Shown piece after piece: positions 1 through 64,000 of a stretch of 64,000 bases of DNA. Positions within the stretch are counted from its first letter, which is position 1, and the number at the start of each line of letters is the position of its first letter. Source of the DNA: a virus. The DNA is taken from the IMG/VR virus record IMGVR_UViG_3300032285_003860. The stretch is one strand, 5' to 3'. The notes under the pieces were generated by a model, which was not told the DNA's origin, did no database searches, and was given only the letters and a program-made list of their open reading frames with translations. The position numbers were made by a program, and so were the translations under genes.

Positions 1-1
1 T

Positions 2-187
2 GATCCGCCCTATGTTTTATTTGACTTAAACACAAGACAATCTGTCAAAACAAGAGTCTTGGCAGAAGTACCCATTGATAAACAATCTGGGGCAGCACAA
101 TTTTGGAACTTAGATACAAAAAAGATGGAAGTCTATATTGCATCCGAAGACAAATTTTATGACTTGAATGGTAATTTATTACAATAG
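2..187 (+). CDS. 3' end of a gene truncated by the window edge; hypothetical
   Basis: Frame 2 is open from the window start (DPPYVLFDLNTRQ...DLNGNLLQ) to TAG at 185-187; not in the ORF track because it has no start codon in the window. Confidence 0.7.
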   Translation, partial: DPPYVLFDLNTRQSVKTRVLAEVPIDKQSGAAQFWNLDTKKMEVYIASEDKFYDLNGNLLQ

Positions 188-214
188 GAATCTTATTTAT
201 TAAAAAATTAAATT

Positions 215-220
215 GTGTAA
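215..220 (+). promoter_or_regulatory. GTGTAA putative phage late promoter motif
   Basis: GTGTAA 12 nt before ATG 233; the same motif recurs upstream of several virion genes. Confidence 0.6.
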
Positions 221-232
221 TATAATAATATT

Positions 233-484
233 ATGAACATTGAACCAAAAATAGTAACAGATACAAAAACCGTCACCTCATCATTCTCACTCTCTAAATT
301 GAATGATTCTCATGTGACCATGGATGACCCAATGAGAAAAACATTGAGAATTCAGTTGGTTGAGGCTATGCCACCCCAAAACGTAATCATTTCTGGTGAA
401 GAATATGATTCTTTGGGTCAATGGACTGATGAATCATTGAGCGCCTTTCTGGTCGCTAAATATGGTCTTGTAGCCGCTTCCTAA
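233..484 (+). CDS. small hypothetical protein in the fibre region
   Basis: 83-aa ORF preceded by the GTGTAA motif; no recognisable domain. Confidence 0.75.
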   Translation: MNIEPKIVTDTKTVTSSFSLSKLNDSHVTMDDPMRKTLRIQLVEAMPPQNVIISGEEYDSLGQWTDESLSAFLVAKYGLVAAS

Positions 485-521
485 GTCTTTTAAAATATTA
501 GAAAAACAATATCCATTTGCC

Positions 522-527
522 GTGTAA
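522..527 (+). promoter_or_regulatory. GTGTAA putative late promoter motif
   Basis: GTGTAA 9 nt before ATG 537. Confidence 0.6.
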
Positions 528-536
528 TATACTTAT

Positions 537-899
537 ATGGCAAATGTATATGATATTTCAATAGATCAAGGCTCCAGTTTAAACTTAACCTTAACAGCGA
601 CAGACTCGGCTGGGGCTTATTTAAATCTCTCTGGATATGCTGCCAGAGGCAAGATTAAGTATGGTTATGGTTCTACCGGTTATTTGCTTGATATCAATCC
701 CACAGTTGATTCCAGTTACGTTAGCGGATTAATTAATATCTCTCTTAGTGCAACCAGTACTTCTCTGCTTCCCATCACAAAAGCAGTCTATGACATAGAA
801 GTTTATACTACGGGAACAATTGGAGCAATTGCCAGTGGCTATACTTTTAAAGTACTAAAGGGATATGCCAATGTTTCCCCAGAAGTAACAACAAGTTAA
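537..899 (+). CDS. virion beta-sandwich adaptor protein (BppU-N/LtfC-like fibre attachment)
   Basis: Pattern YDISIDQGSS...LNLSGY...GKIK...INISLSATST...YDIEV...VLKG...V.PEVT is typical of phage fibre-attachment beta-sandwich proteins; lies directly upstream of a fibre gene. Confidence 0.6.
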   Translation: MANVYDISIDQGSSLNLTLTATDSAGAYLNLSGYAARGKIKYGYGSTGYLLDINPTVDSSYVSGLINISLSATSTSLLPITKAVYDIEVYTTGTIGAIASGYTFKVLKGYANVSPEVTTS

Positions 900-903
900 A
901 CTT

Positions 904-2751
904 ATGGCTGATATTAACGTGACAGTTCAGGATAATCCACTTAACATTACTGTTAATACCAATCCTAATGTTTTTATCTCTGCTGCAACTGCTGGAGTGC
1001 AAGGACCAGCAGGTTCACAAGGGGCTTCTGGAGTTGCAGGACAATTAATTAGTTTAAATAGTTTAACGGGATATGTTAACCTTACTGGACTTGGCAACAT
1101 CTCTATAACAACTGGAAGTAGTTTAATTTATATTTCTGGCGCAACTGGAAACTTTTACCCAATCAACAATCCAAGTGGATATACTGCAACTGGATTTGTT
1201 ACGGGCATAAGCGGTTATTTACAAAATCAAATAACATCTTTAAGTGGGACACTAACTGGTAATTATGTTTTAAATTCTTCTACCGGCGTTTTTGCCACAA
1301 GTGCAAATTTGATTTCAACTGGCTCTAATCTTCAAAATCAGATTAATTCTTTGAGCGGAACCTTAACTGGCAATTACGTTTTAAAATCCGCCACAGGAGT
1401 ATTTGTAACAACTGGACAAACTGGAGTTTTTGCCACTTCAGCCAATCTTATATCAACGGGTTCAAATTTACAAGGTCAAATCTCAAGCCTTAGTGGAACT
1501 TTAACTGGTAATTATGTATTAACAAATACTGCAACAGGAATTAGCGGCACATTAGCCTCATCTATTGCATCAACTGGTTCAAACTTACAGGGGCAAATAA
1601 ATTCGTTGAGTGGTACATTGACAGGAAATTACGTATTAAATTCTAGTACTGGAATATTTGTTACAACAGGTCAGACAGGCAGCTTTATAACAGCTAATCA
1701 AACTGGCAACTCAAATACTTTGGGTGGACAATCAGGTTCATATTATTTAAATTATGCAAATATGACTGGTTCTATAAATGGGACTGGTTCATTTGTTACA
1801 GCAAGTCAAACTGGCCAATTTTATCCAAATTCAAATCCATCTGGATATATTACTGGATTTAATTCTGGCATTTACGTTCAAACTGGACAAACTGGAAACT
1901 TTATAACTACAAGTCAGACTGGACAATTTTATGCTAATTCAAATCCAAGTGGATATATTGGTTCGGCAGGATTATCTGGATATGTGACAACAGGTCAAAC
2001 AGGTAATTTTGTGACCACAAGTCAGACTGGGCAGTTTTACGCCAATTCAAATCCTTCTGGTTATATTACGGGGGTAAATCTTTCAAGCTATATTACTACT
2101 GGACAAACTGGAGTTTTTGCCACTAGTGCTAATTTAATCCTAACGGGTTCAAATCTTCAAGGACAAATATCTTCTTTAAGTGGAACTTTGACTGGGAATT
2201 ATGTTTTAATTTCAACCTCAACAGGAATTAGTGGAATTTTATCTTCTTCTATTGCTTCAACGGGGTCGAATTTACAAGGGCAAATTAATTCATTAAGTGG
2301 AACTTTGACGGGAAATTATGTTTTAAAATCTTCTACTGGCGTATTTGTTACTACAGGTCAAACTGGGGCTTTTTATCCAAGAAGTAATCCATCTGGTTTC
2401 ATCTCTGGTTATCAAAATGCCCAAGGATGGATTGGCGTCACTCAATCTCCAACATATTTTAATATAGACTCGCCCAATATTGGCAACTCTTATACGACTT
2501 TTGGAATTGGAGCTTCTCAAGATGTTTCTATATATCCAAATAGAAATTTATTATTAGGTCCTGTTGGTAAAGTGGGCATTCAAAATTCTAATCCAGTATA
2601 TGATTTAGATGTAATTGGTTCGGGTAATTTTAGTAGTAAACTTTCTGTTTCTGGCAGCATTTATACTAATAGTGGATTCCAGCTATATGATGCTGGTTTG
2701 GGCAGGATTGTCACAATCACTTGCTTTAATGGAATATTGAGCGTCAATTAG
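904..2751 (+). CDS. repeat-rich tail fibre protein
   Basis: Short collagen-like GxxGxxG run, multiple internal repeats and a C-terminal VGIQNSNPVYDLDVIG fibre motif; S/T/G-rich. Confidence 0.75.
   Translation: MADINVTVQDNPLNITVNTNPNVFISAATAGVQGPAGSQGASGVAGQLISLNSLTGYVNLTGLGNISITTGSSLIYISGATGNFYPINNPSGYTATGFVTGISGYLQNQITSLSGTLTGNYVLNSSTGVFATSANLISTGSNLQNQINSLSGTLTGNYVLKSATGVFVTTGQTGVFATSANLISTGSNLQGQISSLSGTLTGNYVLTNTATGISGTLASSIASTGSNLQGQINSLSGTLTGNYVLNSSTGIFVTTGQTGSFITANQTGNSNTLGGQSGSYYLNYANMTGSINGTGSFVTASQTGQFYPNSNPSGYITGFNSGIYVQTGQTGNFITTSQTGQFYANSNPSGYIGSAGLSGYVTTGQTGNFVTTSQTGQFYANSNPSGYITGVNLSSYITTGQTGVFATSANLILTGSNLQGQISSLSGTLTGNYVLISTSTGISGILSSSIASTGSNLQGQINSLSGTLTGNYVLKSSTGVFVTTGQTGAFYPRSNPSGFISGYQNAQGWIGVTQSPTYFNIDSPNIGNSYTTFGIGASQDVSIYPNRNLLLGPVGKVGIQNSNPVYDLDVIGSGNFSSKLSVSGSIYTNSGFQLYDAGLGRIVTITCFNGILSVN
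1144..2400 (+). repeat. intragenic protein repeats in the fibre gene
   Basis: About 6 copies of LQ[NG]QI[NST]SLSGTLTGNYVL and about 5 copies of TGxFYxxxNPSG; a 92-aa block is duplicated at 1405-1680 and 2092-2367. Confidence 0.9.
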
Positions 2752-2763
2752 TTATAATAAATT

Positions 2764-3930
2764 ATGAAAAAATGGTTTTTAACAGTTTTTTTGGTGATGA
2801 CGGCATTTTTATTAAATGCTCAATATAGTCCTATAACCATCAATCCAAGTGGTAATGTGGTAAATACAAATGCTACTATAACATTTTCTAATTATTCTTT
2901 TTTTAAGACCAATGTATATTTTGGCGGTAATACTTACACGACCAATCATGCTTATGACGCATCTGGTAATCTGCTAGATCCACAGGCTAATGAGTACGTG
3001 ACTGCATCATTTGTTCGAAGCATTTTGAATAATGGTCAGTTCTTATATGGCACTCCAAACGCTACAAATAATATAGGATTTACTAATTATGATGGTACGA
3101 CAAACACAATAGCTTTGCTGTTTGGGACGACGGCTCCGACCAATTACAGTAAACAATTCTCCAACTTTGTGGCTGGTACATATTGGGCATCAGTCATCTC
3201 TACGAATACCTTTCAGTCCGTGTCTGGTCCATATGTGAATGACATATATGTCAATCTTGACTCCGATAAAGCAAATCCGAATCCTATTCCTACATTCACA
3301 ATGATGCCAGACATCTATGCGACCTATGACAGAACCAATCTGATACTGCTTGCCGCCGGCTCTGCACAATCAATTGTCTATCACGATACGAATCTATACA
3401 CGTGGATTCAATCTTCTCCGCAATATACATCTACAAATGCGGCTGGATTTTACATCGTCAGACGCGTGAAGTGCGATTCATTTACAGTTGGTGGTGGTAA
3501 TGGCAAGCCCATCATCAACGTATTTGGTGGATCAAACTACATCACATCCGTTTCATTTAGTACGCCAGTCGTCATCAATGCAAACTACTACGGCGCATTT
3601 ACTGGCACTCATATTGGAGATGGTTCAGCATTAACAAATCTTAACCCAGCAAATTTAATTTTTAATGCTACTACACAAACAACAGCGGTATTAAATTTTA
3701 ATTTAAATGAGATTGCCATTACCAACAATATTACATTCACTTCAGCCACTGGAGTTGCATCAAATGGGTATGCTAAATATATTGGCGCAACTGTTTTTGG
3801 CACTGGTATTACTGTTGCTTGGCCTCAAATTTGGAGCCCAAACAACACCAATTTAGTAGTGCTAACAAATGGCATTGTGGCTTTTAAATGCTTTGGAACC
3901 AATGTGTTTGCAGCTCCTTATCAGCCATGA
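2764..3930 (+). CDS. signal-peptide-bearing, TN-rich fibre-like protein
   Basis: N-terminus MKKWFLTVFLVMTAFLLNA/Q resembles a Sec signal; contains the fibre motif GDGSALTNL; 16 TN dipeptides by hand count. Confidence 0.7.
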   Translation: MKKWFLTVFLVMTAFLLNAQYSPITINPSGNVVNTNATITFSNYSFFKTNVYFGGNTYTTNHAYDASGNLLDPQANEYVTASFVRSILNNGQFLYGTPNATNNIGFTNYDGTTNTIALLFGTTAPTNYSKQFSNFVAGTYWASVISTNTFQSVSGPYVNDIYVNLDSDKANPNPIPTFTMMPDIYATYDRTNLILLAAGSAQSIVYHDTNLYTWIQSSPQYTSTNAAGFYIVRRVKCDSFTVGGGNGKPIINVFGGSNYITSVSFSTPVVINANYYGAFTGTHIGDGSALTNLNPANLIFNATTQTTAVLNFNLNEIAITNNITFTSATGVASNGYAKYIGATVFGTGITVAWPQIWSPNNTNLVVLTNGIVAFKCFGTNVFAAPYQP

Positions 3931-4739
3931 AAAATATAATTTTAATTTTATTGCTGGTTTGCAATTGCGCATATTCACAAAGCGCATTTTCTTTTCGTAA
4001 TGCAGCATTTGTAGGAGCATTAAAGCCTAAAGCAAAATCTGGAAATACTCTGCTTACTTCATTGTTTTCTTATTGGAAGTTAGACGAGACTGGAACATAT
4101 GGCGCAAGAGCTGATTCATCTGCAAATCACGTAGATTTAGATGCACCTAATGGCGCTGATTATTCAGCTGGCTTAATAAACTATGCATATTATTGTCCAG
4201 AAAATAATGATGGTTATTTAATAAACGTTGATTCAGTTGGTCAAAATATATATGGCGCTAGTGAATTTACAATTTCTTTTTGGGTTAATTGGTCATTGGG
4301 GCCAAGTGAATATGATGCTCAAGGCATAATTTCGATAGGAGAAGGATTTTGTATACAAGCAAGACCTTATGACGGGGCATATAGTTTTTTTTGTAGAACT
4401 GCAGATCCTCAAGCAGATTCTAATTATTATATAAGTTATAATTTTGGATCTGCTAATTTTAATTCTTGGGATCATGTTGTTGTAACTAGGTCATTAGATG
4501 GATATTTAAGGTTTTATGTAAATAATAGTTTAACTGATACAATACCTATAAGTGGTGCCATCCAAGGGAATCCATATGATATATTTTCAAGCAGTGATAT
4601 TATTCTGGGAAGATTAGTATATGGATATCCATTATATGGTAGTATCGACGAGTTCGGAGTTTGGACGAGAGCGTTGACAAGCTTGGAAGTAGAATCTTTA
4701 TATAATGGTGGAAACGGAAAACCTTTTAATACATTTTAA
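3927..4739 (+). CDS. LamG/concanavalin A-like lectin-domain protein with signal peptide
   Basis: Start probably ATG 3927 (ATGA overlap with the upstream stop); MKNIILILLLVCNCAYS/Q; LamG motifs YWKLDE, FTISFWV, WDHVVVT, GSIDEFGVWTRALT..EV..LYN. Confidence 0.85.
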   Translation: MKNIILILLLVCNCAYSQSAFSFRNAAFVGALKPKAKSGNTLLTSLFSYWKLDETGTYGARADSSANHVDLDAPNGADYSAGLINYAYYCPENNDGYLINVDSVGQNIYGASEFTISFWVNWSLGPSEYDAQGIISIGEGFCIQARPYDGAYSFFCRTADPQADSNYYISYNFGSANFNSWDHVVVTRSLDGYLRFYVNNSLTDTIPISGAIQGNPYDIFSSSDIILGRLVYGYPLYGSIDEFGVWTRALTSLEVESLYNGGNGKPFNTF

Positions 4740-4742
4740 TTT

Positions 4743-5030
4743 ATGAAAAAATCAATTATCGCTATCGGTCTCGCTTTGGCGGGAGTTATTCACGCGCAGG
4801 ACGCAACTAATGTCCCGTCTGCAAGTTCTATTATTGTAACAACTAGAACTAACATTGTTACCATAGTTCAGCCCATTCAATTAACTACTGAACAAATGGC
4901 TGGAATCATCACTGCTGTTCAAGCAGGTGGCATCAGCGCAAATATACCTATCACTACTGACAATCTTCAGGGCGTTAATGTCCGTAAAAACCCTGCCGGT
5001 GGATATACTGTTTATATTCAGGTAAAATAA
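4743..5030 (+). CDS. small signal-peptide protein
   Basis: MKKSIIAIGLALAGVIHA/Q Sec-type N-terminus; 95 aa. Confidence 0.75.
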   Translation: MKKSIIAIGLALAGVIHAQDATNVPSASSIIVTTRTNIVTIVQPIQLTTEQMAGIITAVQAGGISANIPITTDNLQGVNVRKNPAGGYTVYIQVK

Positions 5031-5077
5031 TTAAACTACTTGAAATATCGCCATAGTAAGCCATTGGTCTTATAAAA

Positions 5078-5083
5078 GTGTAA
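5078..5083 (+). promoter_or_regulatory. GTGTAA putative late promoter motif
   Basis: GTGTAA 9 nt before ATG 5093. Confidence 0.6.
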
Positions 5084-5092
5084 TCTATATAT

Positions 5093-5602
5093 ATGAAAGT
5101 CGTTGATATTGCCAATGAAATTTACTTAGAAAATGCTTCTCCAAGCGATACAAGCATTTCCTCAATTGCTTTTTGGATTCGCTCTAGCGTGGGCAAGTTA
5201 AATAATTTAATTTATGAGAGTTTTGTTGTGGACGCTGCCTCTTTAGAGATTGTGGATGGTTCTGGAAAAGAGATTTCTACTCTTGCTGCCGCTATCATAA
5301 AAATGATGTATAAAGTCTATAGAATAGACTTAGACATTCGCAGCAATATGTCTTCTCTTACAAATGACACTGTTTTAGAAGCAGTAGATGAAAATTTTAA
5401 AATCAAAAGAATCAATCGCAGCGAAGTATTAAAAACTCTTGCAACATTAAAAAAAGATTCATTAAAAGAATTAACTGACATTGTTCATTATTATCGCAGT
5501 TATAATGGTGTGCCCGACGCAATTAATGGCGATGATACTCAATGGGGTTATTATCCAGGCACTTCAACTCAATACGTCAGAAGCGTGGTTGGTCCAGTAT
5601 AA
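5093..5602 (+). CDS. putative head-tail adaptor/neck protein
   Basis: 169 aa, predicted helical; first of four genes preceding the tail tube (call from synteny). Confidence 0.5.
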   Translation: MKVVDIANEIYLENASPSDTSISSIAFWIRSSVGKLNNLIYESFVVDAASLEIVDGSGKEISTLAAAIIKMMYKVYRIDLDIRSNMSSLTNDTVLEAVDENFKIKRINRSEVLKTLATLKKDSLKELTDIVHYYRSYNGVPDAINGDDTQWGYYPGTSTQYVRSVVGPV

Positions 5603-5610
5603 TTAAATTT

Positions 5611-6072
5611 ATGGCAGGATTAATATCTAGCTCCGAAATGCAGATTGTTAGTGGATTGTATGATGATACTTTTAATACATTCCAAAGGAATATTGTTGTT
5701 TACAAAGAGCCAATTAAAAATGCCATAGTTAGCAGAACCAATCCTAATAACCCAAATCTTTTTGGTTTTGGTGATGCGCAAGTTGAAACTCAATATACTT
5801 ATACGCCAATAAGCGGCGTTTTCCCCGCAATTGTTAGATATGTTTCAAAAAATAACATTGGTAAATCTGAAATGATGATGGATACCAACGCATTTGTTCC
5901 TGTTGGAGAAGTAAAAATAAAAGTTAAACCAGATTGTTATAACTTTATAGAAAGCGGCACAACAGACAAAATTACTTTTGATAATAGAGATTTTTATTTT
6001 GTTGGAAAAGCTCAAGCAATGCCGTTTCTTGGAAATCTCTTTTATACCTATCAATTGAAGCCAAAGCCGTAA
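5611..6072 (+). CDS. putative head-closure/stopper protein
   Basis: Likely start ATG 5611 just after the upstream stop; beta-rich 153 aa; position in the neck module. Confidence 0.5.
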   Translation: MAGLISSSEMQIVSGLYDDTFNTFQRNIVVYKEPIKNAIVSRTNPNNPNLFGFGDAQVETQYTYTPISGVFPAIVRYVSKNNIGKSEMMMDTNAFVPVGEVKIKVKPDCYNFIESGTTDKITFDNRDFYFVGKAQAMPFLGNLFYTYQLKPKP

Positions 6073-6088
6073 CATATAATGAATTATT

Positions 6089-6724
6089 ATGGCACGAGTA
6101 TCTCTTAATATTGATTATAAAGTCATTGAGAAAAAATTTTATAGAGAAGCAGGTAAATTGCAATCAGTAATGGCAAAAGCCAAAACAATTGCCAATAGGA
6201 ACTTCAGAAGAATTCATCAAGCTCTATTGGATGAATTTGAAGAGCATGATATTACTCAAGAATTAAGGGCTGGTCCAAATCCCGACGAAAATCCAAGTGG
6301 AACTCTAGGTTCAATGAGCGGCAATCTATTTTCGTTTTTGGGATTTGGTGGCGGCACAGATCCAACAAAAGAATTACGCGCCCTATTAATGAATATAAAT
6401 TTAGGCAGGGGTTATTATTCAAATGGCACAGTTTCTTTTGCTGTAAGAGATATTCCAACTAAAAATAAAATTATTGATGCCACAAGAATGGTTTGGGGCA
6501 ATCAAACAAGCTGGGCTTTTGCTGTTGAAACAGGAGAATTTAGCGGAGATGCAGAATTAAGCCATTTCATTTTTAAAACTTGGGCGGGTTCCCGTTCAGG
6601 CACAGGATTTCAACTCAAGGGAATTGAATATACTGAAGAAAGCTTTGTTCCAAAACAATATATTTCTGAAATGCTTAGAAAATTTAAAGAAAGAGTTGGT
6701 AATTATCAATATGCTTCTAGGTGA
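6089..6724 (+). CDS. putative neck/tail-completion protein
   Basis: 211 aa, basic N-terminus, WAFAVETG motif; call from synteny. Confidence 0.45.
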   Translation: MARVSLNIDYKVIEKKFYREAGKLQSVMAKAKTIANRNFRRIHQALLDEFEEHDITQELRAGPNPDENPSGTLGSMSGNLFSFLGFGGGTDPTKELRALLMNINLGRGYYSNGTVSFAVRDIPTKNKIIDATRMVWGNQTSWAFAVETGEFSGDAELSHFIFKTWAGSRSGTGFQLKGIEYTEESFVPKQYISEMLRKFKERVGNYQYASR

Positions 6725-6730
6725 GTGTAA
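6725..6730 (+). promoter_or_regulatory. GTGTAA putative late promoter motif
   Basis: Immediately after the stop of 6089-6724. Confidence 0.55.
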
Positions 6731-6781
6731 TAAATGATATGGATACAGGAATTTTTACAATAAAATATAAGGAGGTTTCAA

Positions 6782-7615
6782 TTGATTCCACAGCTAGACA
6801 ACCAAATATTAAGTAATTTATTATTATTTGTAGATTATCAGGTTCAAAGACAGGGCTCTAGTTTTAGTAATAAAACAGGGCTATTCTACCCTGCAAATCG
6901 CACTATAAATGGCTTAACGACCTATACTTGTGCCTATAAACAGCTTTGTAATGATACCTCCATAAGTGGGGCAACAGTAATGTCTGGGGTTTATATCAAT
7001 GGCAATTATACCCCCGTTGGCACAAGCGGCTTATATGCCATAAATCACTATCAAGGGGCAATACATTTTTCATCTCCTCCTGCCTCAAATGCCGTTATAA
7101 GTGGTAGTTTTGCTGTTAAAGATATGGCAGTATATTTATCTGACCAGCCTGATTATAAGATAATATTTGAGGGTAAATACCAGTCCAATCCTAAATATGG
7201 TGACGTGCCATCTGGTATGCCATTAGATGTAAGTGTTGCTCCTGGGATATTTCTTGTGCCCAAAAATCAAGAAAATAGACCTTTTTCTTTTGCTGGTATT
7301 GATGATAATTACAATCGCGTTAGAGCAATCGTTGTCACAGATAGCGTTTATCAAAGGGTCGCAGTATCTAATATTTTAAAGAATTTGAGACTAAAACCAT
7401 TGCCATTGGCCACCTCTACGCCATTTGATTATCTTGGAAATATTACTGGTCAAAATGCCTATAATTATACTGGATTACCATTTGCTTCAAATATTTCTCC
7501 AATAATTATGACCGCAAAAGCAATTGAAATACCCCAAAAAGCAGAATATGTTGATATTTACAAACAATTTTGCATGGTAGATTTTGAAATATCTACTTGG
7601 GCAGGACACATGTAG
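6782..7615 (+). CDS. putative tail terminator protein
   Basis: TTG start with a perfect SD TAAGGAGGT (6768-6776); directly upstream of the tail tube gene. Confidence 0.55.
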   Translation: MIPQLDNQILSNLLLFVDYQVQRQGSSFSNKTGLFYPANRTINGLTTYTCAYKQLCNDTSISGATVMSGVYINGNYTPVGTSGLYAINHYQGAIHFSSPPASNAVISGSFAVKDMAVYLSDQPDYKIIFEGKYQSNPKYGDVPSGMPLDVSVAPGIFLVPKNQENRPFSFAGIDDNYNRVRAIVVTDSVYQRVAVSNILKNLRLKPLPLATSTPFDYLGNITGQNAYNYTGLPFASNISPIIMTAKAIEIPQKAEYVDIYKQFCMVDFEISTWAGHM

Positions 7616-7702
7616 GATTCATTTTTTTTTCACGAAACAACTAAAAAAATGTATTAATATTCAGAAGTTAAAATCATTTTTTAAACAAAGGAAAAAATTT
7701 AT

Positions 7703-8608
7703 ATGGCCACAATACCAAGAATAGTATATTTTGCACAGACAGTGACAATCAATTCTCCATCTGCTGGAACACTTACTCTTCCAATCAGTTCGGCGAATAT
7801 TGAAGTATCAAGACCAATTGAAGCGATCAGCACTTTCGGAAAGTTTTCTTCCTTAAATACTGCTCAAACCAATTTGACTACTTGCAAGAGCACTTTAAAG
7901 GGATATTTAGGGTCTGCATCGGGGGGCATATCTGGATTTACTGCCTCATTCTTAAATAATTTAATCACGGACACGAAAGCCAGCAGCGGTGCATCTATTA
8001 CTGTTTCTCCTGGTGGTTTTGCTATGACTGGTATTCTTACAAGTCTTGGCATCGACATTTCGATGGGTGGTTTTGGTATGATTGATTTAGGATTTGCCGG
8101 TATTGGTAACCCATCAATTACTGCTCCAACTACTACTTATGCTGCTGATCCTGTTAGTTCATATGCGATTTCTCCAATTACTACAATGAGTATCGGAACT
8201 GGTGGTGGATTAGCTAATACTTATGCTACTTCAATTAAATTTTCTTATGATTTGCCAAGTGATACACTCTCTGCTCTTGGAGATAATCCTAATGCAACTC
8301 AAGGAAATTTAACCAGTCAGATGGCTACAAAGCCTCCTTATAAAGCAACAATTAATGTTGAAGGACATGGTGTTGATCCAACAAAACTTGATACTAATTT
8401 TGCTGCCGCTGTTTATGGTATTGGTGATATTGGAGTTGCTCTTCCCAATGCTAAAGTTAGTGCTCGTTCAGTAAATAACGCTGCCGGACAGGTCAGCGAA
8501 TCATTTGCTTATACAATTGAAGATACGACTGCCACACTTACGACAGTTTCTCTTGGAGCTTATAGCCAAAATGGCAATACTCAAACAAGCCCAACTTACG
8601 GAGCTTAA
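7703..8608 (+). CDS. major tail tube protein
   Basis: 301 aa, S/T/G/A-rich and beta-rich; followed by a strong terminator, then chaperone-like genes and the tape measure (canonical order). Confidence 0.65.
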   Translation: MATIPRIVYFAQTVTINSPSAGTLTLPISSANIEVSRPIEAISTFGKFSSLNTAQTNLTTCKSTLKGYLGSASGGISGFTASFLNNLITDTKASSGASITVSPGGFAMTGILTSLGIDISMGGFGMIDLGFAGIGNPSITAPTTTYAADPVSSYAISPITTMSIGTGGGLANTYATSIKFSYDLPSDTLSALGDNPNATQGNLTSQMATKPPYKATINVEGHGVDPTKLDTNFAAAVYGIGDIGVALPNAKVSARSVNNAAGQVSESFAYTIEDTTATLTTVSLGAYSQNGNTQTSPTYGA

Positions 8609-8625
8609 TTCTAATTACAAATCAC

Positions 8626-8653
8626 AAACCCTGGCTTCGGCCAGGGTTTTTTT
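8626..8653 (+). terminator. Rho-independent terminator
   Basis: AAACCCTGGC-TTCG-GCCAGGGTTT stem with a cUUCGg tetraloop followed by a T run. Confidence 0.92.
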
Positions 8654-8674
8654 GTTTCTATGTATCTTTTTCTT

Positions 8675-8680
8675 GTGTAA
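8675..8680 (+). promoter_or_regulatory. GTGTAA putative late promoter motif
   Basis: Located just downstream of the terminator, where transcription must restart. Confidence 0.65.
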
Positions 8681-8704
8681 CTACATTTAAGGGAAAGGAA
8701 CATT

Positions 8705-9052
8705 ATGAATACACCAGAGAGTAAACTTATTGCCATAACTTGCGATAAAGAAATAACGAATCTTTATAAAGACTTCTTAGAAATCATTGAAGACCTTCAA
8801 AAAGACCATTCTATTATGGTCGAAAAAATAAAAGAAAAATACGGTGAAGAATATGCTGAAAACATCAATTATTTTAAACCCGTCAAATACGATCAAATTA
8901 GAAAAAGAGTGCTTGATCACGGCAATGAATGCAATAGAAGTTTGTTAAATTTTCTTGGATTTTTTGATTCAACAATCAATATAGAAAAATTAAATAAAGA
9001 AAAAGTAGTTTATAAAAAAACCATTGTTTCTCCTCCTTTCTACATAGAATAA
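8705..9052 (+). CDS. hypothetical protein (tail assembly region)
   Basis: 115-aa charged helical ORF with AAGGA upstream. Confidence 0.7.
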   Translation: MNTPESKLIAITCDKEITNLYKDFLEIIEDLQKDHSIMVEKIKEKYGEEYAENINYFKPVKYDQIRKRVLDHGNECNRSLLNFLGFFDSTINIEKLNKEKVVYKKTIVSPPFYIE

Positions 9053-9068
9053 TAATAAGAATAAAATT

Positions 9069-9953
9069 ATGGAAAAAGTAAAATATCTTTATGAATCAAC
9101 CGTCCAAAAGACTATTGAAGAAAAAGTGACCGAAAAAAGACAGGAAAATGGTCAAGAAATTGAAGTTTCAAAAACCGTTAAAACCAAAAAGCCCTTTAAA
9201 ATTGCGGTACTAAAGCCTGATAGAAAAAAGTTTAAAGAGGCAGAAATTTTCTACGCCAAAACACTTTCTCATTATTTGAAAGAGGGTCTTCTTCCATATT
9301 CTCTTGTTTCAAAAAGATACATGAATGATGGTGGGCCATTGAGTGACGACGAAAAGAAGTTTATTAATACTCTCAGAGAAAAGTATACAGAAATTCAAGA
9401 AGAATATTTTTCTATGCCTTCGGAATTAACTGAGGCCCATAACAAAAGACGCGCAGAAATTCTTTTAGAAATGACTGACATCAACAAGATTCTTAATGAA
9501 ATTCAAAATAATTATGCTGAATTATTTGACAATACTGCCGAATCCAAGAGTAAAAATGATACTATTGAATGGTGGATTTTGAACTTGAGTTATGCTGATG
9601 AAGATGGAAATGGTCTCAAGCCTTTTTATGGCGAAGAAGATTTCCAATCTAAAATGAAAAAGTTGGAAGCTCATGAAGCTAAAGATGACCCTTTTATTAA
9701 CGAAGTAATAAAAAAGCTTTCTTATTTTATTAGCTTCTGGTATGCCAGCAAATCACAAATCAAAGACGAAGATTTTAAATCTGCGGAAGAACATTATAAC
9801 CAAAATGTTACAACTTATCTTCAAGACGAAGATATTGCTGCCGCCACAGAAACAAAACCGGCAGAATCTGTTGCTCCCCCCACGCCAATTGTTGAATCAG
9901 TTGCTGTTGCCGCCGTTGAAACTCCTATTGAAGTTGCCTCAACGCAATCCTGA
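9069..9953 (+). CDS. putative tail assembly chaperone
   Basis: Acidic, helical 294 aa between tail tube and tape measure; A/V/E/P/T-rich C-terminal tail. Confidence 0.55.
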   Translation: MEKVKYLYESTVQKTIEEKVTEKRQENGQEIEVSKTVKTKKPFKIAVLKPDRKKFKEAEIFYAKTLSHYLKEGLLPYSLVSKRYMNDGGPLSDDEKKFINTLREKYTEIQEEYFSMPSELTEAHNKRRAEILLEMTDINKILNEIQNNYAELFDNTAESKSKNDTIEWWILNLSYADEDGNGLKPFYGEEDFQSKMKKLEAHEAKDDPFINEVIKKLSYFISFWYASKSQIKDEDFKSAEEHYNQNVTTYLQDEDIAAATETKPAESVAPPTPIVESVAVAAVETPIEVASTQS

Positions 9954-9959
9954 TAAAAT

Positions 9960-10823
9960 GTGGAATCGTTTAGAGAATATAAAGTTTCAGAAATAGATGA
10001 ATTAAAACTCATCTATTATGAAATTATTCACGGCAGTAGTTTTGAACCAGACATTAATCTATATATAAAACATTTTTCAGAATTAGAATCATTTCTTATT
10101 TTAAAAAAAAGAACAGAACTGTTTCATTTCTATTCTAAAGAAGGCGTACCGCATGAATTAGAATTGCTCAAAAATGCCATAGCTACAGAAGAATGGTCAG
10201 AAGAAAAAGAAAACAAAATTCTTGAATTTAAATATTTAATTTCTGACAACGAAAAAAATATTCATAATATTATACCTGAGCAACGTGCTCCCATTCAAAA
10301 AATCATTGATAATACAAAAGTACAGCTTAATGAAATGCTTTTTGATAGAAAAGGCATATTGGGCAGAAGCATAGAAGATCTTATTGATGATGATATAGAA
10401 GATTACTTATCCTATCTTTCTTTTTTTAAAGACGAACCCTGTACAATTCCATATTTATCAGATTATGAAGAATTTCAAAAACTTGAAATGTCTGAAATTA
10501 ATAAATTTAATATTAGTCTGGGAAAGACATATAAGAAATTTTCTGAAGAAAACATTAAAAAAATAGCCTGCTTACCTTTCTTTTTAAACAAATTTTCCTA
10601 TTCAAAAGAAAGAATTGATGGATTTTTAGGTAAACCAATCAATTCATTGACCAACAACCAAACCTCTTTATTTTCACTAGGGGTAAGAAATTTAAACGTT
10701 TTATCCCATGCAAAGGGTAGTCCTCCCGATGTATCTCTTGAAGCCAAACCCTTGGATGTTTTAAAATGGTATGATATACAGCATTCCATTATGATTGCCA
10801 AGCAAAATCAATCTGATTCTTAA
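9960..10823 (+). CDS. putative second tail assembly chaperone
   Basis: 287-aa acidic helical ORF, GTG start, immediately before the tape measure. Confidence 0.5.
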   Translation: MESFREYKVSEIDELKLIYYEIIHGSSFEPDINLYIKHFSELESFLILKKRTELFHFYSKEGVPHELELLKNAIATEEWSEEKENKILEFKYLISDNEKNIHNIIPEQRAPIQKIIDNTKVQLNEMLFDRKGILGRSIEDLIDDDIEDYLSYLSFFKDEPCTIPYLSDYEEFQKLEMSEINKFNISLGKTYKKFSEENIKKIACLPFFLNKFSYSKERIDGFLGKPINSLTNNQTSLFSLGVRNLNVLSHAKGSPPDVSLEAKPLDVLKWYDIQHSIMIAKQNQSDS

Positions 10824-10842
10824 TTGTTTAATCTAAAAAATA

Positions 10843-10848
10843 GTGTAA
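10843..10848 (+). promoter_or_regulatory. GTGTAA putative late promoter motif
   Basis: In the intergenic region upstream of the tape measure, within an AATAGT..ACTATT inverted repeat. Confidence 0.55.
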
Positions 10849-10879
10849 TTACTATTGTTAATTAACAAAGAATAAGATT

Positions 10880-13800
10880 ATGGAAGATAATTTAGGCCAG
10901 GTAAAGGTATTAATAACTCCAGTAATTGATCAATCAAGACTTGATTCTGGGATAACGGATGCTGCTGAAAAAATGGCAGCACGTTTTGACAAAGCCTTTA
11001 CTGGTAGAGGTCAACCACTTGGAAGAATAACTGGCAAAGTTACAGAGTTTGAAAAATCAATGGAAGCGGCAAATGCCCGCGTTATTGCTTTCGGCGCTTC
11101 TGCTGGTGGTATTTATCTTGTTAAATCTGCGTTTGATAAATTAGTATCTTCAACAATTGATGTAGAAAAAAATCTCACAAATATTAATATGATTTTGGGC
11201 TTGGGAAGTTCCAGCCTAAAAACTTTTTCCGCAGAAATGTTCAAAGCTGCCTCTGCTTCTGGACAAACATTTGAGACTGCTAGTAAAGTTGCCCTTGAAT
11301 TTGCTCGTCACGGTGTAAGCGCGGTAGAAACCTCAAAAAGAATGAGTTCTGCAATGCAGTTAATGAGAATTTCTGGTTTGGATGCAGGAGAATCCGTTGA
11401 TGTATTAACTGCTTCAATTAACTCTTTTAATAAAGAAGCCTTGACATCTGCTGATGTTGTAAACAGACTCACTGCTGTTGATACAAAATTTGCCGTTAGC
11501 GCCCAAGATTTAGCAAAGGCAATTGAACGCGTAGGTTCAACTGCTGCTGAAGCTGGGATACAATTTAATCAATTATTAGGCTTTGTTACTGCTGCTCAGA
11601 CGCAAACTTCTCGTGGTGGCGCAGTTATTGGTAACGCTTTTAAATCAATCTTTACAAGACTAGCTCGTCCAGAAGTGCTCTCTGATTTGCAAGCCGTAGG
11701 CGTAACAACAAAAGATGCTGCTGGGCAAATTTTGCCAATGGTCCAAATCATGAAAAATTTGGCTTCCCAATATAGTCATCTTGGTGCAGCTCAAAAATCA
11801 TTCATATCTGAAACTGTTGGCGGTGTTTATCAAGTCAACATTCTCAAGGCATCTTTAGCAGATTTAGGAAATGGAATTACTATTTTTGATAAAGTTGCCG
11901 CCACTGCCGCAAATTCTGCAGGGGTTGTTGATAAAAGAATGGCTCAATTAAATGAGACAATTTCTTCTAAATTAAATGTTTCTGCAAATCAATTAACTGA
12001 ATTATTTTCTAACTTGGGTAATGTTTCTTTCGGTGGAAACATGAAAAAGGGTCTTGATAGCGTAAATAGTCAATTGGACTTTGTAAAACGTCAATTGGCC
12101 GATTTTTCAGAAGATGATACTTTTGGACAATCATTTGGTAAAACAATTGGCAGAGGATTGGCTGATGCATTTGGTAATATTTTATCTGGACCAGGGCTTC
12201 AAATTGGAGCGATGTTGTTGACTAAAGTCGTTGTAGGTCTTGGTAAGTTTGCAATTGACGCAGGTAAAAATATGATGGGCATGACTGATGCCTTAAAAGC
12301 GCAGCAGGGACTTTTATCTAGCGTGGGTAATTTTTTACAAAATCATAAAACTTTATTAGCAGAGCTTGAGTCTGGTCAAATAAGCATAAATGAAGTGACT
12401 GAACTTTATTTAGCAGACCTCGGAAAAGAAGAAGCGCATTTCGCTGCAATGGCCAGATACCAAAGAGAAATTGCTAGTTTGGCTCGACCATCTTTAAGCG
12501 CAGAAGCATTTGCGGAGTCCAAAACAAAAGGTGCTTCAGCAGGATATATTCCCGCTTTCGCACAAGAAGAAAGAGATGCCAGATCAAAAGGGGCATCTCC
12601 CAGCGTTAGAGCAATGTTTGGTCCAAATATCCCTGGGATTGGTCCAACAATTATTAATAGTGAAGAAGTTGTAAAACAAAATTATGGTGGATCTGGACAG
12701 CCAGCAATACTTCGTACTTATGGACCCCCTGGACCAACAAAACTTTCAGGAGGACTTGTTCCAAATTTAGCAAATATTTTAGGAACAATATCTGTTGAAG
12801 GAATAAGATACCAAAAGCCTGATAAAAAATCATTTCAAGATTTTGATTACCCATTTATAGATTTATTGTCAATGATTCAAGGGCAATATGGCAGACAAAT
12901 TCTCCCAATTTCTGCCAAATCTGGAATAGAAGCTGTATCAAAAGTTGGTCATCCAGGAAATTGGAATATAAGAGGATTTAACAAGCCTGGAGCAATTGCA
13001 AATTATCTTCAAGAATTATCTCGCCCAGAAATGTTTGTACAAGAAAGTTCTGAGCGTTTAAGGCATATAAGATCAAGTAAAGAAGTTTTTAAAAATCGTT
13101 TTATAAATCAAATTGGTGCGTATAATACTCAAGGTTTTGAAAATTTAGAATTTTTAAATCCAGTTGTATTTGGGGCAAAAGAGAAGGGCCAGGAAATATA
13201 TCATCAGATGCAAAAACAACCATTGTTATCTTCTGCTGAAGAATTTCCCGCAATAAAATCGGCAAGAAATTTTCCTTGGTATAGAGGAGGAAAATCTTTT
13301 TCTCCTACAACTATGGTTGAAAACGAAAATATTATTCGCGGTCCAAAAACATATGGCGCATGGTACGAAGATTATATTCAAAAATTTTTAAAAGCTCATC
13401 CAGATATTCTTTCGTTAATTGGTCCAGGAATGACTACAGAAAGCCAGGCTCAATTAAATCAATTATTAAGAAATTTTTCTAAAGATTACGAAGGAGAAGA
13501 GAGATTTTTTGAAGAAAAGTATATAAAGAAATCTGGTGGACACATTCCAAACTTTGGAAAAATAATTAGCAAAGGTGGTTCTGATCTTGATCTTTCTGAA
13601 GATGGAACATTAAAAATACATTATCTCGCTTCATCTATTTCTAACAACGTTTTTCCCGAACTTCTTGAAGCATTAAATTCTGGAGAAATAACAAAAATAG
13701 ATGGAGGAACAATTGTCGGCCCCAAAGTTCCAAATTTAATTCATCATTTATCAAAGCTTTTACCAAAGTTAAGAAAAATAAATCCAAAAATACCCAGTTC

Positions 13801-16800
13801 TATTCCAATAACTGGTTATTTTACTCCTAACGATTTATATCGTAATGCTTTCAGAAATAGGGGCGAAATGGTAACGCGCAATGTTTTGGATTCAGAACAT
13901 CAAAAAAAATTAAAGGAGCTTGCTTCTAGTCAAGGATTAAGAATTGTAAAAACCGGTAGTTATACTCGTTTTGTTAAAAAAGAAGACAAAAATGATTTCA
14001 ACACTGCTTATGAAGTTAAAGTTCCTGGAGAAAGATCTCCAAGATATGGTCTTTTTACAGAAGAAGATATACAAGGAATATTCCCTCAAGCAACATTTAC
14101 TCCAAAAACGCAAAGAGATCTATTTTCTAGTAATACAACCGCCAGAAAAGATCTTACGCAATTAAGAGCTGCTGTCAAAGCGATGGCTGGCGCAAACAGA
14201 CAAAATGTAGAAGATAGATTTGGTAGAGAATATATTGAATTATCAAAAGTTTATCCTCGCGGATTGGCTTCGGGATATAATCCTATTGCCGATGCATTTA
14301 GCAGAGAGAATTCTCCAACTGCAAAGCTTGGTTTTTCTTCAAGAGTTAAAAGTTCTGGAAATCCTGGTGGAGCATTAGTTTATGATTCTTCTTATCAAAA
14401 TGGTCCAGAAGATGCAATCAGACAACATCTTATGTCTGGAAGACCAGACGTAGTAAATGCTGGTACGCCTAATGAAAAAATTCCAAACTTTGCAATGGAT
14501 ATGTCTGCTATTTCAAGCATTGCTCTTGGCGCAATGCAAGGCACAGGACTATCAGACTGGACATCTAAAAAGATGCCTGAAATTTCTTATGGCTTTGATA
14601 AAATGCAACATGCAGTTGGTACTGCCACCGAAAAATTGTTGTTGATGCAAAAACAGTTGGAAGCAGGTCAAAATGTAAAATATGGTGGTCAATCATATGC
14701 ACCAGATCAATCAATAGAATTAACAAATGCATTTAAAAAAGCTTTTGATGAAAAATTTAAAGGCAAAGGTTTTCAATTTGGTACATCTCAAGAAGAATTA
14801 AAATCTCAGCAAGCGGCCTATATTCCTTATATTCAAAAAATACAAGAAAAAGAACAAGGAATTCGTTCTCGTGGATTTGCTGCAAGCATGATTGCCCCCG
14901 CAGTTGGGGGAATTGTTTCTCAGGGGCTTCAAGCTGGTGGGTATCTCAATGCTTCAAAAGCTGTGTCAGCATTAACAGATAGCGCCACAATGGCTGCTCA
15001 ATTCATGATAGCTTTTCCAAACAGAGTTGGAACAGCACTTTCTGGTGCAGTAATGGCTTCTGGTGTTTCTAATGCTCTTAATGAAATGGTTTATAAAACC
15101 GGCACTTTAGAAAGAGCATTTGATTTAACAAGTACAAGATTAGAAAAAACTGCTTCAGCAGTAAATACAATCAATCAAAGTTATGATGCACTTGATTCTG
15201 CATTAAAATCTGGATCAATAAGTACTAGTCAGTTAGTTGCACTTCAAAGAAATTTAGCAAAATCTTATTCAGAATTGGGTGCAGTAAAAGGTGGCGGAGC
15301 AATTGTCGCCGCAATGAAAGGTGCTGGCACAGCCGAAGCAAGAGCAACGGCTGGGGCAGAAGCAGTCGATGCATTACAAAATGAAAGAAATAAAAGTTCA
15401 TTTCAATTAGCTTTTGCAAAACAACAACAAGCTCGTTCTGAATTTGGAATTAATTTTGGAAAAGGAGCGCAAGGAAATCTTACTCCAAGAAATAGACAAG
15501 AACAAATTGAAAATATAGAATTAATGCGTAGTGCTGCATCAAATATTCAAGGTGAATTTATTACTGCCCAAAGTAAAAAGGGTGGAAACGCAGAATTGGT
15601 ACAAAGAATGGCTACAGGAGTAATTTCTAGGTCAGATGTTGAAACAATTAAAAAAGGGGCAAAAGAAACAGAATCCTATAAAGACTTAGAAAAGGCTGAC
15701 CCAAAAGCTGCGGCTGCTGTAATCGAAGAATTAAATAGACAACTTCAAGAGGTTGCTATACCTGATGACCAAATTTCAGCATATAAAGAAAGTCTTGCAA
15801 AATTAAAAAGTCTTCAAATTCAAGAAGTTTATTTGCGCCAAAACTATAATCAGTCTCTGCAAAATAAATTGCAAAGCGGTTCAATTGCTTCTGCGATGGC
15901 CAATACCAAAAATATATATGGTATTCAAAGCAAGGGAATACAAGAGGGTTACGAGTATTCTAAAAAAGAAAAAGGATTGGGATTAGAAGCTCTATACACT
16001 GGTGAGCAGTCAATGATTTTAAAGAGGGGAAAAGAAGAACAAGCTCATATCGCAGAACAAACTAGTCTCAAAGCTCAGGCTGTTAAAGCTCAAGGTGGAG
16101 CAGAAATTGGTTCTTTAATTAGCGGAGAGATTGGAAAATTCATTTCTTCATCTTTGGGAACGGCGGAAGCTTCTGGAAAAACTGGTACGGTGCAGCCAAG
16201 TGAAGCATTGAGTAAAGCAACAGAATATCTTGGCGCCAGACAAAAAGAATTTTCTGGAGCAGGAGGGGCAGAAAAGTTGTTTGAATTACAACAAAAAGCT
16301 ACATCACCAGATGAATTTGCTAAAAGTTATCTTGGAGAATTTAAAGACTTTCAAGCTGGTACTGGGGGAAAAGGTACAGAAGCAGATTACAAAACTTTAC
16401 TCAGTCAAATTTCAACAATGTCGGCGGGAGATATAAATGAAAAAATGCTCAAAACTCTCCTTGATATTCAAAAAGTTGATGAAGAAGGTAACGCACAGCA
16501 AAAAGAAAGCTCTGATCAAATGATTGCTGCCATTGCCGCTTCTAAGTTTAAAGAAGCTGCTGGCCAATTAGGAGGAACAGGAATTTTAGATAGAAATACC
16601 TTTCGTCAACAACGCAGAGAAATAAGAAGAGCAGAATCTAAATTGCGCTCAAGAGATGCCGGAGTAAGAGGCGAAGGGGCAGCAAGATTATTGGCTGCAA
16701 TTCCAGAAAGTCAAAGAGATTATAATGACCCATATATTAAAAAATTATATGATGCTGCCTCTGGAGGCATAGCAAGTAGACAAGCTCGTACATTACAAGG

Positions 16801-18472
16801 AACTGGCATTGGAAAATATATGGTCTCTGGCGCCGAAGCTGGTCAAGCTGCAATTTTTGAAAGATTTAAAGGCACAAATCTTCCTATTCCAAAATCAGTC
16901 AAAGAGGGATTAGAGCAGATGAAAAAAGGCCAAGGCGTAAATCCAGAATTCGACGCCGCTTTAAAAAAATCCGCAAAATCTCTTAAACTCTCTACAGATG
17001 CTGTTGATGCTTTTGCGACTAAAATTAATTCTTTTAATTCTGCCATTGATATTGGTCAAAAAACAGGAGCTATTGCGCAAAACAAAGCCGAACAAGATCA
17101 AGTTAAAGCAGAAATGGAAAAACAAAAGGGTGAGTTACCTGCTGGCACAGCAAAGTCTAGCGAAGCAATTCTTCCCATAACAGATAGTCTTATTACAAGA
17201 TATGGTCAAGATACCGTTCGTCTTTTGACTGATATTTTGGGGGCAATGATTGCTTTGCGCATACTTGGCGGCAAAGGAGCAATTAGTGAAGTTGGTGCAG
17301 GAATTGCTGCTGGTGGTAGAAAAGTAATGGGCGGTATAAAAAGTATTGGTAGAGCTTTTGGTATTGGCGCAGCAGCAGAAGGCTCTGTTGCAGCAGGGGG
17401 CGCTATTGCAACAGAGGCTGTCACAGCGGCAAAGGGGACAATTAAAGTAGATCTCGCCGCTCAACAGGCAAAAGCCTTGGAAAAACAAATGGCTTATATC
17501 CCAGAATCTTTTGGAGGTCCAAAAGCTCCAGGTCCATCTTTCGGGGAAGTTTTGCCAGGAGAATTAACTCATCTTGAACCAACTTCACAACTTAAACCAC
17601 AATTTAAACCTGGTGTTCCCGTAACTGATGCAGAAATAAATTCTGCTTTAAATGCAGGAAGAGAATCTGGAAGACAAGCGGCGAGCACAAGTAGAGCCAT
17701 TGCCGCCACGGAACAGGCAGCAAAGACTGCCAGCGAAGCTTCTAAAGCTGGTAAAGTATTGGGTATGGGAGCAAAAGTTGGAAAATTTGTAGGGGGTAGT
17801 CCACTTTTAGGAGATTTAGTAGACGTTGCTTCTATTGGTGCAGGAGCCATCTCTGGAGGAGGAAATATATCCGAAACAATGGGCGACATGATGTTAGAAT
17901 CTGCAAAAGAAAGAGTTAATAAACCTGGTGGACATATGGGCGGTGACTTTTTGGCTGGTATGACCGTAAGAGGAATGACCAGTTCTTTCTTAGCTAAAGA
18001 TGTTAGTAAAATGCAAGAAGGCGAAGGTGGCATAAATAGATTAGAAAATGCCATAAAAATGAAAGAATTGATAAAATCTCAAGGTGGCAACATTAAAAAC
18101 GCTGAATTATTTAGCCCAGATTTTAGAAAAAATTTATTAAATCCAGAATGGCAGCAGTCTCATGGTCTTGCCCCTCATTTGGATAAATCTGGTGGCATTG
18201 TTGCTCCAACTGGCGCAGCAATTCCAACTGGAGACGCTGCTGCCAAAGCCACAGGACAAAAACCAGAGTCAGAGGCTTCTAAAACAGAGAAAAAGCCAGC
18301 AGAACCACAAAAGGTTGATGTTAAAATGAGTGCGGAGCCATTGCATGTAAATGTTACTGTTACCGATGAAAATGGTAAAAAGATACAAGAAATGCAGCAA
18401 CAAATTGTTCAGTTCAAGCAAAAACTAGAAGAAGTAACTGGAAATAAAACTCCAGCGGCTATAACTAAATAA
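10880..18472 (+). CDS. tail tape measure protein with internal globular cassettes
   Basis: 2530 aa; TP901-type TMP core (AQDLAKAIERVGSTA...RGGAVIGNAFKSIFTRL); long Ala/Gly/Lys helical regions; follows the chaperone-like genes. Confidence 0.9.
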   Translation: MEDNLGQVKVLITPVIDQSRLDSGITDAAEKMAARFDKAFTGRGQPLGRITGKVTEFEKSMEAANARVIAFGASAGGIYLVKSAFDKLVSSTIDVEKNLTNINMILGLGSSSLKTFSAEMFKAASASGQTFETASKVALEFARHGVSAVETSKRMSSAMQLMRISGLDAGESVDVLTASINSFNKEALTSADVVNRLTAVDTKFAVSAQDLAKAIERVGSTAAEAGIQFNQLLGFVTAAQTQTSRGGAVIGNAFKSIFTRLARPEVLSDLQAVGVTTKDAAGQILPMVQIMKNLASQYSHLGAAQKSFISETVGGVYQVNILKASLADLGNGITIFDKVAATAANSAGVVDKRMAQLNETISSKLNVSANQLTELFSNLGNVSFGGNMKKGLDSVNSQLDFVKRQLADFSEDDTFGQSFGKTIGRGLADAFGNILSGPGLQIGAMLLTKVVVGLGKFAIDAGKNMMGMTDALKAQQGLLSSVGNFLQNHKTLLAELESGQISINEVTELYLADLGKEEAHFAAMARYQREIASLARPSLSAEAFAESKTKGASAGYIPAFAQEERDARSKGASPSVRAMFGPNIPGIGPTIINSEEVVKQNYGGSGQPAILRTYGPPGPTKLSGGLVPNLANILGTISVEGIRYQKPDKKSFQDFDYPFIDLLSMIQGQYGRQILPISAKSGIEAVSKVGHPGNWNIRGFNKPGAIANYLQELSRPEMFVQESSERLRHIRSSKEVFKNRFINQIGAYNTQGFENLEFLNPVVFGAKEKGQEIYHQMQKQPLLSSAEEFPAIKSARNFPWYRGGKSFSPTTMVENENIIRGPKTYGAWYEDYIQKFLKAHPDILSLIGPGMTTESQAQLNQLLRNFSKDYEGEERFFEEKYIKKSGGHIPNFGKIISKGGSDLDLSEDGTLKIHYLASSISNNVFPELLEALNSGEITKIDGGTIVGPKVPNLIHHLSKLLPKLRKINPKIPSSIPITGYFTPNDLYRNAFRNRGEMVTRNVLDSEHQKKLKELASSQGLRIVKTGSYTRFVKKEDKNDFNTAYEVKVPGERSPRYGLFTEEDIQGIFPQATFTPKTQRDLFSSNTTARKDLTQLRAAVKAMAGANRQNVEDRFGREYIELSKVYPRGLASGYNPIADAFSRENSPTAKLGFSSRVKSSGNPGGALVYDSSYQNGPEDAIRQHLMSGRPDVVNAGTPNEKIPNFAMDMSAISSIALGAMQGTGLSDWTSKKMPEISYGFDKMQHAVGTATEKLLLMQKQLEAGQNVKYGGQSYAPDQSIELTNAFKKAFDEKFKGKGFQFGTSQEELKSQQAAYIPYIQKIQEKEQGIRSRGFAASMIAPAVGGIVSQGLQAGGYLNASKAVSALTDSATMAAQFMIAFPNRVGTALSGAVMASGVSNALNEMVYKTGTLERAFDLTSTRLEKTASAVNTINQSYDALDSALKSGSISTSQLVALQRNLAKSYSELGAVKGGGAIVAAMKGAGTAEARATAGAEAVDALQNERNKSSFQLAFAKQQQARSEFGINFGKGAQGNLTPRNRQEQIENIELMRSAASNIQGEFITAQSKKGGNAELVQRMATGVISRSDVETIKKGAKETESYKDLEKADPKAAAAVIEELNRQLQEVAIPDDQISAYKESLAKLKSLQIQEVYLRQNYNQSLQNKLQSGSIASAMANTKNIYGIQSKGIQEGYEYSKKEKGLGLEALYTGEQSMILKRGKEEQAHIAEQTSLKAQAVKAQGGAEIGSLISGEIGKFISSSLGTAEASGKTGTVQPSEALSKATEYLGARQKEFSGAGGAEKLFELQQKATSPDEFAKSYLGEFKDFQAGTGGKGTEADYKTLLSQISTMSAGDINEKMLKTLLDIQKVDEEGNAQQKESSDQMIAAIAASKFKEAAGQLGGTGILDRNTFRQQRREIRRAESKLRSRDAGVRGEGAARLLAAIPESQRDYNDPYIKKLYDAASGGIASRQARTLQGTGIGKYMVSGAEAGQAAIFERFKGTNLPIPKSVKEGLEQMKKGQGVNPEFDAALKKSAKSLKLSTDAVDAFATKINSFNSAIDIGQKTGAIAQNKAEQDQVKAEMEKQKGELPAGTAKSSEAILPITDSLITRYGQDTVRLLTDILGAMIALRILGGKGAISEVGAGIAAGGRKVMGGIKSIGRAFGIGAAAEGSVAAGGAIATEAVTAAKGTIKVDLAAQQAKALEKQMAYIPESFGGPKAPGPSFGEVLPGELTHLEPTSQLKPQFKPGVPVTDAEINSALNAGRESGRQAASTSRAIAATEQAAKTASEASKAGKVLGMGAKVGKFVGGSPLLGDLVDVASIGAGAISGGGNISETMGDMMLESAKERVNKPGGHMGGDFLAGMTVRGMTSSFLAKDVSKMQEGEGGINRLENAIKMKELIKSQGGNIKNAELFSPDFRKNLLNPEWQQSHGLAPHLDKSGGIVAPTGAAIPTGDAAAKATGQKPESEASKTEKKPAEPQKVDVKMSAEPLHVNVTVTDENGKKIQEMQQQIVQFKQKLEEVTGNKTPAAITK

Positions 18473-18490
18473 GTATTATAATATAATTAT

Positions 18491-20323
18491 ATGGCAAATT
18501 TTGTAGGTTTAATAACTGGCACACTGGGATACGAAAAAAGGAAAGAGTTTTTCGGTAATGCCCTTATGCTCAGGGAGGTTGACACATACAACTATGAAAT
18601 TTATAGCACTGATTTTGCCACCCAAAATGCAGATGTAATTCAAAATAAAATACAGCAGCAATTTTCTAGTGTTTATTCTGGAGATGTTAATGTTAAAGTA
18701 TTTAATACTCAAAACACTTATCAATTTCCTAGCGATAGCTTAAGAGCTTCAAGATTTTCGGTAACCGTTGAAATTAAATTGCCATACGCCAATTTATCCA
18801 GTGACTTTACTGAATTGGCTGGAAATTATTACAAGGGTTTAGATTCAACATTCTTTACTAACTATGGCAAATATTTGTTGGATTTTAAAGAAGATTTTAC
18901 CTTTGCTACAAATGCAAATGGAAATAGAGAATTTGGACATAATGTTTCTTTTGGATTACAAACTGGTTGGTCAGGAGTCAATTCTCAAGCAGGAAGAAAA
19001 TCTTATGCGCAGCAAGTAGTTAGCGGCATCTTTAGTCAAGACAAAAATACCACATTTGGTATAGATACAATGGTTGGTAATGTTCTTTATGTCGGGGACA
19101 GTGGAGTGTTTAGAAATTACTTTTCAGAATCTTATGACTTGATGAAAAACTCTTATAGTTTTTCAAGAAAAAGAGAGCAATTGCCCATTGATTCAACAAA
19201 TTCCATTTATAATCTTAATTATGCAATTAATTTAAATACAGATGGTACTGTTGATGTTTCAGAGAAAGCTTCCACAATGGCAAAGATTAGTTTCAATTCC
19301 GCAAAGACTGATTTTGATAATTTTTATACTGGGTCATATGGTCGCTGTAATGTTATGTTTAATAAATTTTATAATTCAAACATTATGCTGCAAGACACGC
19401 AGTATTCCACCTATGGAATAAATGCTGTTTCTGGGTTAATAAATTCTCCTTTAAAATTAACAAGATTTTACGACACAAATAGTATGCAGTTAAATTATGA
19501 TGTCACTTATACCAACAACCCAAACTATTCTGGGCCAGGAACAATACAATCAGAAACTCTTGAATTTAATATTGATAAATATAATAAAGTCGAGGTTTCT
19601 CATGCCTTTGATTTTATATCTAATAGGATTACGGGCAGCGCCGCAACATTTTCTAGTTTAATTAATTCTGCTATTTCATCAACTGGACCAACAGTAAGTG
19701 GGTATTATAGCTCAAATTTTTCTAATATCAATACAATTTTCCCAAAAATTAATTTAATTAAAAGCACGGCGAGTTATCCAAATATCAAAACAAAAGCAAT
19801 GGCCAAGTTTGAATATAGTAACAATCCCACTTATTTTGTTACATATAATGGCATAGTTTTTAAAATTTTAGATTATGATATTGAAAAGAAATCTCCCCCA
19901 GATTTAATTAAAGAATATAAAATTGTTAATCGCCCCACTAAAAAGTCAGTAATGACTTATGAATATCAATCAGAAAGGGGTATATTGTCGGTCAGCGTAA
20001 AAGCTTCAATTGGCAAACAAAATAATCAATTTTATCCAAACACTAATGGGACTTTTTCGCCATTGAATGATGATTCAAATAGTAATAATTTGCAACTATA
20101 TCAATATTTAAATGCCCTTTATCAATACGCTGGACAATTGTTCCTGGCTCAATTTGGCAATCCAACGGTGGCATTTAATTGGTTTATTTCTGATTCTAGT
20201 TATTCTTTTAGTTCTGAAGGCGAATTAATGGTAAAAATAGATTATAATTATACATTAAAGAAGAGATCCAATGTTTTACAAAGCAATCAAAGGCCCACCA
20301 CAGTCCCAGTAGGTGGTTATTAA
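18491..20323 (+). CDS. tail tip/distal tail protein
   Basis: 610 aa, beta-rich, directly after the TMP; shares N.DGTV.V..K.S with the next gene. Confidence 0.55.
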   Translation: MANFVGLITGTLGYEKRKEFFGNALMLREVDTYNYEIYSTDFATQNADVIQNKIQQQFSSVYSGDVNVKVFNTQNTYQFPSDSLRASRFSVTVEIKLPYANLSSDFTELAGNYYKGLDSTFFTNYGKYLLDFKEDFTFATNANGNREFGHNVSFGLQTGWSGVNSQAGRKSYAQQVVSGIFSQDKNTTFGIDTMVGNVLYVGDSGVFRNYFSESYDLMKNSYSFSRKREQLPIDSTNSIYNLNYAINLNTDGTVDVSEKASTMAKISFNSAKTDFDNFYTGSYGRCNVMFNKFYNSNIMLQDTQYSTYGINAVSGLINSPLKLTRFYDTNSMQLNYDVTYTNNPNYSGPGTIQSETLEFNIDKYNKVEVSHAFDFISNRITGSAATFSSLINSAISSTGPTVSGYYSSNFSNINTIFPKINLIKSTASYPNIKTKAMAKFEYSNNPTYFVTYNGIVFKILDYDIEKKSPPDLIKEYKIVNRPTKKSVMTYEYQSERGILSVSVKASIGKQNNQFYPNTNGTFSPLNDDSNSNNLQLYQYLNALYQYAGQLFLAQFGNPTVAFNWFISDSSYSFSSEGELMVKIDYNYTLKKRSNVLQSNQRPTTVPVGGY

Positions 20324-20326
20324 TTT

Positions 20327-21991
20327 ATGACAAACAGTATAACAGTATCATATAATGGCACAGCTTTAAATCCAACGCCATTAATTAATTATTCAAAAAC
20401 GCCAATTAATTTTGGTTATATCTATGGATACAATACAGATATAACTTTAGATGGTCTTTATTCTGGTATATTAACCACTGGAGCAACAATATCTGCTTTA
20501 ACAACCATATTTGCAAATCAATTTAAAACGTTGAGCGTTGATACAGACACAACTACAAATCTTTATAAGTGGGATAATGTAACTGTTGATTCTATATCAA
20601 TTGATCCGAACCCCTATTACTCAGGCAGCTTTGTCAAATATTCTATTAAATTAAAATCTTATGATTTCCCTAGTGGGGTTATCGACCCTTCGAATGAATA
20701 TTCTTTTACCCAAAATGATGATGGAACAGTAAATGTTAATCATAAAATTAGCGCAAGAGGCGTAAGAAATAATGTTGGCGCATTTGCAAATGCAATCGCT
20801 TTTGTTGGTCAGTTTACTGGAAGAGACCCATATTCAAATTGTGCTCCTTATTTTGTTCCAAATGGGAGCGGGGTATTATTAAGCTCTTCAGAAAGTATAA
20901 ATCGCGCAGAAGGCATATATAGCGTTAACGAAGTTTATAAATATATAACTGGAGACACAACAAGTCCTTATTTTCATACTACCAATTTAAGTATTGATGA
21001 TAGCATTGAAGCAGATTTTAGAAAAATAAGTTACGAGTTAAAAATACAGGGCTCACCAATATCAAAAAATTTAGAAAACGTTATTTCTACTTTAAATTAT
21101 GATCTTCAGTCAGACATTGGAGATGAGTTTGGGTTTGATGTTTCTAACTGGGTCAAAGATACTTATTCTGCTACCATTGATTCTGGTTCAGCATCAATTG
21201 ATATAAAAGTTGGTTACATTTCTGGTGCATCAATAAAAACTGGATTTTTTGATTATGATGTGGTTTGGGATAATGACAGACTAACAAATACAGAAAACTG
21301 GAAAGTAAATGGGGACTTTAGATGTTTTGGACCATTAGAATATAAAAGAAATCAATTGGATAAATTTAAAACGGCTAATAATATAAATTTATCGGGAAAT
21401 GACGCTTGGCGTCCTTATTTATCTGGATTAATAACTTCTTCTCCAATTTATTCGACATTGCATGACTCTTTTAAGAGGTTGTCTTATAATTCCAAAGTTG
21501 TCGTAGACGAAAATCAAAAATTAGCCACATTAAGATTGTCTTTGGAATTAAATGCATCATATGAACCCGCAGGCACTTCTGATTTAAGATATTCTTTAGA
21601 AGGCTCTCCATCAAAGTGGATATATGAATTACTCCCTTCTGCAAATATTGAAGGTTCTTTTGTTATTCAAGACTTACAGTTGCAAACACAGCCAAAACAA
21701 AAATTTACAATTTCAGCAAAAACATATAATAAAGATGCCGCCGCCTCGACTATCTATGGATATATGGGTGGATTAACTTCAACATATGTAAATTCTGGCA
21801 CAGATACAGATGTGGGCGCATTTTTAATTGATGAAAATTTACGCACTGGCGTTTATGATGTTTCTTTGTCTAAAGAATTTTTAGGAAATGATAATGCCTC
21901 AATTTCTTCTACTTTGTTAAAATTGCAGGCAATTGGTACATATTCTGGAACTGTTGCAGTTCGTCCTGGAGGATATAATTTTGGTTATTAA
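20327..21991 (+). CDS. tail tip protein
   Basis: 554 aa; QNDDGTVNVNHKIS motif; call from synteny. Confidence 0.55.
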   Translation: MTNSITVSYNGTALNPTPLINYSKTPINFGYIYGYNTDITLDGLYSGILTTGATISALTTIFANQFKTLSVDTDTTTNLYKWDNVTVDSISIDPNPYYSGSFVKYSIKLKSYDFPSGVIDPSNEYSFTQNDDGTVNVNHKISARGVRNNVGAFANAIAFVGQFTGRDPYSNCAPYFVPNGSGVLLSSSESINRAEGIYSVNEVYKYITGDTTSPYFHTTNLSIDDSIEADFRKISYELKIQGSPISKNLENVISTLNYDLQSDIGDEFGFDVSNWVKDTYSATIDSGSASIDIKVGYISGASIKTGFFDYDVVWDNDRLTNTENWKVNGDFRCFGPLEYKRNQLDKFKTANNINLSGNDAWRPYLSGLITSSPIYSTLHDSFKRLSYNSKVVVDENQKLATLRLSLELNASYEPAGTSDLRYSLEGSPSKWIYELLPSANIEGSFVIQDLQLQTQPKQKFTISAKTYNKDAAASTIYGYMGGLTSTYVNSGTDTDVGAFLIDENLRTGVYDVSLSKEFLGNDNASISSTLLKLQAIGTYSGTVAVRPGGYNFGY

Positions 21992-21997
21992 GTGTAA
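21992..21997 (+). promoter_or_regulatory. GTGTAA putative late promoter motif
   Basis: Directly after the stop codon; followed by AGGACAAAGG and ATG 22022. Confidence 0.6.
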
Positions 21998-22021
21998 TTA
22001 ATCATATTAGGACAAAGGAAA

Positions 22022-23818
22022 ATGAATACCAACTCTTTTTTAACTTGCTTAAATGCAGCGGGAGTAAACACAGGAATTTCCATTCTTGGTTTATATTCAT
22101 TTTCTAGTGGTACCCCTTCACTAGTTTATAATCAAGTATATACAACTGGATTAAACTTATATAATGGTTCTCCTTATGCCCCATCTTTGCCATTAATTTT
22201 TGTTGGCACAGGCAATCAAACTAGCGGCAGTTTTTCAAAAAAACAACCTTATCAAATAGGTACAGGTATACCCAGTATTTTTTCTACAATTTTTTCTTTA
22301 AACTATAGTGGATGTTTAAATAATCAGGGGAGCAATTATTTACTTGCTTCAACAGTTTTTGATTATAATAGTTCTACTTCTGGGGTTTCGCTAGGAATCA
22401 CTCCTTCTAATAGGCTTTTTTTCAATACCAAGAATTATTCATATACTTTACCACAAGAAATTGGAATTGGAGATTTTGCTTGTTTTAGCGTTCAAGATAA
22501 TAGATTTGTGAATATTGGATTAATGAATTTAAGAGATAATTCATATACTCAAAAATTTTATGACGCTGGGAGCGGAGCATTAGATTCTTCTCAATTATTT
22601 ATCGGAGGAATGAAAAATTATCCTCCCAATTTTACTGGATACTCTGGCGTTATAAAAGATATATATTTATTTAGCGGTAATCTATCAAATCAATTTATAA
22701 GTAATTGTGTAGACTGTTCATTTGCCACCGGCTCATCTTATTCATCTTTAACCTCTGGATATAGTTCTGCCAAAATAACGGGGTCTTATTGGACTGGTAT
22801 TTATGAAACTGGCATAACAGGTTATCAAACTGTTTCCACCTCATACATAAAACAAGATGGAACTTCTGGCACCCTATATATTAATTCTGGATTAACTGGA
22901 AATATTTTATCGTATTATGGTCTTACTCCTCAAATTCAAAATGTCCAGTACAACCTTACTGGAACAGGAATTTCAATTCAATATGATACAGGAACAAGAG
23001 CAGGTTATTCAACTTTTGATTTATATATTCAACAGGGTCTTGTTTCTGGGGATGTAGTAGAAGTTTATACTTATCCCGTCAACAACTCTAATATTGAGTT
23101 GTCTATATTTAATAATTTATATCCAATTGTAAGTGGTGAGGCGCAGATATATGGCAATGGTCTTGCAGAAACCTCTGGGGTAGATTATACTGTTGCTTTT
23201 AATAATGTAATTAATGGTTTTGACAACAATGATGTCCTTTTGTATGACATTTATCCTGTAACTTTTACAATGCCTTATCAAAGCGGGTATGTTTCCACTG
23301 GTGTTTCTGGTTCTGGTTATATTTTAATTACTGGCATTAGTGGTATAAATTTGAATTCGGGATTTAACTATGATTTTTACCTAAATGGTCAAAAAATGAT
23401 TAGCGGCTTAAATTATACTTCTAGTGGATCCACTTTAAGGGTTTCTGGCAATGATTTATCCGACATTAATGACCCATATCAAGATTATCTTGAGGCCAAA
23501 TTTATACCCATTTATTCTGGTTTTTTAAGAAAACTTTACCAAATATCTGGAAGTCAGTACTATATTAGCGGAATTTTAGGGTTTAATCAACAAATCTGGG
23601 TTAATGGTCTTAGACAGAGGCTCAATATTGATTATTATAAATATAGCAGATGTAGGTTCTGTTCTGGTGATTTTAATGACCCTAATTATTCATTTAATTT
23701 ATATAATAATGTATCAAGTACACTAGATTTATTTAATCTATATGACCTAGATTCTATAGTTTTTGGTTTTGATGGACAGCCACTCTTAGATACAAGTGGG
23801 CAGTTTATTTATTTTTAA
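22022..23818 (+). CDS. tail-associated virion protein with LamG-like N-terminus
   Basis: LFIGG...YSGVIKDIYLFSG LamG-like motif; repeated Y.NG....SG.DY units; very [ST]G-rich. Confidence 0.6.
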   Translation: MNTNSFLTCLNAAGVNTGISILGLYSFSSGTPSLVYNQVYTTGLNLYNGSPYAPSLPLIFVGTGNQTSGSFSKKQPYQIGTGIPSIFSTIFSLNYSGCLNNQGSNYLLASTVFDYNSSTSGVSLGITPSNRLFFNTKNYSYTLPQEIGIGDFACFSVQDNRFVNIGLMNLRDNSYTQKFYDAGSGALDSSQLFIGGMKNYPPNFTGYSGVIKDIYLFSGNLSNQFISNCVDCSFATGSSYSSLTSGYSSAKITGSYWTGIYETGITGYQTVSTSYIKQDGTSGTLYINSGLTGNILSYYGLTPQIQNVQYNLTGTGISIQYDTGTRAGYSTFDLYIQQGLVSGDVVEVYTYPVNNSNIELSIFNNLYPIVSGEAQIYGNGLAETSGVDYTVAFNNVINGFDNNDVLLYDIYPVTFTMPYQSGYVSTGVSGSGYILITGISGINLNSGFNYDFYLNGQKMISGLNYTSSGSTLRVSGNDLSDINDPYQDYLEAKFIPIYSGFLRKLYQISGSQYYISGILGFNQQIWVNGLRQRLNIDYYKYSRCRFCSGDFNDPNYSFNLYNNVSSTLDLFNLYDLDSIVFGFDGQPLLDTSGQFIYF

Positions 23819-23828
23819 TAATTAATAT

Positions 23829-26800
23829 ATGATTCAAGTTTTACAAGGAGTAAAGGTTACGCCAAAAGGCTCTAAAAATCGTTTTTTGAGTGATGCCAAA
23901 TGGAAGCAGCAATCATATGCTTTCGGGGGATGGATTTATGATGTGTCTACTGAATTAAATTTCAGTACAAGCCCCACAGAAATTCAAATGCATGTCGCTT
24001 TGGAGACCTCTTCTTTTTCTCAATCTGCCGCTTTTTTTGACATCAATCAGGGGGATTTGAATTGTAGCGCCGACATAGGCGGGGCATCAAATGAAAGAAC
24101 TTTTGATATAGATTTAGATGGACTTGTTTTTTCTGACTTTCTTTTGTATTCCTATGATATTTCAATAGACGCTGGTCAAAAAATTCTTCATGTTGTTTTC
24201 AAAGACCATTCTCTTATTCTTGATAAAATTTATGTAGGATTATTTAGAAAAGAAGGTTTTACTTTCCCTCATTTTGCCAGTTCGATTATTCAAATGCCGA
24301 TGAGATGTCAGACCTGTCAATATGACAGCAGTGTCGTAAGTGGCACGGGTGTTGTTTCCAGAGATATTGGTTATGCTTCTTATGCTGGTATGAATGGAAA
24401 GGTTTATGATGGATTTTCAAATGTTTATTATGGAGATGGAAATGTTTATGATTCTTGGAATAAATTAATTAAATTTTCAAATAATCAAGGGGCATCTCCT
24501 GGAGCTTTTGGTACATTTGATTTAAATGGTGGATATTTAATTCTTGGCTCTGAAAGCGCAACAACTGAAAGATGCAATAGCTCTCCTGATGTTACTTATA
24601 GTTTCATTGAATTACTTGCATCTCTCAAAAGCAATGGTTTAGCTTTTAAAGGGGCATTTCCTAGTGGATATGCAGATTCAGATTCGTTATATAGAAAAAA
24701 CTATAATGGTCCATTAAGAAATGTTTTAGAAAATTGGTGTTCAGATTTGGGTTATACATTTTATTGCAGTGGCAAAACTTTCATTGGCGTTAATTTAAAA
24801 AACCCTATTGATATTAGTAATTTGACAGGGATTGCCGACCCAACAAGCACGCTTGGCCAAGGATTCCAGATTAATTATGGTGGCAATACAAATGGCACCG
24901 CTATTCTTTCGATGAATAGTAAGGTTTCCCTTGATGGAACATTTAAACAATCTGTTGTGGTAGAAAATGACTATCCTATCCAAGAAAAGCAAACAAGCAA
25001 AACTGTTAAAAAATATATTGGTATAACTCCATTACATCCCATTTCTTTAAATGAAATAAATCAGGCTCAAATTAGTGATATTAATGTCTATGGGACTCCA
25101 TTCTATAGAAGCGCTTATGATACTGATTGTTTTGACAAACAATTTACTGCTGGTGGTCCAGCAACAATAGAAAACTCTGCTTGGTATCTTAATTTTGCTA
25201 GATTAGATGGCAGAAGCTATGGCGATGTTGACGCGGCAATTGCGCTAACAAATTATAATTCTTCTTTAAGAGATATGTTTGTCGCTCAAAGAGCTTTGCG
25301 TAATGTAAGTTATGGCGCAAACACCGTATTAAGATATCAAAATGGAGAGCCTGTTACTGATGCAAATGGCGTCATATTGTATGATTCTTTAGCTAATCCA
25401 TATTGCGTTGCAAATTTTAATGCCCTTGGAATGTTCCCAGTTTTGGAAATAACTGACCCACAATTCAAAACAGATATTTTATCAGATAACATTACTAATG
25501 CAGAAAAAGATGGTTTATCCAATCTGAACATTGATCAACAGTATTATAGAGTTTTCTTGGGTTATTATTTTCCTGATTATAAAGAAGATATAATAAATTG
25601 GGAAAAAGCGGCAGCAGATTCAATGTATAAATATGGTGCTGTAACGCGTGGAACTTTGACAACTTTCCCATTCGTGTCTGGAAATATTTTAGATGATATT
25701 TCTCCAACGGTTGGATTTTATGGTCAAAATGGTCTAGTTTATACAAGATTGGAAAATTCTTTTGACCCATCAACAGATAGATATCAAGATGTTAAAACTT
25801 TTCCAAATCCAGATGTTTTTATTGGTTCTGGATATGTAAAATCACTTTCTCAAGGCACCTATTATAGAAATAATTCAAGTTATACTTCATTTATCCCTCC
25901 TGGTTATAGCGATTACCCTGGAAGAGTTCCGACTGGATTATGGATTGCTTCACTAGATAATCCTTGGGGTACAACTCAAGAAGATTTTAATAGGCAATTA
26001 ACAATGCAGCTAACTGATGTTTGCGCGCAAAACTATAGCATTTCTCAAAGCGCCCAAGAACAGCTTACTCAAACAGATAGACAAAACCAAGATTGGAGAT
26101 TGGAAGATTTTCTTCCTATTGCCAATCCAGACTTAGAAAAGGTGGATGATTTAATTAGAACGCTTGTATACGATGGGTATAATATAGACACCTTTCCAGA
26201 TGAAGTTGTAACGACTTATGTTGATATTCACCGTATTCAAAAGAAGCACTGCAAAAAACTTCATGTTTTAATCATTCCCGATACCATTACTCATCCAAAT
26301 ATCTACGCACAATTTAATGCAAGACCAATTAATAAAATTAATCCAATTGCTTTAAAAACTTATAAACAAAGATTATATGAGACTGATTTAAAGAAATTTA
26401 CAACGGAAACGCCAAGTATTTGTAGCTTAAGTCTTCTTGATGAAATGTGCAGAAATCTATTAACTGGTGCACAAGGGTCAAATTATACGCTTCAAGGTTT
26501 TAATTTTCCTTCTACTCAAGCAAATGGCTGCGTTCTTTTGGAAAATAAAAATAATCCATTTTTTTATGGATTTCAAAATGATACATTATATCGCCCCAAT
26601 TCAAGGAGCTTAGATATTTATATCCAAAAAAATCCCAATAAAGAATTTTCCATGCCCACAGACGTGAATGGAGATATTTATTTTTCTGACTTAGATGGAA
26701 CTGTTGTTTTGCAAGATGGGTCATTGAATACATCCATTATTTATCCTGTGCAGCCAAATTCACAACAATATGCTGGATTTGGATATGGATCTCAGGCAAA

Positions 26801-27308
26801 CTATTCTGGAGTATTATCTACTACGATATTAGAAGAATATCGTATTCCAAAATTAACAAATATATATGGGTCTCCAGTAAATACCACTGGAAATAATACA
26901 ATTAAGCAAAAAATGATTCATACTCCAGTTGATGATACATTGCAACCTCAATTGGATCCAAATTCAAATAAAGCCACTCCATATATTACGGTCATTTCTG
27001 GAGGAGGATATTCCAATATTGTTACTACTCCACAACAATATTATAATTTAATCTCTGGTATCAATAATTACAATCTTGATGTCCCAACTAAAACAATTGA
27101 TTTAAGTTTAGCTGGTTCTCCAAGATTTTTCCCATCTGCATTTTTACCTTATTTGACTCCTTCTAATGGTTTAATCAGTATAAAATTAAGCGTAGGGGAA
27201 AATGGTGTAAAAACTGATATGACTTTTTCTGATAGACCAAAGCAATTGCCGACTGAAGAAGCAATCTTAAATAAGATTGGACCAAGGATAAAAGGAGTTT
27301 ATAACTAA
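23829..27308 (+). CDS. large tail hub/central tail protein
   Basis: 1159 aa; GPLRNVLENWCSDLGYTFY resembles hub proteins; call partly from synteny. Confidence 0.5.
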   Translation: MIQVLQGVKVTPKGSKNRFLSDAKWKQQSYAFGGWIYDVSTELNFSTSPTEIQMHVALETSSFSQSAAFFDINQGDLNCSADIGGASNERTFDIDLDGLVFSDFLLYSYDISIDAGQKILHVVFKDHSLILDKIYVGLFRKEGFTFPHFASSIIQMPMRCQTCQYDSSVVSGTGVVSRDIGYASYAGMNGKVYDGFSNVYYGDGNVYDSWNKLIKFSNNQGASPGAFGTFDLNGGYLILGSESATTERCNSSPDVTYSFIELLASLKSNGLAFKGAFPSGYADSDSLYRKNYNGPLRNVLENWCSDLGYTFYCSGKTFIGVNLKNPIDISNLTGIADPTSTLGQGFQINYGGNTNGTAILSMNSKVSLDGTFKQSVVVENDYPIQEKQTSKTVKKYIGITPLHPISLNEINQAQISDINVYGTPFYRSAYDTDCFDKQFTAGGPATIENSAWYLNFARLDGRSYGDVDAAIALTNYNSSLRDMFVAQRALRNVSYGANTVLRYQNGEPVTDANGVILYDSLANPYCVANFNALGMFPVLEITDPQFKTDILSDNITNAEKDGLSNLNIDQQYYRVFLGYYFPDYKEDIINWEKAAADSMYKYGAVTRGTLTTFPFVSGNILDDISPTVGFYGQNGLVYTRLENSFDPSTDRYQDVKTFPNPDVFIGSGYVKSLSQGTYYRNNSSYTSFIPPGYSDYPGRVPTGLWIASLDNPWGTTQEDFNRQLTMQLTDVCAQNYSISQSAQEQLTQTDRQNQDWRLEDFLPIANPDLEKVDDLIRTLVYDGYNIDTFPDEVVTTYVDIHRIQKKHCKKLHVLIIPDTITHPNIYAQFNARPINKINPIALKTYKQRLYETDLKKFTTETPSICSLSLLDEMCRNLLTGAQGSNYTLQGFNFPSTQANGCVLLENKNNPFFYGFQNDTLYRPNSRSLDIYIQKNPNKEFSMPTDVNGDIYFSDLDGTVVLQDGSLNTSIIYPVQPNSQQYAGFGYGSQANYSGVLSTTILEEYRIPKLTNIYGSPVNTTGNNTIKQKMIHTPVDDTLQPQLDPNSNKATPYITVISGGGYSNIVTTPQQYYNLISGINNYNLDVPTKTIDLSLAGSPRFFPSAFLPYLTPSNGLISIKLSVGENGVKTDMTFSDRPKQLPTEEAILNKIGPRIKGVYN

Positions 27309-29185
27309 TGACGCTTACTGGTACAAATTATCTTTATTTGCCACAAGTTAATGGATTTTCTTTTAACTTGTATAATATAACTTTGTCAGATTTTAATAAT
27401 CCGGTGACATTCTCTTTTATTGATAAAAACTCTAACTCCTTTTCTTTTCAATTTTTAAGTGGATATATCTACGATAATTCTGGAAAAATCATTTCTTCTT
27501 GTAATTTGTCGGATTATCAAGTTATAAATGGCTATGTCGGTAATAATACTTTGGATTATCAAATAAATGGCATATTTAATCAAATACCAGTTTCTTTTTC
27601 AAACTTAAATAAATTAACTATTTCATCTAATTCAACGGTAGTAAATTGCGACGTTTCTATCAACTCGAATCCTATAAATTACTCTGTATCTTTCCCAAGT
27701 ACATATAATGTTAGCGGGCAGTTAGTTGGGGTAATAAATTCTGATACAAATTTCGCTGTTTATAATCCAAGTTTATTATTTTATAATAATTCATTTCAAT
27801 TGTTGACCCCGCCGCCAAATGTTTTTATAATTAATTCTGGCTCTAATAATTTTCCGCTTCAAGATGTTGACCCAGTTAGCGTAAGCTATTTAAATACATT
27901 TTTATTGGGTCTTACTTCTTCTTTTGGAGATATTGGTGGTAAGTTCTATTCTAATCGACAAGTTTATGCAACTAATTTATTAACTTTGTCTGATTACGAT
28001 TCAAATGTTTATTACCAAGATTCTTTATTTAATGGTAGTTGGAGTGGAAATTCATTTTCTTATAGCGATAACGCATTGAATTATAATTTTTCTTTTAATA
28101 CTATTTATGGGGACATTTTTGGAGACAGTTTGCCATCCATTGTTTCTATTAAATATGAATCATTATATCCTGTTGATAATTCTACATATATTTCTTCTTA
28201 TGTTACAGGTTTTAATTTAACAAATAGTGGATTGTATTCTGGCGCTGCCCCAAGCGCCTCATTTACCAATTATTATTATGTTACAGGATTAGAAAAGGCA
28301 AATGAAAGTTTTCTATTCAGTTCTGGATGTTCAAGTCAAATTTTGACTACTTTTTCTGGAGGGTCACCTAGTGGTAATGCTAGTGGTTATTTGAATCTTG
28401 TTAATGTTTATTTAAGTGGTATATATGGTTCTGGAGTTAAAAATTACAAAGCTGTTTCAAGTTATTCCGCTTTAAGTAGTGGTTCTGGGTATAAATATTC
28501 TCCAAGTATTATTTTAGCAACAGGAGGTTCGTGTTATAGTTTACCAGATTATTCTGGCGTGGAACTTGGTCAATTTAAAAAGATTAGTGGATCTGGCTCG
28601 TTGCTTTCTCAGGCTGGTGGACTCTACGGAGAAGTTTTAACAACTGGAATCACTGGTTCTGGAGGGGCGGTAACAGGATATAGAGTCACGGGATTAAATA
28701 TTACAAATATAGGTTATGGATATGGATCTAGTTATCCTCCTTTTGTATCCTTTATAAGGAGCACTGGTGACTCTTTAACTAGTAACGCTTCTGGAACTTT
28801 ATCATATAAATCTACTGGATTATATAATTTTACTGGATTTTGGAATGCAGCTGTTGGATCTTCTACTTTGCCAATTTATTCTTCAAGTGGCAAAAATTAT
28901 TATTCTGGGAATTTTCAATTAGGTCAATTTCAAAATTATATAAATTTAGCAGTGGGAGTTTCTGGATTGGATAATACTTATCCTGTGACGGGTCTTTTAA
29001 CTGTATATTTATCAGATGGTTTTACAGGTATCAGTACTCAAAAATTAATATTTCAATCTAGATCTTTTAATTCTTATACCGGCGCGCTTTTACCAAATCC
29101 ATCTTTAATTAGTTATACTCCTCCGCCAGATTTGAGTGGAGTATTCCAACAAACCCAATTACTGTCTCAAACAATTTATTTCTAA
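27308..29185 (+). CDS. virion structural/tail protein
   Basis: 625 aa; repeated VTG..[LI]TN.G.GY...P units as in phage baseplate/structural proteins; [ST]G-rich. Confidence 0.6.
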   Translation: MTLTGTNYLYLPQVNGFSFNLYNITLSDFNNPVTFSFIDKNSNSFSFQFLSGYIYDNSGKIISSCNLSDYQVINGYVGNNTLDYQINGIFNQIPVSFSNLNKLTISSNSTVVNCDVSINSNPINYSVSFPSTYNVSGQLVGVINSDTNFAVYNPSLLFYNNSFQLLTPPPNVFIINSGSNNFPLQDVDPVSVSYLNTFLLGLTSSFGDIGGKFYSNRQVYATNLLTLSDYDSNVYYQDSLFNGSWSGNSFSYSDNALNYNFSFNTIYGDIFGDSLPSIVSIKYESLYPVDNSTYISSYVTGFNLTNSGLYSGAAPSASFTNYYYVTGLEKANESFLFSSGCSSQILTTFSGGSPSGNASGYLNLVNVYLSGIYGSGVKNYKAVSSYSALSSGSGYKYSPSIILATGGSCYSLPDYSGVELGQFKKISGSGSLLSQAGGLYGEVLTTGITGSGGAVTGYRVTGLNITNIGYGYGSSYPPFVSFIRSTGDSLTSNASGTLSYKSTGLYNFTGFWNAAVGSSTLPIYSSSGKNYYSGNFQLGQFQNYINLAVGVSGLDNTYPVTGLLTVYLSDGFTGISTQKLIFQSRSFNSYTGALLPNPSLISYTPPPDLSGVFQQTQLLSQTIYF

Positions 29186-29190
29186 AACCT

Positions 29191-30147
29191 ATGGCAGACA
29201 CAAAAAGCTTGGCTTACGCAAAACAAACAAAGAAAAATGTAGATAGTTTGAATACTAACTCTCTCATTACTGCCACTGTTATTGCCAATTATGGCGATCC
29301 AGGGCTTGATGAAGATTATTATTTTGATATTTTAAGTAGATATGTAATATGTGTTATAGAATCTTCCAATAGATTAATTACTGCTAATGGATGGGCAAAT
29401 GGAAAGAGTTTAATTGTTGTAAAAAGACCAGAAAGCCTATGGATAAATTATCAAGGTGGATTCCTCAACGACGTAGCCACGCAACAAAGAATAGATTATA
29501 ATTTAAATACAAATGTCGGTCCAGCAGGTAATTATGCTACAAATGTTATACCAAGAATCAATTATCCTTATCAAATGGGTGAAACAATTCAGGTTAGAAG
29601 ACTGACTCCAACTGTATCTTCTTTGGTTCAAAATAATTATCAAAAGTTTTTTTATTCACAGTGCACCAATAGCATAACTGATACAAGATATAAAAATTAT
29701 GGAATTTGGCATGAACAAGGAATGGGTACTCTTTCTTATTATTCGTCCGACCAACAAGCAAAAATAACAGAAAAAACCTTGGCAAATATAGCTGGTTATC
29801 CAAATTATTTTGATATTCGCCTCAATAAATATCAATATGAGGCATTTATGCTTACAAAGTATCCCGAATTGACAAAAAGTTTAACTCCATTCTTTTTAAG
29901 CAAAACAACTCCAAATCAAGCATATAAAACTTATCAAGGCGGCTATCTTTTCTTTCAAAATGAATTTATTGCAATAAATAGAGTTTTATATGAAGATGTA
30001 AACGCTGGACCTTTAACAAAACAAAGATTAAGCGTTGATAGTTGTATACCGCTTATCGTTACCACGCCAAATTCATTTTCTGTGCCAAGCACAAGGGCAA
30101 CAGCAACGATAAGTTATACGCCTACATATATAACAAAAAGTAATTAA
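29191..30147 (+). CDS. hypothetical virion protein
   Basis: 318-aa ORF ending the + strand block. Confidence 0.65.
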   Translation: MADTKSLAYAKQTKKNVDSLNTNSLITATVIANYGDPGLDEDYYFDILSRYVICVIESSNRLITANGWANGKSLIVVKRPESLWINYQGGFLNDVATQQRIDYNLNTNVGPAGNYATNVIPRINYPYQMGETIQVRRLTPTVSSLVQNNYQKFFYSQCTNSITDTRYKNYGIWHEQGMGTLSYYSSDQQAKITEKTLANIAGYPNYFDIRLNKYQYEAFMLTKYPELTKSLTPFFLSKTTPNQAYKTYQGGYLFFQNEFIAINRVLYEDVNAGPLTKQRLSVDSCIPLIVTTPNSFSVPSTRATATISYTPTYITKSN

Positions 30148-30885
30148 TTACTTCTTTTTAGATGCGGCTTTCTTTTTAATTCTTTCAATTAATTCAAATT
30201 GCTTGAATTTAGGAATATCAGAGACTGATTTTAGATCTTGCGCTCCATCAAACTTTTCTTCAATTAGCTTCTCTTTTATCTTTTCAAAAGTTACGGAATT
30301 TGCTGCCATTACTTCTTTTAAAAGGGAGCTTGAAGAATCCTGCGCTTCAGTATCTTGAGATGGAGAACCGCCAATTTCTTCTTGAGAGACGATATTGATA
30401 CGAAGAAAGTTTCTTACGCAACGAACAAAAGCTCTATTTTCAGCAATTGGACCCAGATAATTCTTTGCAAAACTAGTTGTATTATATGGGCTTGCATCTC
30501 CTATACTAGTAAATTTAATAATTCTCCCCTCTGTTTCAAAATTTGGAATCCAACTCATGGTGCAGGTCGCAATAACATAATCAGAAGCGGGAGAACTGGT
30601 TGTATATTCCACAGAATTATATCCCCTGATTTGAGCTAATTCTTTGATTCCCGCAAGAAGAATCATCAAATCTTTGTCTTCTAGACCTTCAATGGTCTTT
30701 GGAACAGGCTTATTATATCTTTCAAAGTTGAGCTTATTTGGGACAAGATGCTTGGGATTAATCATCTTTCTCCAGTCAATCAAATCGTCTGGACCATAGA
30801 CGTAATTAATTGCGGGGCTACAGATTAGACCATATTCATTTCTTGAAATGATCTTATTTGGAATACAGGTATTTTTTTCGCTCAT
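30148..30885 (-). CDS. single-strand annealing protein (Sak/Rad52-like)
   Basis: GIKELAQIRG...GDASP.N...AENRAFVRCVRNFL.I...SQEEI matches the SSAP core pattern. Confidence 0.6.
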   Translation of the reverse strand: MSEKNTCIPNKIISRNEYGLICSPAINYVYGPDDLIDWRKMINPKHLVPNKLNFERYNKPVPKTIEGLEDKDLMILLAGIKELAQIRGYNSVEYTTSSPASDYVIATCTMSWIPNFETEGRIIKFTSIGDASPYNTTSFAKNYLGPIAENRAFVRCVRNFLRINIVSQEEIGGSPSQDTEAQDSSSSLLKEVMAANSVTFEKIKEKLIEEKFDGAQDLKSVSDIPKFKQFELIERIKKKAASKKK

Positions 30886-30891
30886 ATTAAA

Positions 30892-30919
30892 AGACTAAAC
30901 AAAATTTAAAAAATGTCAA
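30892..30919 (-). promoter_or_regulatory. sigma70-like promoter, probably leaderless
   Basis: Minus strand: TTGACA-16 nt-TAGTCT-6 nt-ATG. Confidence 0.6.
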
Positions 30920-32100
30920 GCGGTTAATTTGACGATTGTAAAAAAATCTAAATTATCCCAAAAAGAAGGAGAATCTATAACTTTTTGATATTCAAAATTA
31001 TTTTTGGCAACGATGTTATTTTCTACTGCCGCCAAGCTGTAATAAAGCTGACCATTTGCTGCCACTGTTTTAGCAGAACGGTAATAAAGAGAGTCTTTTT
31101 CTTTCTTTAATTCTTCTATTTTTTCTTTGCTTGGCTTTTCTATTGGATTTATCGTGCCAAAAGAATAATATTTTATTTTTAATTTTTCTATTTTGTCTTG
31201 TTCGAGGTCTGAAATTAGAATAAGCTTCAATCCTTCATCCCTGAGCTTCTTTAAAAAATCCAACTGATCTGTTTCGGTAATTTTAAAAACTAAATTTACA
31301 ATGTTCTGCTTAAATTGTTTTAATAAATTAATATTGACTGGCTTATCCATTATTAAAAAAGATTTTTTATATTGAGCTAATTGGTAACTAAGGCTTTCGT
31401 CGTCACAATTTACATCGGCACGAATTTCAACTATTGCTTCTGTGTTAAAAATGGCGTTTTTATGATTTGGTAGAGATTCTTGTATTGAAAAATGAGAATA
31501 TTTATTTCCAGTAAAGACTGTCTTAAATGGAATTTTAAAATCAATATTTAATTTCTCTAAAATTAAGTTTGCTATTTCTTCTGGATTGATTAAATTAATG
31601 GACTTTGGATTTTCTTGTTCGTTGAAGGATGGCTTTTTATTTTCGGTCCTTAAAAAACTTTCAAAAACAAATTGATTATTTTTTTCTCCAAAAAATGGTC
31701 CATTATTATTAGCGTAAGATACTGTGCTGATACTAACAATGGGCTTATTCTCTGCGCCAGCAATCTGGGATTCAATTCCATTGACGCCAAAAAATAATAA
31801 TGATTTTTCCATTAAATAAGCCATCTGATTTATGGATGCTTTTCCGCACAAATTAATAACTCCTCCATAATTAATGGAATCTGCGTTACCAAGTTGTAAA
31901 ATCTTTATATTATGTTCTTCTAATTTTGGCGACAGGCAATTAATCACATCTTGCCAATAAGAATAGTCTTTTGCTGGAATTTTATTTTCTGGGCGAAAAA
32001 GAATATATTTTTCTATGGGTAAAGGAAAATAAGCCTTATAAATAAAAGGTTTATCTATTTTTGCGCCACAGGCTAATGCGTAAGATTCTAAAGTATGCAT
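30916..32100 (-). CDS. GT9-like glycosyltransferase, C-terminal half plus extra domain
   Basis: H..E.Y linker, KDYSYWQDVI, LQLG, NLCGKASINQMAYLM..S.LFFGVNG...IA.A..KPIV match the GT9 C-terminal domain. Confidence 0.7.
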   Translation of the reverse strand: MHTLESYALACGAKIDKPFIYKAYFPLPIEKYILFRPENKIPAKDYSYWQDVINCLSPKLEEHNIKILQLGNADSINYGGVINLCGKASINQMAYLMEKSLLFFGVNGIESQIAGAENKPIVSISTVSYANNNGPFFGEKNNQFVFESFLRTENKKPSFNEQENPKSINLINPEEIANLILEKLNIDFKIPFKTVFTGNKYSHFSIQESLPNHKNAIFNTEAIVEIRADVNCDDESLSYQLAQYKKSFLIMDKPVNINLLKQFKQNIVNLVFKITETDQLDFLKKLRDEGLKLILISDLEQDKIEKLKIKYYSFGTINPIEKPSKEKIEELKKEKDSLYYRSAKTVAANGQLYYSLAAVENNIVAKNNFEYQKVIDSPSFWDNLDFFTIVKLTA

Positions 32101-32102
32101 AT

Positions 32103-34040
32103 TTAATTATATTTTAAAGAAAAATCAATTTTATCGTTTCCGTTGTGCATGAATGAAGGAAGCTTTTGGGTTGTAACATATGGCAAATAAGCAACATTAA
32201 AATAACCCTTATGAGAGTTATTGCCTTCTAAAAATACAATATTTTCCATCATTGGATTAAACTCTATCCATTTATCTACAAATTGGTTACCATCAATAAT
32301 CTCTTTGTACTCTCTTTTTGTAGAAACATATAGAGACCATTCAGGATACTTTTCTTTGATCGACCTAAAGAGTGAGGAAATAAGAAATATATCTTCTGCA
32401 TTTCCAGGCTGAACAACAATTACTCTGCCCTTGTCATTTGAATTTAAAAGGTCTTCAAATTTGACACCTTGAGCATTTTTTTCTTGACCATTTTTAAATG
32501 CGACTTGACGAAAATAATCTTCTATTTGTTGGCGATTTAAATCTTTATCTATTCTCGCCATCCAATGTTTAAATCCGTCATCATTTCTGTCTATTGACTT
32601 TTCGTCAAGGATATTGTGGTAAAGATGCAAAATCCATTCTGCATTATCTTTAATATCTGGGACTTTATAATTAGGATTTGGATTGTTTTTGATTGGTTCA
32701 AAAGCAGAATCATCATTAATCTTTGGAGCGGCGTCAATAAAATCTTCCAAAAACTTACCAATAACTTCTATGGAAAAATTATCAATTACCCACTGCCTAC
32801 CAGTTTTTCCAAGCTGCTTTCTGACTTCTGGTTTCATATTCAATACCTTTGTTAATTGCTTTGATATTGAATTAGGATAAGTACTTGCTTTAATGAACAT
32901 TGTATCTGGCTCTCTATACTCTGCCCAATCAAGTGGCAAAGACCCTGCTCCGTCTTCGCAAGAATCTTCTCCACAGCTATAATTGGTAACAAGAGTAACA
33001 AGTTCAGTTAATTTTGCTTCTTGAATTGGTATTTCCTGCCCACCAGAAGTGAAGGGATGACAATAAACATCCATTAAATTATAAATTTCATTTAATTGAA
33101 CTTCATCTACGCCAAATCCAGGGCCAGTAGTTGTTTGGCTTTTTTCAGCCCTACAAAATCTGCAATTTTCATCATTAGTAGAAAATGACTTTATTTCATA
33201 CTTACCGCAATTTCTGCAAACATAAGTGGTCAATACATCGGAAAGTCTTAATCCATGCTCTTCCAAAAGTTTTTGGATATTCCATCCCTCTACCCAAGAG
33301 GTATGAAGCAATAGCTTTGTTTTCAAAGATGGATTCGCTTGTTTAAACATTTTGAATCCTTGAATCAAATTTGGAACGCTTTTTCTGAGCTGATTTCTAA
33401 AAACAAATCCGACTATAAATGTTTCTGGGTCAATATTGTTTGCCTTTCTTAAGGCTAATCTCTGCGTCTCTGACAATCTATAAAAATTATTCGTATTCAA
33501 AGACCCTCTCACAGTTTTTGTGTGGGTGTGGCCCATTTTATGAAGAGCCTTTGTGGCAAAATCCGCCCAACTCCAATAATTCTTTGTCTTTTTTGCTGCG
33601 ACCACTGCTTTATCAAGGATTGGAAGAGAATCCAAAGTGGTCCATAGCGCACAAGTAATTTTATTAAACCAAGGCTTTTCTATTGAGAAATCAATTCCCC
33701 AAATATCTTGAATACCAATATAAACATCTGGCTTTTCTTGCCTTACAGCGTCATCAATGGCAAATGCCCCATATCCCGCCATTCTACTGATTCCATCCCA
33801 ATTTTTGGGGTCATTTTGTTGTCTAATAAGCTCTATCTTATTGGGCTGAATGGTAGCTAAAGTTTTCCAAGGGGTTCTATTTAATTCCTGAATGTTGCCT
33901 TCTACAGAACCAACTGCAAGATTGATCAATTCATATTTATCTGTATTAAAAAGATACTCTAGAATATTCCTTGCGTTTTTACCAAAACCAGTATTTGCCA
34001 ATGGGAAATCAGTATGAATGAGGACTTTCTTTTTTGCCAT
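32103..34040 (-). CDS. GT4 glycosyltransferase fused to DUF4214-like and GT9 N-terminal domains
   Basis: TGFG, RNQLRK, YNLMDVYCHPFTSGGQEIPIQEA (GT4/GT-B); CxxC..CxxC insert; LYHNIL...DDGFKHW; C-terminal EDIFLISSLFRSIKEKYP. Confidence 0.8.
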   Translation of the reverse strand: MAKKKVLIHTDFPLANTGFGKNARNILEYLFNTDKYELINLAVGSVEGNIQELNRTPWKTLATIQPNKIELIRQQNDPKNWDGISRMAGYGAFAIDDAVRQEKPDVYIGIQDIWGIDFSIEKPWFNKITCALWTTLDSLPILDKAVVAAKKTKNYWSWADFATKALHKMGHTHTKTVRGSLNTNNFYRLSETQRLALRKANNIDPETFIVGFVFRNQLRKSVPNLIQGFKMFKQANPSLKTKLLLHTSWVEGWNIQKLLEEHGLRLSDVLTTYVCRNCGKYEIKSFSTNDENCRFCRAEKSQTTTGPGFGVDEVQLNEIYNLMDVYCHPFTSGGQEIPIQEAKLTELVTLVTNYSCGEDSCEDGAGSLPLDWAEYREPDTMFIKASTYPNSISKQLTKVLNMKPEVRKQLGKTGRQWVIDNFSIEVIGKFLEDFIDAAPKINDDSAFEPIKNNPNPNYKVPDIKDNAEWILHLYHNILDEKSIDRNDDGFKHWMARIDKDLNRQQIEDYFRQVAFKNGQEKNAQGVKFEDLLNSNDKGRVIVVQPGNAEDIFLISSLFRSIKEKYPEWSLYVSTKREYKEIIDGNQFVDKWIEFNPMMENIVFLEGNNSHKGYFNVAYLPYVTTQKLPSFMHNGNDKIDFSLKYN

Positions 34041-34059
34041 ATTTTAAATTATTATATAC

Positions 34060-34560
34060 TTAGAATGAACTTTTTTCTGGAAGAGTTTCTTGTTTTTGAA
34101 AAGACTTATCCAAAGCGTGAATCAAGAATTCTCGGATCAATCTTCCTTCTGCAAAAGTTAAACCAATATAAAAACTATTTTTTGCGCTAGAGTCTTCCTT
34201 GTCTGTTACTGCAATACTAAAGGAATAACCTCTTTGAGAAGGTTTTTCACCTTCTGCCACTTTGTTCATCCATTGACCAAATTTAATAGCTTTAAGATTT
34301 TTATCGCTATCATGTACAGTTGAGAATTCCCTGCCTCTATCTAATGCATCTAAAATCGCAGCAGCCTCAACTTGACCAAGTTTTACATTAACCTGCTTAA
34401 ATGGGTCGTTTCTACTAGCAGAAAATGTTCCAATTTGGCTTTTTGGGTCCCAAGTTGATTGTTTTATTAATGTTGCAAAAATAGCATTGTCTTTTGAAGA
34501 TTGGGAAAAAGAGCAGGCAAATCCAGTATTGTTTTTATTCGGATGATATATGGCCAACAT
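34060..34560 (-). CDS. putative ssDNA-binding protein (PC4/Whirly-like)
   Basis: 166 aa with two beta-sheet plus helix units (..VKL...EAAAIL; ..IGLTFAEGRLI); near the SSAP gene. Confidence 0.4.
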   Translation of the reverse strand: MLAIYHPNKNNTGFACSFSQSSKDNAIFATLIKQSTWDPKSQIGTFSASRNDPFKQVNVKLGQVEAAAILDALDRGREFSTVHDSDKNLKAIKFGQWMNKVAEGEKPSQRGYSFSIAVTDKEDSSAKNSFYIGLTFAEGRLIREFLIHALDKSFQKQETLPEKSSF

Positions 34561-34607
34561 AGTGTATTTTATTATATAATAGAATGGACAAAGGTTCTAA
34601 TAATTAG

Positions 34608-37600
34608 ATGAATATTACGACAAATAATTCAATTAAAAATAATATTTTTGATGGCTCTTATCAAATTACTGTTTTGCCAATTCCTACTGGTTCGGCGTAT
34701 TCTTTTTGGTCTGGTAAAATACTCAATCCCGCTGGGATAACTGGGAGTCTTGTATATTTATCTGATGAACAAAGAGACTCTGGTTATCTTTTTTCTGGAT
34801 ACTCCTATACTGGAGACTCTTTTCCTTTTCCAAAGGGCGTTTTTTTAAGTGGAGCCACTTCAGAAACAACCTCCGTTAGTGGTTATTTATATTATTCTTT
34901 AAATACTCCATTATTAGGTGTTTGTCATGGAGTAGGAAATACGGGAGAAAATATGTGGTATAATGGTTATAATTTTTATAACGCATTTCATCCAGAGGGT
35001 ACTTTTTCTCCACCTTTTGGTCAAAATATTTCGGTTTATAAATCTAATTCAAATGGTACTGCTGCTCTTGCCGAAAATGGAAGCTGTTCGAGTTTGACAA
35101 GTCAAGAATATAATGATTTTTTTGGCATTGTTTCCAAAGCAGATGTAAACGCGGAGGCTTCTGCGGATGGTATTGCTAATGGTGGGACTTCATTTATTAA
35201 TTCTCCTGCTTATGCCTGTCCCGAAGAGGTTATTACGGTCTATTATTGGCACGAATCCCAATACAATATTATTGGTGGCACAGTTGGGGCAATAACGGCA
35301 AATACTTTTTTTAACACAAATCCGATTCCTACTTCTTTAGATAATTTTGATAGAAAAACTGATTTAAGATATTCTGTTTCTAGTGAACAGGGTGGAACTT
35401 TGCCAAATGGACAAAAAGAAACTATACAACATGTTTTATATGATGGTGGCGGAAAGCCAATTCCCGCTTATCAAACTGTTGGCGCAAATATTTTAAATAC
35501 TGTTTTGTGTCCATCTATTACCGCTGAAAGCTCTCTTTCCGTTGGAACACAAACAGAAAGTCAATTATTGCTTGCCGCAGATGTATTAAGTAATCCATCT
35601 AAAGGGTTTTTTGATTATTTTAATTGGTGGAATCTTTGGCACTTTCTTTACAAAGAAAATACTGATGGGTTTCCATTTCAAAATGATTATGGACTTTTTC
35701 AAGGCGAGGGGATAGTTATTCCAGCCGGTAGAAGCTCAAATTATGGTAGTCAACTTTTTGAGGCTCAAATTTCTAATGAAAATAATTATTGGGACAGAAG
35801 GCAGTGCCCAATGGGTATAAATTTTCTTCCGCATACATTTGGCGGAGCAATTTATGCTTGTCCATCTTATACTTTTGAAATTCCATATTACGCTGCAACT
35901 AAAAAATTTGGATTTTATGGAGCTAGATTTCTCGATGGATGCATTAGCTTAAGTTTAAATAATACTCTCAATGGACAGCCAAATTCCTCGGATTTACCAC
36001 CTAATTTTACTTATACTACCCCACAAGAAGAAGAGCCAAGCCCAGATGTTGGTACACTTTCAAGTAATAGTCGCTATGATAATCTTTTAGATATTGCCAA
36101 TAAAGAAGAATTACATTCTGACTTTTACGCCATGAATAAAGGATTATTCCTTTGGTCAAATTCTGGATTAATTAATTCGTCTCCTGATTTTATTAATTTA
36201 AGTTTAGTGCCAGGATTCTCTCAATTATTTACCAATTTATTGTCTCAATATTCTGCTGTTTTTCCTGGCGGAAAATCTGATATATTAAAAAATGATTATT
36301 TATATATTAGTGGAGAAGAAAGTCAGTTTTATGATACTGGTATTTATTCTTTGATATTGTCGCAGAATTCTAATTACAAAAATTTTAAAAATAATTTATA
36401 CGATCTTTTATCAGGATCTTTACAGATTAGCTATTGGAATAATATAGAAAAAGATTATTCATACGCTATTCTTTCTCAAAAAAATCAAGTTGATAATAGT
36501 TTCTATAGTCAATTGCAAGCTGGTAAACAATCAAGGTTTTTCACTAGGTATTTAGAAAATTATGTAAAAGGTAATTCCGTTGATTTGTATCCAACGAATA
36601 AGATTTATTTTAGTTATGATTCTGCTAGTAGTTATGTTGAAAGCTCTGGGTGGGCAAAATCCCCGAATTCTTTTGGAACAGCCAGTCATTTTGATCCAAA
36701 AATAACAAGAAGATATTTTCTTGGAGCATATAGTAATGGTCAAGATGTTACTGGAGTGGCTAATTTTTCTCAAAATTTCGCGGGGATTAATTTGAATAAT
36801 TACTCCTTTTATCCTGGATATTTTAATGGAAATATAGGATTAGAATTGCCTCCTCCTTCTTTTTTGCCCGTCATTTCTGGAGTATATGATTCAACAAATA
36901 ATCCTAACTTTAATAACGAATCAATTCAAGGAAATAGTTTTCCAGCAGTAACAAACGGTTGGAATTTAGTAGGATATAATGGAATAGGAAGATTAAATTT
37001 AAACTTCTCTTGTTTTACTCCTATATTTGTTCAAAACCCTCTTCCCATAACCCATTGTAAAATTGGTCAAGCTCCTACATTTAGGGCTTACGCAGTAGAT
37101 TATCATACTATTCCAGAAGATAAGATGAATAATCGCTATCCTGAAATTAGATATTGGATGGATAAGTTAAAAATAAGTAATGGCAATAAATCAGTCACAG
37201 CAAAAACGACAAACGCTTATCCATTGTCTTATAAATGGTATAGAATTAAAAAAAGTGATTGCACTGGATCAGTTTCTGACCCAACGATTCAAAATGGTGA
37301 CTTTAAGAAATTTTTATTAAATCCTGATTTTTCTAAAATAGTGCCCTCTAGTCAATCTGGTGAATGGTGCTGTTTGGAAGGTGATGACCAATATTGCACA
37401 TTAATCCATCCATCTGGATGCATCCCTCCATTGCCTTCTCCAATATCAAGTTTAAAATACAAGTATGCCAATTACCCAATGCAGCAAACTTTAAAACAAA
37501 ATAATTATAATATGACTTTTGTTAAGGGGGCGCAAAAAAATGAAGATGAAAACTATTATTACTTCTGTATGGCAAGGGGAAGATTTGGTATAAGAATAAG

Positions 37601-39458
37601 CGAGCCTTCTCAATTATTTATTGAAGATTGGATAGATTTTGATGTGAGTATGCGTAATGGAGGAAATAATGCATTCACAGCGAATAAAGCATTAACAGTC
37701 TCTTTCCAAGCTGGAGACGTGACCGTAAATTGTAACGCTTCTTCTGTTCCTTCTTACGCTGGATTCGTTCAAGATACTGATGCAATTCCAGAAGACGTAG
37801 TAGAAGAACAAATTCCTCCGCCAAATCGTGGATATGGAGATGTTTTTTCTTATAAATTTGTTGGACCATGGGGCTATAGAGGGGCAGTGCAAAGTTATAC
37901 TCCTGGAACATTAAATGATACAAGAGGACTTAGAGAAACCTGGGGTAGACTTTTACATTATGGTTCTCTTTTCCATTATCACAAACAGCTTTCTCAAACA
38001 GAAGGCGATGCCTTATATGGAAGAAATCACTTGCCAGTTTGTAACGCAGGGCATCAAATGTCCGACAAACAACAAGGCATAAAAGTTGTTGTAAATGGCA
38101 TCACTCATTGGGCCAATATGCAAAATCCTATTGCAGACACAAAGGGTAAATATGGAGTACTTTGGAGCAAGTTGGGTAATGCCGCAGAGCTTTATAATCC
38201 TGCCGTTTCTATTACAAATGGCGCTATTGACACTAGTCCATCGCCAGGATTAGGACAATGGCAATACGGAAACAACTTTGGAGCAATTCATAATTTTGGC
38301 TGGTTTAGTAATTTGATTGAGCCTGGCGGTAACACTAATGTCGAAAACGGTGATTTAACTACTACTCCTGGAACATTATCTACGACGGATTTTAAAAAGC
38401 TTAAAACAAATGTTCTTCCCGCTGGAACTCTTGCGGGGAAAAATTGTGGCTGGCACAAGGGCGGATTAGGAAGGTCTACTTCTTATTGGATAGAGGGTTT
38501 TAATGCTTTTTATGTTTTCTGCGACCCTTTAAAAAAGAAAAATGTTACAAATTATAGCTATATGAGTCCAGGATTGAGGCAGTCTAATAGCTCAATTCAA
38601 TATTTTTGGTTGGGTAAACCAAATAATTCATACCTCGAAAGATATCCAATGTTTGGTCCTTATGCTTACCAATGGAGGGTAAGAAGGCAAAATAGAGATA
38701 GAAATGGTAATGGTGTTTCAGAAGGCTTTTATTCTTATGGATGGGGATCAAACTATAGTTTAATGTATGATAATCCCGCCATTTATGGCCTTTTTATTAA
38801 ATATAAACAAAAAGATCAATCTGCTCTTGCACAGATTAATAGCTATAGAATTTCTGCATTTGGCTCTCCTGATGCAGCTTTAAGTGTTTCGCACACTAGA
38901 TTTGGATTTACAAATGGAGATGGTGGAGCGCGACCCTATCCTTCTCCTGGAATTTGGATAGGTAATATTTCCGACCCAACTCCAAATACAACCAGAGATT
39001 ATGTAAACAAAGGATATGCCAATGCTTTAAGCCCACAATTTTCTTTGTATGGATGTTCTGATGCTGATATTAATGCTGGAAACTGTTTTGATCCATGTAT
39101 TAGTATGAGATATCAAAATGGGTTCTTGCCAGGTGGCAAAAAACAAGATCTTTTTACAGCGAATAATTCATATCGTATCATTGCAAATAATCCAGTAGTA
39201 AATAATGTTACTGGCTCTTCAACAGTCGTTTTATCAGAAAACACTTATTTTCGTGGTCCTTTTGGTGCGCCACATATAAAATACTTGTCATCTTTGGGAA
39301 CAAAAGTAAATGGATTTTCCCCTTGTTTTGATGGCGGTGCAGATCATTGTAATTATATTACCCCCACTATTAACATTGGAGATTCAACTTACTATGAATC
39401 AAAGGGTCCAGTTATAATAAATACTGCAATAAGTGTATCGCAGGTCGTGAATTTTTAA
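34608..39458 (+). CDS. giant putative virion protein with Ig-like domain
   Basis: 1616 aa; PIFVQNP...GQAPTF...YKWY...YFC is Ig-like; more than 20 Cys; [ST]G-rich N-terminus; GTGTAT upstream at 34562. Confidence 0.6.
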   Translation: MNITTNNSIKNNIFDGSYQITVLPIPTGSAYSFWSGKILNPAGITGSLVYLSDEQRDSGYLFSGYSYTGDSFPFPKGVFLSGATSETTSVSGYLYYSLNTPLLGVCHGVGNTGENMWYNGYNFYNAFHPEGTFSPPFGQNISVYKSNSNGTAALAENGSCSSLTSQEYNDFFGIVSKADVNAEASADGIANGGTSFINSPAYACPEEVITVYYWHESQYNIIGGTVGAITANTFFNTNPIPTSLDNFDRKTDLRYSVSSEQGGTLPNGQKETIQHVLYDGGGKPIPAYQTVGANILNTVLCPSITAESSLSVGTQTESQLLLAADVLSNPSKGFFDYFNWWNLWHFLYKENTDGFPFQNDYGLFQGEGIVIPAGRSSNYGSQLFEAQISNENNYWDRRQCPMGINFLPHTFGGAIYACPSYTFEIPYYAATKKFGFYGARFLDGCISLSLNNTLNGQPNSSDLPPNFTYTTPQEEEPSPDVGTLSSNSRYDNLLDIANKEELHSDFYAMNKGLFLWSNSGLINSSPDFINLSLVPGFSQLFTNLLSQYSAVFPGGKSDILKNDYLYISGEESQFYDTGIYSLILSQNSNYKNFKNNLYDLLSGSLQISYWNNIEKDYSYAILSQKNQVDNSFYSQLQAGKQSRFFTRYLENYVKGNSVDLYPTNKIYFSYDSASSYVESSGWAKSPNSFGTASHFDPKITRRYFLGAYSNGQDVTGVANFSQNFAGINLNNYSFYPGYFNGNIGLELPPPSFLPVISGVYDSTNNPNFNNESIQGNSFPAVTNGWNLVGYNGIGRLNLNFSCFTPIFVQNPLPITHCKIGQAPTFRAYAVDYHTIPEDKMNNRYPEIRYWMDKLKISNGNKSVTAKTTNAYPLSYKWYRIKKSDCTGSVSDPTIQNGDFKKFLLNPDFSKIVPSSQSGEWCCLEGDDQYCTLIHPSGCIPPLPSPISSLKYKYANYPMQQTLKQNNYNMTFVKGAQKNEDENYYYFCMARGRFGIRISEPSQLFIEDWIDFDVSMRNGGNNAFTANKALTVSFQAGDVTVNCNASSVPSYAGFVQDTDAIPEDVVEEQIPPPNRGYGDVFSYKFVGPWGYRGAVQSYTPGTLNDTRGLRETWGRLLHYGSLFHYHKQLSQTEGDALYGRNHLPVCNAGHQMSDKQQGIKVVVNGITHWANMQNPIADTKGKYGVLWSKLGNAAELYNPAVSITNGAIDTSPSPGLGQWQYGNNFGAIHNFGWFSNLIEPGGNTNVENGDLTTTPGTLSTTDFKKLKTNVLPAGTLAGKNCGWHKGGLGRSTSYWIEGFNAFYVFCDPLKKKNVTNYSYMSPGLRQSNSSIQYFWLGKPNNSYLERYPMFGPYAYQWRVRRQNRDRNGNGVSEGFYSYGWGSNYSLMYDNPAIYGLFIKYKQKDQSALAQINSYRISAFGSPDAALSVSHTRFGFTNGDGGARPYPSPGIWIGNISDPTPNTTRDYVNKGYANALSPQFSLYGCSDADINAGNCFDPCISMRYQNGFLPGGKKQDLFTANNSYRIIANNPVVNNVTGSSTVVLSENTYFRGPFGAPHIKYLSSLGTKVNGFSPCFDGGADHCNYITPTINIGDSTYYESKGPVIINTAISVSQVVNF

Positions 39459-39479
39459 AGATATTAGTATAATAATAAA

Positions 39480-42400
39480 ATGAGTATCAATAGTCAATTA
39501 TTTGGTTTGGCGTCAGCAGTTGCCTATATAAGACAAGGCGGCGGCACCACAGCTAAAAATATTATACAGGGTATGAGCAATGCCTTTGGCGGCACCAATG
39601 ATGATGGGACATATGCATATAATTTGTTTCAGGCTGATACTGGCATACTTTATACAAATGGGTTTAATTTATCATATATAAGTTATGCTAACCTTGAAAA
39701 CACTGTGTCTCCTCTCGTTGGTAACATTCCCGTCCTAAATGTTGGTATTTCTGCTTTAACTTATGGGTATGGGAACTATTACTCTATTGGCGAGTCAAAT
39801 ATAGTAAATTATATAAATAAATTTAATACAGCAATGGGATATCCCAATATTTCTATTACTGAATCAGACTTTGATATCATTTTTTCTAGCTTATCTTTAG
39901 AAGGCATAAATAATGATGTAATAAATTCTCCTGATTCAGCAAACCCGATTGGTAAAAATGTCAATTATAATTGGTATGATTCTTCTGTTTTGTTTGGCTT
40001 AGATAAGTCTACTTCCCACGCCACATTAATTAAAGATATAGAAAATCAATATTATTACCTTACAGGAAAATTAATCTATGATCCTATTCCTGGAGATTTA
40101 GTAAAATGCATTTCTTCTGGAACACTGATAAATACTTCTAGTGGAGTAATTTTTACTAATTATATTTTAAATCAGCCTTGTTATGATGCGGATTCTTATA
40201 TCGGTCCTGTTTCTGGAATTAATTTTTTTAGAACATTTAATGATGGTCCAGGAACATCTGGATATTTTGATGATACCGTTACCCAAGAATATGTGAATTT
40301 TGATAAAGCTATTTTAGCAAAAGAAGATTATTCTTCAAACAATAGAGCTTTATATTCTTATCAAACTGATGAAAATGGCAATTATTTATTTTTGAAATCT
40401 GGAGTAAATATTGATGTTCCTGGAGTGTTTAATCCGTCAGAAGAATATGGAGCAGGACATACAAATAAAATATCTGCTGGACAGTATTGTTCTTTTACTG
40501 GATATTATGCAGAAGGCGTTCCATTAATGAGAATGCATCAAGGCGATAATCAATTAAAATGGAATGTCCAAAAGAGTTATGTCGGAGATTATCCTAATGG
40601 CATTTGTGTTATCACTAGCTCTTTGGAAAATTGGACTGGTTGGAAATTGGTTAATTTTGAACTTGATGAAAGTCAATCTGAATATTTTCAAAATGTCTTG
40701 ACAAATCCTGACGCCAATTTAAAAAGATTTTTAAAAAGATGTTTAAGTTTAACTAATTCAAAAGATTCTCATGGTAATCCAGTGACTCCTTATAGTTTGG
40801 TATATGAATATAATACTGGGGTATTGGCTTGCTATGGGCCTTATAATGCTCCGACTGATGAACTTGGTCATCTTATCCCAACTTATGTTGGTCCTCCTCA
40901 ATTAAATGGCTCTGCCGACTTGCCTGGACTTGCTTTTTATCAAACTTTTGATAATTCAAATTTCCCAGACTCAGGCGGAGAATATATTACAATTAATATT
41001 CGTCCAGTAATATCTAGTTCTTCTGCGGGATCAATAAATGGAGATTCTACAAGGACTTTTTCTTCCAGCGTCTCTAATTCTAATCTTTTTTCTTTGTCTG
41101 GGTCGTCCCATGCAGGTTTAAATGCCGCAAAATTAAGTTTTAATAAAAAAATTGATTCTTCGGGTCTTTCTGGTTACGATGATATATTCAAAAAATGTTT
41201 ATCTATTGGTGATAATTTTCAAAACTCTATTTCTGGAGCTTTATATCCACAATCGAATGCTGGATTTAATTATTCTGGTGGAATATATTTTTCTGGAAAC
41301 GAAATTGTGTATCCTCAAGACTTATTGCATTTGTCCAAACTTATTGGTTCAGAATATTCTGGCGTAATGTTTTTAACTGGGTTTCAAAATATAAATGATA
41401 ATTCTGTGTCATTGATAAACAGATATGATTCACAATTTTATACTGGTAATGTTTCTAATGGAGCAAAGACCGCTGGAGAAAATGTAGGATACTATTATTT
41501 TCAAGACACAATATTGGGTGCATCAAACGCTGGTTGGGAAAGTTTTTCTCCAATTCCTCCAGATGTTCAAAATGACGCTGATAATCTACCTTATCTTTCT
41601 GGTATATATTCTGGAATTTCTTTAACTAGTAAAGTAGAAAATTATTTACCAAGATATTATTCTGGACCATATAGAAGCTATTCTATAAAATTTTTATATC
41701 CAAATGCTTCTGGTGCAACAATCACATATGATTCTAAACTAAATGGATTTCCGTATAAAATTACGTATTCCATGACAATTAAAGAAGAATCTGTTAGAGA
41801 AGTATATGGCTTGTCTGGACTCTATAGCAGTCAGCAAAATTTATATCCTATTAGAGCCAATGCTTTTGGTGGAACATCTGCATTAAATGAATTAATGCCG
41901 ACCATGTTTTTAAGTCCATATACATATAATTTTAATGTAAATAAATCTATTTATCCAGATTCAGGGGGCTTTAATCATTCAGCTTCTTATGGTGGATTTG
42001 TTAATGGATTTTATGTTCCTAATTTTAGAAACAATATAAATGACCCATATAATGCGCCGAATTATTGTACTCAATCTTTTTTAAATAGTAACGCGTACCA
42101 AGATTCTTGTTCTTTTATAAATGGCATTAAAACTACTGGAAAAGTTAATTATAAAGTTATTTATACTGGCGGAGGACTTACAAAGAAAATTGGTTTTATT
42201 GAGCCAGCCCTAGATTCTACTTTGTTTTGGAATTATTCTTCAAATAAAATAACGGGAGAAGCTTTTTATGTTCCTCCAGTTTTTGATTTGTCTACATATA
42301 CAATTAATCCTTCTCAAAATTTATTAGACATGACTGTGAATAGATTGTTTGGTAAAAAAACTGATCCAACTTTTTCAAACAATGGTCTTGTAAGAACAGG

Positions 42401-44279
42401 TATTCTGGTCGATGGATTTGATCCAATTTTCTATGAGTATGTTGGTGGAAGAATTGGTTCTGGGGCAAATAATGAAGGTGGCTATAATAGCAAAAATATT
42501 ATTGGCGATCAATGGTTGGATTTTTACGCAAAAAATTGGGGAGTTTATAATGCCCCAAATTGCCCTAATTATGGTACTCACGAGGAGCGTCTTGCTAAGA
42601 ATGATAATTATTTGATACTTTCATCATTTACAAATAGCGGTCTAAATATTTATGCCAGAGGATTAAACTATTATCCCTATTTTAGCAATTGGACTTATAC
42701 TAAAATGAATGGGTTGGGCAATATAGGCGTTACAACCAGCCAAATTAATTTAAATGGTGAATCTTATTATAATTTTGATTTGCAAAATATATTCCCCACC
42801 AAAACTGTTCCATTAAGTGGTCAATTTTATTCTTCTGGCGGTTTTAATCTTGGACCTTTCCCTCAAGATGTTGAGCTTTGTGTTTCTGGAGCAGATTCTA
42901 TTATTCCAAGCGGTTATCTTTTTGTGGATGGAGAGCAAATGACTTTTAATTATCTCGGTAACTGTCCAATAAATAATATGGAAAATTTTGTTCCTAATTC
43001 TGGAATTATTACAAGTCAAGCTGGAAGAGGGTCTCTATTAACTACTTTTAAATTAATTCCTTCTGGTTCTTTTGTAAACTTAAATATAAAAAGTTTTACA
43101 TCTATTGGTTCAGGTTTAATTGGAATTACTGGAAAATCAACGGTGACCATTCGTCCAAGAACTTTGCTTGGCGCAGTCAATACTGATAATTATGATGATT
43201 ATGGGTATCCATTCATTTCTGGGGATTATCTCGCTAATATGAATGCTTCTAATTATATAAATAATGGCTCAGAAAGCATTTTCTCTGCAAATCTTAGTCA
43301 ATTTACAGATTTGATTGGTCAAAATATATCAAAGCAGACCCCAGTGCGTTCGGAGATAATTTTCCCCGTTCCTGGTCCTGATTTTATTCCTTATCTTAGT
43401 GGTTTGGGTCTAGTTACTTCGGACGCCAATGGAAATTATGTATTTACAACTACAAGAGGGCCCACTTATGATTATTGGGTAAATAAAAATCCTTATGCCT
43501 TATTTACTGGAATTAGAGAATCAACAAGGCTTTCAATTCAAATTGATAATATTTCTTTAGATTATTCTCCTGTACCATATCAAAGCTATAAAAATATTAT
43601 TGTGTCTGGGGCATGTACAATAAGCGGAGAATTTTCTTATACTGGACAAGCAGAAAGCGCAATACTTTCCCAAGGTATAGTTTTGTCGGGATGGACTGGA
43701 AGCGGATATTCTGCTGCTGTATTAAGAGATATTTCTGCGCCAATTTATGTTTCTGATATATTAAGTCGTCTTCCTGGAAATTTGCTTCCTTCTGGACAAG
43801 GGATAAACTATCTTTTAGAAGCCCCCTCTTTAATGAAAAAGAGAAAGCGCTTTTTTCAAATTACTGGTGGAGATACTTATATTGATGCTCCGCCTCCAGG
43901 GGTAACCAATTACAATAAATTCGCTTGGCCAGCTTTAAGTGATTTAGCTACTTTGAATCCAAACATTGTTTACGAACAGCTTCCTCCAGAAGATGGGTTT
44001 ATTTTTCCAACAGATAATTTAATATTTAGCGCATCTCAAGGGCAAGCGATTTTAACTGGAGCAACATCTGGAACAAAATTCAATCCAGTAGAAAACGTCA
44101 CCTATCAAGCAATTTTAAATTACGCTTTTCTAGATAGTACTGCGACTAATTCACTATATAATTCTGGAAAATGTATTTTTCCATTTACAGAAGGCTCTAA
44201 TATAATAAATAGCGGCAATCTAACTGGAGTACTCGTACAAGAGCGCACTCCTTTGGCAGTCTATATAAATTTCGTATAA
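39480..44279 (+). CDS. giant putative virion protein
   Basis: 1599 aa; N/S/Y/G-rich with abundant SG/TG like the tail proteins. Confidence 0.6.
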   Translation: MSINSQLFGLASAVAYIRQGGGTTAKNIIQGMSNAFGGTNDDGTYAYNLFQADTGILYTNGFNLSYISYANLENTVSPLVGNIPVLNVGISALTYGYGNYYSIGESNIVNYINKFNTAMGYPNISITESDFDIIFSSLSLEGINNDVINSPDSANPIGKNVNYNWYDSSVLFGLDKSTSHATLIKDIENQYYYLTGKLIYDPIPGDLVKCISSGTLINTSSGVIFTNYILNQPCYDADSYIGPVSGINFFRTFNDGPGTSGYFDDTVTQEYVNFDKAILAKEDYSSNNRALYSYQTDENGNYLFLKSGVNIDVPGVFNPSEEYGAGHTNKISAGQYCSFTGYYAEGVPLMRMHQGDNQLKWNVQKSYVGDYPNGICVITSSLENWTGWKLVNFELDESQSEYFQNVLTNPDANLKRFLKRCLSLTNSKDSHGNPVTPYSLVYEYNTGVLACYGPYNAPTDELGHLIPTYVGPPQLNGSADLPGLAFYQTFDNSNFPDSGGEYITINIRPVISSSSAGSINGDSTRTFSSSVSNSNLFSLSGSSHAGLNAAKLSFNKKIDSSGLSGYDDIFKKCLSIGDNFQNSISGALYPQSNAGFNYSGGIYFSGNEIVYPQDLLHLSKLIGSEYSGVMFLTGFQNINDNSVSLINRYDSQFYTGNVSNGAKTAGENVGYYYFQDTILGASNAGWESFSPIPPDVQNDADNLPYLSGIYSGISLTSKVENYLPRYYSGPYRSYSIKFLYPNASGATITYDSKLNGFPYKITYSMTIKEESVREVYGLSGLYSSQQNLYPIRANAFGGTSALNELMPTMFLSPYTYNFNVNKSIYPDSGGFNHSASYGGFVNGFYVPNFRNNINDPYNAPNYCTQSFLNSNAYQDSCSFINGIKTTGKVNYKVIYTGGGLTKKIGFIEPALDSTLFWNYSSNKITGEAFYVPPVFDLSTYTINPSQNLLDMTVNRLFGKKTDPTFSNNGLVRTGILVDGFDPIFYEYVGGRIGSGANNEGGYNSKNIIGDQWLDFYAKNWGVYNAPNCPNYGTHEERLAKNDNYLILSSFTNSGLNIYARGLNYYPYFSNWTYTKMNGLGNIGVTTSQINLNGESYYNFDLQNIFPTKTVPLSGQFYSSGGFNLGPFPQDVELCVSGADSIIPSGYLFVDGEQMTFNYLGNCPINNMENFVPNSGIITSQAGRGSLLTTFKLIPSGSFVNLNIKSFTSIGSGLIGITGKSTVTIRPRTLLGAVNTDNYDDYGYPFISGDYLANMNASNYINNGSESIFSANLSQFTDLIGQNISKQTPVRSEIIFPVPGPDFIPYLSGLGLVTSDANGNYVFTTTRGPTYDYWVNKNPYALFTGIRESTRLSIQIDNISLDYSPVPYQSYKNIIVSGACTISGEFSYTGQAESAILSQGIVLSGWTGSGYSAAVLRDISAPIYVSDILSRLPGNLLPSGQGINYLLEAPSLMKKRKRFFQITGGDTYIDAPPPGVTNYNKFAWPALSDLATLNPNIVYEQLPPEDGFIFPTDNLIFSASQGQAILTGATSGTKFNPVENVTYQAILNYAFLDSTATNSLYNSGKCIFPFTEGSNIINSGNLTGVLVQERTPLAVYINFV

Positions 44280-44280
44280 A

Positions 44281-46842
44281 TTACGATTCCTTTAATTCTG
44301 CCAATTTACTATAAATTTTATTTTGTTGGGTAGCGATGATGTCTGCAAAGACACAATCATCTTCCATTTTTGTGCCGCAAACAATGACAATGTCTCCTTC
44401 TTTTGGCAAACCATTATTCAAAGACTTACATTGTTCAAGCTTGTCTTTAAAAATCATGACCTTCAAGCTTCCTGTTTCGTCGCTGATTTGAAATCTAGCA
44501 TAAGTATTTCCATTTTTTGTTTTTCCTGTTTTGGGCGCTTCTTCTAATACTCCAATGAAATCGCATTTTGTTTTTTCTCCATATCCTTGGATATCAACAA
44601 TAGGCTCTAGGGTTTCTTTTTTAGAAAGGAATATATCAATCAATTTTTTGCCATGAGTATATCCAATCAACTTGTTCTCATACCACCAATTTGCAAAATC
44701 CATGCATCCCTTGTTCTGCAAATAAATTAATTTATATTTTTCCGAATGCTTCTTTATCGTTTCAAATCGAGAGGCCTTAATAAGATTTTTGCCTTTTTCA
44801 TCTTTAATTGTATCAACTAAAGCTTTGACTGTTTTGGAGACGCTATTTTCATAATTGTTTGCATAATTGATAACGTGCCTTTTTTCTTTATCCGTTAAGA
44901 TATTCCAAAGCTGCGCCTCGTAAACAAGTAATGGGCGATTATTAGATAAGCTATCAAGCGTACCAGCTTGAATAAGAGCAGACAAAACACCTATTCCAAG
45001 ACCAGCTTCTTTAGAAGACTCAAAAAGTTCAAATTTATTAGAATGGCGTCTTTTAAAATTATTAAATTTTTCAATTGTTTTTTCACTTATGCCCCTAATA
45101 GAAGACAAGCCAAATCGAATGTTTTTGCCTTCAATAGAGAAATCGACTTCGGAGAGGGTTAAACTTGGAGGAAGCAATTCAACCTTCAATGCGTTCATTT
45201 CTTTATGAATCTTAGAGATTTCGCCAATTGGGTCGGGTTCATGCCTAGTCATTTTCAACAATGACAAATAAAATTGAGTAGGATGATTAAACTTTAAATA
45301 TACTGTTTGCGCACACAATACGGAATAAGAGAAGCTGTGAGACTTGTTAAATTGATAACCGCCAGAGTCTTCAACGATTTTCCAGAAGACTTCGCCCACT
45401 TCTTTGGGGAGTTTATTTTCTTTGACCTTTTCTTCAATCTTTGCTTTCCAAGTTTTAATTTCTTCAATCTTCTTTTTACCAATGCATCGACGAATCTGTT
45501 CTGATTCATCCAAGGTAAAGCCAATTTTATTAGCCATTTTCATAGCCTGTTCTTGATAAAGACACAGTCCGCCGGTTTCTCGTAAAACATCATCAAAGAA
45601 TGGATGAATTGAATCTACTGTTCCTGTATTAGAATAATTTGCAAAGTTATCTGCAAATTGCAAGGCTCCTGGTCGAGCAATAGCCAATACAGCACTGATT
45701 TCAGACAAATTCTTTGGTTTAACTTTCTTTGCGACCTTAAAATTAGTCTCTGCTTCAATTTGAAAGACTCCATGAGGATATTTCAAATCTTGTAGATGCA
45801 AATAAATAGATTCTTCATTTACATTGATATCTTGAGGCTTAATTCCCAAAGACTTGCAGCAATCATCAATTACTGATACGCTTCTCAAGCCGAGGGCGTC
45901 CAGCTTAACAGCAAACTCTGCCACCCATCCCATGTCATAACTAGATACTTCTTCTTTGTCAGAAGAAAGTTCTGTTGGGCAACAGTCTTCCAGCTTGTCA
46001 AAAGAAATCAGGATTCCAGAAGGATGGACTCCCTTGTTTTTAATTAAATCTTTTAATTTTAAAGCGGTATCATAAATCAAAGAATTTTTACTGCACCATT
46101 CTTTAAACTCTGGGGAAGTCTCATACGCCTCCTTCATGTCCATAATGATACCATGGTTTTTTGGAATAAAACCCGTAACCATCGTCATTTCTTCCTCGGG
46201 CTTCATTCCTAGAACTTTGCCAACTTCTTTAATACAAAGCTTTGCAGAAAGAGTGTTGAGAGTAAGGATTTTTGAAGTTTTACCTTTGTATTTTTGATTG
46301 ATATAATCAATAACTTTAGAACGCTGATAATAATCAAAATCAATATCAACATCCATCAGAAGAGAGCCAGCAAGATAAATAATTCCATCAATAACAGTCT
46401 TTTTTGAGCGAGTTTTTGAAATGAAGCGTTCAAAATATAATTCATTTTTTAATGAATCAATCTTTGTCACACCAATAAGAAAAAGAACAAGACTTCCAGC
46501 GGCAGATCCACGACCTGGACCAGTGGGAATATTTTGCTCTCTGCAAAAGTTTACAACATCCCATACCAACAGAATATAATCGACTAGACCAAGGTCATTG
46601 ATTGTATCTAATTCGTATTTGACTCTGGTGGAATAATCTTTGTATTCTTTTGAGCCTTTTGCATGACCCAAAGCAAGGAAACCTTTTTTACAAAGAGAAC
46701 GTAAAAAATCAAAATTAGAGCAATCCTCTCCTAATCCCAAATCTTTTCTATGGCGTTCCTCGATTTTAATTTCTGGAAGACGCACTCCTTTAATTGGGCT
46801 TTCAATTGTAGAGAACTGACTGACAAAATCCAAAGTATTCAT
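44281..46842 (-). CDS. dnaE: DNA polymerase III alpha subunit, catalytic part lacking the PHP domain
   Basis: GPGRGSAAGSLV, LYFERF, DVDIDF, HPSGILI, KLDALGL, YQEQ, FNKSH, IRFGL and a C-terminal OB fold. Confidence 0.95.
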   Translation of the reverse strand: MNTLDFVSQFSTIESPIKGVRLPEIKIEERHRKDLGLGEDCSNFDFLRSLCKKGFLALGHAKGSKEYKDYSTRVKYELDTINDLGLVDYILLVWDVVNFCREQNIPTGPGRGSAAGSLVLFLIGVTKIDSLKNELYFERFISKTRSKKTVIDGIIYLAGSLLMDVDIDFDYYQRSKVIDYINQKYKGKTSKILTLNTLSAKLCIKEVGKVLGMKPEEEMTMVTGFIPKNHGIIMDMKEAYETSPEFKEWCSKNSLIYDTALKLKDLIKNKGVHPSGILISFDKLEDCCPTELSSDKEEVSSYDMGWVAEFAVKLDALGLRSVSVIDDCCKSLGIKPQDINVNEESIYLHLQDLKYPHGVFQIEAETNFKVAKKVKPKNLSEISAVLAIARPGALQFADNFANYSNTGTVDSIHPFFDDVLRETGGLCLYQEQAMKMANKIGFTLDESEQIRRCIGKKKIEEIKTWKAKIEEKVKENKLPKEVGEVFWKIVEDSGGYQFNKSHSFSYSVLCAQTVYLKFNHPTQFYLSLLKMTRHEPDPIGEISKIHKEMNALKVELLPPSLTLSEVDFSIEGKNIRFGLSSIRGISEKTIEKFNNFKRRHSNKFELFESSKEAGLGIGVLSALIQAGTLDSLSNNRPLLVYEAQLWNILTDKEKRHVINYANNYENSVSKTVKALVDTIKDEKGKNLIKASRFETIKKHSEKYKLIYLQNKGCMDFANWWYENKLIGYTHGKKLIDIFLSKKETLEPIVDIQGYGEKTKCDFIGVLEEAPKTGKTKNGNTYARFQISDETGSLKVMIFKDKLEQCKSLNNGLPKEGDIVIVCGTKMEDDCVFADIIATQQNKIYSKLAELKES

Positions 46843-47483
46843 ATTTCTATTTGATATTTTAGCTTATTCCAGACTTTGAGGTTTAATTGCAAATCAACCA
46901 GTGCGTTATGCAAATTGTCATAGTCATGATCTATATTATACTCTTTACCAAGAGAAGTCAAGTTCGTTTTAATGCCTTTTATATGTGCGTTTGCCATCGT
47001 GTATTGATAATCCATCCAAACATCATCATTTGGTCTATATGGGCGGTTCATTTTGATTCCTTGCGCAACGGATTTTGTATCAATGATTTTATCAAGGATA
47101 AAAGACCAATCTTCACCCATATATTCGAAATATCCTTTTAATAAGTAAATGTCAAATCGTAAACCATTGTGCATTATAATTTTATCTGCCCATTTTAACG
47201 ATTCAATGATTTTCGGAAATGCCTCATCGGGCGTAACACTGTTTTTATCAAAATGAGCTTGATTGAACTTGGTTACCATTGCCGCCCCTGCGCCTATTTT
47301 AAATTTACAATCATCCCACTTGATTAGAAGATCTATTTCTTCGATAATCTGTTCTCCTTCTACCTTTAATACTGCAATCTGCCAAGGTCTATTTGCCTGA
47401 AAATTTAAATTTAAATTAAATGTTTCGCAATCAATAAGTGCAATCTTTGCTTTTTTATTAAATCTGATAAGATGTTCGTCCAT
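46839..47483 (-). CDS. DEDDh 3'-5' proofreading exonuclease (DnaQ/epsilon-like)
   Basis: IDCET, HNGLRFD, IDT and HNALVD motifs; likely start MDEHL at 47483. Confidence 0.9.
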   Translation of the reverse strand: MDEHLIRFNKKAKIALIDCETFNLNLNFQANRPWQIAVLKVEGEQIIEEIDLLIKWDDCKFKIGAGAAMVTKFNQAHFDKNSVTPDEAFPKIIESLKWADKIIMHNGLRFDIYLLKGYFEYMGEDWSFILDKIIDTKSVAQGIKMNRPYRPNDDVWMDYQYTMANAHIKGIKTNLTSLGKEYNIDHDYDNLHNALVDLQLNLKVWNKLKYQIEI

Positions 47484-47487
47484 AATA

Positions 47488-48249
47488 TTATTTGTTATTT
47501 TCACGCAGCCAACGGTCATAATTAAATGAATCACTGCAAAGATGATTAAATTCTGGCTTTTCTATATTTGTTCTTTCCGAAATGCATCTAAATGTGTTGT
47601 AGGCAATAAAGTCAAGTTTTGATTTATAATAAATGCTTTGAACTTCAAGCGTTTCTAATTTATTATTTTTACTATAATCAAGTACTTTTTTTCGCAGCAG
47701 CCCATCAAACGGAATTCCATTATCTTCTAAAAACATTATTGGTTTAATTGCGCCAAATTCAGGGACATGAAAATGACCTTCAAAAGAATTTAAATGAAGA
47801 AAAGAGTCATAAAATGGCACTGCGAGACTCAAATCTTCTACCCATAATCTATGAAGATTTGCAAAGTCTAAACAGGCATTGTAGTAAAACCCCTCTTTTG
47901 CCGCAATGCTCCAAAGCTTTATTAAAGCCTGATAACCTTTATTATTTTTGGCGAAAATGATATATTTCGCCCTGCTGTTTAGCGAATCTGCGTCCTGATT
48001 TTTAATATCTTTTGTTATTGAAATTCTTAATCCAAAGATTAATTTAAGTTTATTTTCTGTGCATCGAGTAATTGCCTCTAAAAAAGAAGAAACATTATCC
48101 TCGACAAGACAAAGATGGTCTTGTTTGGAATGAAGAACTAAATCAATGATAGAAACAGGATAATTTTCAATTGAACCAGATGGCTTTTCTAGGGTATTAA
48201 TTGATTTTCCCAAAGAAAAATGGCTTTTGTAACAAGCAAGTTTTTGCAT
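47488..48249 (-). CDS. stand-alone PHP domain of Pol III alpha with degenerate metal site
   Basis: SHFSLGKS, KLIFG and IFAKNNKGYQALIKL.S.A..EGFYY align to the DnaE N-terminus. Confidence 0.85.
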   Translation of the reverse strand: MQKLACYKSHFSLGKSINTLEKPSGSIENYPVSIIDLVLHSKQDHLCLVEDNVSSFLEAITRCTENKLKLIFGLRISITKDIKNQDADSLNSRAKYIIFAKNNKGYQALIKLWSIAAKEGFYYNACLDFANLHRLWVEDLSLAVPFYDSFLHLNSFEGHFHVPEFGAIKPIMFLEDNGIPFDGLLRKKVLDYSKNNKLETLEVQSIYYKSKLDFIAYNTFRCISERTNIEKPEFNHLCSDSFNYDRWLRENNK

Positions 48250-48254
48250 ATGTT

Positions 48255-48285
48255 ATCATAGTGCCATTAGTTTAAAAAAAGTCAA
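48255..48285 (-). promoter_or_regulatory. sigma70-like promoter of the polymerase genes
   Basis: Minus strand: CTTGACT...CACTATGAT, ending 5 nt before ATG 48249. Confidence 0.5.
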
Positions 48286-48287
48286 GC

Positions 48288-49340
48288 TTAAAAATCATCT
48301 AATGCATCTTTATATTTCTTCTCTATCTTAGTCTCTGGCAATTCGCCTATTGCATTACAATATCTTGGGCAACCTTTATAAACTGCTTCTTCAATAACTT
48401 GACCTTCTTTTAAAACAATATCTTCTTTCTTTTTGTAAGATTTGATTTCTTTTCCGTCTTTTTTAACAATATAGTAAGTAAAGCCAAATTTATAACTGCA
48501 ATGCCACATTGGGGTGCCATCTTTTTTTAATTGACCAGGTTCTTTGGCAAAACCGCACATGAGCTTTCCAGAAAAAGTTCCATCTGTTGGCATACCCTTA
48601 TCTGCCGCCATATTAGAATAAGCCTGTTTTTCAGAAAAATTTTCTAATCTGTTTTGAATAGATTCAAGATAATATTCTGCTCCCTTTAATTGGTCTTCAT
48701 TAAATGATACTTCAACAATTGGGTCTTCTGGAAATTGTAAAAAGACAAACCTGACTTTTGGGGTCAATTCTGGCCATATTTTTTTGCAAGCAATAGAATA
48801 AATTATGCCCTGAAGATTAGAATCAATATCTTCTCCCTCAAATTTCTTTTTTGAAGTCTTATAGTCATCAATAATAATCTCGTTGCCTTTTTTAGATGGG
48901 CGGTCAATAAATCCTCGAATCAAATATCTAGGAGATTCATTAAGAATATTAAATTCATATTCTGGCTTAATTAGTTTTGCGCCCTTCACATAAAAGTCAG
49001 CCTTTAGACCAACAAGAATCATTTGATTGATATGGTCGTAAACTTCTTTTGTATTTGGAAGCTTATACTTTTTAATTCTATTTTTGATAAATCTATTTAC
49101 CGTTGGGCATCCAGAGATATGGTCTTTTTTAATTATTAATTTATATTTATTTTTGTGCTTTGGCAGAATCAATAGTTCAAATAGGTCATGAACAACAGAA
49201 CCCTTCAATGCTCCCTCATTTGTAGAATCAGGCACATTATTTTTATACTTTTGAAAGTATGTCCAGCTACAGCCTTCAAAAGTCTTGACCTTTGATGCAG
49301 ATATTGCTGTAAGCTCTAATTTAGGTATTGCTTCTTCCAT
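48288..49340 (-). CDS. PD-(D/E)XK exonuclease, Cas4/AddB-like
   Basis: ISASK..TF..C, G..VH, RGFID, IIDDYKTSK, Q..IY; several C-terminal Cys. Confidence 0.85.
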   Translation of the reverse strand: MEEAIPKLELTAISASKVKTFEGCSWTYFQKYKNNVPDSTNEGALKGSVVHDLFELLILPKHKNKYKLIIKKDHISGCPTVNRFIKNRIKKYKLPNTKEVYDHINQMILVGLKADFYVKGAKLIKPEYEFNILNESPRYLIRGFIDRPSKKGNEIIIDDYKTSKKKFEGEDIDSNLQGIIYSIACKKIWPELTPKVRFVFLQFPEDPIVEVSFNEDQLKGAEYYLESIQNRLENFSEKQAYSNMAADKGMPTDGTFSGKLMCGFAKEPGQLKKDGTPMWHCSYKFGFTYYIVKKDGKEIKSYKKKEDIVLKEGQVIEEAVYKGCPRYCNAIGELPETKIEKKYKDALDDF

Positions 49341-50215
49341 GAATAAATTTCCTCGCAGCTCATTTCACCAAAATCTTTGGCAGTCGGTAGAGCAATAGTG
49401 ACTTGACTTTCATCAAAATAATTCAAAAGCTTTTCTTTATATTCCAATGAAGCTTTGTTTCCAACAAAACTGTTATATTCATCATTGTTTAAAGAAATGA
49501 TGATGCGTCCTGCATCCAATTTTAAAAGGTGTTGTATAATTTTGGGGCTAAGACTAACGCCAAAAGACACAAGAACATTATTTATTCCACATTCCATCAT
49601 CTTTAAGCAGTCTCCAATTGATTCAACCAATATGACACAGTTTGCTTTTTTAATTGCTTCTGAAGCATTGGTTGGGAAAATAAAGTCTTTCTTTTGCCCC
49701 AATATCTTCCATTTTGGTAGAGAATCATTATTTTGCAATAGTCTTCCAGCAAAACCAATCAAATCTTCCCTATCGTTGAATATTGGAAACACATATCTAC
49801 CTTTCATCCTGCCATTTTGGGCTACTCCACCGCCAAACTGATTCAAAACATGGTCAGAAATGCCTCTTTTCTTCCAATATGAGTTATCTTTTAATAATTT
49901 AATTAAAAGTTCCTTGTCAAACTTCTTGGTGTCGCACAATTCTATGGATTCTGAATTACTTATAGATATTGGTAGGTCTCCAATATAATTTTTAGTATCT
50001 CTTATAGAGGGCAAATTAAGCGTTTTCTGCACTAACTGTGCCAAACCACCACCAATACGCTCCGCGTGGTCGTACCATTGACCATTTGATTTTTTAATAC
50101 AAAGAACTGTCGGGTTATCAGAATCACGATATAGGGGTTTTGCCCTCCATACATCTCCAGAATCAACCAAAGTGACATATCCAATACTATTTAATACTGA
50201 AAGAACATCGCTCAT
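49316..50215 (-). CDS. DnaG-type DNA primase (TOPRIM)
   Basis: YW.KRGI, GRYVFPI, IGFAGR, PKWK, LVESIGD, NND and KDFGE motifs; adjacent to DnaB. Confidence 0.85.
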   Translation of the reverse strand: MSDVLSVLNSIGYVTLVDSGDVWRAKPLYRDSDNPTVLCIKKSNGQWYDHAERIGGGLAQLVQKTLNLPSIRDTKNYIGDLPISISNSESIELCDTKKFDKELLIKLLKDNSYWKKRGISDHVLNQFGGGVAQNGRMKGRYVFPIFNDREDLIGFAGRLLQNNDSLPKWKILGQKKDFIFPTNASEAIKKANCVILVESIGDCLKMMECGINNVLVSFGVSLSPKIIQHLLKLDAGRIIISLNNDEYNSFVGNKASLEYKEKLLNYFDESQVTIALPTAKDFGEMSCEEIYSWKKQYLN

Positions 50216-51696
50216 AGTGTTTCCTCCCTTATTGTGGGTTGATCTGCAACCAGAAATTGAGAATTTTGTCTGTTTATTGTATCAAGCAGAGAACCTCTTT
50301 CTTCTACTTTAAAATTATTAATATTAAAATTAATAAAATTAGGCACATATTTCTGGGTTCCATCTGGAAAAGTCCTACGAATCAAGTTGTTGTGCCCTGC
50401 CGCATTCCTCCCTTGATAGCGAGCCTTGATTTCAATCAATTTGTGCGTTCCGCTTTCTGGAGTATCCATAACCATTTCATCCTCTGTTCTGCGACGAAAA
50501 ATGCCCAAATAAGTAGTAAACCACATTAGTCGGTCTGAAAGAGCGATTGCTGAACCATCATCCGTGACATCCTGAGCTTTTTTATTTGTATTTTCTCCAG
50601 AGCGATTCAATTGGATGGCAGTCAACAAAGGAAAGTCGAATTCCACAGAGATTCTCTTGAGCTTGTCTACTTTTTCTCCCAAAGCTTGATGCTCTGCCCA
50701 ATTTTGGGCAAGTTTTTCTCCAGTCAATTTCAGATAATCATAAACTACAATAGCTTTATTACCCCTTCCAACCACATTCAAATACCAACGACGAATAATA
50801 GAACACACTTCGTCAACGTTTTTATTGCCAACATAATAATGATAAGTTTTATAATCTTTCTTAAGATTTTTAAGATGCTTTCTTACCTTTTCAACGTAAT
50901 CAGGATTTTTTCTCCAATTACCGCTTTCAAGATACCAAAGAGGTACTCCTGAATTTGCGGCAGCGGTACGAAATTTAATTTCTTCCGTGGTCATTTCTGT
51001 GTCAAGAACAAGAACGGGGACTTTATTAATCCTTCCTGATTCATTGGCCCAATCATTAAGGATTGTTGTTTTACCTTGTCCTGCGCGAGAAGCAATTGCA
51101 TAAATGTTTCCGCCGCGCAATCCACCATAGCAACGATTAAATTCAGGATACGGAGTGACCAAGCCATTTTCTTCTTGAGGATTATTCCCTCTTTCTTCGA
51201 CCATTTCAAGAATATCTTCGAAAAGCGCAGAGGGCTTACCATCAGTATCAAAAGAAATCATCTTTTCTCCATAGATTGCATCTACTTCAGAAATGGTTGT
51301 ATTTAGTTCTTGATTTGCAGATTTATTAACATGGTCTTTGATTCTATTGCAAGACTCTTCAATATCTCTCAAAGCCCTGAGCTTAACAAGCTCTTTGCAA
51401 GCTTTAAGCGTTGCCTCTTTTGTAATAGAGGCAAAAGAAATACTTTCTACATAAGAAAAAATATCAATATTGTCTTTAAATGCAATACCAAGATTTTTAA
51501 TCTTTTGAGCGAGGATAACTTTGTCAATTTTTTCGTTTTGAAGAAAAGAAGACCTAATGCAGCTATAAATTGTCGAATGAGGCTGGGCAACAAAATCTTT
51601 TTCAGAAACAAAAGATTCTATTTCAGATATTGCATCTTGATTTTGAATCAATCCTGCTAAAACGTGTTTTTCTATCTGTAATGAATGTAAAGGCAT
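50212..51696 (-). CDS. dnaB: replicative DNA helicase
   Basis: EKHVLAGL N-domain; Walker A ASRAGQGKT; DTEM; VYDYLKL; QLNR. Confidence 0.92.
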   Translation of the reverse strand: MPLHSLQIEKHVLAGLIQNQDAISEIESFVSEKDFVAQPHSTIYSCIRSSFLQNEKIDKVILAQKIKNLGIAFKDNIDIFSYVESISFASITKEATLKACKELVKLRALRDIEESCNRIKDHVNKSANQELNTTISEVDAIYGEKMISFDTDGKPSALFEDILEMVEERGNNPQEENGLVTPYPEFNRCYGGLRGGNIYAIASRAGQGKTTILNDWANESGRINKVPVLVLDTEMTTEEIKFRTAAANSGVPLWYLESGNWRKNPDYVEKVRKHLKNLKKDYKTYHYYVGNKNVDEVCSIIRRWYLNVVGRGNKAIVVYDYLKLTGEKLAQNWAEHQALGEKVDKLKRISVEFDFPLLTAIQLNRSGENTNKKAQDVTDDGSAIALSDRLMWFTTYLGIFRRRTEDEMVMDTPESGTHKLIEIKARYQGRNAAGHNNLIRRTFPDGTQKYVPNFINFNINNFKVEERGSLLDTINRQNSQFLVADQPTIREETL

Positions 51697-51708
51697 ACGA
51701 TACTTTAT

Positions 51709-51737
51709 AGTATGCCTTAAAATTAGTTTTTGGTCAA
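51709..51737 (-). promoter_or_regulatory. sigma70-like promoter of dnaB overlapped by an inverted repeat
   Basis: Minus strand: TTGACC-17 nt-CATACT; 9-bp inverted repeat at 51690-51698/51710-51718. Confidence 0.55.
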
Positions 51738-51740
51738 GAT

Positions 51741-52034
51741 TTAAATTACGTCTGAATCGTCTTCACCAGACTGAGCCTCTTCATCCCTTACGGACGTTTC
51801 AATATTGAATCTTGCGCTTTCAATATTCATGTCGTTTAATGCTACAGCCCAATCTGTTATATGCTTTTGTAAAGCTAAACAATGCGCGGGAGAATCAAAT
51901 GTCATTATATTTTCTGGTTGGCCATCTTCATTATTAAAATAAAATAAAATAAACCCTCCAGCCGTATGCTCAACCAATTGATTGATTACTTGGTCTGGAA
52001 CTGACCCATTGTTTTTACTTTTTTGCTTCGACAT
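51741..52034 (-). CDS. hypothetical protein with acidic tail
   Basis: ORF track start is 52043; the second ATG at 52034 fits the spacing from GTGTAA (52051-52046, minus strand). Confidence 0.7.
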   Translation of the reverse strand: MSKQKSKNNGSVPDQVINQLVEHTAGGFILFYFNNEDGQPENIMTFDSPAHCLALQKHITDWAVALNDMNIESARFNIETSVRDEEAQSGEDDSDVI

Positions 52035-52112
52035 CTTGCTCATAATTACACACTTATACCCATCAAGTATATAATATTAATATTAATCATTAATAATTAA
52101 AAAATAAATATA

Positions 52113-52526
52113 TCAGAGTGTAATATTAAATCTTTCTAAGAAGAAGGTTGTTGATAATTCTTTAATTTCTTTTGTATAGATAATGACTTGTTGAAATTTA
52201 TTGTCTAACAACCATTGAGACTTTATTTCGTCGTTCTTTATTCCTTTTAAAAAACTGGCTCTAGAATTATTATGAAAATAATGAAAGTCTTCATGCTGTG
52301 GGCCATGAACTTCTATAGCGATTTTTCTTGTAGCATTTAAAATATCAACTTTCAATAAGCTTCCGTAAACAGGAAATTCTTCATATACGATATTATTTTT
52401 CCAATAAGGATATAAAAATTTTTTTACATCAGCTTGAGCAATGGAGCGAGACTTCTTATCCCATTTGATAAGAAATCTCGTTACATTCTTATTAATCAAT
52501 TTACCATTTACGCTTAAAAGTCTCAT
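52113..52526 (-). CDS. Vsr/DUF559-like endonuclease
   Basis: EEFPV...VDI...KIAIEVHG.QH...D..K..WL motif. Confidence 0.75.
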   Translation of the reverse strand: MRLLSVNGKLINKNVTRFLIKWDKKSRSIAQADVKKFLYPYWKNNIVYEEFPVYGSLLKVDILNATRKIAIEVHGPQHEDFHYFHNNSRASFLKGIKNDEIKSQWLLDNKFQQVIIYTKEIKELSTTFFLERFNITL

Positions 52527-53617
52527 GCTTTGTTCAACGCATTTCTAAATTTATTAAAAAGATAATCTCTAATATCAGTATGCTCTTCTAAATATTTTCT
52601 AAGATTGTCTGAGCCTTGATGTTGTTTTTCCATTTCCAATTTATTTTCTTTTAGTTCCGTCAATAGAGAATCAGAAATCGTTACCCATGCACCTTTGGCA
52701 AGCGCAAACTGCCAAGATAAAAGCTGGTCAATAATTTCGTATTCAATCCAGACGCTTTGTCCATCTTTGCGGCCATATTTGATTGGATACTTTACCTCTG
52801 TTCCTGTCTTTTCATTTGGCGTCTTGCGAAACATTATTTTGCACCAATGACCAATGGGTTTCTCTTCCTTATCTTTAATGATATCTTTTTGCCATCTCTG
52901 CTGAAATTCAAGAATCCAATCGCTGTAATGCAAAGCGGCATTTCCTCCTGAAGCATTTGTGACCTTTGGGTCGCCTTTGACATATTGGCTAATCTGAATA
53001 GATGAGCGAACTTGAGAGATTAAGAAGCAGATATGCCCTCTGCTTGAGAACGCTGCCGCCATCTTCCTAAGAAGGTCTGCCGTCAACAATGCTGCACCAG
53101 CAGTTTTATTTGCTTCTGTCGCAGATTTAAGCAAATCATTTCTAGGAACAAGGGCGTCAAGAGAATCAAGGATAAAGAAATAATATTTATCATCATCTTT
53201 ATCTCTAATAAGACCTCTCATTAAGTCGATTACAAATTCGTAATCGTTAGTAGGAATGACTCTCCATTGATTTGGGTCAGTAGAAACCCCAGACCTACTA
53301 ATAATGTCCGCGCTTAGTCTTCCTTCTGATTTGATATAAATTACTTGACCTTTCTTTGGATGAAGCTTTTGAAAACTTGCTGCAAAAGCCATTGCATTGC
53401 TTGTTTTTCCACCCTCGGTGATTCCACTAGAGCGCACAATTCCTGGGCGAATTCCTCCACCCATCTCAATATCTAAATTGAGACTGCCGCTGCTAACGAC
53501 ATAATCTACTGCTTCGTCAAAAGCATAATGATATTCAGAATTGTCCTTAAGATATTTGTCTAGGACAGTCATTTGCTTATTATCTGGTTCTTCTTTTTGT
53601 TCTTTGATTTTTGCCAT
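52523..53617 (-). CDS. recA: RecA/UvsX-like recombinase
   Basis: SSGSLNLD..MGGG, Walker A G..EGGKTS, LDSLDAL, SQVR, SGGNA..HYS. Confidence 0.88.
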   Translation of the reverse strand: MAKIKEQKEEPDNKQMTVLDKYLKDNSEYHYAFDEAVDYVVSSGSLNLDIEMGGGIRPGIVRSSGITEGGKTSNAMAFAASFQKLHPKKGQVIYIKSEGRLSADIISRSGVSTDPNQWRVIPTNDYEFVIDLMRGLIRDKDDDKYYFFILDSLDALVPRNDLLKSATEANKTAGAALLTADLLRKMAAAFSSRGHICFLISQVRSSIQISQYVKGDPKVTNASGGNAALHYSDWILEFQQRWQKDIIKDKEEKPIGHWCKIMFRKTPNEKTGTEVKYPIKYGRKDGQSVWIEYEIIDQLLSWQFALAKGAWVTISDSLLTELKENKLEMEKQHQGSDNLRKYLEEHTDIRDYLFNKFRNALNKA

Positions 53618-53621
53618 AATG

Positions 53622-54011
53622 TTATTTATATAAATTTAAAAAGTCTTTTAGGGATTTGGGTTGTTTTTTAAAAACAGTGTCTTCTCCTATTTTATTTTGA
53701 GACAGCATTATTTCCTGATGTTTAGGAGAAAAATCGGAAATAGATTTTTTATAATTAAAAAACTGCTCTTGCAAATATTGCTGCCCATAATCCGCAATAA
53801 AATAAGCAAGAGATGGTACTTTTTTATTATACGGAGGAATAACCCAAAGAAGAAAATCTGGATTATACTTTGCGCAAAGAGTATTTGCAATCTTCATTTC
53901 CCTTGGCCAGAAATACTTTTCAGAGAAACTGGCTGGATCAATGAATTTAGAAATAATTTTATGCTGAATCTTCGGCTCTTTTTTAAGAGGTTTTTCTTGA
54001 ATTAATTTCAT
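53622..54011 (-). CDS. hypothetical protein
   Basis: 129-aa basic ORF bridging gmd and recA. Confidence 0.65.
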   Translation of the reverse strand: MKLIQEKPLKKEPKIQHKIISKFIDPASFSEKYFWPREMKIANTLCAKYNPDFLLWVIPPYNKKVPSLAYFIADYGQQYLQEQFFNYKKSISDFSPKHQEIMLSQNKIGEDTVFKKQPKSLKDFLNLYK

Positions 54012-55056
54012 TTACATCTGATAGTACCATACGTTCTACCAGTTTGTCAAATGAAATTTTCGGGGTCCAGCCGAGTTCAGTTCTTGCAAGCGTTGAATCC
54101 CCCAAAAGAATATCAACTTCCGCAGGGCGATAAAATTTTGGATTAATTTTGACCAAAACAGAGCCTTTGACATTCAAATCTTCCGCCAATTTATTTGTGA
54201 TTGAATATTCTTCGCTCAAACCCTTTCCGTGCCATGCTCCATCAATTCCAGCAACTTTAAATGCTTTTTCAATAAATTCTCTAATGGAATGCGTTTCGTT
54301 AGAAGAGAGAATATATTCCTTTGGCTTTTCTTGATTCATCATTAGCCATACGCCTTCAATAAAGTCTTGTGCATGAGACCAATCGCGTTTTGCATCAATA
54401 TTTCCAAGTTCAAGCGGGGCGAATTCTTGATTATTTTCTATTGCGTTTTTAATTCTTGCTACATTGGTCGTGATTTTTCTTGTAACAAACTCAATGCCGC
54501 GTCTTTCGCTTTCATGATTGTATAAAATACAATGAACAGCATATAAATTATAAGAATCTCTATAAACTTTGGTTAAATGTCTTGCCGCAGCTTTTGCTGC
54601 TCCATACGGGCTTCTTGGACGAATTGGATGGTTGAGGTCTTGAGGGGTATAAATTACATCCCCCATCTCTTCAGAGCTTCCTGCGCTGTAAAAACGACAA
54701 TGTGGTGCAAATTTTCGGATAGCTTCAAGGCATCGAAGCACTCCCATTGCTCCCGCATCAAAAGTCTGCTCTGGGATTTGCCAACTGATACCTACAAAAG
54801 ATTGAGAAGCGAAATTAATAAAATAATCTGGATTAACTTCTCTAACAACGTTTTCTATTGATTGAGAATCACACAAATCTCCTGTGACCAATTGGAATCG
54901 GGGATTTTTTAATGCATTTTCAATATTTGAATAGTCTGGTTTAGCAGATCTTCTAACCATCCCATAAATTTGATGATTAGTATGTTCAAGCAGATAGTCT
55001 ACCATATAAGACCCATCTTGACCAGTCACGCCCGAAACTATAATTTTCTTATTCAT
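53983..55056 (-). CDS. gmd: GDP-mannose 4,6-dehydratase
   Basis: GVTGQDGSY, QSFV..S, SSE, PRSPYGAAK, NHES.RRG..FVTRKI, LGN.DAKRDW.HA.D, RPAEVD.LLGD. Confidence 0.95.
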   Translation of the reverse strand: MNKKIIVSGVTGQDGSYMVDYLLEHTNHQIYGMVRRSAKPDYSNIENALKNPRFQLVTGDLCDSQSIENVVREVNPDYFINFASQSFVGISWQIPEQTFDAGAMGVLRCLEAIRKFAPHCRFYSAGSSEEMGDVIYTPQDLNHPIRPRSPYGAAKAAARHLTKVYRDSYNLYAVHCILYNHESERRGIEFVTRKITTNVARIKNAIENNQEFAPLELGNIDAKRDWSHAQDFIEGVWLMMNQEKPKEYILSSNETHSIREFIEKAFKVAGIDGAWHGKGLSEEYSITNKLAEDLNVKGSVLVKINPKFYRPAEVDILLGDSTLARTELGWTPKISFDKLVERMVLSDVNEINSRKTS

Positions 55057-55859
55057 AGTTCATTATAAATCTGCTTGATACCATTTGTCAAGTTTATTTT
55101 GGGATTCCAAAGATTTAAAATATATTTATCTGGTTCATTTTTCTTATTCATTTGGATATCGTATGAATCTCCAATAGAAATTGAGGCACCAGACATAGAA
55201 GAAATTATTTTGGCTATGTCAATAATCTTTGTCCATTCAAAGTTTGTAATGTGAAGATTTTCATTTCTGGAAATTTCTTGATATTTATTCATTAAAATCT
55301 CAAGACATTCAGAACAGTCATCTGCGTGCAAAAATTGCCTCTCTTCTTCTCCAGAAGTTTTTATGGCAATGTGGCCTTTGCTTTTTGCTGCTTTGATAAA
55401 ATCAGTGATTACATGAAACTTCTTTTCGTCTGTTTCTAGCCCATAAACATTCCAAAATTTAACAAGCAATCCGCCAAGATTTTGAGTGTACTTCTCTCCT
55501 ATAGACTTCAATAATCCATAATTTGAATAACTCATATTTGCCATTTGACTTGAAGCAAACAAAAATGGGGTTTTGTATTTTTCTAAAGACTCAAACGTAT
55601 AAAGCATAAGCTTCATATTGTTATCCATAAATTCTTTGGTATCTTGATACTTCTTCAAATATGTTGAGCCTCCCACATCAAACGCTAAAAAGAATACAAA
55701 ATCTATTGATGGCAAAATAGTATTTAAAATGTCTTTTTGTCGCAAGTCTTGTTCTGGATTTTTTTCTATATCAAATTCCTTAACATTATGATTTTTGCTG
55801 AGATGGTTTTTTAATGCTGCGCCAATTTGACCTTGAGAACCTAGTATTAAAATGTTCAT
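55053..55859 (-). CDS. NAD-dependent nucleotide-sugar epimerase/reductase (extended SDR)
   Basis: GSQGQIG, FASS, YGLLK, NVYG, RQFLHADD; likely start 55859. Confidence 0.85.
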   Translation of the reverse strand: MNILILGSQGQIGAALKNHLSKNHNVKEFDIEKNPEQDLRQKDILNTILPSIDFVFFLAFDVGGSTYLKKYQDTKEFMDNNMKLMLYTFESLEKYKTPFLFASSQMANMSYSNYGLLKSIGEKYTQNLGGLLVKFWNVYGLETDEKKFHVITDFIKAAKSKGHIAIKTSGEEERQFLHADDCSECLEILMNKYQEISRNENLHITNFEWTKIIDIAKIISSMSGASISIGDSYDIQMNKKNEPDKYILNLWNPKINLTNGIKQIYNEL

Positions 55860-56686
55860 ATATGTTTTAAAAAGCAATTTTCATATAACCATTTGTCTGG
55901 TGAAGCAAATTTCTGAAATTTATTAAAATTTTCTTCAATTACTTGCTTTTTGTTATTATAGTCTTCTACGCTAATTTTTGCCAGTATCTGTTTCAGGTCT
56001 TCTATTGTTTCCCAAGTATAAAATCCATCTTTATTAAAATGATTTGACATATTTGGGTCTCCCCAATAAATAGGAATACATCCCGAAGCAAAACAATCAA
56101 TAATTTTATCTGTAAAATAATTGGGAAATCTACAGTTTTCCGCAACTATCATATACATATAGTCTTTAAATGGCGCCACTCTTCCATCTGGCTCATCGCT
56201 AAACCATTTATAACCACTTCCCCAAAGTTCAAGTTCGGGGTGCAAATTCATGGATATCAATTTGTGGCGAAGCTGATGTCCTGGAGCATAATTTTTATTT
56301 GATGCAACAATTGATAATAATTTGTTCTTGGGATAGATTTTGCAATTTTGCTTTGGTATCCAACAAGCCCCACCGCAATAAGCTTGTTTATATTTTGGAT
56401 TATTTGGGATTGGAGCGTAAGTATAAATATAATCAAATTTATGTTCTATTTGATGAATATGATTGATTACATACGGTTTTATTATTGGACTTTCTGCTGC
56501 TAGTGCAATTTTGTATTTTGATTTAACTTTGTCTACAATTGGGTCAAAACACATTTCATCTGTAAATAAAGATATGCCGTCAAATTCCATTAGCGGGGGC
56601 TTGATATATTCTACCAAAGGCTCTGGCCAATGCATGTTAATATAAGGTCCATCTCCAGTATTCTTGTCAAAAAAATTAATTTTCAT
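55856..56686 (-). CDS. GT10 (alpha-1,3-fucosyltransferase-like) glycosyltransferase
   Basis: Y...IVAEN....YFTDKI.DCF..GCIPIYWG matches the GT10 signature. Confidence 0.8.
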   Translation of the reverse strand: MKINFFDKNTGDGPYINMHWPEPLVEYIKPPLMEFDGISLFTDEMCFDPIVDKVKSKYKIALAAESPIIKPYVINHIHQIEHKFDYIYTYAPIPNNPKYKQAYCGGACWIPKQNCKIYPKNKLLSIVASNKNYAPGHQLRHKLISMNLHPELELWGSGYKWFSDEPDGRVAPFKDYMYMIVAENCRFPNYFTDKIIDCFASGCIPIYWGDPNMSNHFNKDGFYTWETIEDLKQILAKISVEDYNNKKQVIEENFNKFQKFASPDKWLYENCFLKHI

Positions 56687-57381
56687 ATATTTTTTTTGTG
56701 TTCGTCTATCTTTTTCTCCAATTCTGCTTCTGTATAGTCTTGAAAATGCTGAAAACCTCGTGGGGACATTTGGCGACCCAGATAATTAATTATTGCTTCT
56801 GGATTATTTGAAATATCATGGATATGAGAATATACGCATTCGTTTGCTTTGGCCGTTATATATCCTTTTGTTGCGGCTCTGTATGCAAGCTCTCTTTCGC
56901 AGCCAAGTGGGGAAGCAATTTCATCATAAACATAATCTCCGCAATCTTTTATCATTTTAGATTTTAAACCCAAAACAAATCCCTGCGGTATTGATACTAT
57001 GTCGTTTGGTTTTCCTCCCATTCCCACGCATGAAATTCCTATATTATCTGGGATAAGTGTCTCAACTAAAGACTTATATGTCGCTGGATGAACTGCACAA
57101 TCATCACTCAACATTATTAAATATTTTGACCAAGAAATTTTGTATGCTAGATTTATAGCTTTTGCAAATCCCATATTTTGACTGGAAAAAATAAATCTTG
57201 TTATTCTTGGCTCATTTTTTGCATATTCTAATATTTTCCAACTTTCTTCTGAGTAAAAATTTATAATTAAAATAAATTCATCAGGTGGGAATCCGCTATA
57301 TGCTTCCTCGACTCTTTTTTTGATATTATCTAAAGATTTATAGCCTATCGTTAATATTGCATAATTATTTTTATTATCCAT
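56683..57381 (-). CDS. GT2-like glycosyltransferase
   Basis: NMGFAKAIN...YLIMLSDD; likely start 57381. Confidence 0.7.
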   Translation of the reverse strand: MDNKNNYAILTIGYKSLDNIKKRVEEAYSGFPPDEFILIINFYSEESWKILEYAKNEPRITRFIFSSQNMGFAKAINLAYKISWSKYLIMLSDDCAVHPATYKSLVETLIPDNIGISCVGMGGKPNDIVSIPQGFVLGLKSKMIKDCGDYVYDEIASPLGCERELAYRAATKGYITAKANECVYSHIHDISNNPEAIINYLGRQMSPRGFQHFQDYTEAELEKKIDEHKKNI

Positions 57382-58066
57382 AGAGTTCCTTATAGTCATT
57401 TTCTATTGTTTGGAATTTATTTCCATTTCCATACTTGCATGGACCGGCATAATGAATAAAATTGGAGTTATATCTATTATTCTGTTCGTCAAATTCTCCC
57501 AAATCCATTCTGTTGAAGCTATGAGATAAAGATTTAAATGGAATTTTGTTCTTGGCTACAGCAAAATTTAAAGCAGTTTGCTCTCCTCCGTCAATGCTAA
57601 AGCATTTTTGTGTAAATTGAATTTTTGAAATCAAAGAAAATAGATTAACGTGAGGCTTTGAATATAAAACGCACCCAGAATTAAAATACATTTTTCTGTT
57701 ATCTATCAACGGCCATTCAAAATCTGGACTATAAGTATCAATCCAGGAGTCCCTTTTCATATGTTCTGCATCGCCGTTTTCATTGAATGCGTATAAATAA
57801 TTTTCGTCTGGATATTCTTCAAATATATTTTTTGCAGAAGGGGTAACTAATACGTCTGCATCTAAACATAATACTCTATCATATTCTTCCAAGAGTTCCA
57901 AACATTGAAATTTTTCAAAATAGTGATTTATAAAATTATATTTTTGCCCATTGCACAAAAAGAAAGACAATTGATATTTTTCTGCGTATTTTGCTATAGA
58001 ATTTAAACAAAATTTATATCTGGAAGGATCTCCAAGAGCCAAGCTGAATATTGCTAATTTTTTCAT
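57374..58066 (-). CDS. GT-A glycosyltransferase (GT8/GT34-like)
   Basis: YDRVLCLDADV, YFNSG, EQTALN, FIHYAG. Confidence 0.8.
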   Translation of the reverse strand: MKKLAIFSLALGDPSRYKFCLNSIAKYAEKYQLSFFLCNGQKYNFINHYFEKFQCLELLEEYDRVLCLDADVLVTPSAKNIFEEYPDENYLYAFNENGDAEHMKRDSWIDTYSPDFEWPLIDNRKMYFNSGCVLYSKPHVNLFSLISKIQFTQKCFSIDGGEQTALNFAVAKNKIPFKSLSHSFNRMDLGEFDEQNNRYNSNFIHYAGPCKYGNGNKFQTIENDYKELYG

Positions 58067-59054
58067 TATTTATAACTTCTTTTATTATATATTCTGCGAG
58101 TAATTTCGGAGATAAATTCTCGCATTCTCTTTTGCATGATTGAGATAAATTTTCTCCACCAAAAGCTTCTAAAAAATATGATGGACATTTCTTTCTGCAT
58201 TCTAAATGCAAATGACTTGGAAAAAATGAATTTCCAAGTTTAAAAAATTCTACTTTATTAATTAAACACGCTTGAAACAAAACAATGGGCTTATTTCTTA
58301 TATTAAATGCATGATGTACTCCGCCATCACTCATTATTCCATAATCCATAAAATCTACATTCCTTATTAAATTAAAAATGTCTCCTGTGTCTGGGCAATG
58401 CTCGTCTCCAATTCCAAAATTTTCTTGAGAAAACTCAAATATTTTTATTCTAGGATTGGAATATTTTAATGTTTTTACTAGCTCTTTCCATGATTCTAGC
58501 CCTTTCATACCATTAAATCTAAACCCTTTTCCATCGCAATGGGGGTGAGGCGTTGTTTTGCCTGAAAGTTTTGTGGTGGGAACAATTCCTATGTTAATAA
58601 AATTAGTATTATTTTCGTATTTTGGCACATTTATTTCTGATAAAAAGCTTTGTTTTTTATCAAAAAGTAGGTTTTCTAGCCCTAATTGAAGTAGGTAATT
58701 CAATGTGATTATATTTGCTGTTGGATGGTTTTCTAAAAGTTCAGCATTATCTTTCCAGAATGTAAACGTCTTTGGGTGCCAATCTGGATAAATTACCTTT
58801 ATATTTTCTATTTTCTCATCCGAAAGGGCGTATTGATGATAATTAACGTATATTTCTTGCTGATTTGGTTCTCTAACCAAGTCTACGTTTTTATCCAATT
58901 TAAATATATCTATAAGAAATCCATAAGTGATTACTTCTAGGGTGCAATCTGGATATACTGATTTTAAAATCTTGGGAACAAAAGTAAAAATTAAACTATC
59001 CCCAAGGTTTTTTGGAAATATCCATCTTGGAAAATATAATCGAATATTTTTCAT
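58014..59054 (-). CDS. GT9-like glycosyltransferase
   Basis: LGDSL...KILKSVYPD, W.ELV..L, SDGGVHH.....KPIVLF; likely start 59054. Confidence 0.7.
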   Translation of the reverse strand: MKNIRLYFPRWIFPKNLGDSLIFTFVPKILKSVYPDCTLEVITYGFLIDIFKLDKNVDLVREPNQQEIYVNYHQYALSDEKIENIKVIYPDWHPKTFTFWKDNAELLENHPTANIITLNYLLQLGLENLLFDKKQSFLSEINVPKYENNTNFINIGIVPTTKLSGKTTPHPHCDGKGFRFNGMKGLESWKELVKTLKYSNPRIKIFEFSQENFGIGDEHCPDTGDIFNLIRNVDFMDYGIMSDGGVHHAFNIRNKPIVLFQACLINKVEFFKLGNSFFPSHLHLECRKKCPSYFLEAFGGENLSQSCKRECENLSPKLLAEYIIKEVINNEKISNIQLGSWRSFQI

Positions 59055-59869
59055 TCTATTAACTCTTTTATTCCATTTTTTATATCTATTTTTTGCACAA
59101 AACCCATCTTTTTTATCTTTTCGCAATCTAAAACCATATCTTTTGTCTGTACTATTTTATGGAAATTTGACGCTTCTATAGGAGTAATTTTACTCGTAGA
59201 CCCTGTTTCTTTTATTATAAAGTCAATAATTTCTCTAAAGTTTTGTGGAATTCCGCTCCCTATATTTATTATCTGATTGTGGTCTGAATTATTAATACAT
59301 AAATTGATTGCATTGCATACATCAGAGACATGCATATAATCTCTTACAAATTGGCCATCATTATATAATTCTATATCTTCTTTATTTTTTATTTTTTTGA
59401 CAAGATACTGTAACGCATTTTTTTGTTTAGATATTCCTTTGTCATTCTTACCGTAAACATTACATAGTCGAAGTATTCTATATTTTATATTAAACGTTGC
59501 GCAATAGCTTATAATTAAATCTTCTGCGCATTTTTTTGTTATACTATAAAAACCTTTTGGATTACAGCAAAAATCTTCCTTCGCTGGTAAATCAACATTT
59601 CCATAAACAAACCAGCTGCTTATAAAATTAAAAGTAATATCTTTGTCTTTGCAGTGACTTAATACTTTTAATAATTTAATTAAATTTGTATTTACATCTT
59701 TGTAGATATCATCGAATACATGATAATTATGAGTGGTGCTAATCATGTATAGCACATCTTTAAATAAGGGAATATCGCCTGCCCTGTTGTGTATATGGGT
59801 AGACTCAGGGTACAGATTATAATAATTGCTACCTATAAATCCTGTGCCGCCAAACAAGTCAACTTTCAT
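59051..59869 (-). CDS. NAD-dependent nucleotide-sugar epimerase/dehydratase
   Basis: GGTGFIG, ISSWFVYG, YSITK..AE, RL.NVYG, RDYMHVSD. Confidence 0.88.
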   Translation of the reverse strand: MKVDLFGGTGFIGSNYYNLYPESTHIHNRAGDIPLFKDVLYMISTTHNYHVFDDIYKDVNTNLIKLLKVLSHCKDKDITFNFISSWFVYGNVDLPAKEDFCCNPKGFYSITKKCAEDLIISYCATFNIKYRILRLCNVYGKNDKGISKQKNALQYLVKKIKNKEDIELYNDGQFVRDYMHVSDVCNAINLCINNSDHNQIINIGSGIPQNFREIIDFIIKETGSTSKITPIEASNFHKIVQTKDMVLDCEKIKKMGFVQKIDIKNGIKELIE

Positions 59870-61160
59870 ATTTCGACAAAACTTCTTGAATATATTCTAT
59901 ATTTTCTTTTGATATTGTTGGGGAGCATCCGACAAAGAATACTAAATCCAGAACTTTATTCGATTCTGGATATTTTTTATAATCATCAAGGTGTTTATAG
60001 CCTTTATGCATTAGGAGATTGCCTGCAAAATAATTACGGGTCTGTATACCATTTTTCTCTAAATAATTAACTAGATTGAGCTTTTGAGTCTTATTGTTGC
60101 AAATGATAGGTACTCCAAATGGAACCCAATCTGTATCACTCAAGCATTTTGGAAATCTTATGTCTTTGACGTTGTCTTTGAACACTTTCCATATTTCTAA
60201 TAAATTATCTGCTCTTTTTTCGCAAATAAAGTCAAGCTTCTTTAACTGTTCTATTCCTATTGCCCCTTGCAAGTCTAAAGGTTTTAGATTGTATCCAATT
60301 CTATTGAATACATATTTATGGTCAATTATTGTGTCTGGAAAGTCACTTAGCCAGTTTGAAAATCTCTTTCCACAAGAGCCATTGGCTAAAAGATTACATG
60401 TTCCTACGCACCAGCAATCTCTTCCCCAAGTTCCATAGCTTCTGGCTAATTGAACAATTTGCTCTATGTCAGAAGATACCATTCCGCCTTCTAAAGTGGT
60501 TATTTCATGCGCTGGATAGAAAGAACATGATGAAGCTATAGCATATTCATTTAAATATTTGCCTTTCCATTTTGACCCAAGAGAATCGCAATTATCTAGC
60601 AAAAGAGTGATGTCTCCCATTTCGCATATATTTAATAAAACATCCATGTCTGGTGGATTACCCAATACAGGACTTAAAAATATTGCTTTTGTATTTTTGG
60701 TAATTTTGTTTTTTAATTTGTCAAGATCAAAGTTTAAAGTATCCCATTCAATATCTATAAATACTGGTTTCAGTCCATTTTGAACTATTGAAGATACTGT
60801 CGTTGGGAATCCCACCGCAGAAACAATAATTTCATCTCCGTCTTGCCATTTAAAATATTCTTTGCAAGCGGCAATTAAAAGTAAATTTGCTGAACTCCCG
60901 CTATTGGTAAAAAATGAGAACTTTTGATTTGTCTTTTTTCCAAATTCTTTTTCAAATTGGGCGCATGTTTCTCCAGAGCTTGACCATTTTCCAAATAACA
61001 AAGCTTCGATTGCTGCCGCCATTTCATTCTCATCAAAAAATGCTCCTGAATAATAAACTTTATTCTTTGGAGCATTCAGATTATGGCAAAACTTTGGAAG
61101 ATTTCCATGTTCTTCCTGTAGTTTTAATATGAAATTTTTTATGACTTCTCTTTTATCCAT
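59859..61160 (-). CDS. rfbH: NDP-4-keto-6-deoxyhexose 3-dehydratase (RfbH/DdhC E1 type)
   Basis: NSGSSANL, DNCDSLG, SFYPAH (His at the DegT Lys position), GRDCWC...C..RF Cys cluster, GYNLKP, TRNYFAGN. Confidence 0.85.
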   Translation of the reverse strand: MDKREVIKNFILKLQEEHGNLPKFCHNLNAPKNKVYYSGAFFDENEMAAAIEALLFGKWSSSGETCAQFEKEFGKKTNQKFSFFTNSGSSANLLLIAACKEYFKWQDGDEIIVSAVGFPTTVSSIVQNGLKPVFIDIEWDTLNFDLDKLKNKITKNTKAIFLSPVLGNPPDMDVLLNICEMGDITLLLDNCDSLGSKWKGKYLNEYAIASSCSFYPAHEITTLEGGMVSSDIEQIVQLARSYGTWGRDCWCVGTCNLLANGSCGKRFSNWLSDFPDTIIDHKYVFNRIGYNLKPLDLQGAIGIEQLKKLDFICEKRADNLLEIWKVFKDNVKDIRFPKCLSDTDWVPFGVPIICNNKTQKLNLVNYLEKNGIQTRNYFAGNLLMHKGYKHLDDYKKYPESNKVLDLVFFVGCSPTISKENIEYIQEVLSKYES

Positions 61161-61174
61161 AATTTATTATTGTT

Positions 61175-61900
61175 TTATCTATTAAATCCAATTTTATCGT
61201 GATTAACAAGGAATTTTAGATATATTTTTTCTGCCCCTTTGTTTATTTTCTCTGAATATTCTGGACTTCTGTTCTCATAATCATAAGTATAATTAACCAA
61301 AAGCTTTGGAATATTATAAAATTGATAATGTTTCACTGCTCTGCTAAATAAATCATAATCTTCGCTAACACAAGAATCGTCATATCCCCCGCATTTAGTC
61401 AATATTCTTTTGTTAAAAATTAAAGATGGGTGAGCCATTGGGTTGTTTCCAATATGATAACTGTGAAGAATTTGTTCGTGTGTTTCTGGATAAAAAACTT
61501 CTTTGACCCCATCTTTTGTATGAAAGAACATGCCTGTTCCGCAAACATCAATTTTATTTTCAATGACGAATGGCAGTTGAATTTCTATCTTATTTAATAG
61601 CCATTCATCATCACAGTCAAGAATTGAAAAATAATCACAATCAGTGATTTTCATTGCTGTAAAAAGACTAGTATTTCTTCCTGCCACTAATCCTTTTTCT
61701 GGGCTTTTTGCATAAATTATATTTTCATACTCCGATACAACTTCTAAAAGGTTGTCTGTCGAGGCGAGATCATTTACTATAACTATTTTATAATCAAACA
61801 TACCCTTTTTAAAGGCTGTTTGATTAACTATAGAATCAAGAGCTTTTTTTATTATTCCTGCTCCGTTTTTCACCGTCATTAAGATTGCAATTGTTTCCAT
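61175..61900 (-). CDS. GT2 glycosyltransferase
   Basis: SIVNQT, IVND, GL...RN, LDCDD, HPS, GGYD, EDYDL. Confidence 0.9.
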   Translation of the reverse strand: METIAILMTVKNGAGIIKKALDSIVNQTAFKKGMFDYKIVIVNDLASTDNLLEVVSEYENIIYAKSPEKGLVAGRNTSLFTAMKITDCDYFSILDCDDEWLLNKIEIQLPFVIENKIDVCGTGMFFHTKDGVKEVFYPETHEQILHSYHIGNNPMAHPSLIFNKRILTKCGGYDDSCVSEDYDLFSRAVKHYQFYNIPKLLVNYTYDYENRSPEYSEKINKGAEKIYLKFLVNHDKIGFNR

Positions 61901-61903
61901 TTT

Positions 61904-62512
61904 TTATAATAGTTCGTCTAATTTAAAGTCTTTTCTTTTAAAAATCGCGCAAAACACTCCTTCGCTATCGTAAATGTTATGAAGATTTAAATAACAAAAA
62001 AAGTCAAAATTGTTCTTGGAAAAAGTCTTTACCCACGTTTTTTTACATTTCCTATTTATGTGCGTTGGATCTTTTTCTGAGATTTCCAATACAAATTTTG
62101 CGTTATCTTCAAGCGGGACAGGTATTCTTACGAGAACAAAATTAGATTTTAAATTGGTTAAAATTTCATCGACTTCCTTCTCTGGAATATGCTCTAAAAC
62201 ATCTAAAAAGAAAACAAGATTTTGCTGAGGTATATTTTTTGGGTCAAAAACAGTAAAACCCTTTGATTCTGTGACTGACCTTGCCCAATTTGATATTTCT
62301 ACTCCATGGATTTTATTATAACCAATCTGTTTAAATCCCTGCATTAAAAAACCGACGGCACAACCATAATCAAGAATTGGTTGATTTTTAAAATCAAGAC
62401 CCATGCTATCAAAAAAAGAATCTATTTCTCTTGCAAGCTTGGCATATCTTTGGCCTCTAGAAAGATAATTTTTATAATTATTTGTCTCGTAGTATTCTTT
62501 TTCAAAGTTCAT
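61904..62512 (-). CDS. class I SAM-dependent methyltransferase
   Basis: ILDYGCAVG, GVEIS, DVLEHI, DPTHI. Confidence 0.88.
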   Translation of the reverse strand: MNFEKEYYETNNYKNYLSRGQRYAKLAREIDSFFDSMGLDFKNQPILDYGCAVGFLMQGFKQIGYNKIHGVEISNWARSVTESKGFTVFDPKNIPQQNLVFFLDVLEHIPEKEVDEILTNLKSNFVLVRIPVPLEDNAKFVLEISEKDPTHINRKCKKTWVKTFSKNNFDFFCYLNLHNIYDSEGVFCAIFKRKDFKLDELL

Positions 62513-63615
62513 GGGAAGTTTTTGTCTGGCATATCATTACATACGGTATGCAATAGTTTATTATTAAATTTATAATAGCAGTATTTACAAGTACTTTCCC
62601 AATTTTCGCCATTATTATTTTTTATTTCGTATGGGAAACCTTTTTCTTTAAAGTTTTCGTTTATTTTATTCCATGTGACAATAATGTCTTCAACCTTGCA
62701 TAAAGAATAGTCTAAATCATAATTTCTTTTATTCAAAACATGACTTGTGCATGTATAGACATGGTATTCATTTTTGCCATGTGGGTCTGGGGCAACATAG
62801 GGGCGAATCATTCCTACATAGCATCCATCATTAAATGGAGAGTCATCATATCCAATGTCTTTGATAAAGATTTTATTAAATTTGTCTACTTCATCAATCG
62901 TTTCTTGAAATTCCTGTCTTACACTTGCGTTGTTTCCTTTTATTAAGCAATTTCCTGCTATTCTAACGAATTTAATTTCTGGATTCAATTCAAGGACTTT
63001 TGCAATTCTTCTAATTGTCTCTGCGTTCGTGGGCGTATATTTCTTTCCAATTCTTGTTCCTGTTCCAGATTCTTCATCATAAATAATGTAAGAAAGACCC
63101 ATTTTATTGGCTGGAAAAGAACAAAAGTCATAGTCTTCTGGATTAAATCCTTCGTCTAGCTTAATTAAACTTATTCTTATCCAAGAAATTTTATCAAAGT
63201 TTTCTTTTTTAATTTTGTTTAGTTTTAGGGTATTAGTAATTATTCCAATAAAATAACCAAGTTCATTTGCATATTCTATGATTGAATTAATATCATCACC
63301 TGTGTCTTTGTCTCTATAAATCAAAGGCTCTCCTCCGCCGGTTATTTCTACGCTTTTTGCACCCAGCAACTTGAAATCTCTTAGAGTTTGCTTTATTTTT
63401 TCAAATGGCATATAGCTCTTAAGTGGTCTTTCTGCAACCGAGCAAAATGGGCAACCGCTTGAGCAAGCCTCAATTGGCGCGAGTTGAATAGTTATAGGTT
63501 TAAAAGTTCTATCTTTTTGAATTGAATGCAGAACGTCTGTATGTTGAAGAAGCTTATCTCCCCAAGTGCTGTATTTTTGGGTAAGGTCTTGATGTTTTTT
63601 TGTTTTGTTTTCCAT
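62509..63615 (-). CDS. radical SAM enzyme with C-terminal SPASM/twitch-like Cys cluster
   Basis: CSSGCPFC, TGGGEP, ITN, WIRISL; C-terminal C...C...CKYC. Confidence 0.9.
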   Translation of the reverse strand: MENKTKKHQDLTQKYSTWGDKLLQHTDVLHSIQKDRTFKPITIQLAPIEACSSGCPFCSVAERPLKSYMPFEKIKQTLRDFKLLGAKSVEITGGGEPLIYRDKDTGDDINSIIEYANELGYFIGIITNTLKLNKIKKENFDKISWIRISLIKLDEGFNPEDYDFCSFPANKMGLSYIIYDEESGTGTRIGKKYTPTNAETIRRIAKVLELNPEIKFVRIAGNCLIKGNNASVRQEFQETIDEVDKFNKIFIKDIGYDDSPFNDGCYVGMIRPYVAPDPHGKNEYHVYTCTSHVLNKRNYDLDYSLCKVEDIIVTWNKINENFKEKGFPYEIKNNNGENWESTCKYCYYKFNNKLLHTVCNDMPDKNFP

Positions 63616-63618
63616 ATT

Positions 63619-64000
63619 CTATTTTATTAGATAAGCAAATTTATCTCTATTTTTCATTACATAACTCGGTAGGCCAATTGAATCGTCTTTAACGATATGA
63701 AATCCATTTCTATCATAAGGGTCTCTCAATGAGTCTCTTCTTTCTTTTATTTTCTCGACAGACAGGTATTCTGGAGAATGATACTCGCTATGAGAGCTTG
63801 CGAGCATTTTATAAGCAATTTGATTTTCATCTCCTAAATGAGAAAAATGCCAGCCAGAATTGTAAATTCTATTAAGATGGTCTTTTGATTGCCTTACGTC
63901 ATTAAAGTTTTTATTTTTTAAATTTTTATATCTATCGCAAACAACAGAAGGAAACCAATAATGATTATCTGGAGACAATATCGGAGTATTCATATACCAG
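63619..64000 (-). CDS. 3' part of a GT17-like glycosyltransferase, probably truncated by the window edge
   Basis: GWHFSHLG...K...SHSE...LP.Y motif of the GT17 C-terminus; frame is open to the window end. Confidence 0.65.
   Translation of the reverse strand, partial: WYMNTPILSPDNHYWFPSVVCDRYKNLKNKNFNDVRQSKDHLNRIYNSGWHFSHLGDENQIAYKMLASSHSEYHSPEYLSVEKIKERRDSLRDPYDRNGFHIVKDDSIGLPSYVMKNRDKFAYLIK

Follow-up and report, generated by a model that had tools for sequence, protein, structure and literature searches.

A selected Ser/Thr-Gly dipeptide excess in tail-tip and fibre proteins of uncultured freshwater phages, more likely structural than a sugar-attachment signal

In the window studied here, a 64,000-nt stretch of viral DNA (IMG/VR record IMGVR_UViG_3300032285_003860), the dipeptides Ser-Gly and Thr-Gly (together [ST]G) occur two to three times more often than expected in the proteins encoded from positions 904, 22022, 27308 and 39480. 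Judged from the sequences, this excess is a genuine, selected habit of a defined protein subset, limited to four of the 49 window proteins. The subset comprises beta-rich, lysine-poor host-recognition proteins: one of side-fibre type, two of the tail tip and one giant fibre. The signature is found across a large clade of uncultured freshwater phages with genomes of roughly 160 kb. An earlier note had read [ST]G as an O-glycosylation sequon. A structural role is more likely than a sugar-attachment signal, and the favoured explanation, held at somewhat less than even confidence, is that [ST]G constitutes a structural Ser/Thr-Gly unit.

Size and direction of the excess

Window proteins were translated with table 11 and each was tested against 500 shuffles of its own sequence. 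Proteins are named by the first position of their genes. The four biased proteins and one unbiased neighbour of 39480, similar to it in size and composition and used as internal negative control, are the following.

904..2751, + strand, 615-aa repeat fibre protein: [ST]G 66, G[ST] 22, expected 26.0, z 10.1 (the strongest excess)
22022..23818, + strand, 598-aa tail-tip or baseplate protein: [ST]G 42, G[ST] 16, expected 13.6, z 8.9
27308..29185, + strand, 625-aa tail-tip protein: [ST]G 38, G[ST] 13, expected 15.5, z 7.1 (excess concentrated in residues 300-600, with 30 sites against 12 expected)
39480..44279, + strand, 1599-aa giant fibre-type protein: [ST]G 56, G[ST] 19, expected 27.3, z 6.3 (bias along nearly the whole length, with 3-6 sites in 100 aa where 1.3-2 are expected)
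34608..39458, + strand, 1616-aa neighbour of 39480: [ST]G 20, G[ST] 23, expected 24.7, z -1.2 (unbiased)

The reverse dipeptide G[ST] is not enriched in the four biased proteins. A hand count made earlier for 22022 (about 42 [ST]G versus 16 G[ST], with about 60% of glycines after Ser or Thr) agrees with the computed values, 63% of its glycines being so preceded. Five proteins had been singled out by position as saturated with the dipeptides; this holds for four of them and fails for 34608, in which only the first 100 residues are enriched (8 sites against 2.9). The absence of bias from replication proteins and glycan enzymes, also claimed beforehand, is borne out (z < 3 in all). In the same shuffle test, no bias appears in the tape measure protein 10880 (z 1.3), in protein 23829 (z -0.4) or in the candidate tail tube 7703; weak signals are present in 6782 (z 3.6) and in 18491 and 20327 (z 2.0-2.3).

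Protein 904 has a short collagen-like start, with a Gly-X-Y run near residue 31, followed by internal repeats of about 36-39 aa and a 229-aa duplication; SLSGTLTGNYVL and TGQTGxF are each found six times. Its 66 sites fall into only 44 distinct six-residue contexts, and its z overstates the independent evidence because the sites sit in internal repeats. No relative of 904 is found in Pfam, PHROG or PDB, no Pfam family matches 39480, and searches of the PDB with 904, 27308, 29191 and, as sequence or profile, the GT4-like glycosyltransferase (GT) described below give no useful sequence relative. The repeats of 904, holding several [ST]G each, are what would be expected if there were no selection on the dipeptide and the excess came from repeat amplification and a Ser/Thr/Gly-rich composition. 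Such an origin is very improbable. The excess survives composition-keeping shuffles (z 6-10), a check proposed at the outset, with no parallel rise of the reverse dipeptide. Proteins 22022, 27308 and 39480 lack periodicity, and 34608, with its similar composition, is unbiased. Moreover, both residues of the sites are conserved above background, and no Ser or Thr codon family is missing from them. An origin without selection is largely refuted in this way for three of the four biased proteins.

Several simpler properties were tried and rejected. Periodic repeat structure fails for 22022, 27308 and 39480, in which site spacing is indistinguishable from random placement. A DNA-level motif fails on codon usage, TCN, AGY and ACN codons all being used at the sites in proportions near background. 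A general property of phage fibres is rejected on one control, T4 gp34 and gp37 (ratios 1.0-1.1), and a property of the LamG fold on the unbiased LamG protein at 3888-4739 (Pfam E 7e-15). Similarity among the four biased proteins is not detectable, so that one shared fold cannot be invoked.

The residues around the glycines give the excess its character. S-G and T-G are equally enriched (2.4-fold each), and every other X-G pair is depleted. N-G and D-G lie below expectation in the biased proteins (0.61-0.83), as they would if Ser and Thr had replaced Asn and Asp before Gly for chemical durability, so that virions persisting long in the environment would escape deamidation and isoaspartate formation. 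This is the least credible of the explanations considered: the depletion of N-G and D-G is among the mildest, and pairs with K, P, G, L or I in front of Gly are lower still; other virion proteins of the phage show no such replacement; and the substitutions seen at conserved sites (L, N, Y and K) give it no support. The flanks are hydrophobic, with L, I, V or Y at position -1 and I, L, V or Y following the glycine, and Asp at position -1 is not enriched.

Conservation and placement of the sites

The bias extends through the relatives of the phage. In 33 of 35 related viral loci the homologue of 22022 shows a bias of 2-fold or more, and in L008 one of 1.9-fold; in L035, where tblastn finds no 22022 homologue, a biased 584-aa ORF occupies its place. 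The ORF at the position of 27308 is biased in about 31 of the 35. In the complete relative G001, 4 of 130 ORFs are biased, three of them at the positions of 904, 22022 and 27308, and its large fibres of 756, 2004 and 1320 aa carry no bias. No cultured relative was found in 50,697 phage records, either by DNA search or with the GT4-like and 904 proteins as tblastn queries.

Protein 22022, whose start is preceded by GTGTAAT 24 nt upstream, is the best described. Its AlphaFold model (pLDDT 78.5) shows a LamG/ConA-like jelly roll spanning about residues 1-220, then a two-stranded hairpin of 40 residues (235-321), and a beta domain at the C-terminus. The jelly roll matches LamG/ConA-like proteins in Foldseek searches of PDB and BFVD (E 1e-6 to 2e-8), and PF13385 is present on two homologues. 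In the family of 45 homologues, all 37 aligned members are biased (2.3-4.0-fold), down to 25% identity. The Ser or Thr of [ST]G is conserved at 0.71 versus 0.39 for other Ser and Thr (0.61 versus 0.41 in the 27308 family), and many sites are strictly Ser or strictly Thr. Both residues are retained in 862 cases, Ser/Thr alone in 12, Gly alone in 31 and neither in 94. As the aligned homologues indicate, the two residues are lost together and the dipeptide behaves as a unit. In lineage-specific added blocks of the homologues the excess is 1.65-fold, compared with about 3-fold in the core, and several added domains have none. The ordered part of the model contains 40 sites. Strands hold 15 of these, 10 being strand-interior; 10 are no more than two residues from where a strand begins or ends, and tight turns hold 3. 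The sites are predicted in every secondary-structure class, in much the same way as residues overall, with no favoured position.

These features are best accommodated by the structural Ser/Thr-Gly unit. Glycine would give the backbone freedom at the beginnings, ends, bulges and turns of strands, and the hydroxyl residue before it would cap the backbone and keep the spot polar but uncharged; this capping or kink role is inferred. About 30 such units per protein would be fixed in position, and new loops and strands of the fast-evolving parts would be built with the same unit, which would produce an excess outside the conserved sites as well. The glycosyltransferases of the phage would not be aimed at the [ST]G sites. 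Confinement of the bias to a few proteins in the window and in G001 argues for this explanation, as do its spread through the 22022 family and the related loci, the better conservation of Ser and Thr within [ST]G, the joint presence or loss of the dipeptide, the hydrophobic flanks, the predicted sites in strands, near strand ends and in tight turns, and the weaker excess in added blocks. Other observations fit less well. The fold is not decisive, since the LamG protein, T4 gp34 and gp37 and the giant 34608 are unbiased, and the four biased proteins share no detectable similarity. With sites in all secondary-structure classes and random spacing, no single role fits. Finally, [ST]G is in excess (1.4-2.0-fold) even outside conserved sites, where the reverse dipeptide stands at 0.65-0.9; this looks like pressure on the dipeptide itself.

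Known backbone motifs offer a partial parallel. In ST-turns, ST-motifs and Gly beta-bulges, a Ser or Thr hydroxyl is bonded to the backbone beside a left-handed Gly, at strand ends and bulges; the hydrophobic flanks and coupled conservation of the phage sites fit such motifs, but the sites favour no single secondary-structure position in the model. To our knowledge, motifs of this type never make up 60% of a protein's glycines. They normally accept Asp and Asn equally, and before a turn glycine Asp and Asn are normally as good as Ser and Thr (Asx and ST turns). Since N-G and D-G are not enriched (0.74-0.83), the preference is for the hydroxyl as such, which counts against a purely structural unit.

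Hydroxyl specificity, together with the unit behaviour and the continuing gain of sites, would also suit another hydroxyl-directed modification or recognition, such as phosphorylation, acylation, ester cross-links or a dedicated fibre chaperone that selects Ser or Thr before Gly. The gene at 537-899, upstream of 904, matches phrog_1084 and phrog_3304 ('L-shaped tail fiber protein assembly') and points in the same direction. This explanation, reached by exclusion, is improbable: no kinase, acyltransferase or similar gene is seen in the window, and we know of no hydroxyl-modifying system of the phosphorylation, acylation or cross-link type that uses an [ST]G motif.

Glycosyltransferase genes and the sequon reading

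Two groups of genes bear on glycosylation. The first is a conserved block centred on a GT4-like gene.

30148..30885, - strand, 245-aa conserved protein of no known family, always accompanying the GT pair
30916..32100, - strand, 394-aa GT9-like protein, residues 25-178 corresponding to the GT9 C-lobe (donor-binding half)
32103..34040, - strand, 645-aa GT4-like core enzyme (model pLDDT 85.8)
34060..34560, - strand, 166-aa Whirly-like protein, candidate single-strand DNA-binding protein

The 645-aa protein consists of a GT4 domain of GT-B fold (residues 1-440) with a Cys4 ribbon insert (invariant C275, C278, C293 and C296), a helical DUF4214-like linker and a C-terminal Rossmann piece modelled as beta-alpha-beta-alpha-beta. 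Its two-Rossmann GT-B fold lies nearest to GT4 enzymes and places the protein among them: Foldseek matches are the chlorovirus GT 3oy2 (E 9e-18, TM 0.75 on target), MshA, PimB' and BshA. It scores 23.3 bits against PF00534, below the cut-off of 26.4, and PF00534 is precomputed on many of its more than 3552 homologues, the best 120 of which are 57-100% identical. Residues 539-593 of the protein, in the Rossmann piece, align with WaaF 2-56 in hhalign (probability 34%, E 4e-4), and the match to TIGR02195 positions 1-55 is weak (E 0.11). The gene of the 394-aa protein has its start codon 2 nt past the GT4 gene stop. This protein aligns with E. coli WaaF 174-337 (hhalign, probability 92%, E 5e-7) and its profile matches 1psw and 3tov; it scores 17 bits against PF01075, below cut-off, and PF01075 is present in 62-68% of members of matching Atlas clusters. 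It has the GT9 donor-binding C-lobe with the G-x-D-S/x-x-x-x-H-x-A segment, whose motif Ser is not conserved, and no invariant Cys in the alignment that was compared with WaaF. The 'GT4-GT9 pair' named earlier is a clade-wide core unit in which a GT4 and a candidate GT9 N-lobe are fused and the GT9 C-lobe is encoded by the next gene.

The neighbours of this unit are equally constant. The 245-aa protein is 46-62% identical across relatives, has no Pfam, NCBIfam or PHROG family and gives weak Atlas leads to single-strand annealing proteins (scores < 0.9). The Whirly-like protein (PF08536, E 1e-4, 22.6 bits versus a cut-off of 23) is encoded by a gene that always adjoins the GT4 gene, and adjoins DnaE in sister phages. 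The GT pair lies on the strand opposite the structural genes and, together with the Whirly-like and 245-aa genes, forms a fixed block. The motif GTGTAAY precedes the structural genes and is absent from the GT block, whose genes do not belong to the virion structural module. Placement of GT genes between structural blocks, as described earlier, is correct for this sub-clade, in which about 9-10 kb separate the GT block from DnaE (in the window, this space is two giant fibre genes), and does not apply to G001-G003, in which the block lies directly beside DnaE. On the structural reading of [ST]G, this conserved GT4/split-GT9 unit is one of the replication-side genes' company.

The second group is a glycan island.

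53983..63615, - strand, glycan island: Gmd, epimerase/reductase, GT10, GT2, GT8, a 370-aa unknown protein, epimerase, DegT aminotransferase, GT2, methyltransferase and radical-SAM protein
55856, GT10
56683 and 61175, GT2
57374, GT8
55053-55877 and 59051-59869, two Pfam Epimerase-family proteins besides Gmd

The count of about eight glycosyltransferases shrinks to six (GT10, two GT2, GT8, and the GT4-like and GT9-like proteins at 32103 and 30916), and the donor-synthesis enzymes announced with them are present (Gmd, the two Epimerase-family proteins, DegT aminotransferase, methyltransferase and radical-SAM protein). In G001, counterparts reaching E 1e-4 or better exist only for Gmd and the epimerase-type genes. 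On the structural reading of [ST]G, the island more likely serves to make or alter a host envelope glycan. Two complete relatives and one that is 84% complete contain no recognisable ThyA-type hydroxymethylase, which weakens DNA glycosylation via hydroxymethyl-pyrimidines as the target of the GTs.

The reading of [ST]G as an O-glycosylation sequon has to be weighed against this background. In its fullest form, the two-chain GT4/split-GT9 would act in the cytoplasm, priming the Ser or Thr that precedes Gly in tail-tip and fibre proteins, and the variable island would extend the chain into a strain-specific glycan coat. Equal enrichment of S-G and T-G without N-G and D-G is consistent with a sequon, and so are the presence of the bias in dissimilar proteins of different fold types, the gain of sites outside conserved positions, the six GT-like genes with their GDP-sugar enzymes, and the fact that the GT4 domain finds its best structural match in a chlorovirus GT. 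The combination of a highly conserved GT pair and a variable island fits 'conserved primer, variable extension', the GT9 family includes protein-Ser heptosyltransferases (PMC4358343), and virion glycosylation exists in mycobacteriophages (as cited in PMC12619734). Against the sequon stand the replication-side operon of the GT pair, beside DnaE in sister phages and without GTGTAAY; the hydrophobic flanks, with a quarter of the sites inside predicted strands; the need for sugar on 35% of Ser and Thr in a folded jelly-roll protein; the added domains of the biased proteins, mostly without the motif; and the lack of bias in the large fibres of this phage (34608) and of G001. The island is almost wholly different in G001, with the [ST]G signature unchanged, which argues against the sequon and, like the synteny of the GT pair with DnaE and the Whirly-like gene, for the structural unit. 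The GT4-like gene is present in every relative where it could be sought, no relative without the GT4-GT9 pair was found in the clade, and L008 is the only locus without the GT trio at the usual place; as the bias and the GT pair are both fixed in the clade, their co-occurrence is uninformative. Literature searches found no paper that describes [ST]G in phage tail proteins as a sequon or as a biased dipeptide. On balance, a sequon is unlikely, though ahead of the remaining alternatives to the structural unit, and the specific scheme of a clade-wide two-chain primer acting at Ser/Thr-Gly with strain-specific chains built by a hypervariable island is, if anything, a shade less likely.

Known glycosylation systems and significance

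Eukaryotic proteoglycan xylosylation uses Ser-Gly as O-glycosylation acceptor, needs acidic flanks and accepts Ser only. The phage sites differ in their hydrophobic flanks and in having Thr as frequently as Ser, and no GT14-type enzyme was found. They also depart from the Bacteroidota sequon D-[ST]-[AILVMT], position -1 being rich in L, I, Y and V without Asp and position +1 being Gly.

Heptosyltransferases of the TibC/AAH type (GT9) come closer. In the cytoplasm they hyperglycosylate many serines of the beta-rich TibA and AIDA-I, they modify beta-helix turns, which are short loops between short strands, and these autotransporter enzymes carry a four-Cys finger inserted in a GT-B enzyme (PMC4358343). 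The phage resembles them in its GT9-like C-lobe, its Cys4 insert and its many Ser/Thr sites with strand-type flanks. It differs in that its GT9 is split over two genes with the candidate N-lobe fused to a GT4, instead of a single-chain GT9-like GT-B core; its Cys4 insert lies in the GT4 domain and not, as the iron finger does, in the GT9 C-lobe; its enzymes have no N-terminal beta-barrel; and no heptose pathway is seen in the window. Mycobacteriophages decorate their own virion proteins by means of phage-encoded GTs, the capsid and tail-tube subunits carrying glycans at their C-termini (Freeman et al. 2023, cited in PMC12619734, a 'moraphage' paper that concerns another lineage). By comparison, the candidate sites here are dispersed in tail-tip and fibre proteins, and the candidate tail tube 7703 is unbiased.

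If the sequon were true, these phages would cover the organs by which they recognise hosts with glycans of their own making, placed at dozens of defined sites, with bearing on host range, defence evasion and the way virome proteomics is searched; if the two-chain GT reading held, no earlier case of a virion glycan coat directed by a sequon would be known among tailed phages of aquatic bacteria. If the role is structural, [ST]G would provide a countable marker for a class of receptor-binding proteins in a very abundant uncultured phage clade, and it poses a protein-design puzzle, namely why Ser or Thr, and never Asn or Asp, is placed before glycine.

Serine/threonine–glycine signature in four virion proteins

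The window is a portion of an uncultured phage genome of ~160 kb, with a GC content of ~34%; its GT4-like protein is recorded on a 162,952-base contig. DNA and protein searches found no cultured phage resembling it. Its main gene blocks are:

233-30147 and 34608-44279 (+): virion genes, among them the tape measure (2530 aa) and a number of very large tail proteins
44281 onward (-): replication module (DnaE-type polymerase core, separate exonuclease and PHP proteins, PD-(D/E)XK nuclease, primase, DnaB, RecA)
44281-46842 (-): DnaE-type core, beginning at the NTPase domain
46839-47534 (-): separate RNase T-like exonuclease
47488-48249 (-): separate PHP protein
53983-63615 (-): island of glycan genes

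The DnaE-type polymerase is in pieces across 44281-48249 (-), with PHP, exonuclease and core separately encoded; in one relative (G006), the core is matched by two distinct open frames (residues 3-501 and 497-853). The tape measure homologue in the complete 158-kb relative G001 (loci L039-L040, 11595-25973) reaches 4792 aa, nearly twice the length in the window.

Ser or Thr before Gly ([ST]G) and the reverse dipeptide (G[ST]) were tallied in all 49 ORFs of the window, each tested against 500 shuffled versions of its own sequence. Four proteins, named by gene start, are far outliers.

[ST]G content of the biased proteins
904 (615-aa repeat fibre): 66 [ST]G, 22 G[ST], 26.0 expected, z 10.1
22022 (598-aa tail-tip/baseplate protein): 42 [ST]G, 16 G[ST], 13.6 expected, z 8.9
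27308 (625-aa tail-tip protein): 38 [ST]G, 13 G[ST], 15.5 expected, z 7.1
39480 (1599-aa giant fibre-type protein): 56 [ST]G, 19 G[ST], 27.3 expected, z 6.3

The signature is real. A hand count for 22022 in the earlier note (~42 against ~16) is exact, and the bias survives correction for composition, all four proteins standing at z 6.3-10.1 against their own shuffles. Pure descent or composition is a very improbable source of the excess; no mutual similarity is detectable among the four proteins. The earlier note also counted the giant neighbour 34608 among the saturated proteins, which does not hold: it is unbiased (20 [ST]G, 23 G[ST], 24.7 expected). Its first 100 residues alone (34608-34907, +) are [ST]G-rich, with 8 observed versus 2.9 expected, and may be a shared attachment domain. 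Replication and glycan enzymes lack the bias, as first noticed (all z <3), and the shuffle test finds none in the tape measure, 23829 and the candidate tail tube 7703.

In the three non-repetitive biased proteins, S-G and T-G each occur at 2.4 times expectation, and Gly is under-represented after every other residue (for Asn 0.80, for Asp 0.61). Avoidance of deamidation is the least probable of the explanations considered for the excess. Protein 904 consists of internal repeats bearing the dipeptide (SLSGTLTGNYVL six times, TGQTGxF six times), which reduces its 66 sites to 44 distinct contexts. The sites use every Ser and Thr codon family in proportions near background, so that a nucleotide-level motif is rejected as the cause. 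Intervals between sites in 22022, 27308 and 39480 match random placement, so a hidden period and clustering of the mucin type are both excluded. A general property of phage fibres is discarded likewise on a single control, the ratios in T4 long-fibre gp34 and gp37 being just 1.0-1.1, as is a property of the LamG fold, since the Pfam-confirmed LamG protein at 3888-4739 of the window is unbiased. A literature search found no paper describing the signature.

Conservation and structural context of the sites

Homologues of 22022 number 45, carried by contigs as long as 206 kb, and the [ST]G ratio is 2.3-4.0 in all 37 that were aligned, down to 25% identity. Ser/Thr of [ST]G are conserved at 0.71 in this family versus 0.39 for the remaining Ser/Thr (0.61 versus 0.41 in the 27308 family, with 27 conserved sites). 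Many sites admit Ser alone or Thr alone, and ten of the pairs scarcely vary. Over 27 conserved column pairs of the 22022 family, both residues are present 862 times, both absent 94 times and split just 43 times. Outside conserved sites, computed with four columns' slack for alignment error, [ST]G still stands at 1.8-2.0 times expectation (sites common to at least 50% removed) or 1.4 times (at least 30% removed), with G[ST] at 0.65-0.9. This indicates a fixed core and a continuing gain of [ST]G. Lineage-specific added blocks in 22022 homologues reach only 1.65 times, several added domains having none.

The gene order tape measure, 18491, 20327, 22022, 23829 and 27308-type gene is common to 35 related viral loci. 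The bias of the 22022 homologue is at least 2-fold in 33 of these loci and 1.9-fold in L008; L035 lacks a tblastn match to 22022 and carries a biased 584-aa ORF in that place. The ORF following 23829 is biased in about 31 of the 35. Of the 130 ORFs in G001, just four have a z of 4 or more; three of these occupy the places of 904, 22022 and 27308, and the other giant fibres of this relative (756, 2004 and 1320 aa) show no bias.

The AlphaFold model of 22022 (pLDDT 78.5) has three parts: an N-terminal jelly roll matching LamG/ConA-like proteins, including a cyanopodophage tailspike, a two-stranded 40-residue hairpin (residues 235-321) dense in [ST]G sites, and a C-terminal beta domain. Among 40 ordered sites in the model, 10 are strand-interior, 5 at strand ends, 10 within two residues of a strand, 3 in tight turns, 11 in other loops and 1 in a helix. 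This distribution approximates that of residues generally. The signature also occupies the jelly-roll domain. Flanks are hydrophobic, with L/I/V/Y at -1 and I/L/V/Y following Gly.

Glycosyltransferase pair and glycan island

Six glycosyltransferase-like genes are supported, fewer than the about eight first proposed; the donor-synthesis enzymes are present as claimed (Gmd, epimerases), together with a DegT aminotransferase, a methyltransferase and a radical-SAM protein. The features that bear on their genomic place are:

32103-34040 (-): 645-aa GT4-like protein
30916-32100 (-): 394-aa GT9-like protein
34060-34560 (-): 166-aa Whirly-like protein (PF08536, 22.6 bits, just below cut-off)
215, 522, 5078, 6725, 8675, 10843 and 21992 (+): GTGTAAY sites just upstream of seven structural genes, including 22022
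52045 (-): GTGTAAY site just upstream of small gene 51741-52043

The fold of the 645-aa protein is that of a true GT-B/GT4 enzyme: its model (pLDDT 85.8) is matched best in Foldseek by chlorovirus NY-2A glycosyltransferase 3oy2 (E 9e-18), followed by MshA, PimB' and BshA. The protein carries a CxxC-x14-CxxC insert, which is invariant, and a helical linker resembling DUF4214. A C-terminal piece, residues 539-593, can be aligned with E. coli WaaF 2-56 (hhalign E 4e-4, probability 34%) and also matches TIGR02195 positions 1-55. The 394-aa gene starts 2 nt past the GT4 stop, and residues 25-178 of its product match the complete donor-binding lobe of WaaF (residues 174-337; probability 92%, E 5e-7). 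Because matches to the WaaF N-lobe start and C-lobe lie in adjacent genes, a GT9 appears to be divided over a translationally coupled gene pair (30916-34040, -), the C-terminal piece of the GT4 protein being a weak candidate for its N-lobe. This arrangement, with the putative GT9 N-lobe start fused after GT4-Cys4 ribbon-DUF4214 and the C-lobe opening the next gene, is conserved clade-wide, and the pair is more unusual than the earlier note supposed. The GT4 family has >3552 members, the best 120 all 57-100% identical, a degree of conservation well above that of the tail proteins. The gene that closes the tail block on the plus strand (29191-30147, +) has a weak BLASTP match to the island GT2 at 56683 (E 0.02-0.03, 23% over 129 aa); Pfam and PDB-profile searches gave no support for this likeness.

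The pair sits in a constant block of 245-aa gene, GT9 C-lobe gene, GT4 gene and Whirly-like gene. This block directly adjoins DnaE on the same strand in relatives G001-G003; in the sub-clade of the window, ~9-10 kb separates them, here two giant plus-strand genes. The Whirly-like gene is always beside the GT4 gene and, in sister phages, also beside DnaE; judged from sequence, its product may be a phage single-strand DNA-binding protein from an unusual family. Neither the GT block nor the island is preceded by a GTGTAAY site; the total in the window is at chance (9 observed versus 10.2 expected), its placement alone being striking. The location of the pair removes the main genomic argument for [ST]G as an O-glycosylation sequon, which is unlikely, and the glycosylation interpretation is unproven. 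As the GT4 gene occurs in every relative that could be searched, co-occurrence of bias and pair has no power as a test. DNA as the target of the pair is made less likely by the absence of a ThyA-type hydroxymethylase in G001-G003.

The island keeps its position after RecA in the distant G001 (L042-L043, 65.5-89 kb) and is almost wholly different there: only Gmd and epimerase-type genes are common to both, nothing in G001 corresponding to the GT10, GT2 or GT8 genes. Its gene content marks it as a hypervariable glycan locus. Despite the changed island, the [ST]G signature is identical in G001.

Several features speak against a structural role alone: hydroxyl residues are strictly preferred to Asn/Asp, no single structural position is favoured, the signature occurs in unrelated proteins yet is missing from others of like fold, and sites are still being gained. 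Selection by another hydroxyl-directed process is more doubtful than the sequon. The favoured reading, held tentatively, is that [ST]G is a structural Ser/Thr-Gly unit of these virion proteins: its positions are conserved, its two residues are lost together, its flanks are hydrophobic, added domains show less of the bias, and it does not depend on what the island contains.

Follow-up and report, generated by a model that had tools for sequence, protein, structure and literature searches.

What are two long, aromatic-rich segments doing inside a phage tape measure protein (TMP), and why are they fenced by copies of one short peptide? The question is raised by a gene in a window of 64,000 nucleotides of viral DNA (the whole stretch analysed here, IMG/VR record IMGVR_UViG_3300032285_003860). 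A preliminary description of this locus had listed five related peptides and proposed that swappable cargo lies between them; all five translate as described, in the frame of a 2530-aa open reading frame (ORF) at 10880-18472.

A tape measure gene with an insertion zone

This ORF (gene P0001 in the ORF list and its translation, plus strand) is the longest of the window, and its product is a TP901-type TMP. PF10145 (PhageMin_Tail) matches aa 123-311 (nt 11246-11812; E = 2.8e-25, 89.8 bits with a Pfam cut-off of 33.2), which gives the significant match in the N-terminal third by which TP901-family TMPs are recognised, and nine PHROG tape measure families match as well (best E = 2e-43). The tail-module context is read from gene order alone because the neighbouring genes are unannotatable: none of the ten has a PHROG or Pfam match.

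An insertion zone sits between the N-terminal domain and a long Ala-rich ruler. The N-terminal TP901-type domain (aa 1-550; 10880-12529, plus strand) contains the PF10145 match and a hydrophobic stretch (aa 434-460), keeps 34-40% identity across the 80 best IMG/VR relatives and has a dN/dS of 0.05 against L001, a close relative. The Ala/Gly-rich remainder (aa 1206-2530; 14495-18469, plus strand), delimited by composition and with a hydrophobic stretch at aa 2112-2131, is collinear with L001 at 88% identity; it is presumed to be the helical ruler, helicity being read from composition. Within the zone lie cassette 1 (aa 632-882, ~250 aa; 12773-13525, plus strand) and cassette 2 (aa 894-1128, ~235 aa; 13559-14263, plus strand). 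As the preliminary description had it, these two segments are unlike a TMP in composition, with 4.8-5.1% Ala and 13-18% F+Y+W+P, compared with 13% Ala outside the insertion zone and 7-8% F+Y+W+P elsewhere in the protein.

A conserved peptide at the junctions

The peptide that separates the segments has an 11-residue consensus, [GYN][AK][AS]xG[FY][IV]PNF[AS], closes every module in the chain that makes up the zone, and was scored with a position matrix built from 313 strict instances in 95 related TMPs. Four of the five proposed sites, all on the plus strand, are clear by this measure: motif 1 (GASAGYIPAFA, aa 551-561; 12530-12562) scores 17.9, motif 2 (KLSGGLVPNLA, aa 621-631; 12740-12772) 7.9, motif 3 (KKSGGHIPNFG, aa 883-893; 13526-13558) 27.5 and motif 5 (GTPNEKIPNFA, aa 1195-1205; 14462-14494), which ends the insertion zone, 10.9. 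Over ~99,000 positions of shuffled TMPs, the top score was 6.4 and the runner-up -0.8. Motif 1 aligns with the first motif of the relatives and has Ala in place of Asn, as do several of them at this site; motif 2 is a degenerate copy, at the position of which L001 has a canonical GGLVPNFA; and motif 5 aligns with the relatives' last motif. The fifth proposed site, LASGYNPIA (motif 4, aa 1129-1137; 14264-14290, plus strand), turned out to be a relic that receives no matrix score: in the alignment, relatives read GLAxGYIPNFANPL and the window GLASGY-----NPIA, the five residues IPNFA having been deleted.

Among phage ORFs, the motif is almost absent outside the TMP. None of the window's other ORFs of at least 50 aa, in six frames, contains a match, and flanking ORFs totalling 436,000 residues contain one; 344 copies reach the position-matrix threshold in the locus-derived TMPs. 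A search of IMG/VR DNA with the motif alone returned at least 120 stretches, of which 80 were examined. These held 49 motif-bearing ORFs with the TMP N-terminal signature and 38 cut at the 5' end, the lone ORF with a complete N-terminus but no TMP signature being 53 aa long. No published description of the motif was found in the literature. The information in strict instances is confined to positions -7 to +3, conservation is on the N-terminal side only, and the motif ends in a small residue (A, S or G). Its codons vary; it is therefore the protein sequence that is conserved, and a DNA- or RNA-level signal was rejected. We also rejected a meaningless chance or low-complexity repeat, to which we attach a negligible probability, since the matrix scores far exceed the shuffled controls, the motif is nearly absent from other ORFs and it recurs in all 95 relatives analysed, in 1-10 copies each.

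A family of motif-bearing tape measure proteins

In IMG/VR, relatives of this TMP occur on at least 577 contigs. The family is defined by at least two copies of xG[FY][IV]PNF[AS] after the N-domain that flank small modules of ~80 aa and ~75 aa; the window TMP fits it, with four scoring copies, one relic and both small modules aligned. In most members the variable cassettes, 1-8 in number, lie between two small constant modules, and the modal layout places four motifs at about aa 546, 628, 900 and 975. The relatives' segments form 55 clusters, the majority of them singletons. The family is large, and its phages are uncultured and mostly aquatic: tblastn against 50,697 cultured phage records returned no match for the insertion zone, and the N-domain matched nothing beyond generic TP901 TMPs, at ~25% identity. 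Alignment of the relatives' TMPs, an outcome set beforehand as the test of the proposal, bore it out: the linkers are conserved, and the cassettes between them vary in number and identity.

Cassettes are exchanged at the motif

Pairs of closely related phages locate the exchanges. L001 is 88-93% identical to the window and carries an extra cassette of 242 aa at motif 3. The BLASTP segments of the two proteins overlap on this motif and, in the DNA, the junction of the insert falls within the motif codons (GGTGGA..TCCAAAYTTTG). L055 and L058 are 99.7% identical until 4 aa beyond a motif, after which they carry different cassettes, while L058 and L038 differ by a single cassette swapped between two motifs. 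Across the set, 59 of 82 right-hand homology breakpoints (72%) lie at most 10 aa from a motif end, compared with 4-15% for random positions, the events not being independent of one another. What these alignments show is the gain, loss and exchange of whole cassettes, evidently by recombination, with junctions in or beside the motif. They support the notion of swappable cassettes at conserved linkers. The notion does not extend to everything between the linkers: the small modules at aa 562-620 and 1138-1194 are constant.

The first of these, Gly/Pro-rich small module 1 (12563-12739, plus strand; phmmer and alignment with relatives), is found by phmmer in 44 motif-bounded segments of relatives and has a dN/dS of 0.10 against L001. 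The second, the small terminal module (14291-14461, plus strand; homologues and alignment), has a conserved RE...NPxG core, with homologues in P0006, P0009, P0014 and others; the region containing it (aa 1129-1205) has a dN/dS of 0.09 against L001, and AF2 predicts the module to be disordered as a monomer (pLDDT about 30). An hhalign comparison of the two finds nothing in common beyond the motif and the ~15 residues after it, and a PDB sequence search matched neither. Judged by alignment and substitution rates, both of these Gly/Pro-rich modules are constant parts of the family and the most constrained of the insertion zone (dN/dS 0.09-0.10).

What the cassettes encode

Cassette 1, identified by composition and homologue search, is a non-helical orphan. 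Its homologue is in L001 only, with none in 1.84 billion representative proteins or in 329 segments of relatives; Pfam, PHROGs and PDB returned nothing, and Atlas just unnamed viral clusters. Cassette 2 belongs to a shuffled cassette family, with homologues at differing positions in P0003, P0004, P0005, P0010, P0002, P0008, P0012, P0017 (951 aa) and P0019. Structure prediction followed by Foldseek, which had been suggested for each cassette, was informative for one of them. The AF2 model of cassette 1, made from a two-sequence alignment, is unusable (pLDDT 36.5). That of cassette 2 has a pLDDT of 59.5 overall and a block at residues 11-245 mostly at 56-84, the motifs and terminal module being at low confidence; an alpha/beta globule is predicted, not a TMP helix. 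This model, of moderate quality, has no fold match above noise (Foldseek against PDB and BFVD, E above 0.07; VIA-align wide, best Z 4.9). Neither the insertion zone nor either cassette has a Pfam, PHROG or PDB-sequence match, and no effector or anti-defence identity for the window cassettes came from Pfam, PHROGs, PDB, Foldseek, VIA-align or Atlas.

Could the cassettes be neutral or selfish inserts in a permissive loop of the TMP, useless to the phage? Singletons in which no known domain is recognised make up most of the cassette families, and the homologue of cassette 1 is limited to one close relative, as such passengers might be. However, dN/dS against L001 is 0.27 for cassette 1 and 0.25 for cassette 2, over ~250 codons each, and the frames remain open. 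At about 0.26, both cassettes are under purifying selection, which marks them as functional sequence. Every insertion, moreover, preserves the reading frame and adds precisely one motif. Pfam detected neither homing endonuclease nor intein motifs, and an intein or homing element was rejected as the source of the insertions. We consider useless passengers very improbable.

Some cassettes of the relatives resemble enzymes. One matches HIGH_NTase1_ass (34 bits, cut-off 26.7), another PcfJ (30.8 bits, cut-off 25), and a GHKL ATPase match falls just below its cut-off; PDB searches with these enzyme-like cassettes were uninformative. Among ~30 cassettes checked, none matches a lysozyme or peptidase family. 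The relatives' common cassette (about 270 aa) keeps GxxFE / [FI]D / [DE]xK invariant across 30 diverse cassettes, resembling the catalytic E ... D ... (D/E)xK pattern by which PD-(D/E)xK nucleases, with their restriction-endonuclease-like fold, are recognised, and returned nothing in Pfam, a PDB profile search or Atlas. Window cassette 1 occupies the same position as this common cassette and shares only the motif with its profile. Neither window cassette has detectable kinship to it.

Cargo, assembly or cleavage

We favour, as probable though well short of certain, the reading in which the TMP cassettes are virion-borne cargo, carried on motif-fenced exchangeable modules and delivered with the TMP. 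By the established behaviour of TMPs, the protein fills the tail tube and exits ahead of the DNA, so that cassettes within it would most likely be virion-borne cargo reaching the host envelope or cytoplasm. The motif would most likely mark each module for recognition by a conserved partner; one candidate is a tail assembly chaperone, or the lumen of the tube, loading the non-helical modules, and another is a protease separating them. No protease or chaperone was recognised among the ten neighbours, all of them negative in PHROGs and Pfam. Being short and repeated, the coding sequence of the motif may double as a recombination site that joins modules in frame. Since relatives add, drop and swap modules at the motif peptide, it is probable that finished proteins travel into the host in the tail. 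Against the cargo reading, three copies of a folded 25-kDa domain would be a tight fit inside the lumen of a tail tube.

A different role is suggested by the constant parts. The motif and small modules might serve assembly, as a register for three chains or by docking to chaperone or tube, and the cassettes might be structural or envelope-acting instead of cytoplasmic effectors; they could, for example, act as spacers or plugs or help in penetrating the periplasm. The small motif-flanked modules are indeed constant and the most constrained of the zone, the motif is confined to the TMP, and most cassettes have no recognisable enzyme domain. Wall-degrading domains embedded in TMPs are also known, for instance the T5 pb2 peptidase (PMC10038345). 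A fixed structural role is nevertheless hard to reconcile with 1-8 cassettes of unrelated sequence that are swapped between near-identical phages. Against this reading there are also the lack of any lysozyme or peptidase match in about 30 cassettes and the nucleotide-handling types of the enzyme-like matches in relatives. We hold a purely structural or envelope-acting role to be possible but unlikely.

The motifs could alternatively be proteolytic or self-cleavage sites, the TMP being a polyprotein cut at each of them in maturation or after ejection to free the cassettes. Conservation on the N-terminal side only, ending in a small residue, resembles many protease sites. Cleavage after Asn (N/F or N/A, the slash marking the cut) is known from the capsid proteins of tetraviruses and nodaviruses. 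In T5, pb2 is cut after R1127, between ruler and enzymatic domain, both pieces remaining in the tail, and the site, SFVPR/AEGG, has F-V-P in common with the motif (PMC10038345). Yet Pfam and PHROGs find no protease in the TMP or among its neighbours, and in 8% of strict copies the next residue after the motif is Pro, which speaks against cutting behind the small residue. At the first site many members, the window included, have A, Q, S or D instead of Asn, and motif 4 is lost altogether in the window. Comparing the profile of each small module with the region around the T5 pb2 cut picked up no homology (hhalign probability at most 0.2%), only the tripeptide F-V-P being common. Finally, the virion RNA polymerase of phage P23-45 is proposed to be active while still attached to its TMP (PMC10770324). 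Cleavage at the motifs thus strikes us as a minority prospect, and the fuller version, in which the PNF peptide is cut, possibly at Asn-Phe, after assembly or ejection of the TMP, and a tail-delivered polyprotein releases free effectors, exchangeable by recombination, into the host before the genome, as rather doubtful.

Discussion

Several known systems resemble parts of the cargo reading. One is gp96 of Thermus phage P23-45, a TMP fused to a virion RNA polymerase (PMC10770324). It is likewise a giant siphophage TMP, and its globular N-terminal enzyme is carried in the virion and acts on the incoming genome, so a TMP can deliver an enzyme. However, its single enzyme is fixed and sits at the very N-terminus, with no repeated linker, variable cassette chain or reported exchange, and no RNA polymerase family is found in the window TMP in Pfam at E of at most 1. 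The polyvalent proteins of phages and conjugative elements (Iyer et al. 2017, PMC5512222) are also very large, with unrelated, rapidly reshuffled domains, and are proposed to enter the host with DNA and sometimes to be processed. They differ in being proposed to be packaged in the head or transferred by conjugation and in drawing on a known domain set (metallopeptidase, ART, ParB, methylases and others), and that study mentions neither tape measure proteins nor a conserved junction peptide. Polyvalent proteins are recognised by at least two domains of this repertoire, whereas the window cassettes have no Pfam, PHROG or PDB match. Relatives carry HIGH_NTase1_ass, PcfJ and a near-threshold GHKL; the likeness is therefore one of function, not of membership.

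The TMPs T5 pb2 and lambda gpH are cut during tail maturation (PMC10038345). T5 pb2 sets an enzymatic part apart from the ruler and shares F-V-P at its cut with the motif, but its one site is C-terminal, as is its peptidase. Sle1-type TMP-related effectors of actinobacterial contractile injection systems (PMC13277306) similarly pair a carrier derived from a TMP, loaded in a tail-like tube, with a functional domain that can be exchanged. In contrast to the PNF-motif TMPs, they are cargo of a contractile nanomachine instead of a phage ruler, with one C-terminal functional domain and no reported PNF-type junction motif.

TMPs are usually viewed as helical rulers, sometimes with one wall-degrading domain. 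In the PNF-motif family, the ruler appears to serve as a rack on which globular modules, linked by one conserved peptide, can be interchanged. The structural problem this raises is how a tail tube can store globular domains and let them through. The arrangement also points to a design rule taken from nature for putting foreign proteins into phage tails, with one junction peptide for every module. The many orphan cassettes may form a reservoir of uncharacterised early-acting phage proteins. Should the polyprotein reading be true, aquatic phages of a very widespread group would possess a plug-and-play injection system. More generally, if the modules are delivered, siphophages would have a general route for bringing pre-made proteins into the cell before any gene expression, the candidates being nucleotide-handling enzymes and possibly nucleases.

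The tape measure gene and its surroundings

The whole finding lies within a single open reading frame on the plus strand (10880-18472; 7.6 kb, 2530 aa), in an AT-rich window (32-37% GC) with a phage-like gene order. The encoded tape measure protein (TMP) is of the TP901 type: it matches Pfam PF10145 over aa 123-311 (E 2.8e-25), and hits to nine tape measure families of PHROG cover residues 1 to ~400-500. None of the ten genes flanking it (115-1159 aa; 7703-10823 and 18491-30147, with two upstream genes at 9069-9953 and 9960-10823) has a credible Pfam or PHROG match, the sole hit being to a PHROG family of unknown function (E 0.0019), and the tail module in this phage group is essentially unannotatable from sequence. 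Over 16001-18000, towards the 3’ end of the TMP gene, GC content reaches 0.416, versus about 0.33-0.35 elsewhere, together with a strong skew of G over C and A over T; two antisense ORFs of 117 aa (17135-17488) and 161 aa (17569-18054) lie in this region and are probably spurious.

A short peptide recurs in the tape measure protein and its relatives

A preliminary description had proposed that five GxxPNFA-like linkers delimit swappable cassettes in this TMP. Translation recovers all five peptides, i.e. ASAGYIPAFA (12533), LSGGLVPNLA (12743), KSGGHIPNFG (13529), LASGYNPIA (14264) and EKIPNFA (14474), and the segments between them are indeed unlike the rest of the TMP in composition (Ala ~5% versus 13%; aromatic residues plus Pro 13-18% versus 7-8%). 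A position matrix was derived from 313 strict instances of the motif in 95 related TMPs. Four of the window sites score, in order, 17.9, 7.9, 27.5 and 10.9, against a best score of 6.4 and a second best of -0.8 over the ~99,000 positions of a shuffled-TMP control. The fifth site, LASGYNPIA, is a genuine motif position that lacks the IPNFA, since aligned relatives read GLAxGYIPNFANPL there. The consensus is [GYN][AK][AS]xG[FY][IV]PNF[AS]; its information is confined to positions -7 to +3 around the Pro and is zero downstream of that.

The motif is absent from every other ORF (of 50 aa or more) of the window, and non-TMP ORFs flanking 80 loci of TMP relatives yield one occurrence in the 436,000 residues searched. 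A search of IMG/VR using nothing but the back-translated motif retrieved at least 120 stretches. Of the motif-bearing ORFs in the 80 stretches examined, 49 have the N-terminal signature of the TMP, 38 are cut at the 5’ end, and a single N-terminally complete ORF, of 53 aa, is without the signature. Because the peptide is near-exclusive to TMP ORFs in both the motif search and the locus flanks, it is a hallmark of this TMP family. At the codon level, across the TMPs of loci L001-L080, CCT is the codon for the motif Pro in 64% of copies, compared with 33% for Pro outside the motif in these genes, and codon use for the motif Gly, Asn and Phe is close to background; the CCT excess may reflect shared descent or DNA-level selection, the sequences being related, which makes this a weak test with overstated significance.

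With aa 552-1205 as query, a full HMMER scan across 1.84 billion representative proteins returned 18 proteins, one of them the window’s own cluster. Almost all have lengths of 1900-3900 aa, and the motif is present in 1-10 copies in every one but two short fragments. A profile of the N-terminal domain found at least 577 relatives in IMG/VR, the best 80 of which were analysed as loci. The insertion zone, i.e. the motif-fenced stretch between the N-terminal domain and the long Ala-rich ruler, was not found in any cultured phage searched. Contigs of TMP relatives in MAGs (L081-L105) have mixed labels, with Flavobacteriales/Flavobacterium the commonest and Proteobacteria, Neomarinimicrobiota, Halobacteriovorax and others also present; they are probably phage contigs caught up in the binning and offer only a weak hint of host.

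Modules are gained, lost and swapped at the motif

In the window TMP, the insertion zone consists of small module 1 (aa 562-620), cassette 1 (aa 632-882), cassette 2 (aa 894-1128) and a terminal small module (aa 1138-1194). The majority layout in the family has four motifs, near aa 546, 628, 900 and 975, which enclose in turn a ~82-aa small module, a single ~270-aa cassette and a second small module of ~75 aa; layouts with as many as ten motifs also occur. Clustering the motif-bounded segments by sequence gives 55 clusters, most of them singletons. Among the scanned representative proteins and the segments of relatives, cassette 1 has its sole homologue in a close relative, L001. Members of the cassette 2 family are spread over about ten other TMPs at differing positions, in one case as a tandem pair. 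One protein from the scan, P0017 (951 aa, Met start), has four motifs and two tandem cassette 2-family copies without the TMP N-terminal domain; it may stand on its own as a motif-fenced protein or be a fragment. Additional motif and small-module copies are located deep in the ruler of L010, L013, L018 and L036 (TMP residues about 1850-3800), which suggests a second insertion zone.

Exchange is seen in L001 (IMGVR_UViG_3300023184_009676), which is 93.5% identical to the window TMP over aa 1-892 and 88% over aa 887-2528, the two BLAST segments overlapping at a motif. Between these two blocks, L001 has 242 additional residues, starting directly after ...GGVVPNFA and closing with their own ...SGYAPNFG. 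At this junction the window DNA follows the first L001 copy on the upstream side and the second on the downstream side, and switches from one to the other within GGTGGA-5nt-TCCAAAYTTTG. Two further cases are independent of this one: loci L055 and L058 share 99.7% identity as far as 4 aa beyond a motif and then continue into different cassettes, and a single cassette lying between two motifs distinguishes L058 from L038. TMP pairs with shared segments of 75% identity or more give 82 right-hand homology breakpoints (counts which are not independent events); 59 of them fall no more than 10 aa from a motif end, mostly at -1 to +4, versus 4% of random positions across the entire protein and 15% inside the zone. 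Conserved linkers combined with variable number and identity of cassettes, as anticipated in the preliminary description, are thus what the relatives display: the zone is a series of modules that each end in one conserved peptide, at which modules are gained, lost and swapped in frame.

Regional dN/dS between the window and L001 is 0.05 in the N-terminal domain, 0.09-0.10 in the small modules, about 0.14 in the ruler, and 0.27 and 0.25 in cassettes 1 and 2, respectively. The cassettes are therefore under constraint, yet change about twice as fast as the remainder.

Cassette folds and candidate functions

The cassettes had been suggested to be injected effectors. An AF2 model of cassette 2 from a ten-row alignment is alpha/beta, with block pLDDT mostly 56-84 for residues 11-245 and near 30 in the motifs and terminal module; structure comparison gave no significant neighbour. 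For cassette 1 the predicted model is uninformative (pLDDT 36.5). When about 30 cassettes of relatives were scanned against Pfam, two exceeded curated cut-offs (HIGH_NTase1_ass and PcfJ), one matched a GHKL ATPase slightly under the cut-off, GNAT and ParB_N matches were weak, and no lysozyme or peptidase family was found. In the cassette that the family carries most often (~270 aa, immediately following small module 1; L014:11777-12589, alignment A8), GxxFE, [FI]D and [DE]xK are invariant, about 22 aa separating the first from the second and about 38 aa the second from the third. These residues resemble the catalytic pattern and spacing of PD-(D/E)xK nucleases, making this a putative nuclease; Pfam, a PDB profile search and the Atlas provided no confirmation of the assignment.

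Relation to known systems

Enzyme-bearing TMPs are already known, namely P23-45 gp96, T5 pb2, which carries a peptidase (PMC10038345), and the TMP-related, enzyme-carrying Sle1 effectors of contractile injection systems (PMC13277306). Polyvalent proteins are reshuffled multi-domain proteins proposed to be injected along with DNA, in a paper where tape measure proteins are unmentioned (PMC5512222). Searching the literature for the motif together with “tape measure protein” gave nothing, and no prior description was found of a conserved junction peptide fencing a variable chain of cassettes within a TMP.

Probable delivery of the cassettes and possible role of the peptide

TMPs occupy the tail tube and exit before the DNA. 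In P23-45, gp96 is a TMP-fused enzyme able to act on the incoming genome (PMC10770324). Given this order of exit and this precedent, the cassettes are most likely cargo borne in the virion.

The peptide had also been proposed as a site of cleavage, which we consider unlikely. A small residue does terminate the motif, and T5 pb2 is cleaved after R1127, between ruler and enzyme domain, at a site, SFVPR|AEGG, that has F-V-P in common with the motif (PMC10038345). However, the next residue is Pro in 8% of motif copies, the Asn of the first site is substituted in many members including the window, and motif 4 has been lost from the window. Moreover, Pfam and PHROG detected no protease in the TMP or neighbouring genes, and no profile homology of the small modules to the T5 pb2 cleavage region was detected. 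The peptide’s features argue for recognition by a conserved partner: its conservation is one-sided, each module has exactly one copy, it flanks both universal small modules, and it is exclusive to TMPs. Such a partner would be a loading factor (chaperone or tube) or a protease.
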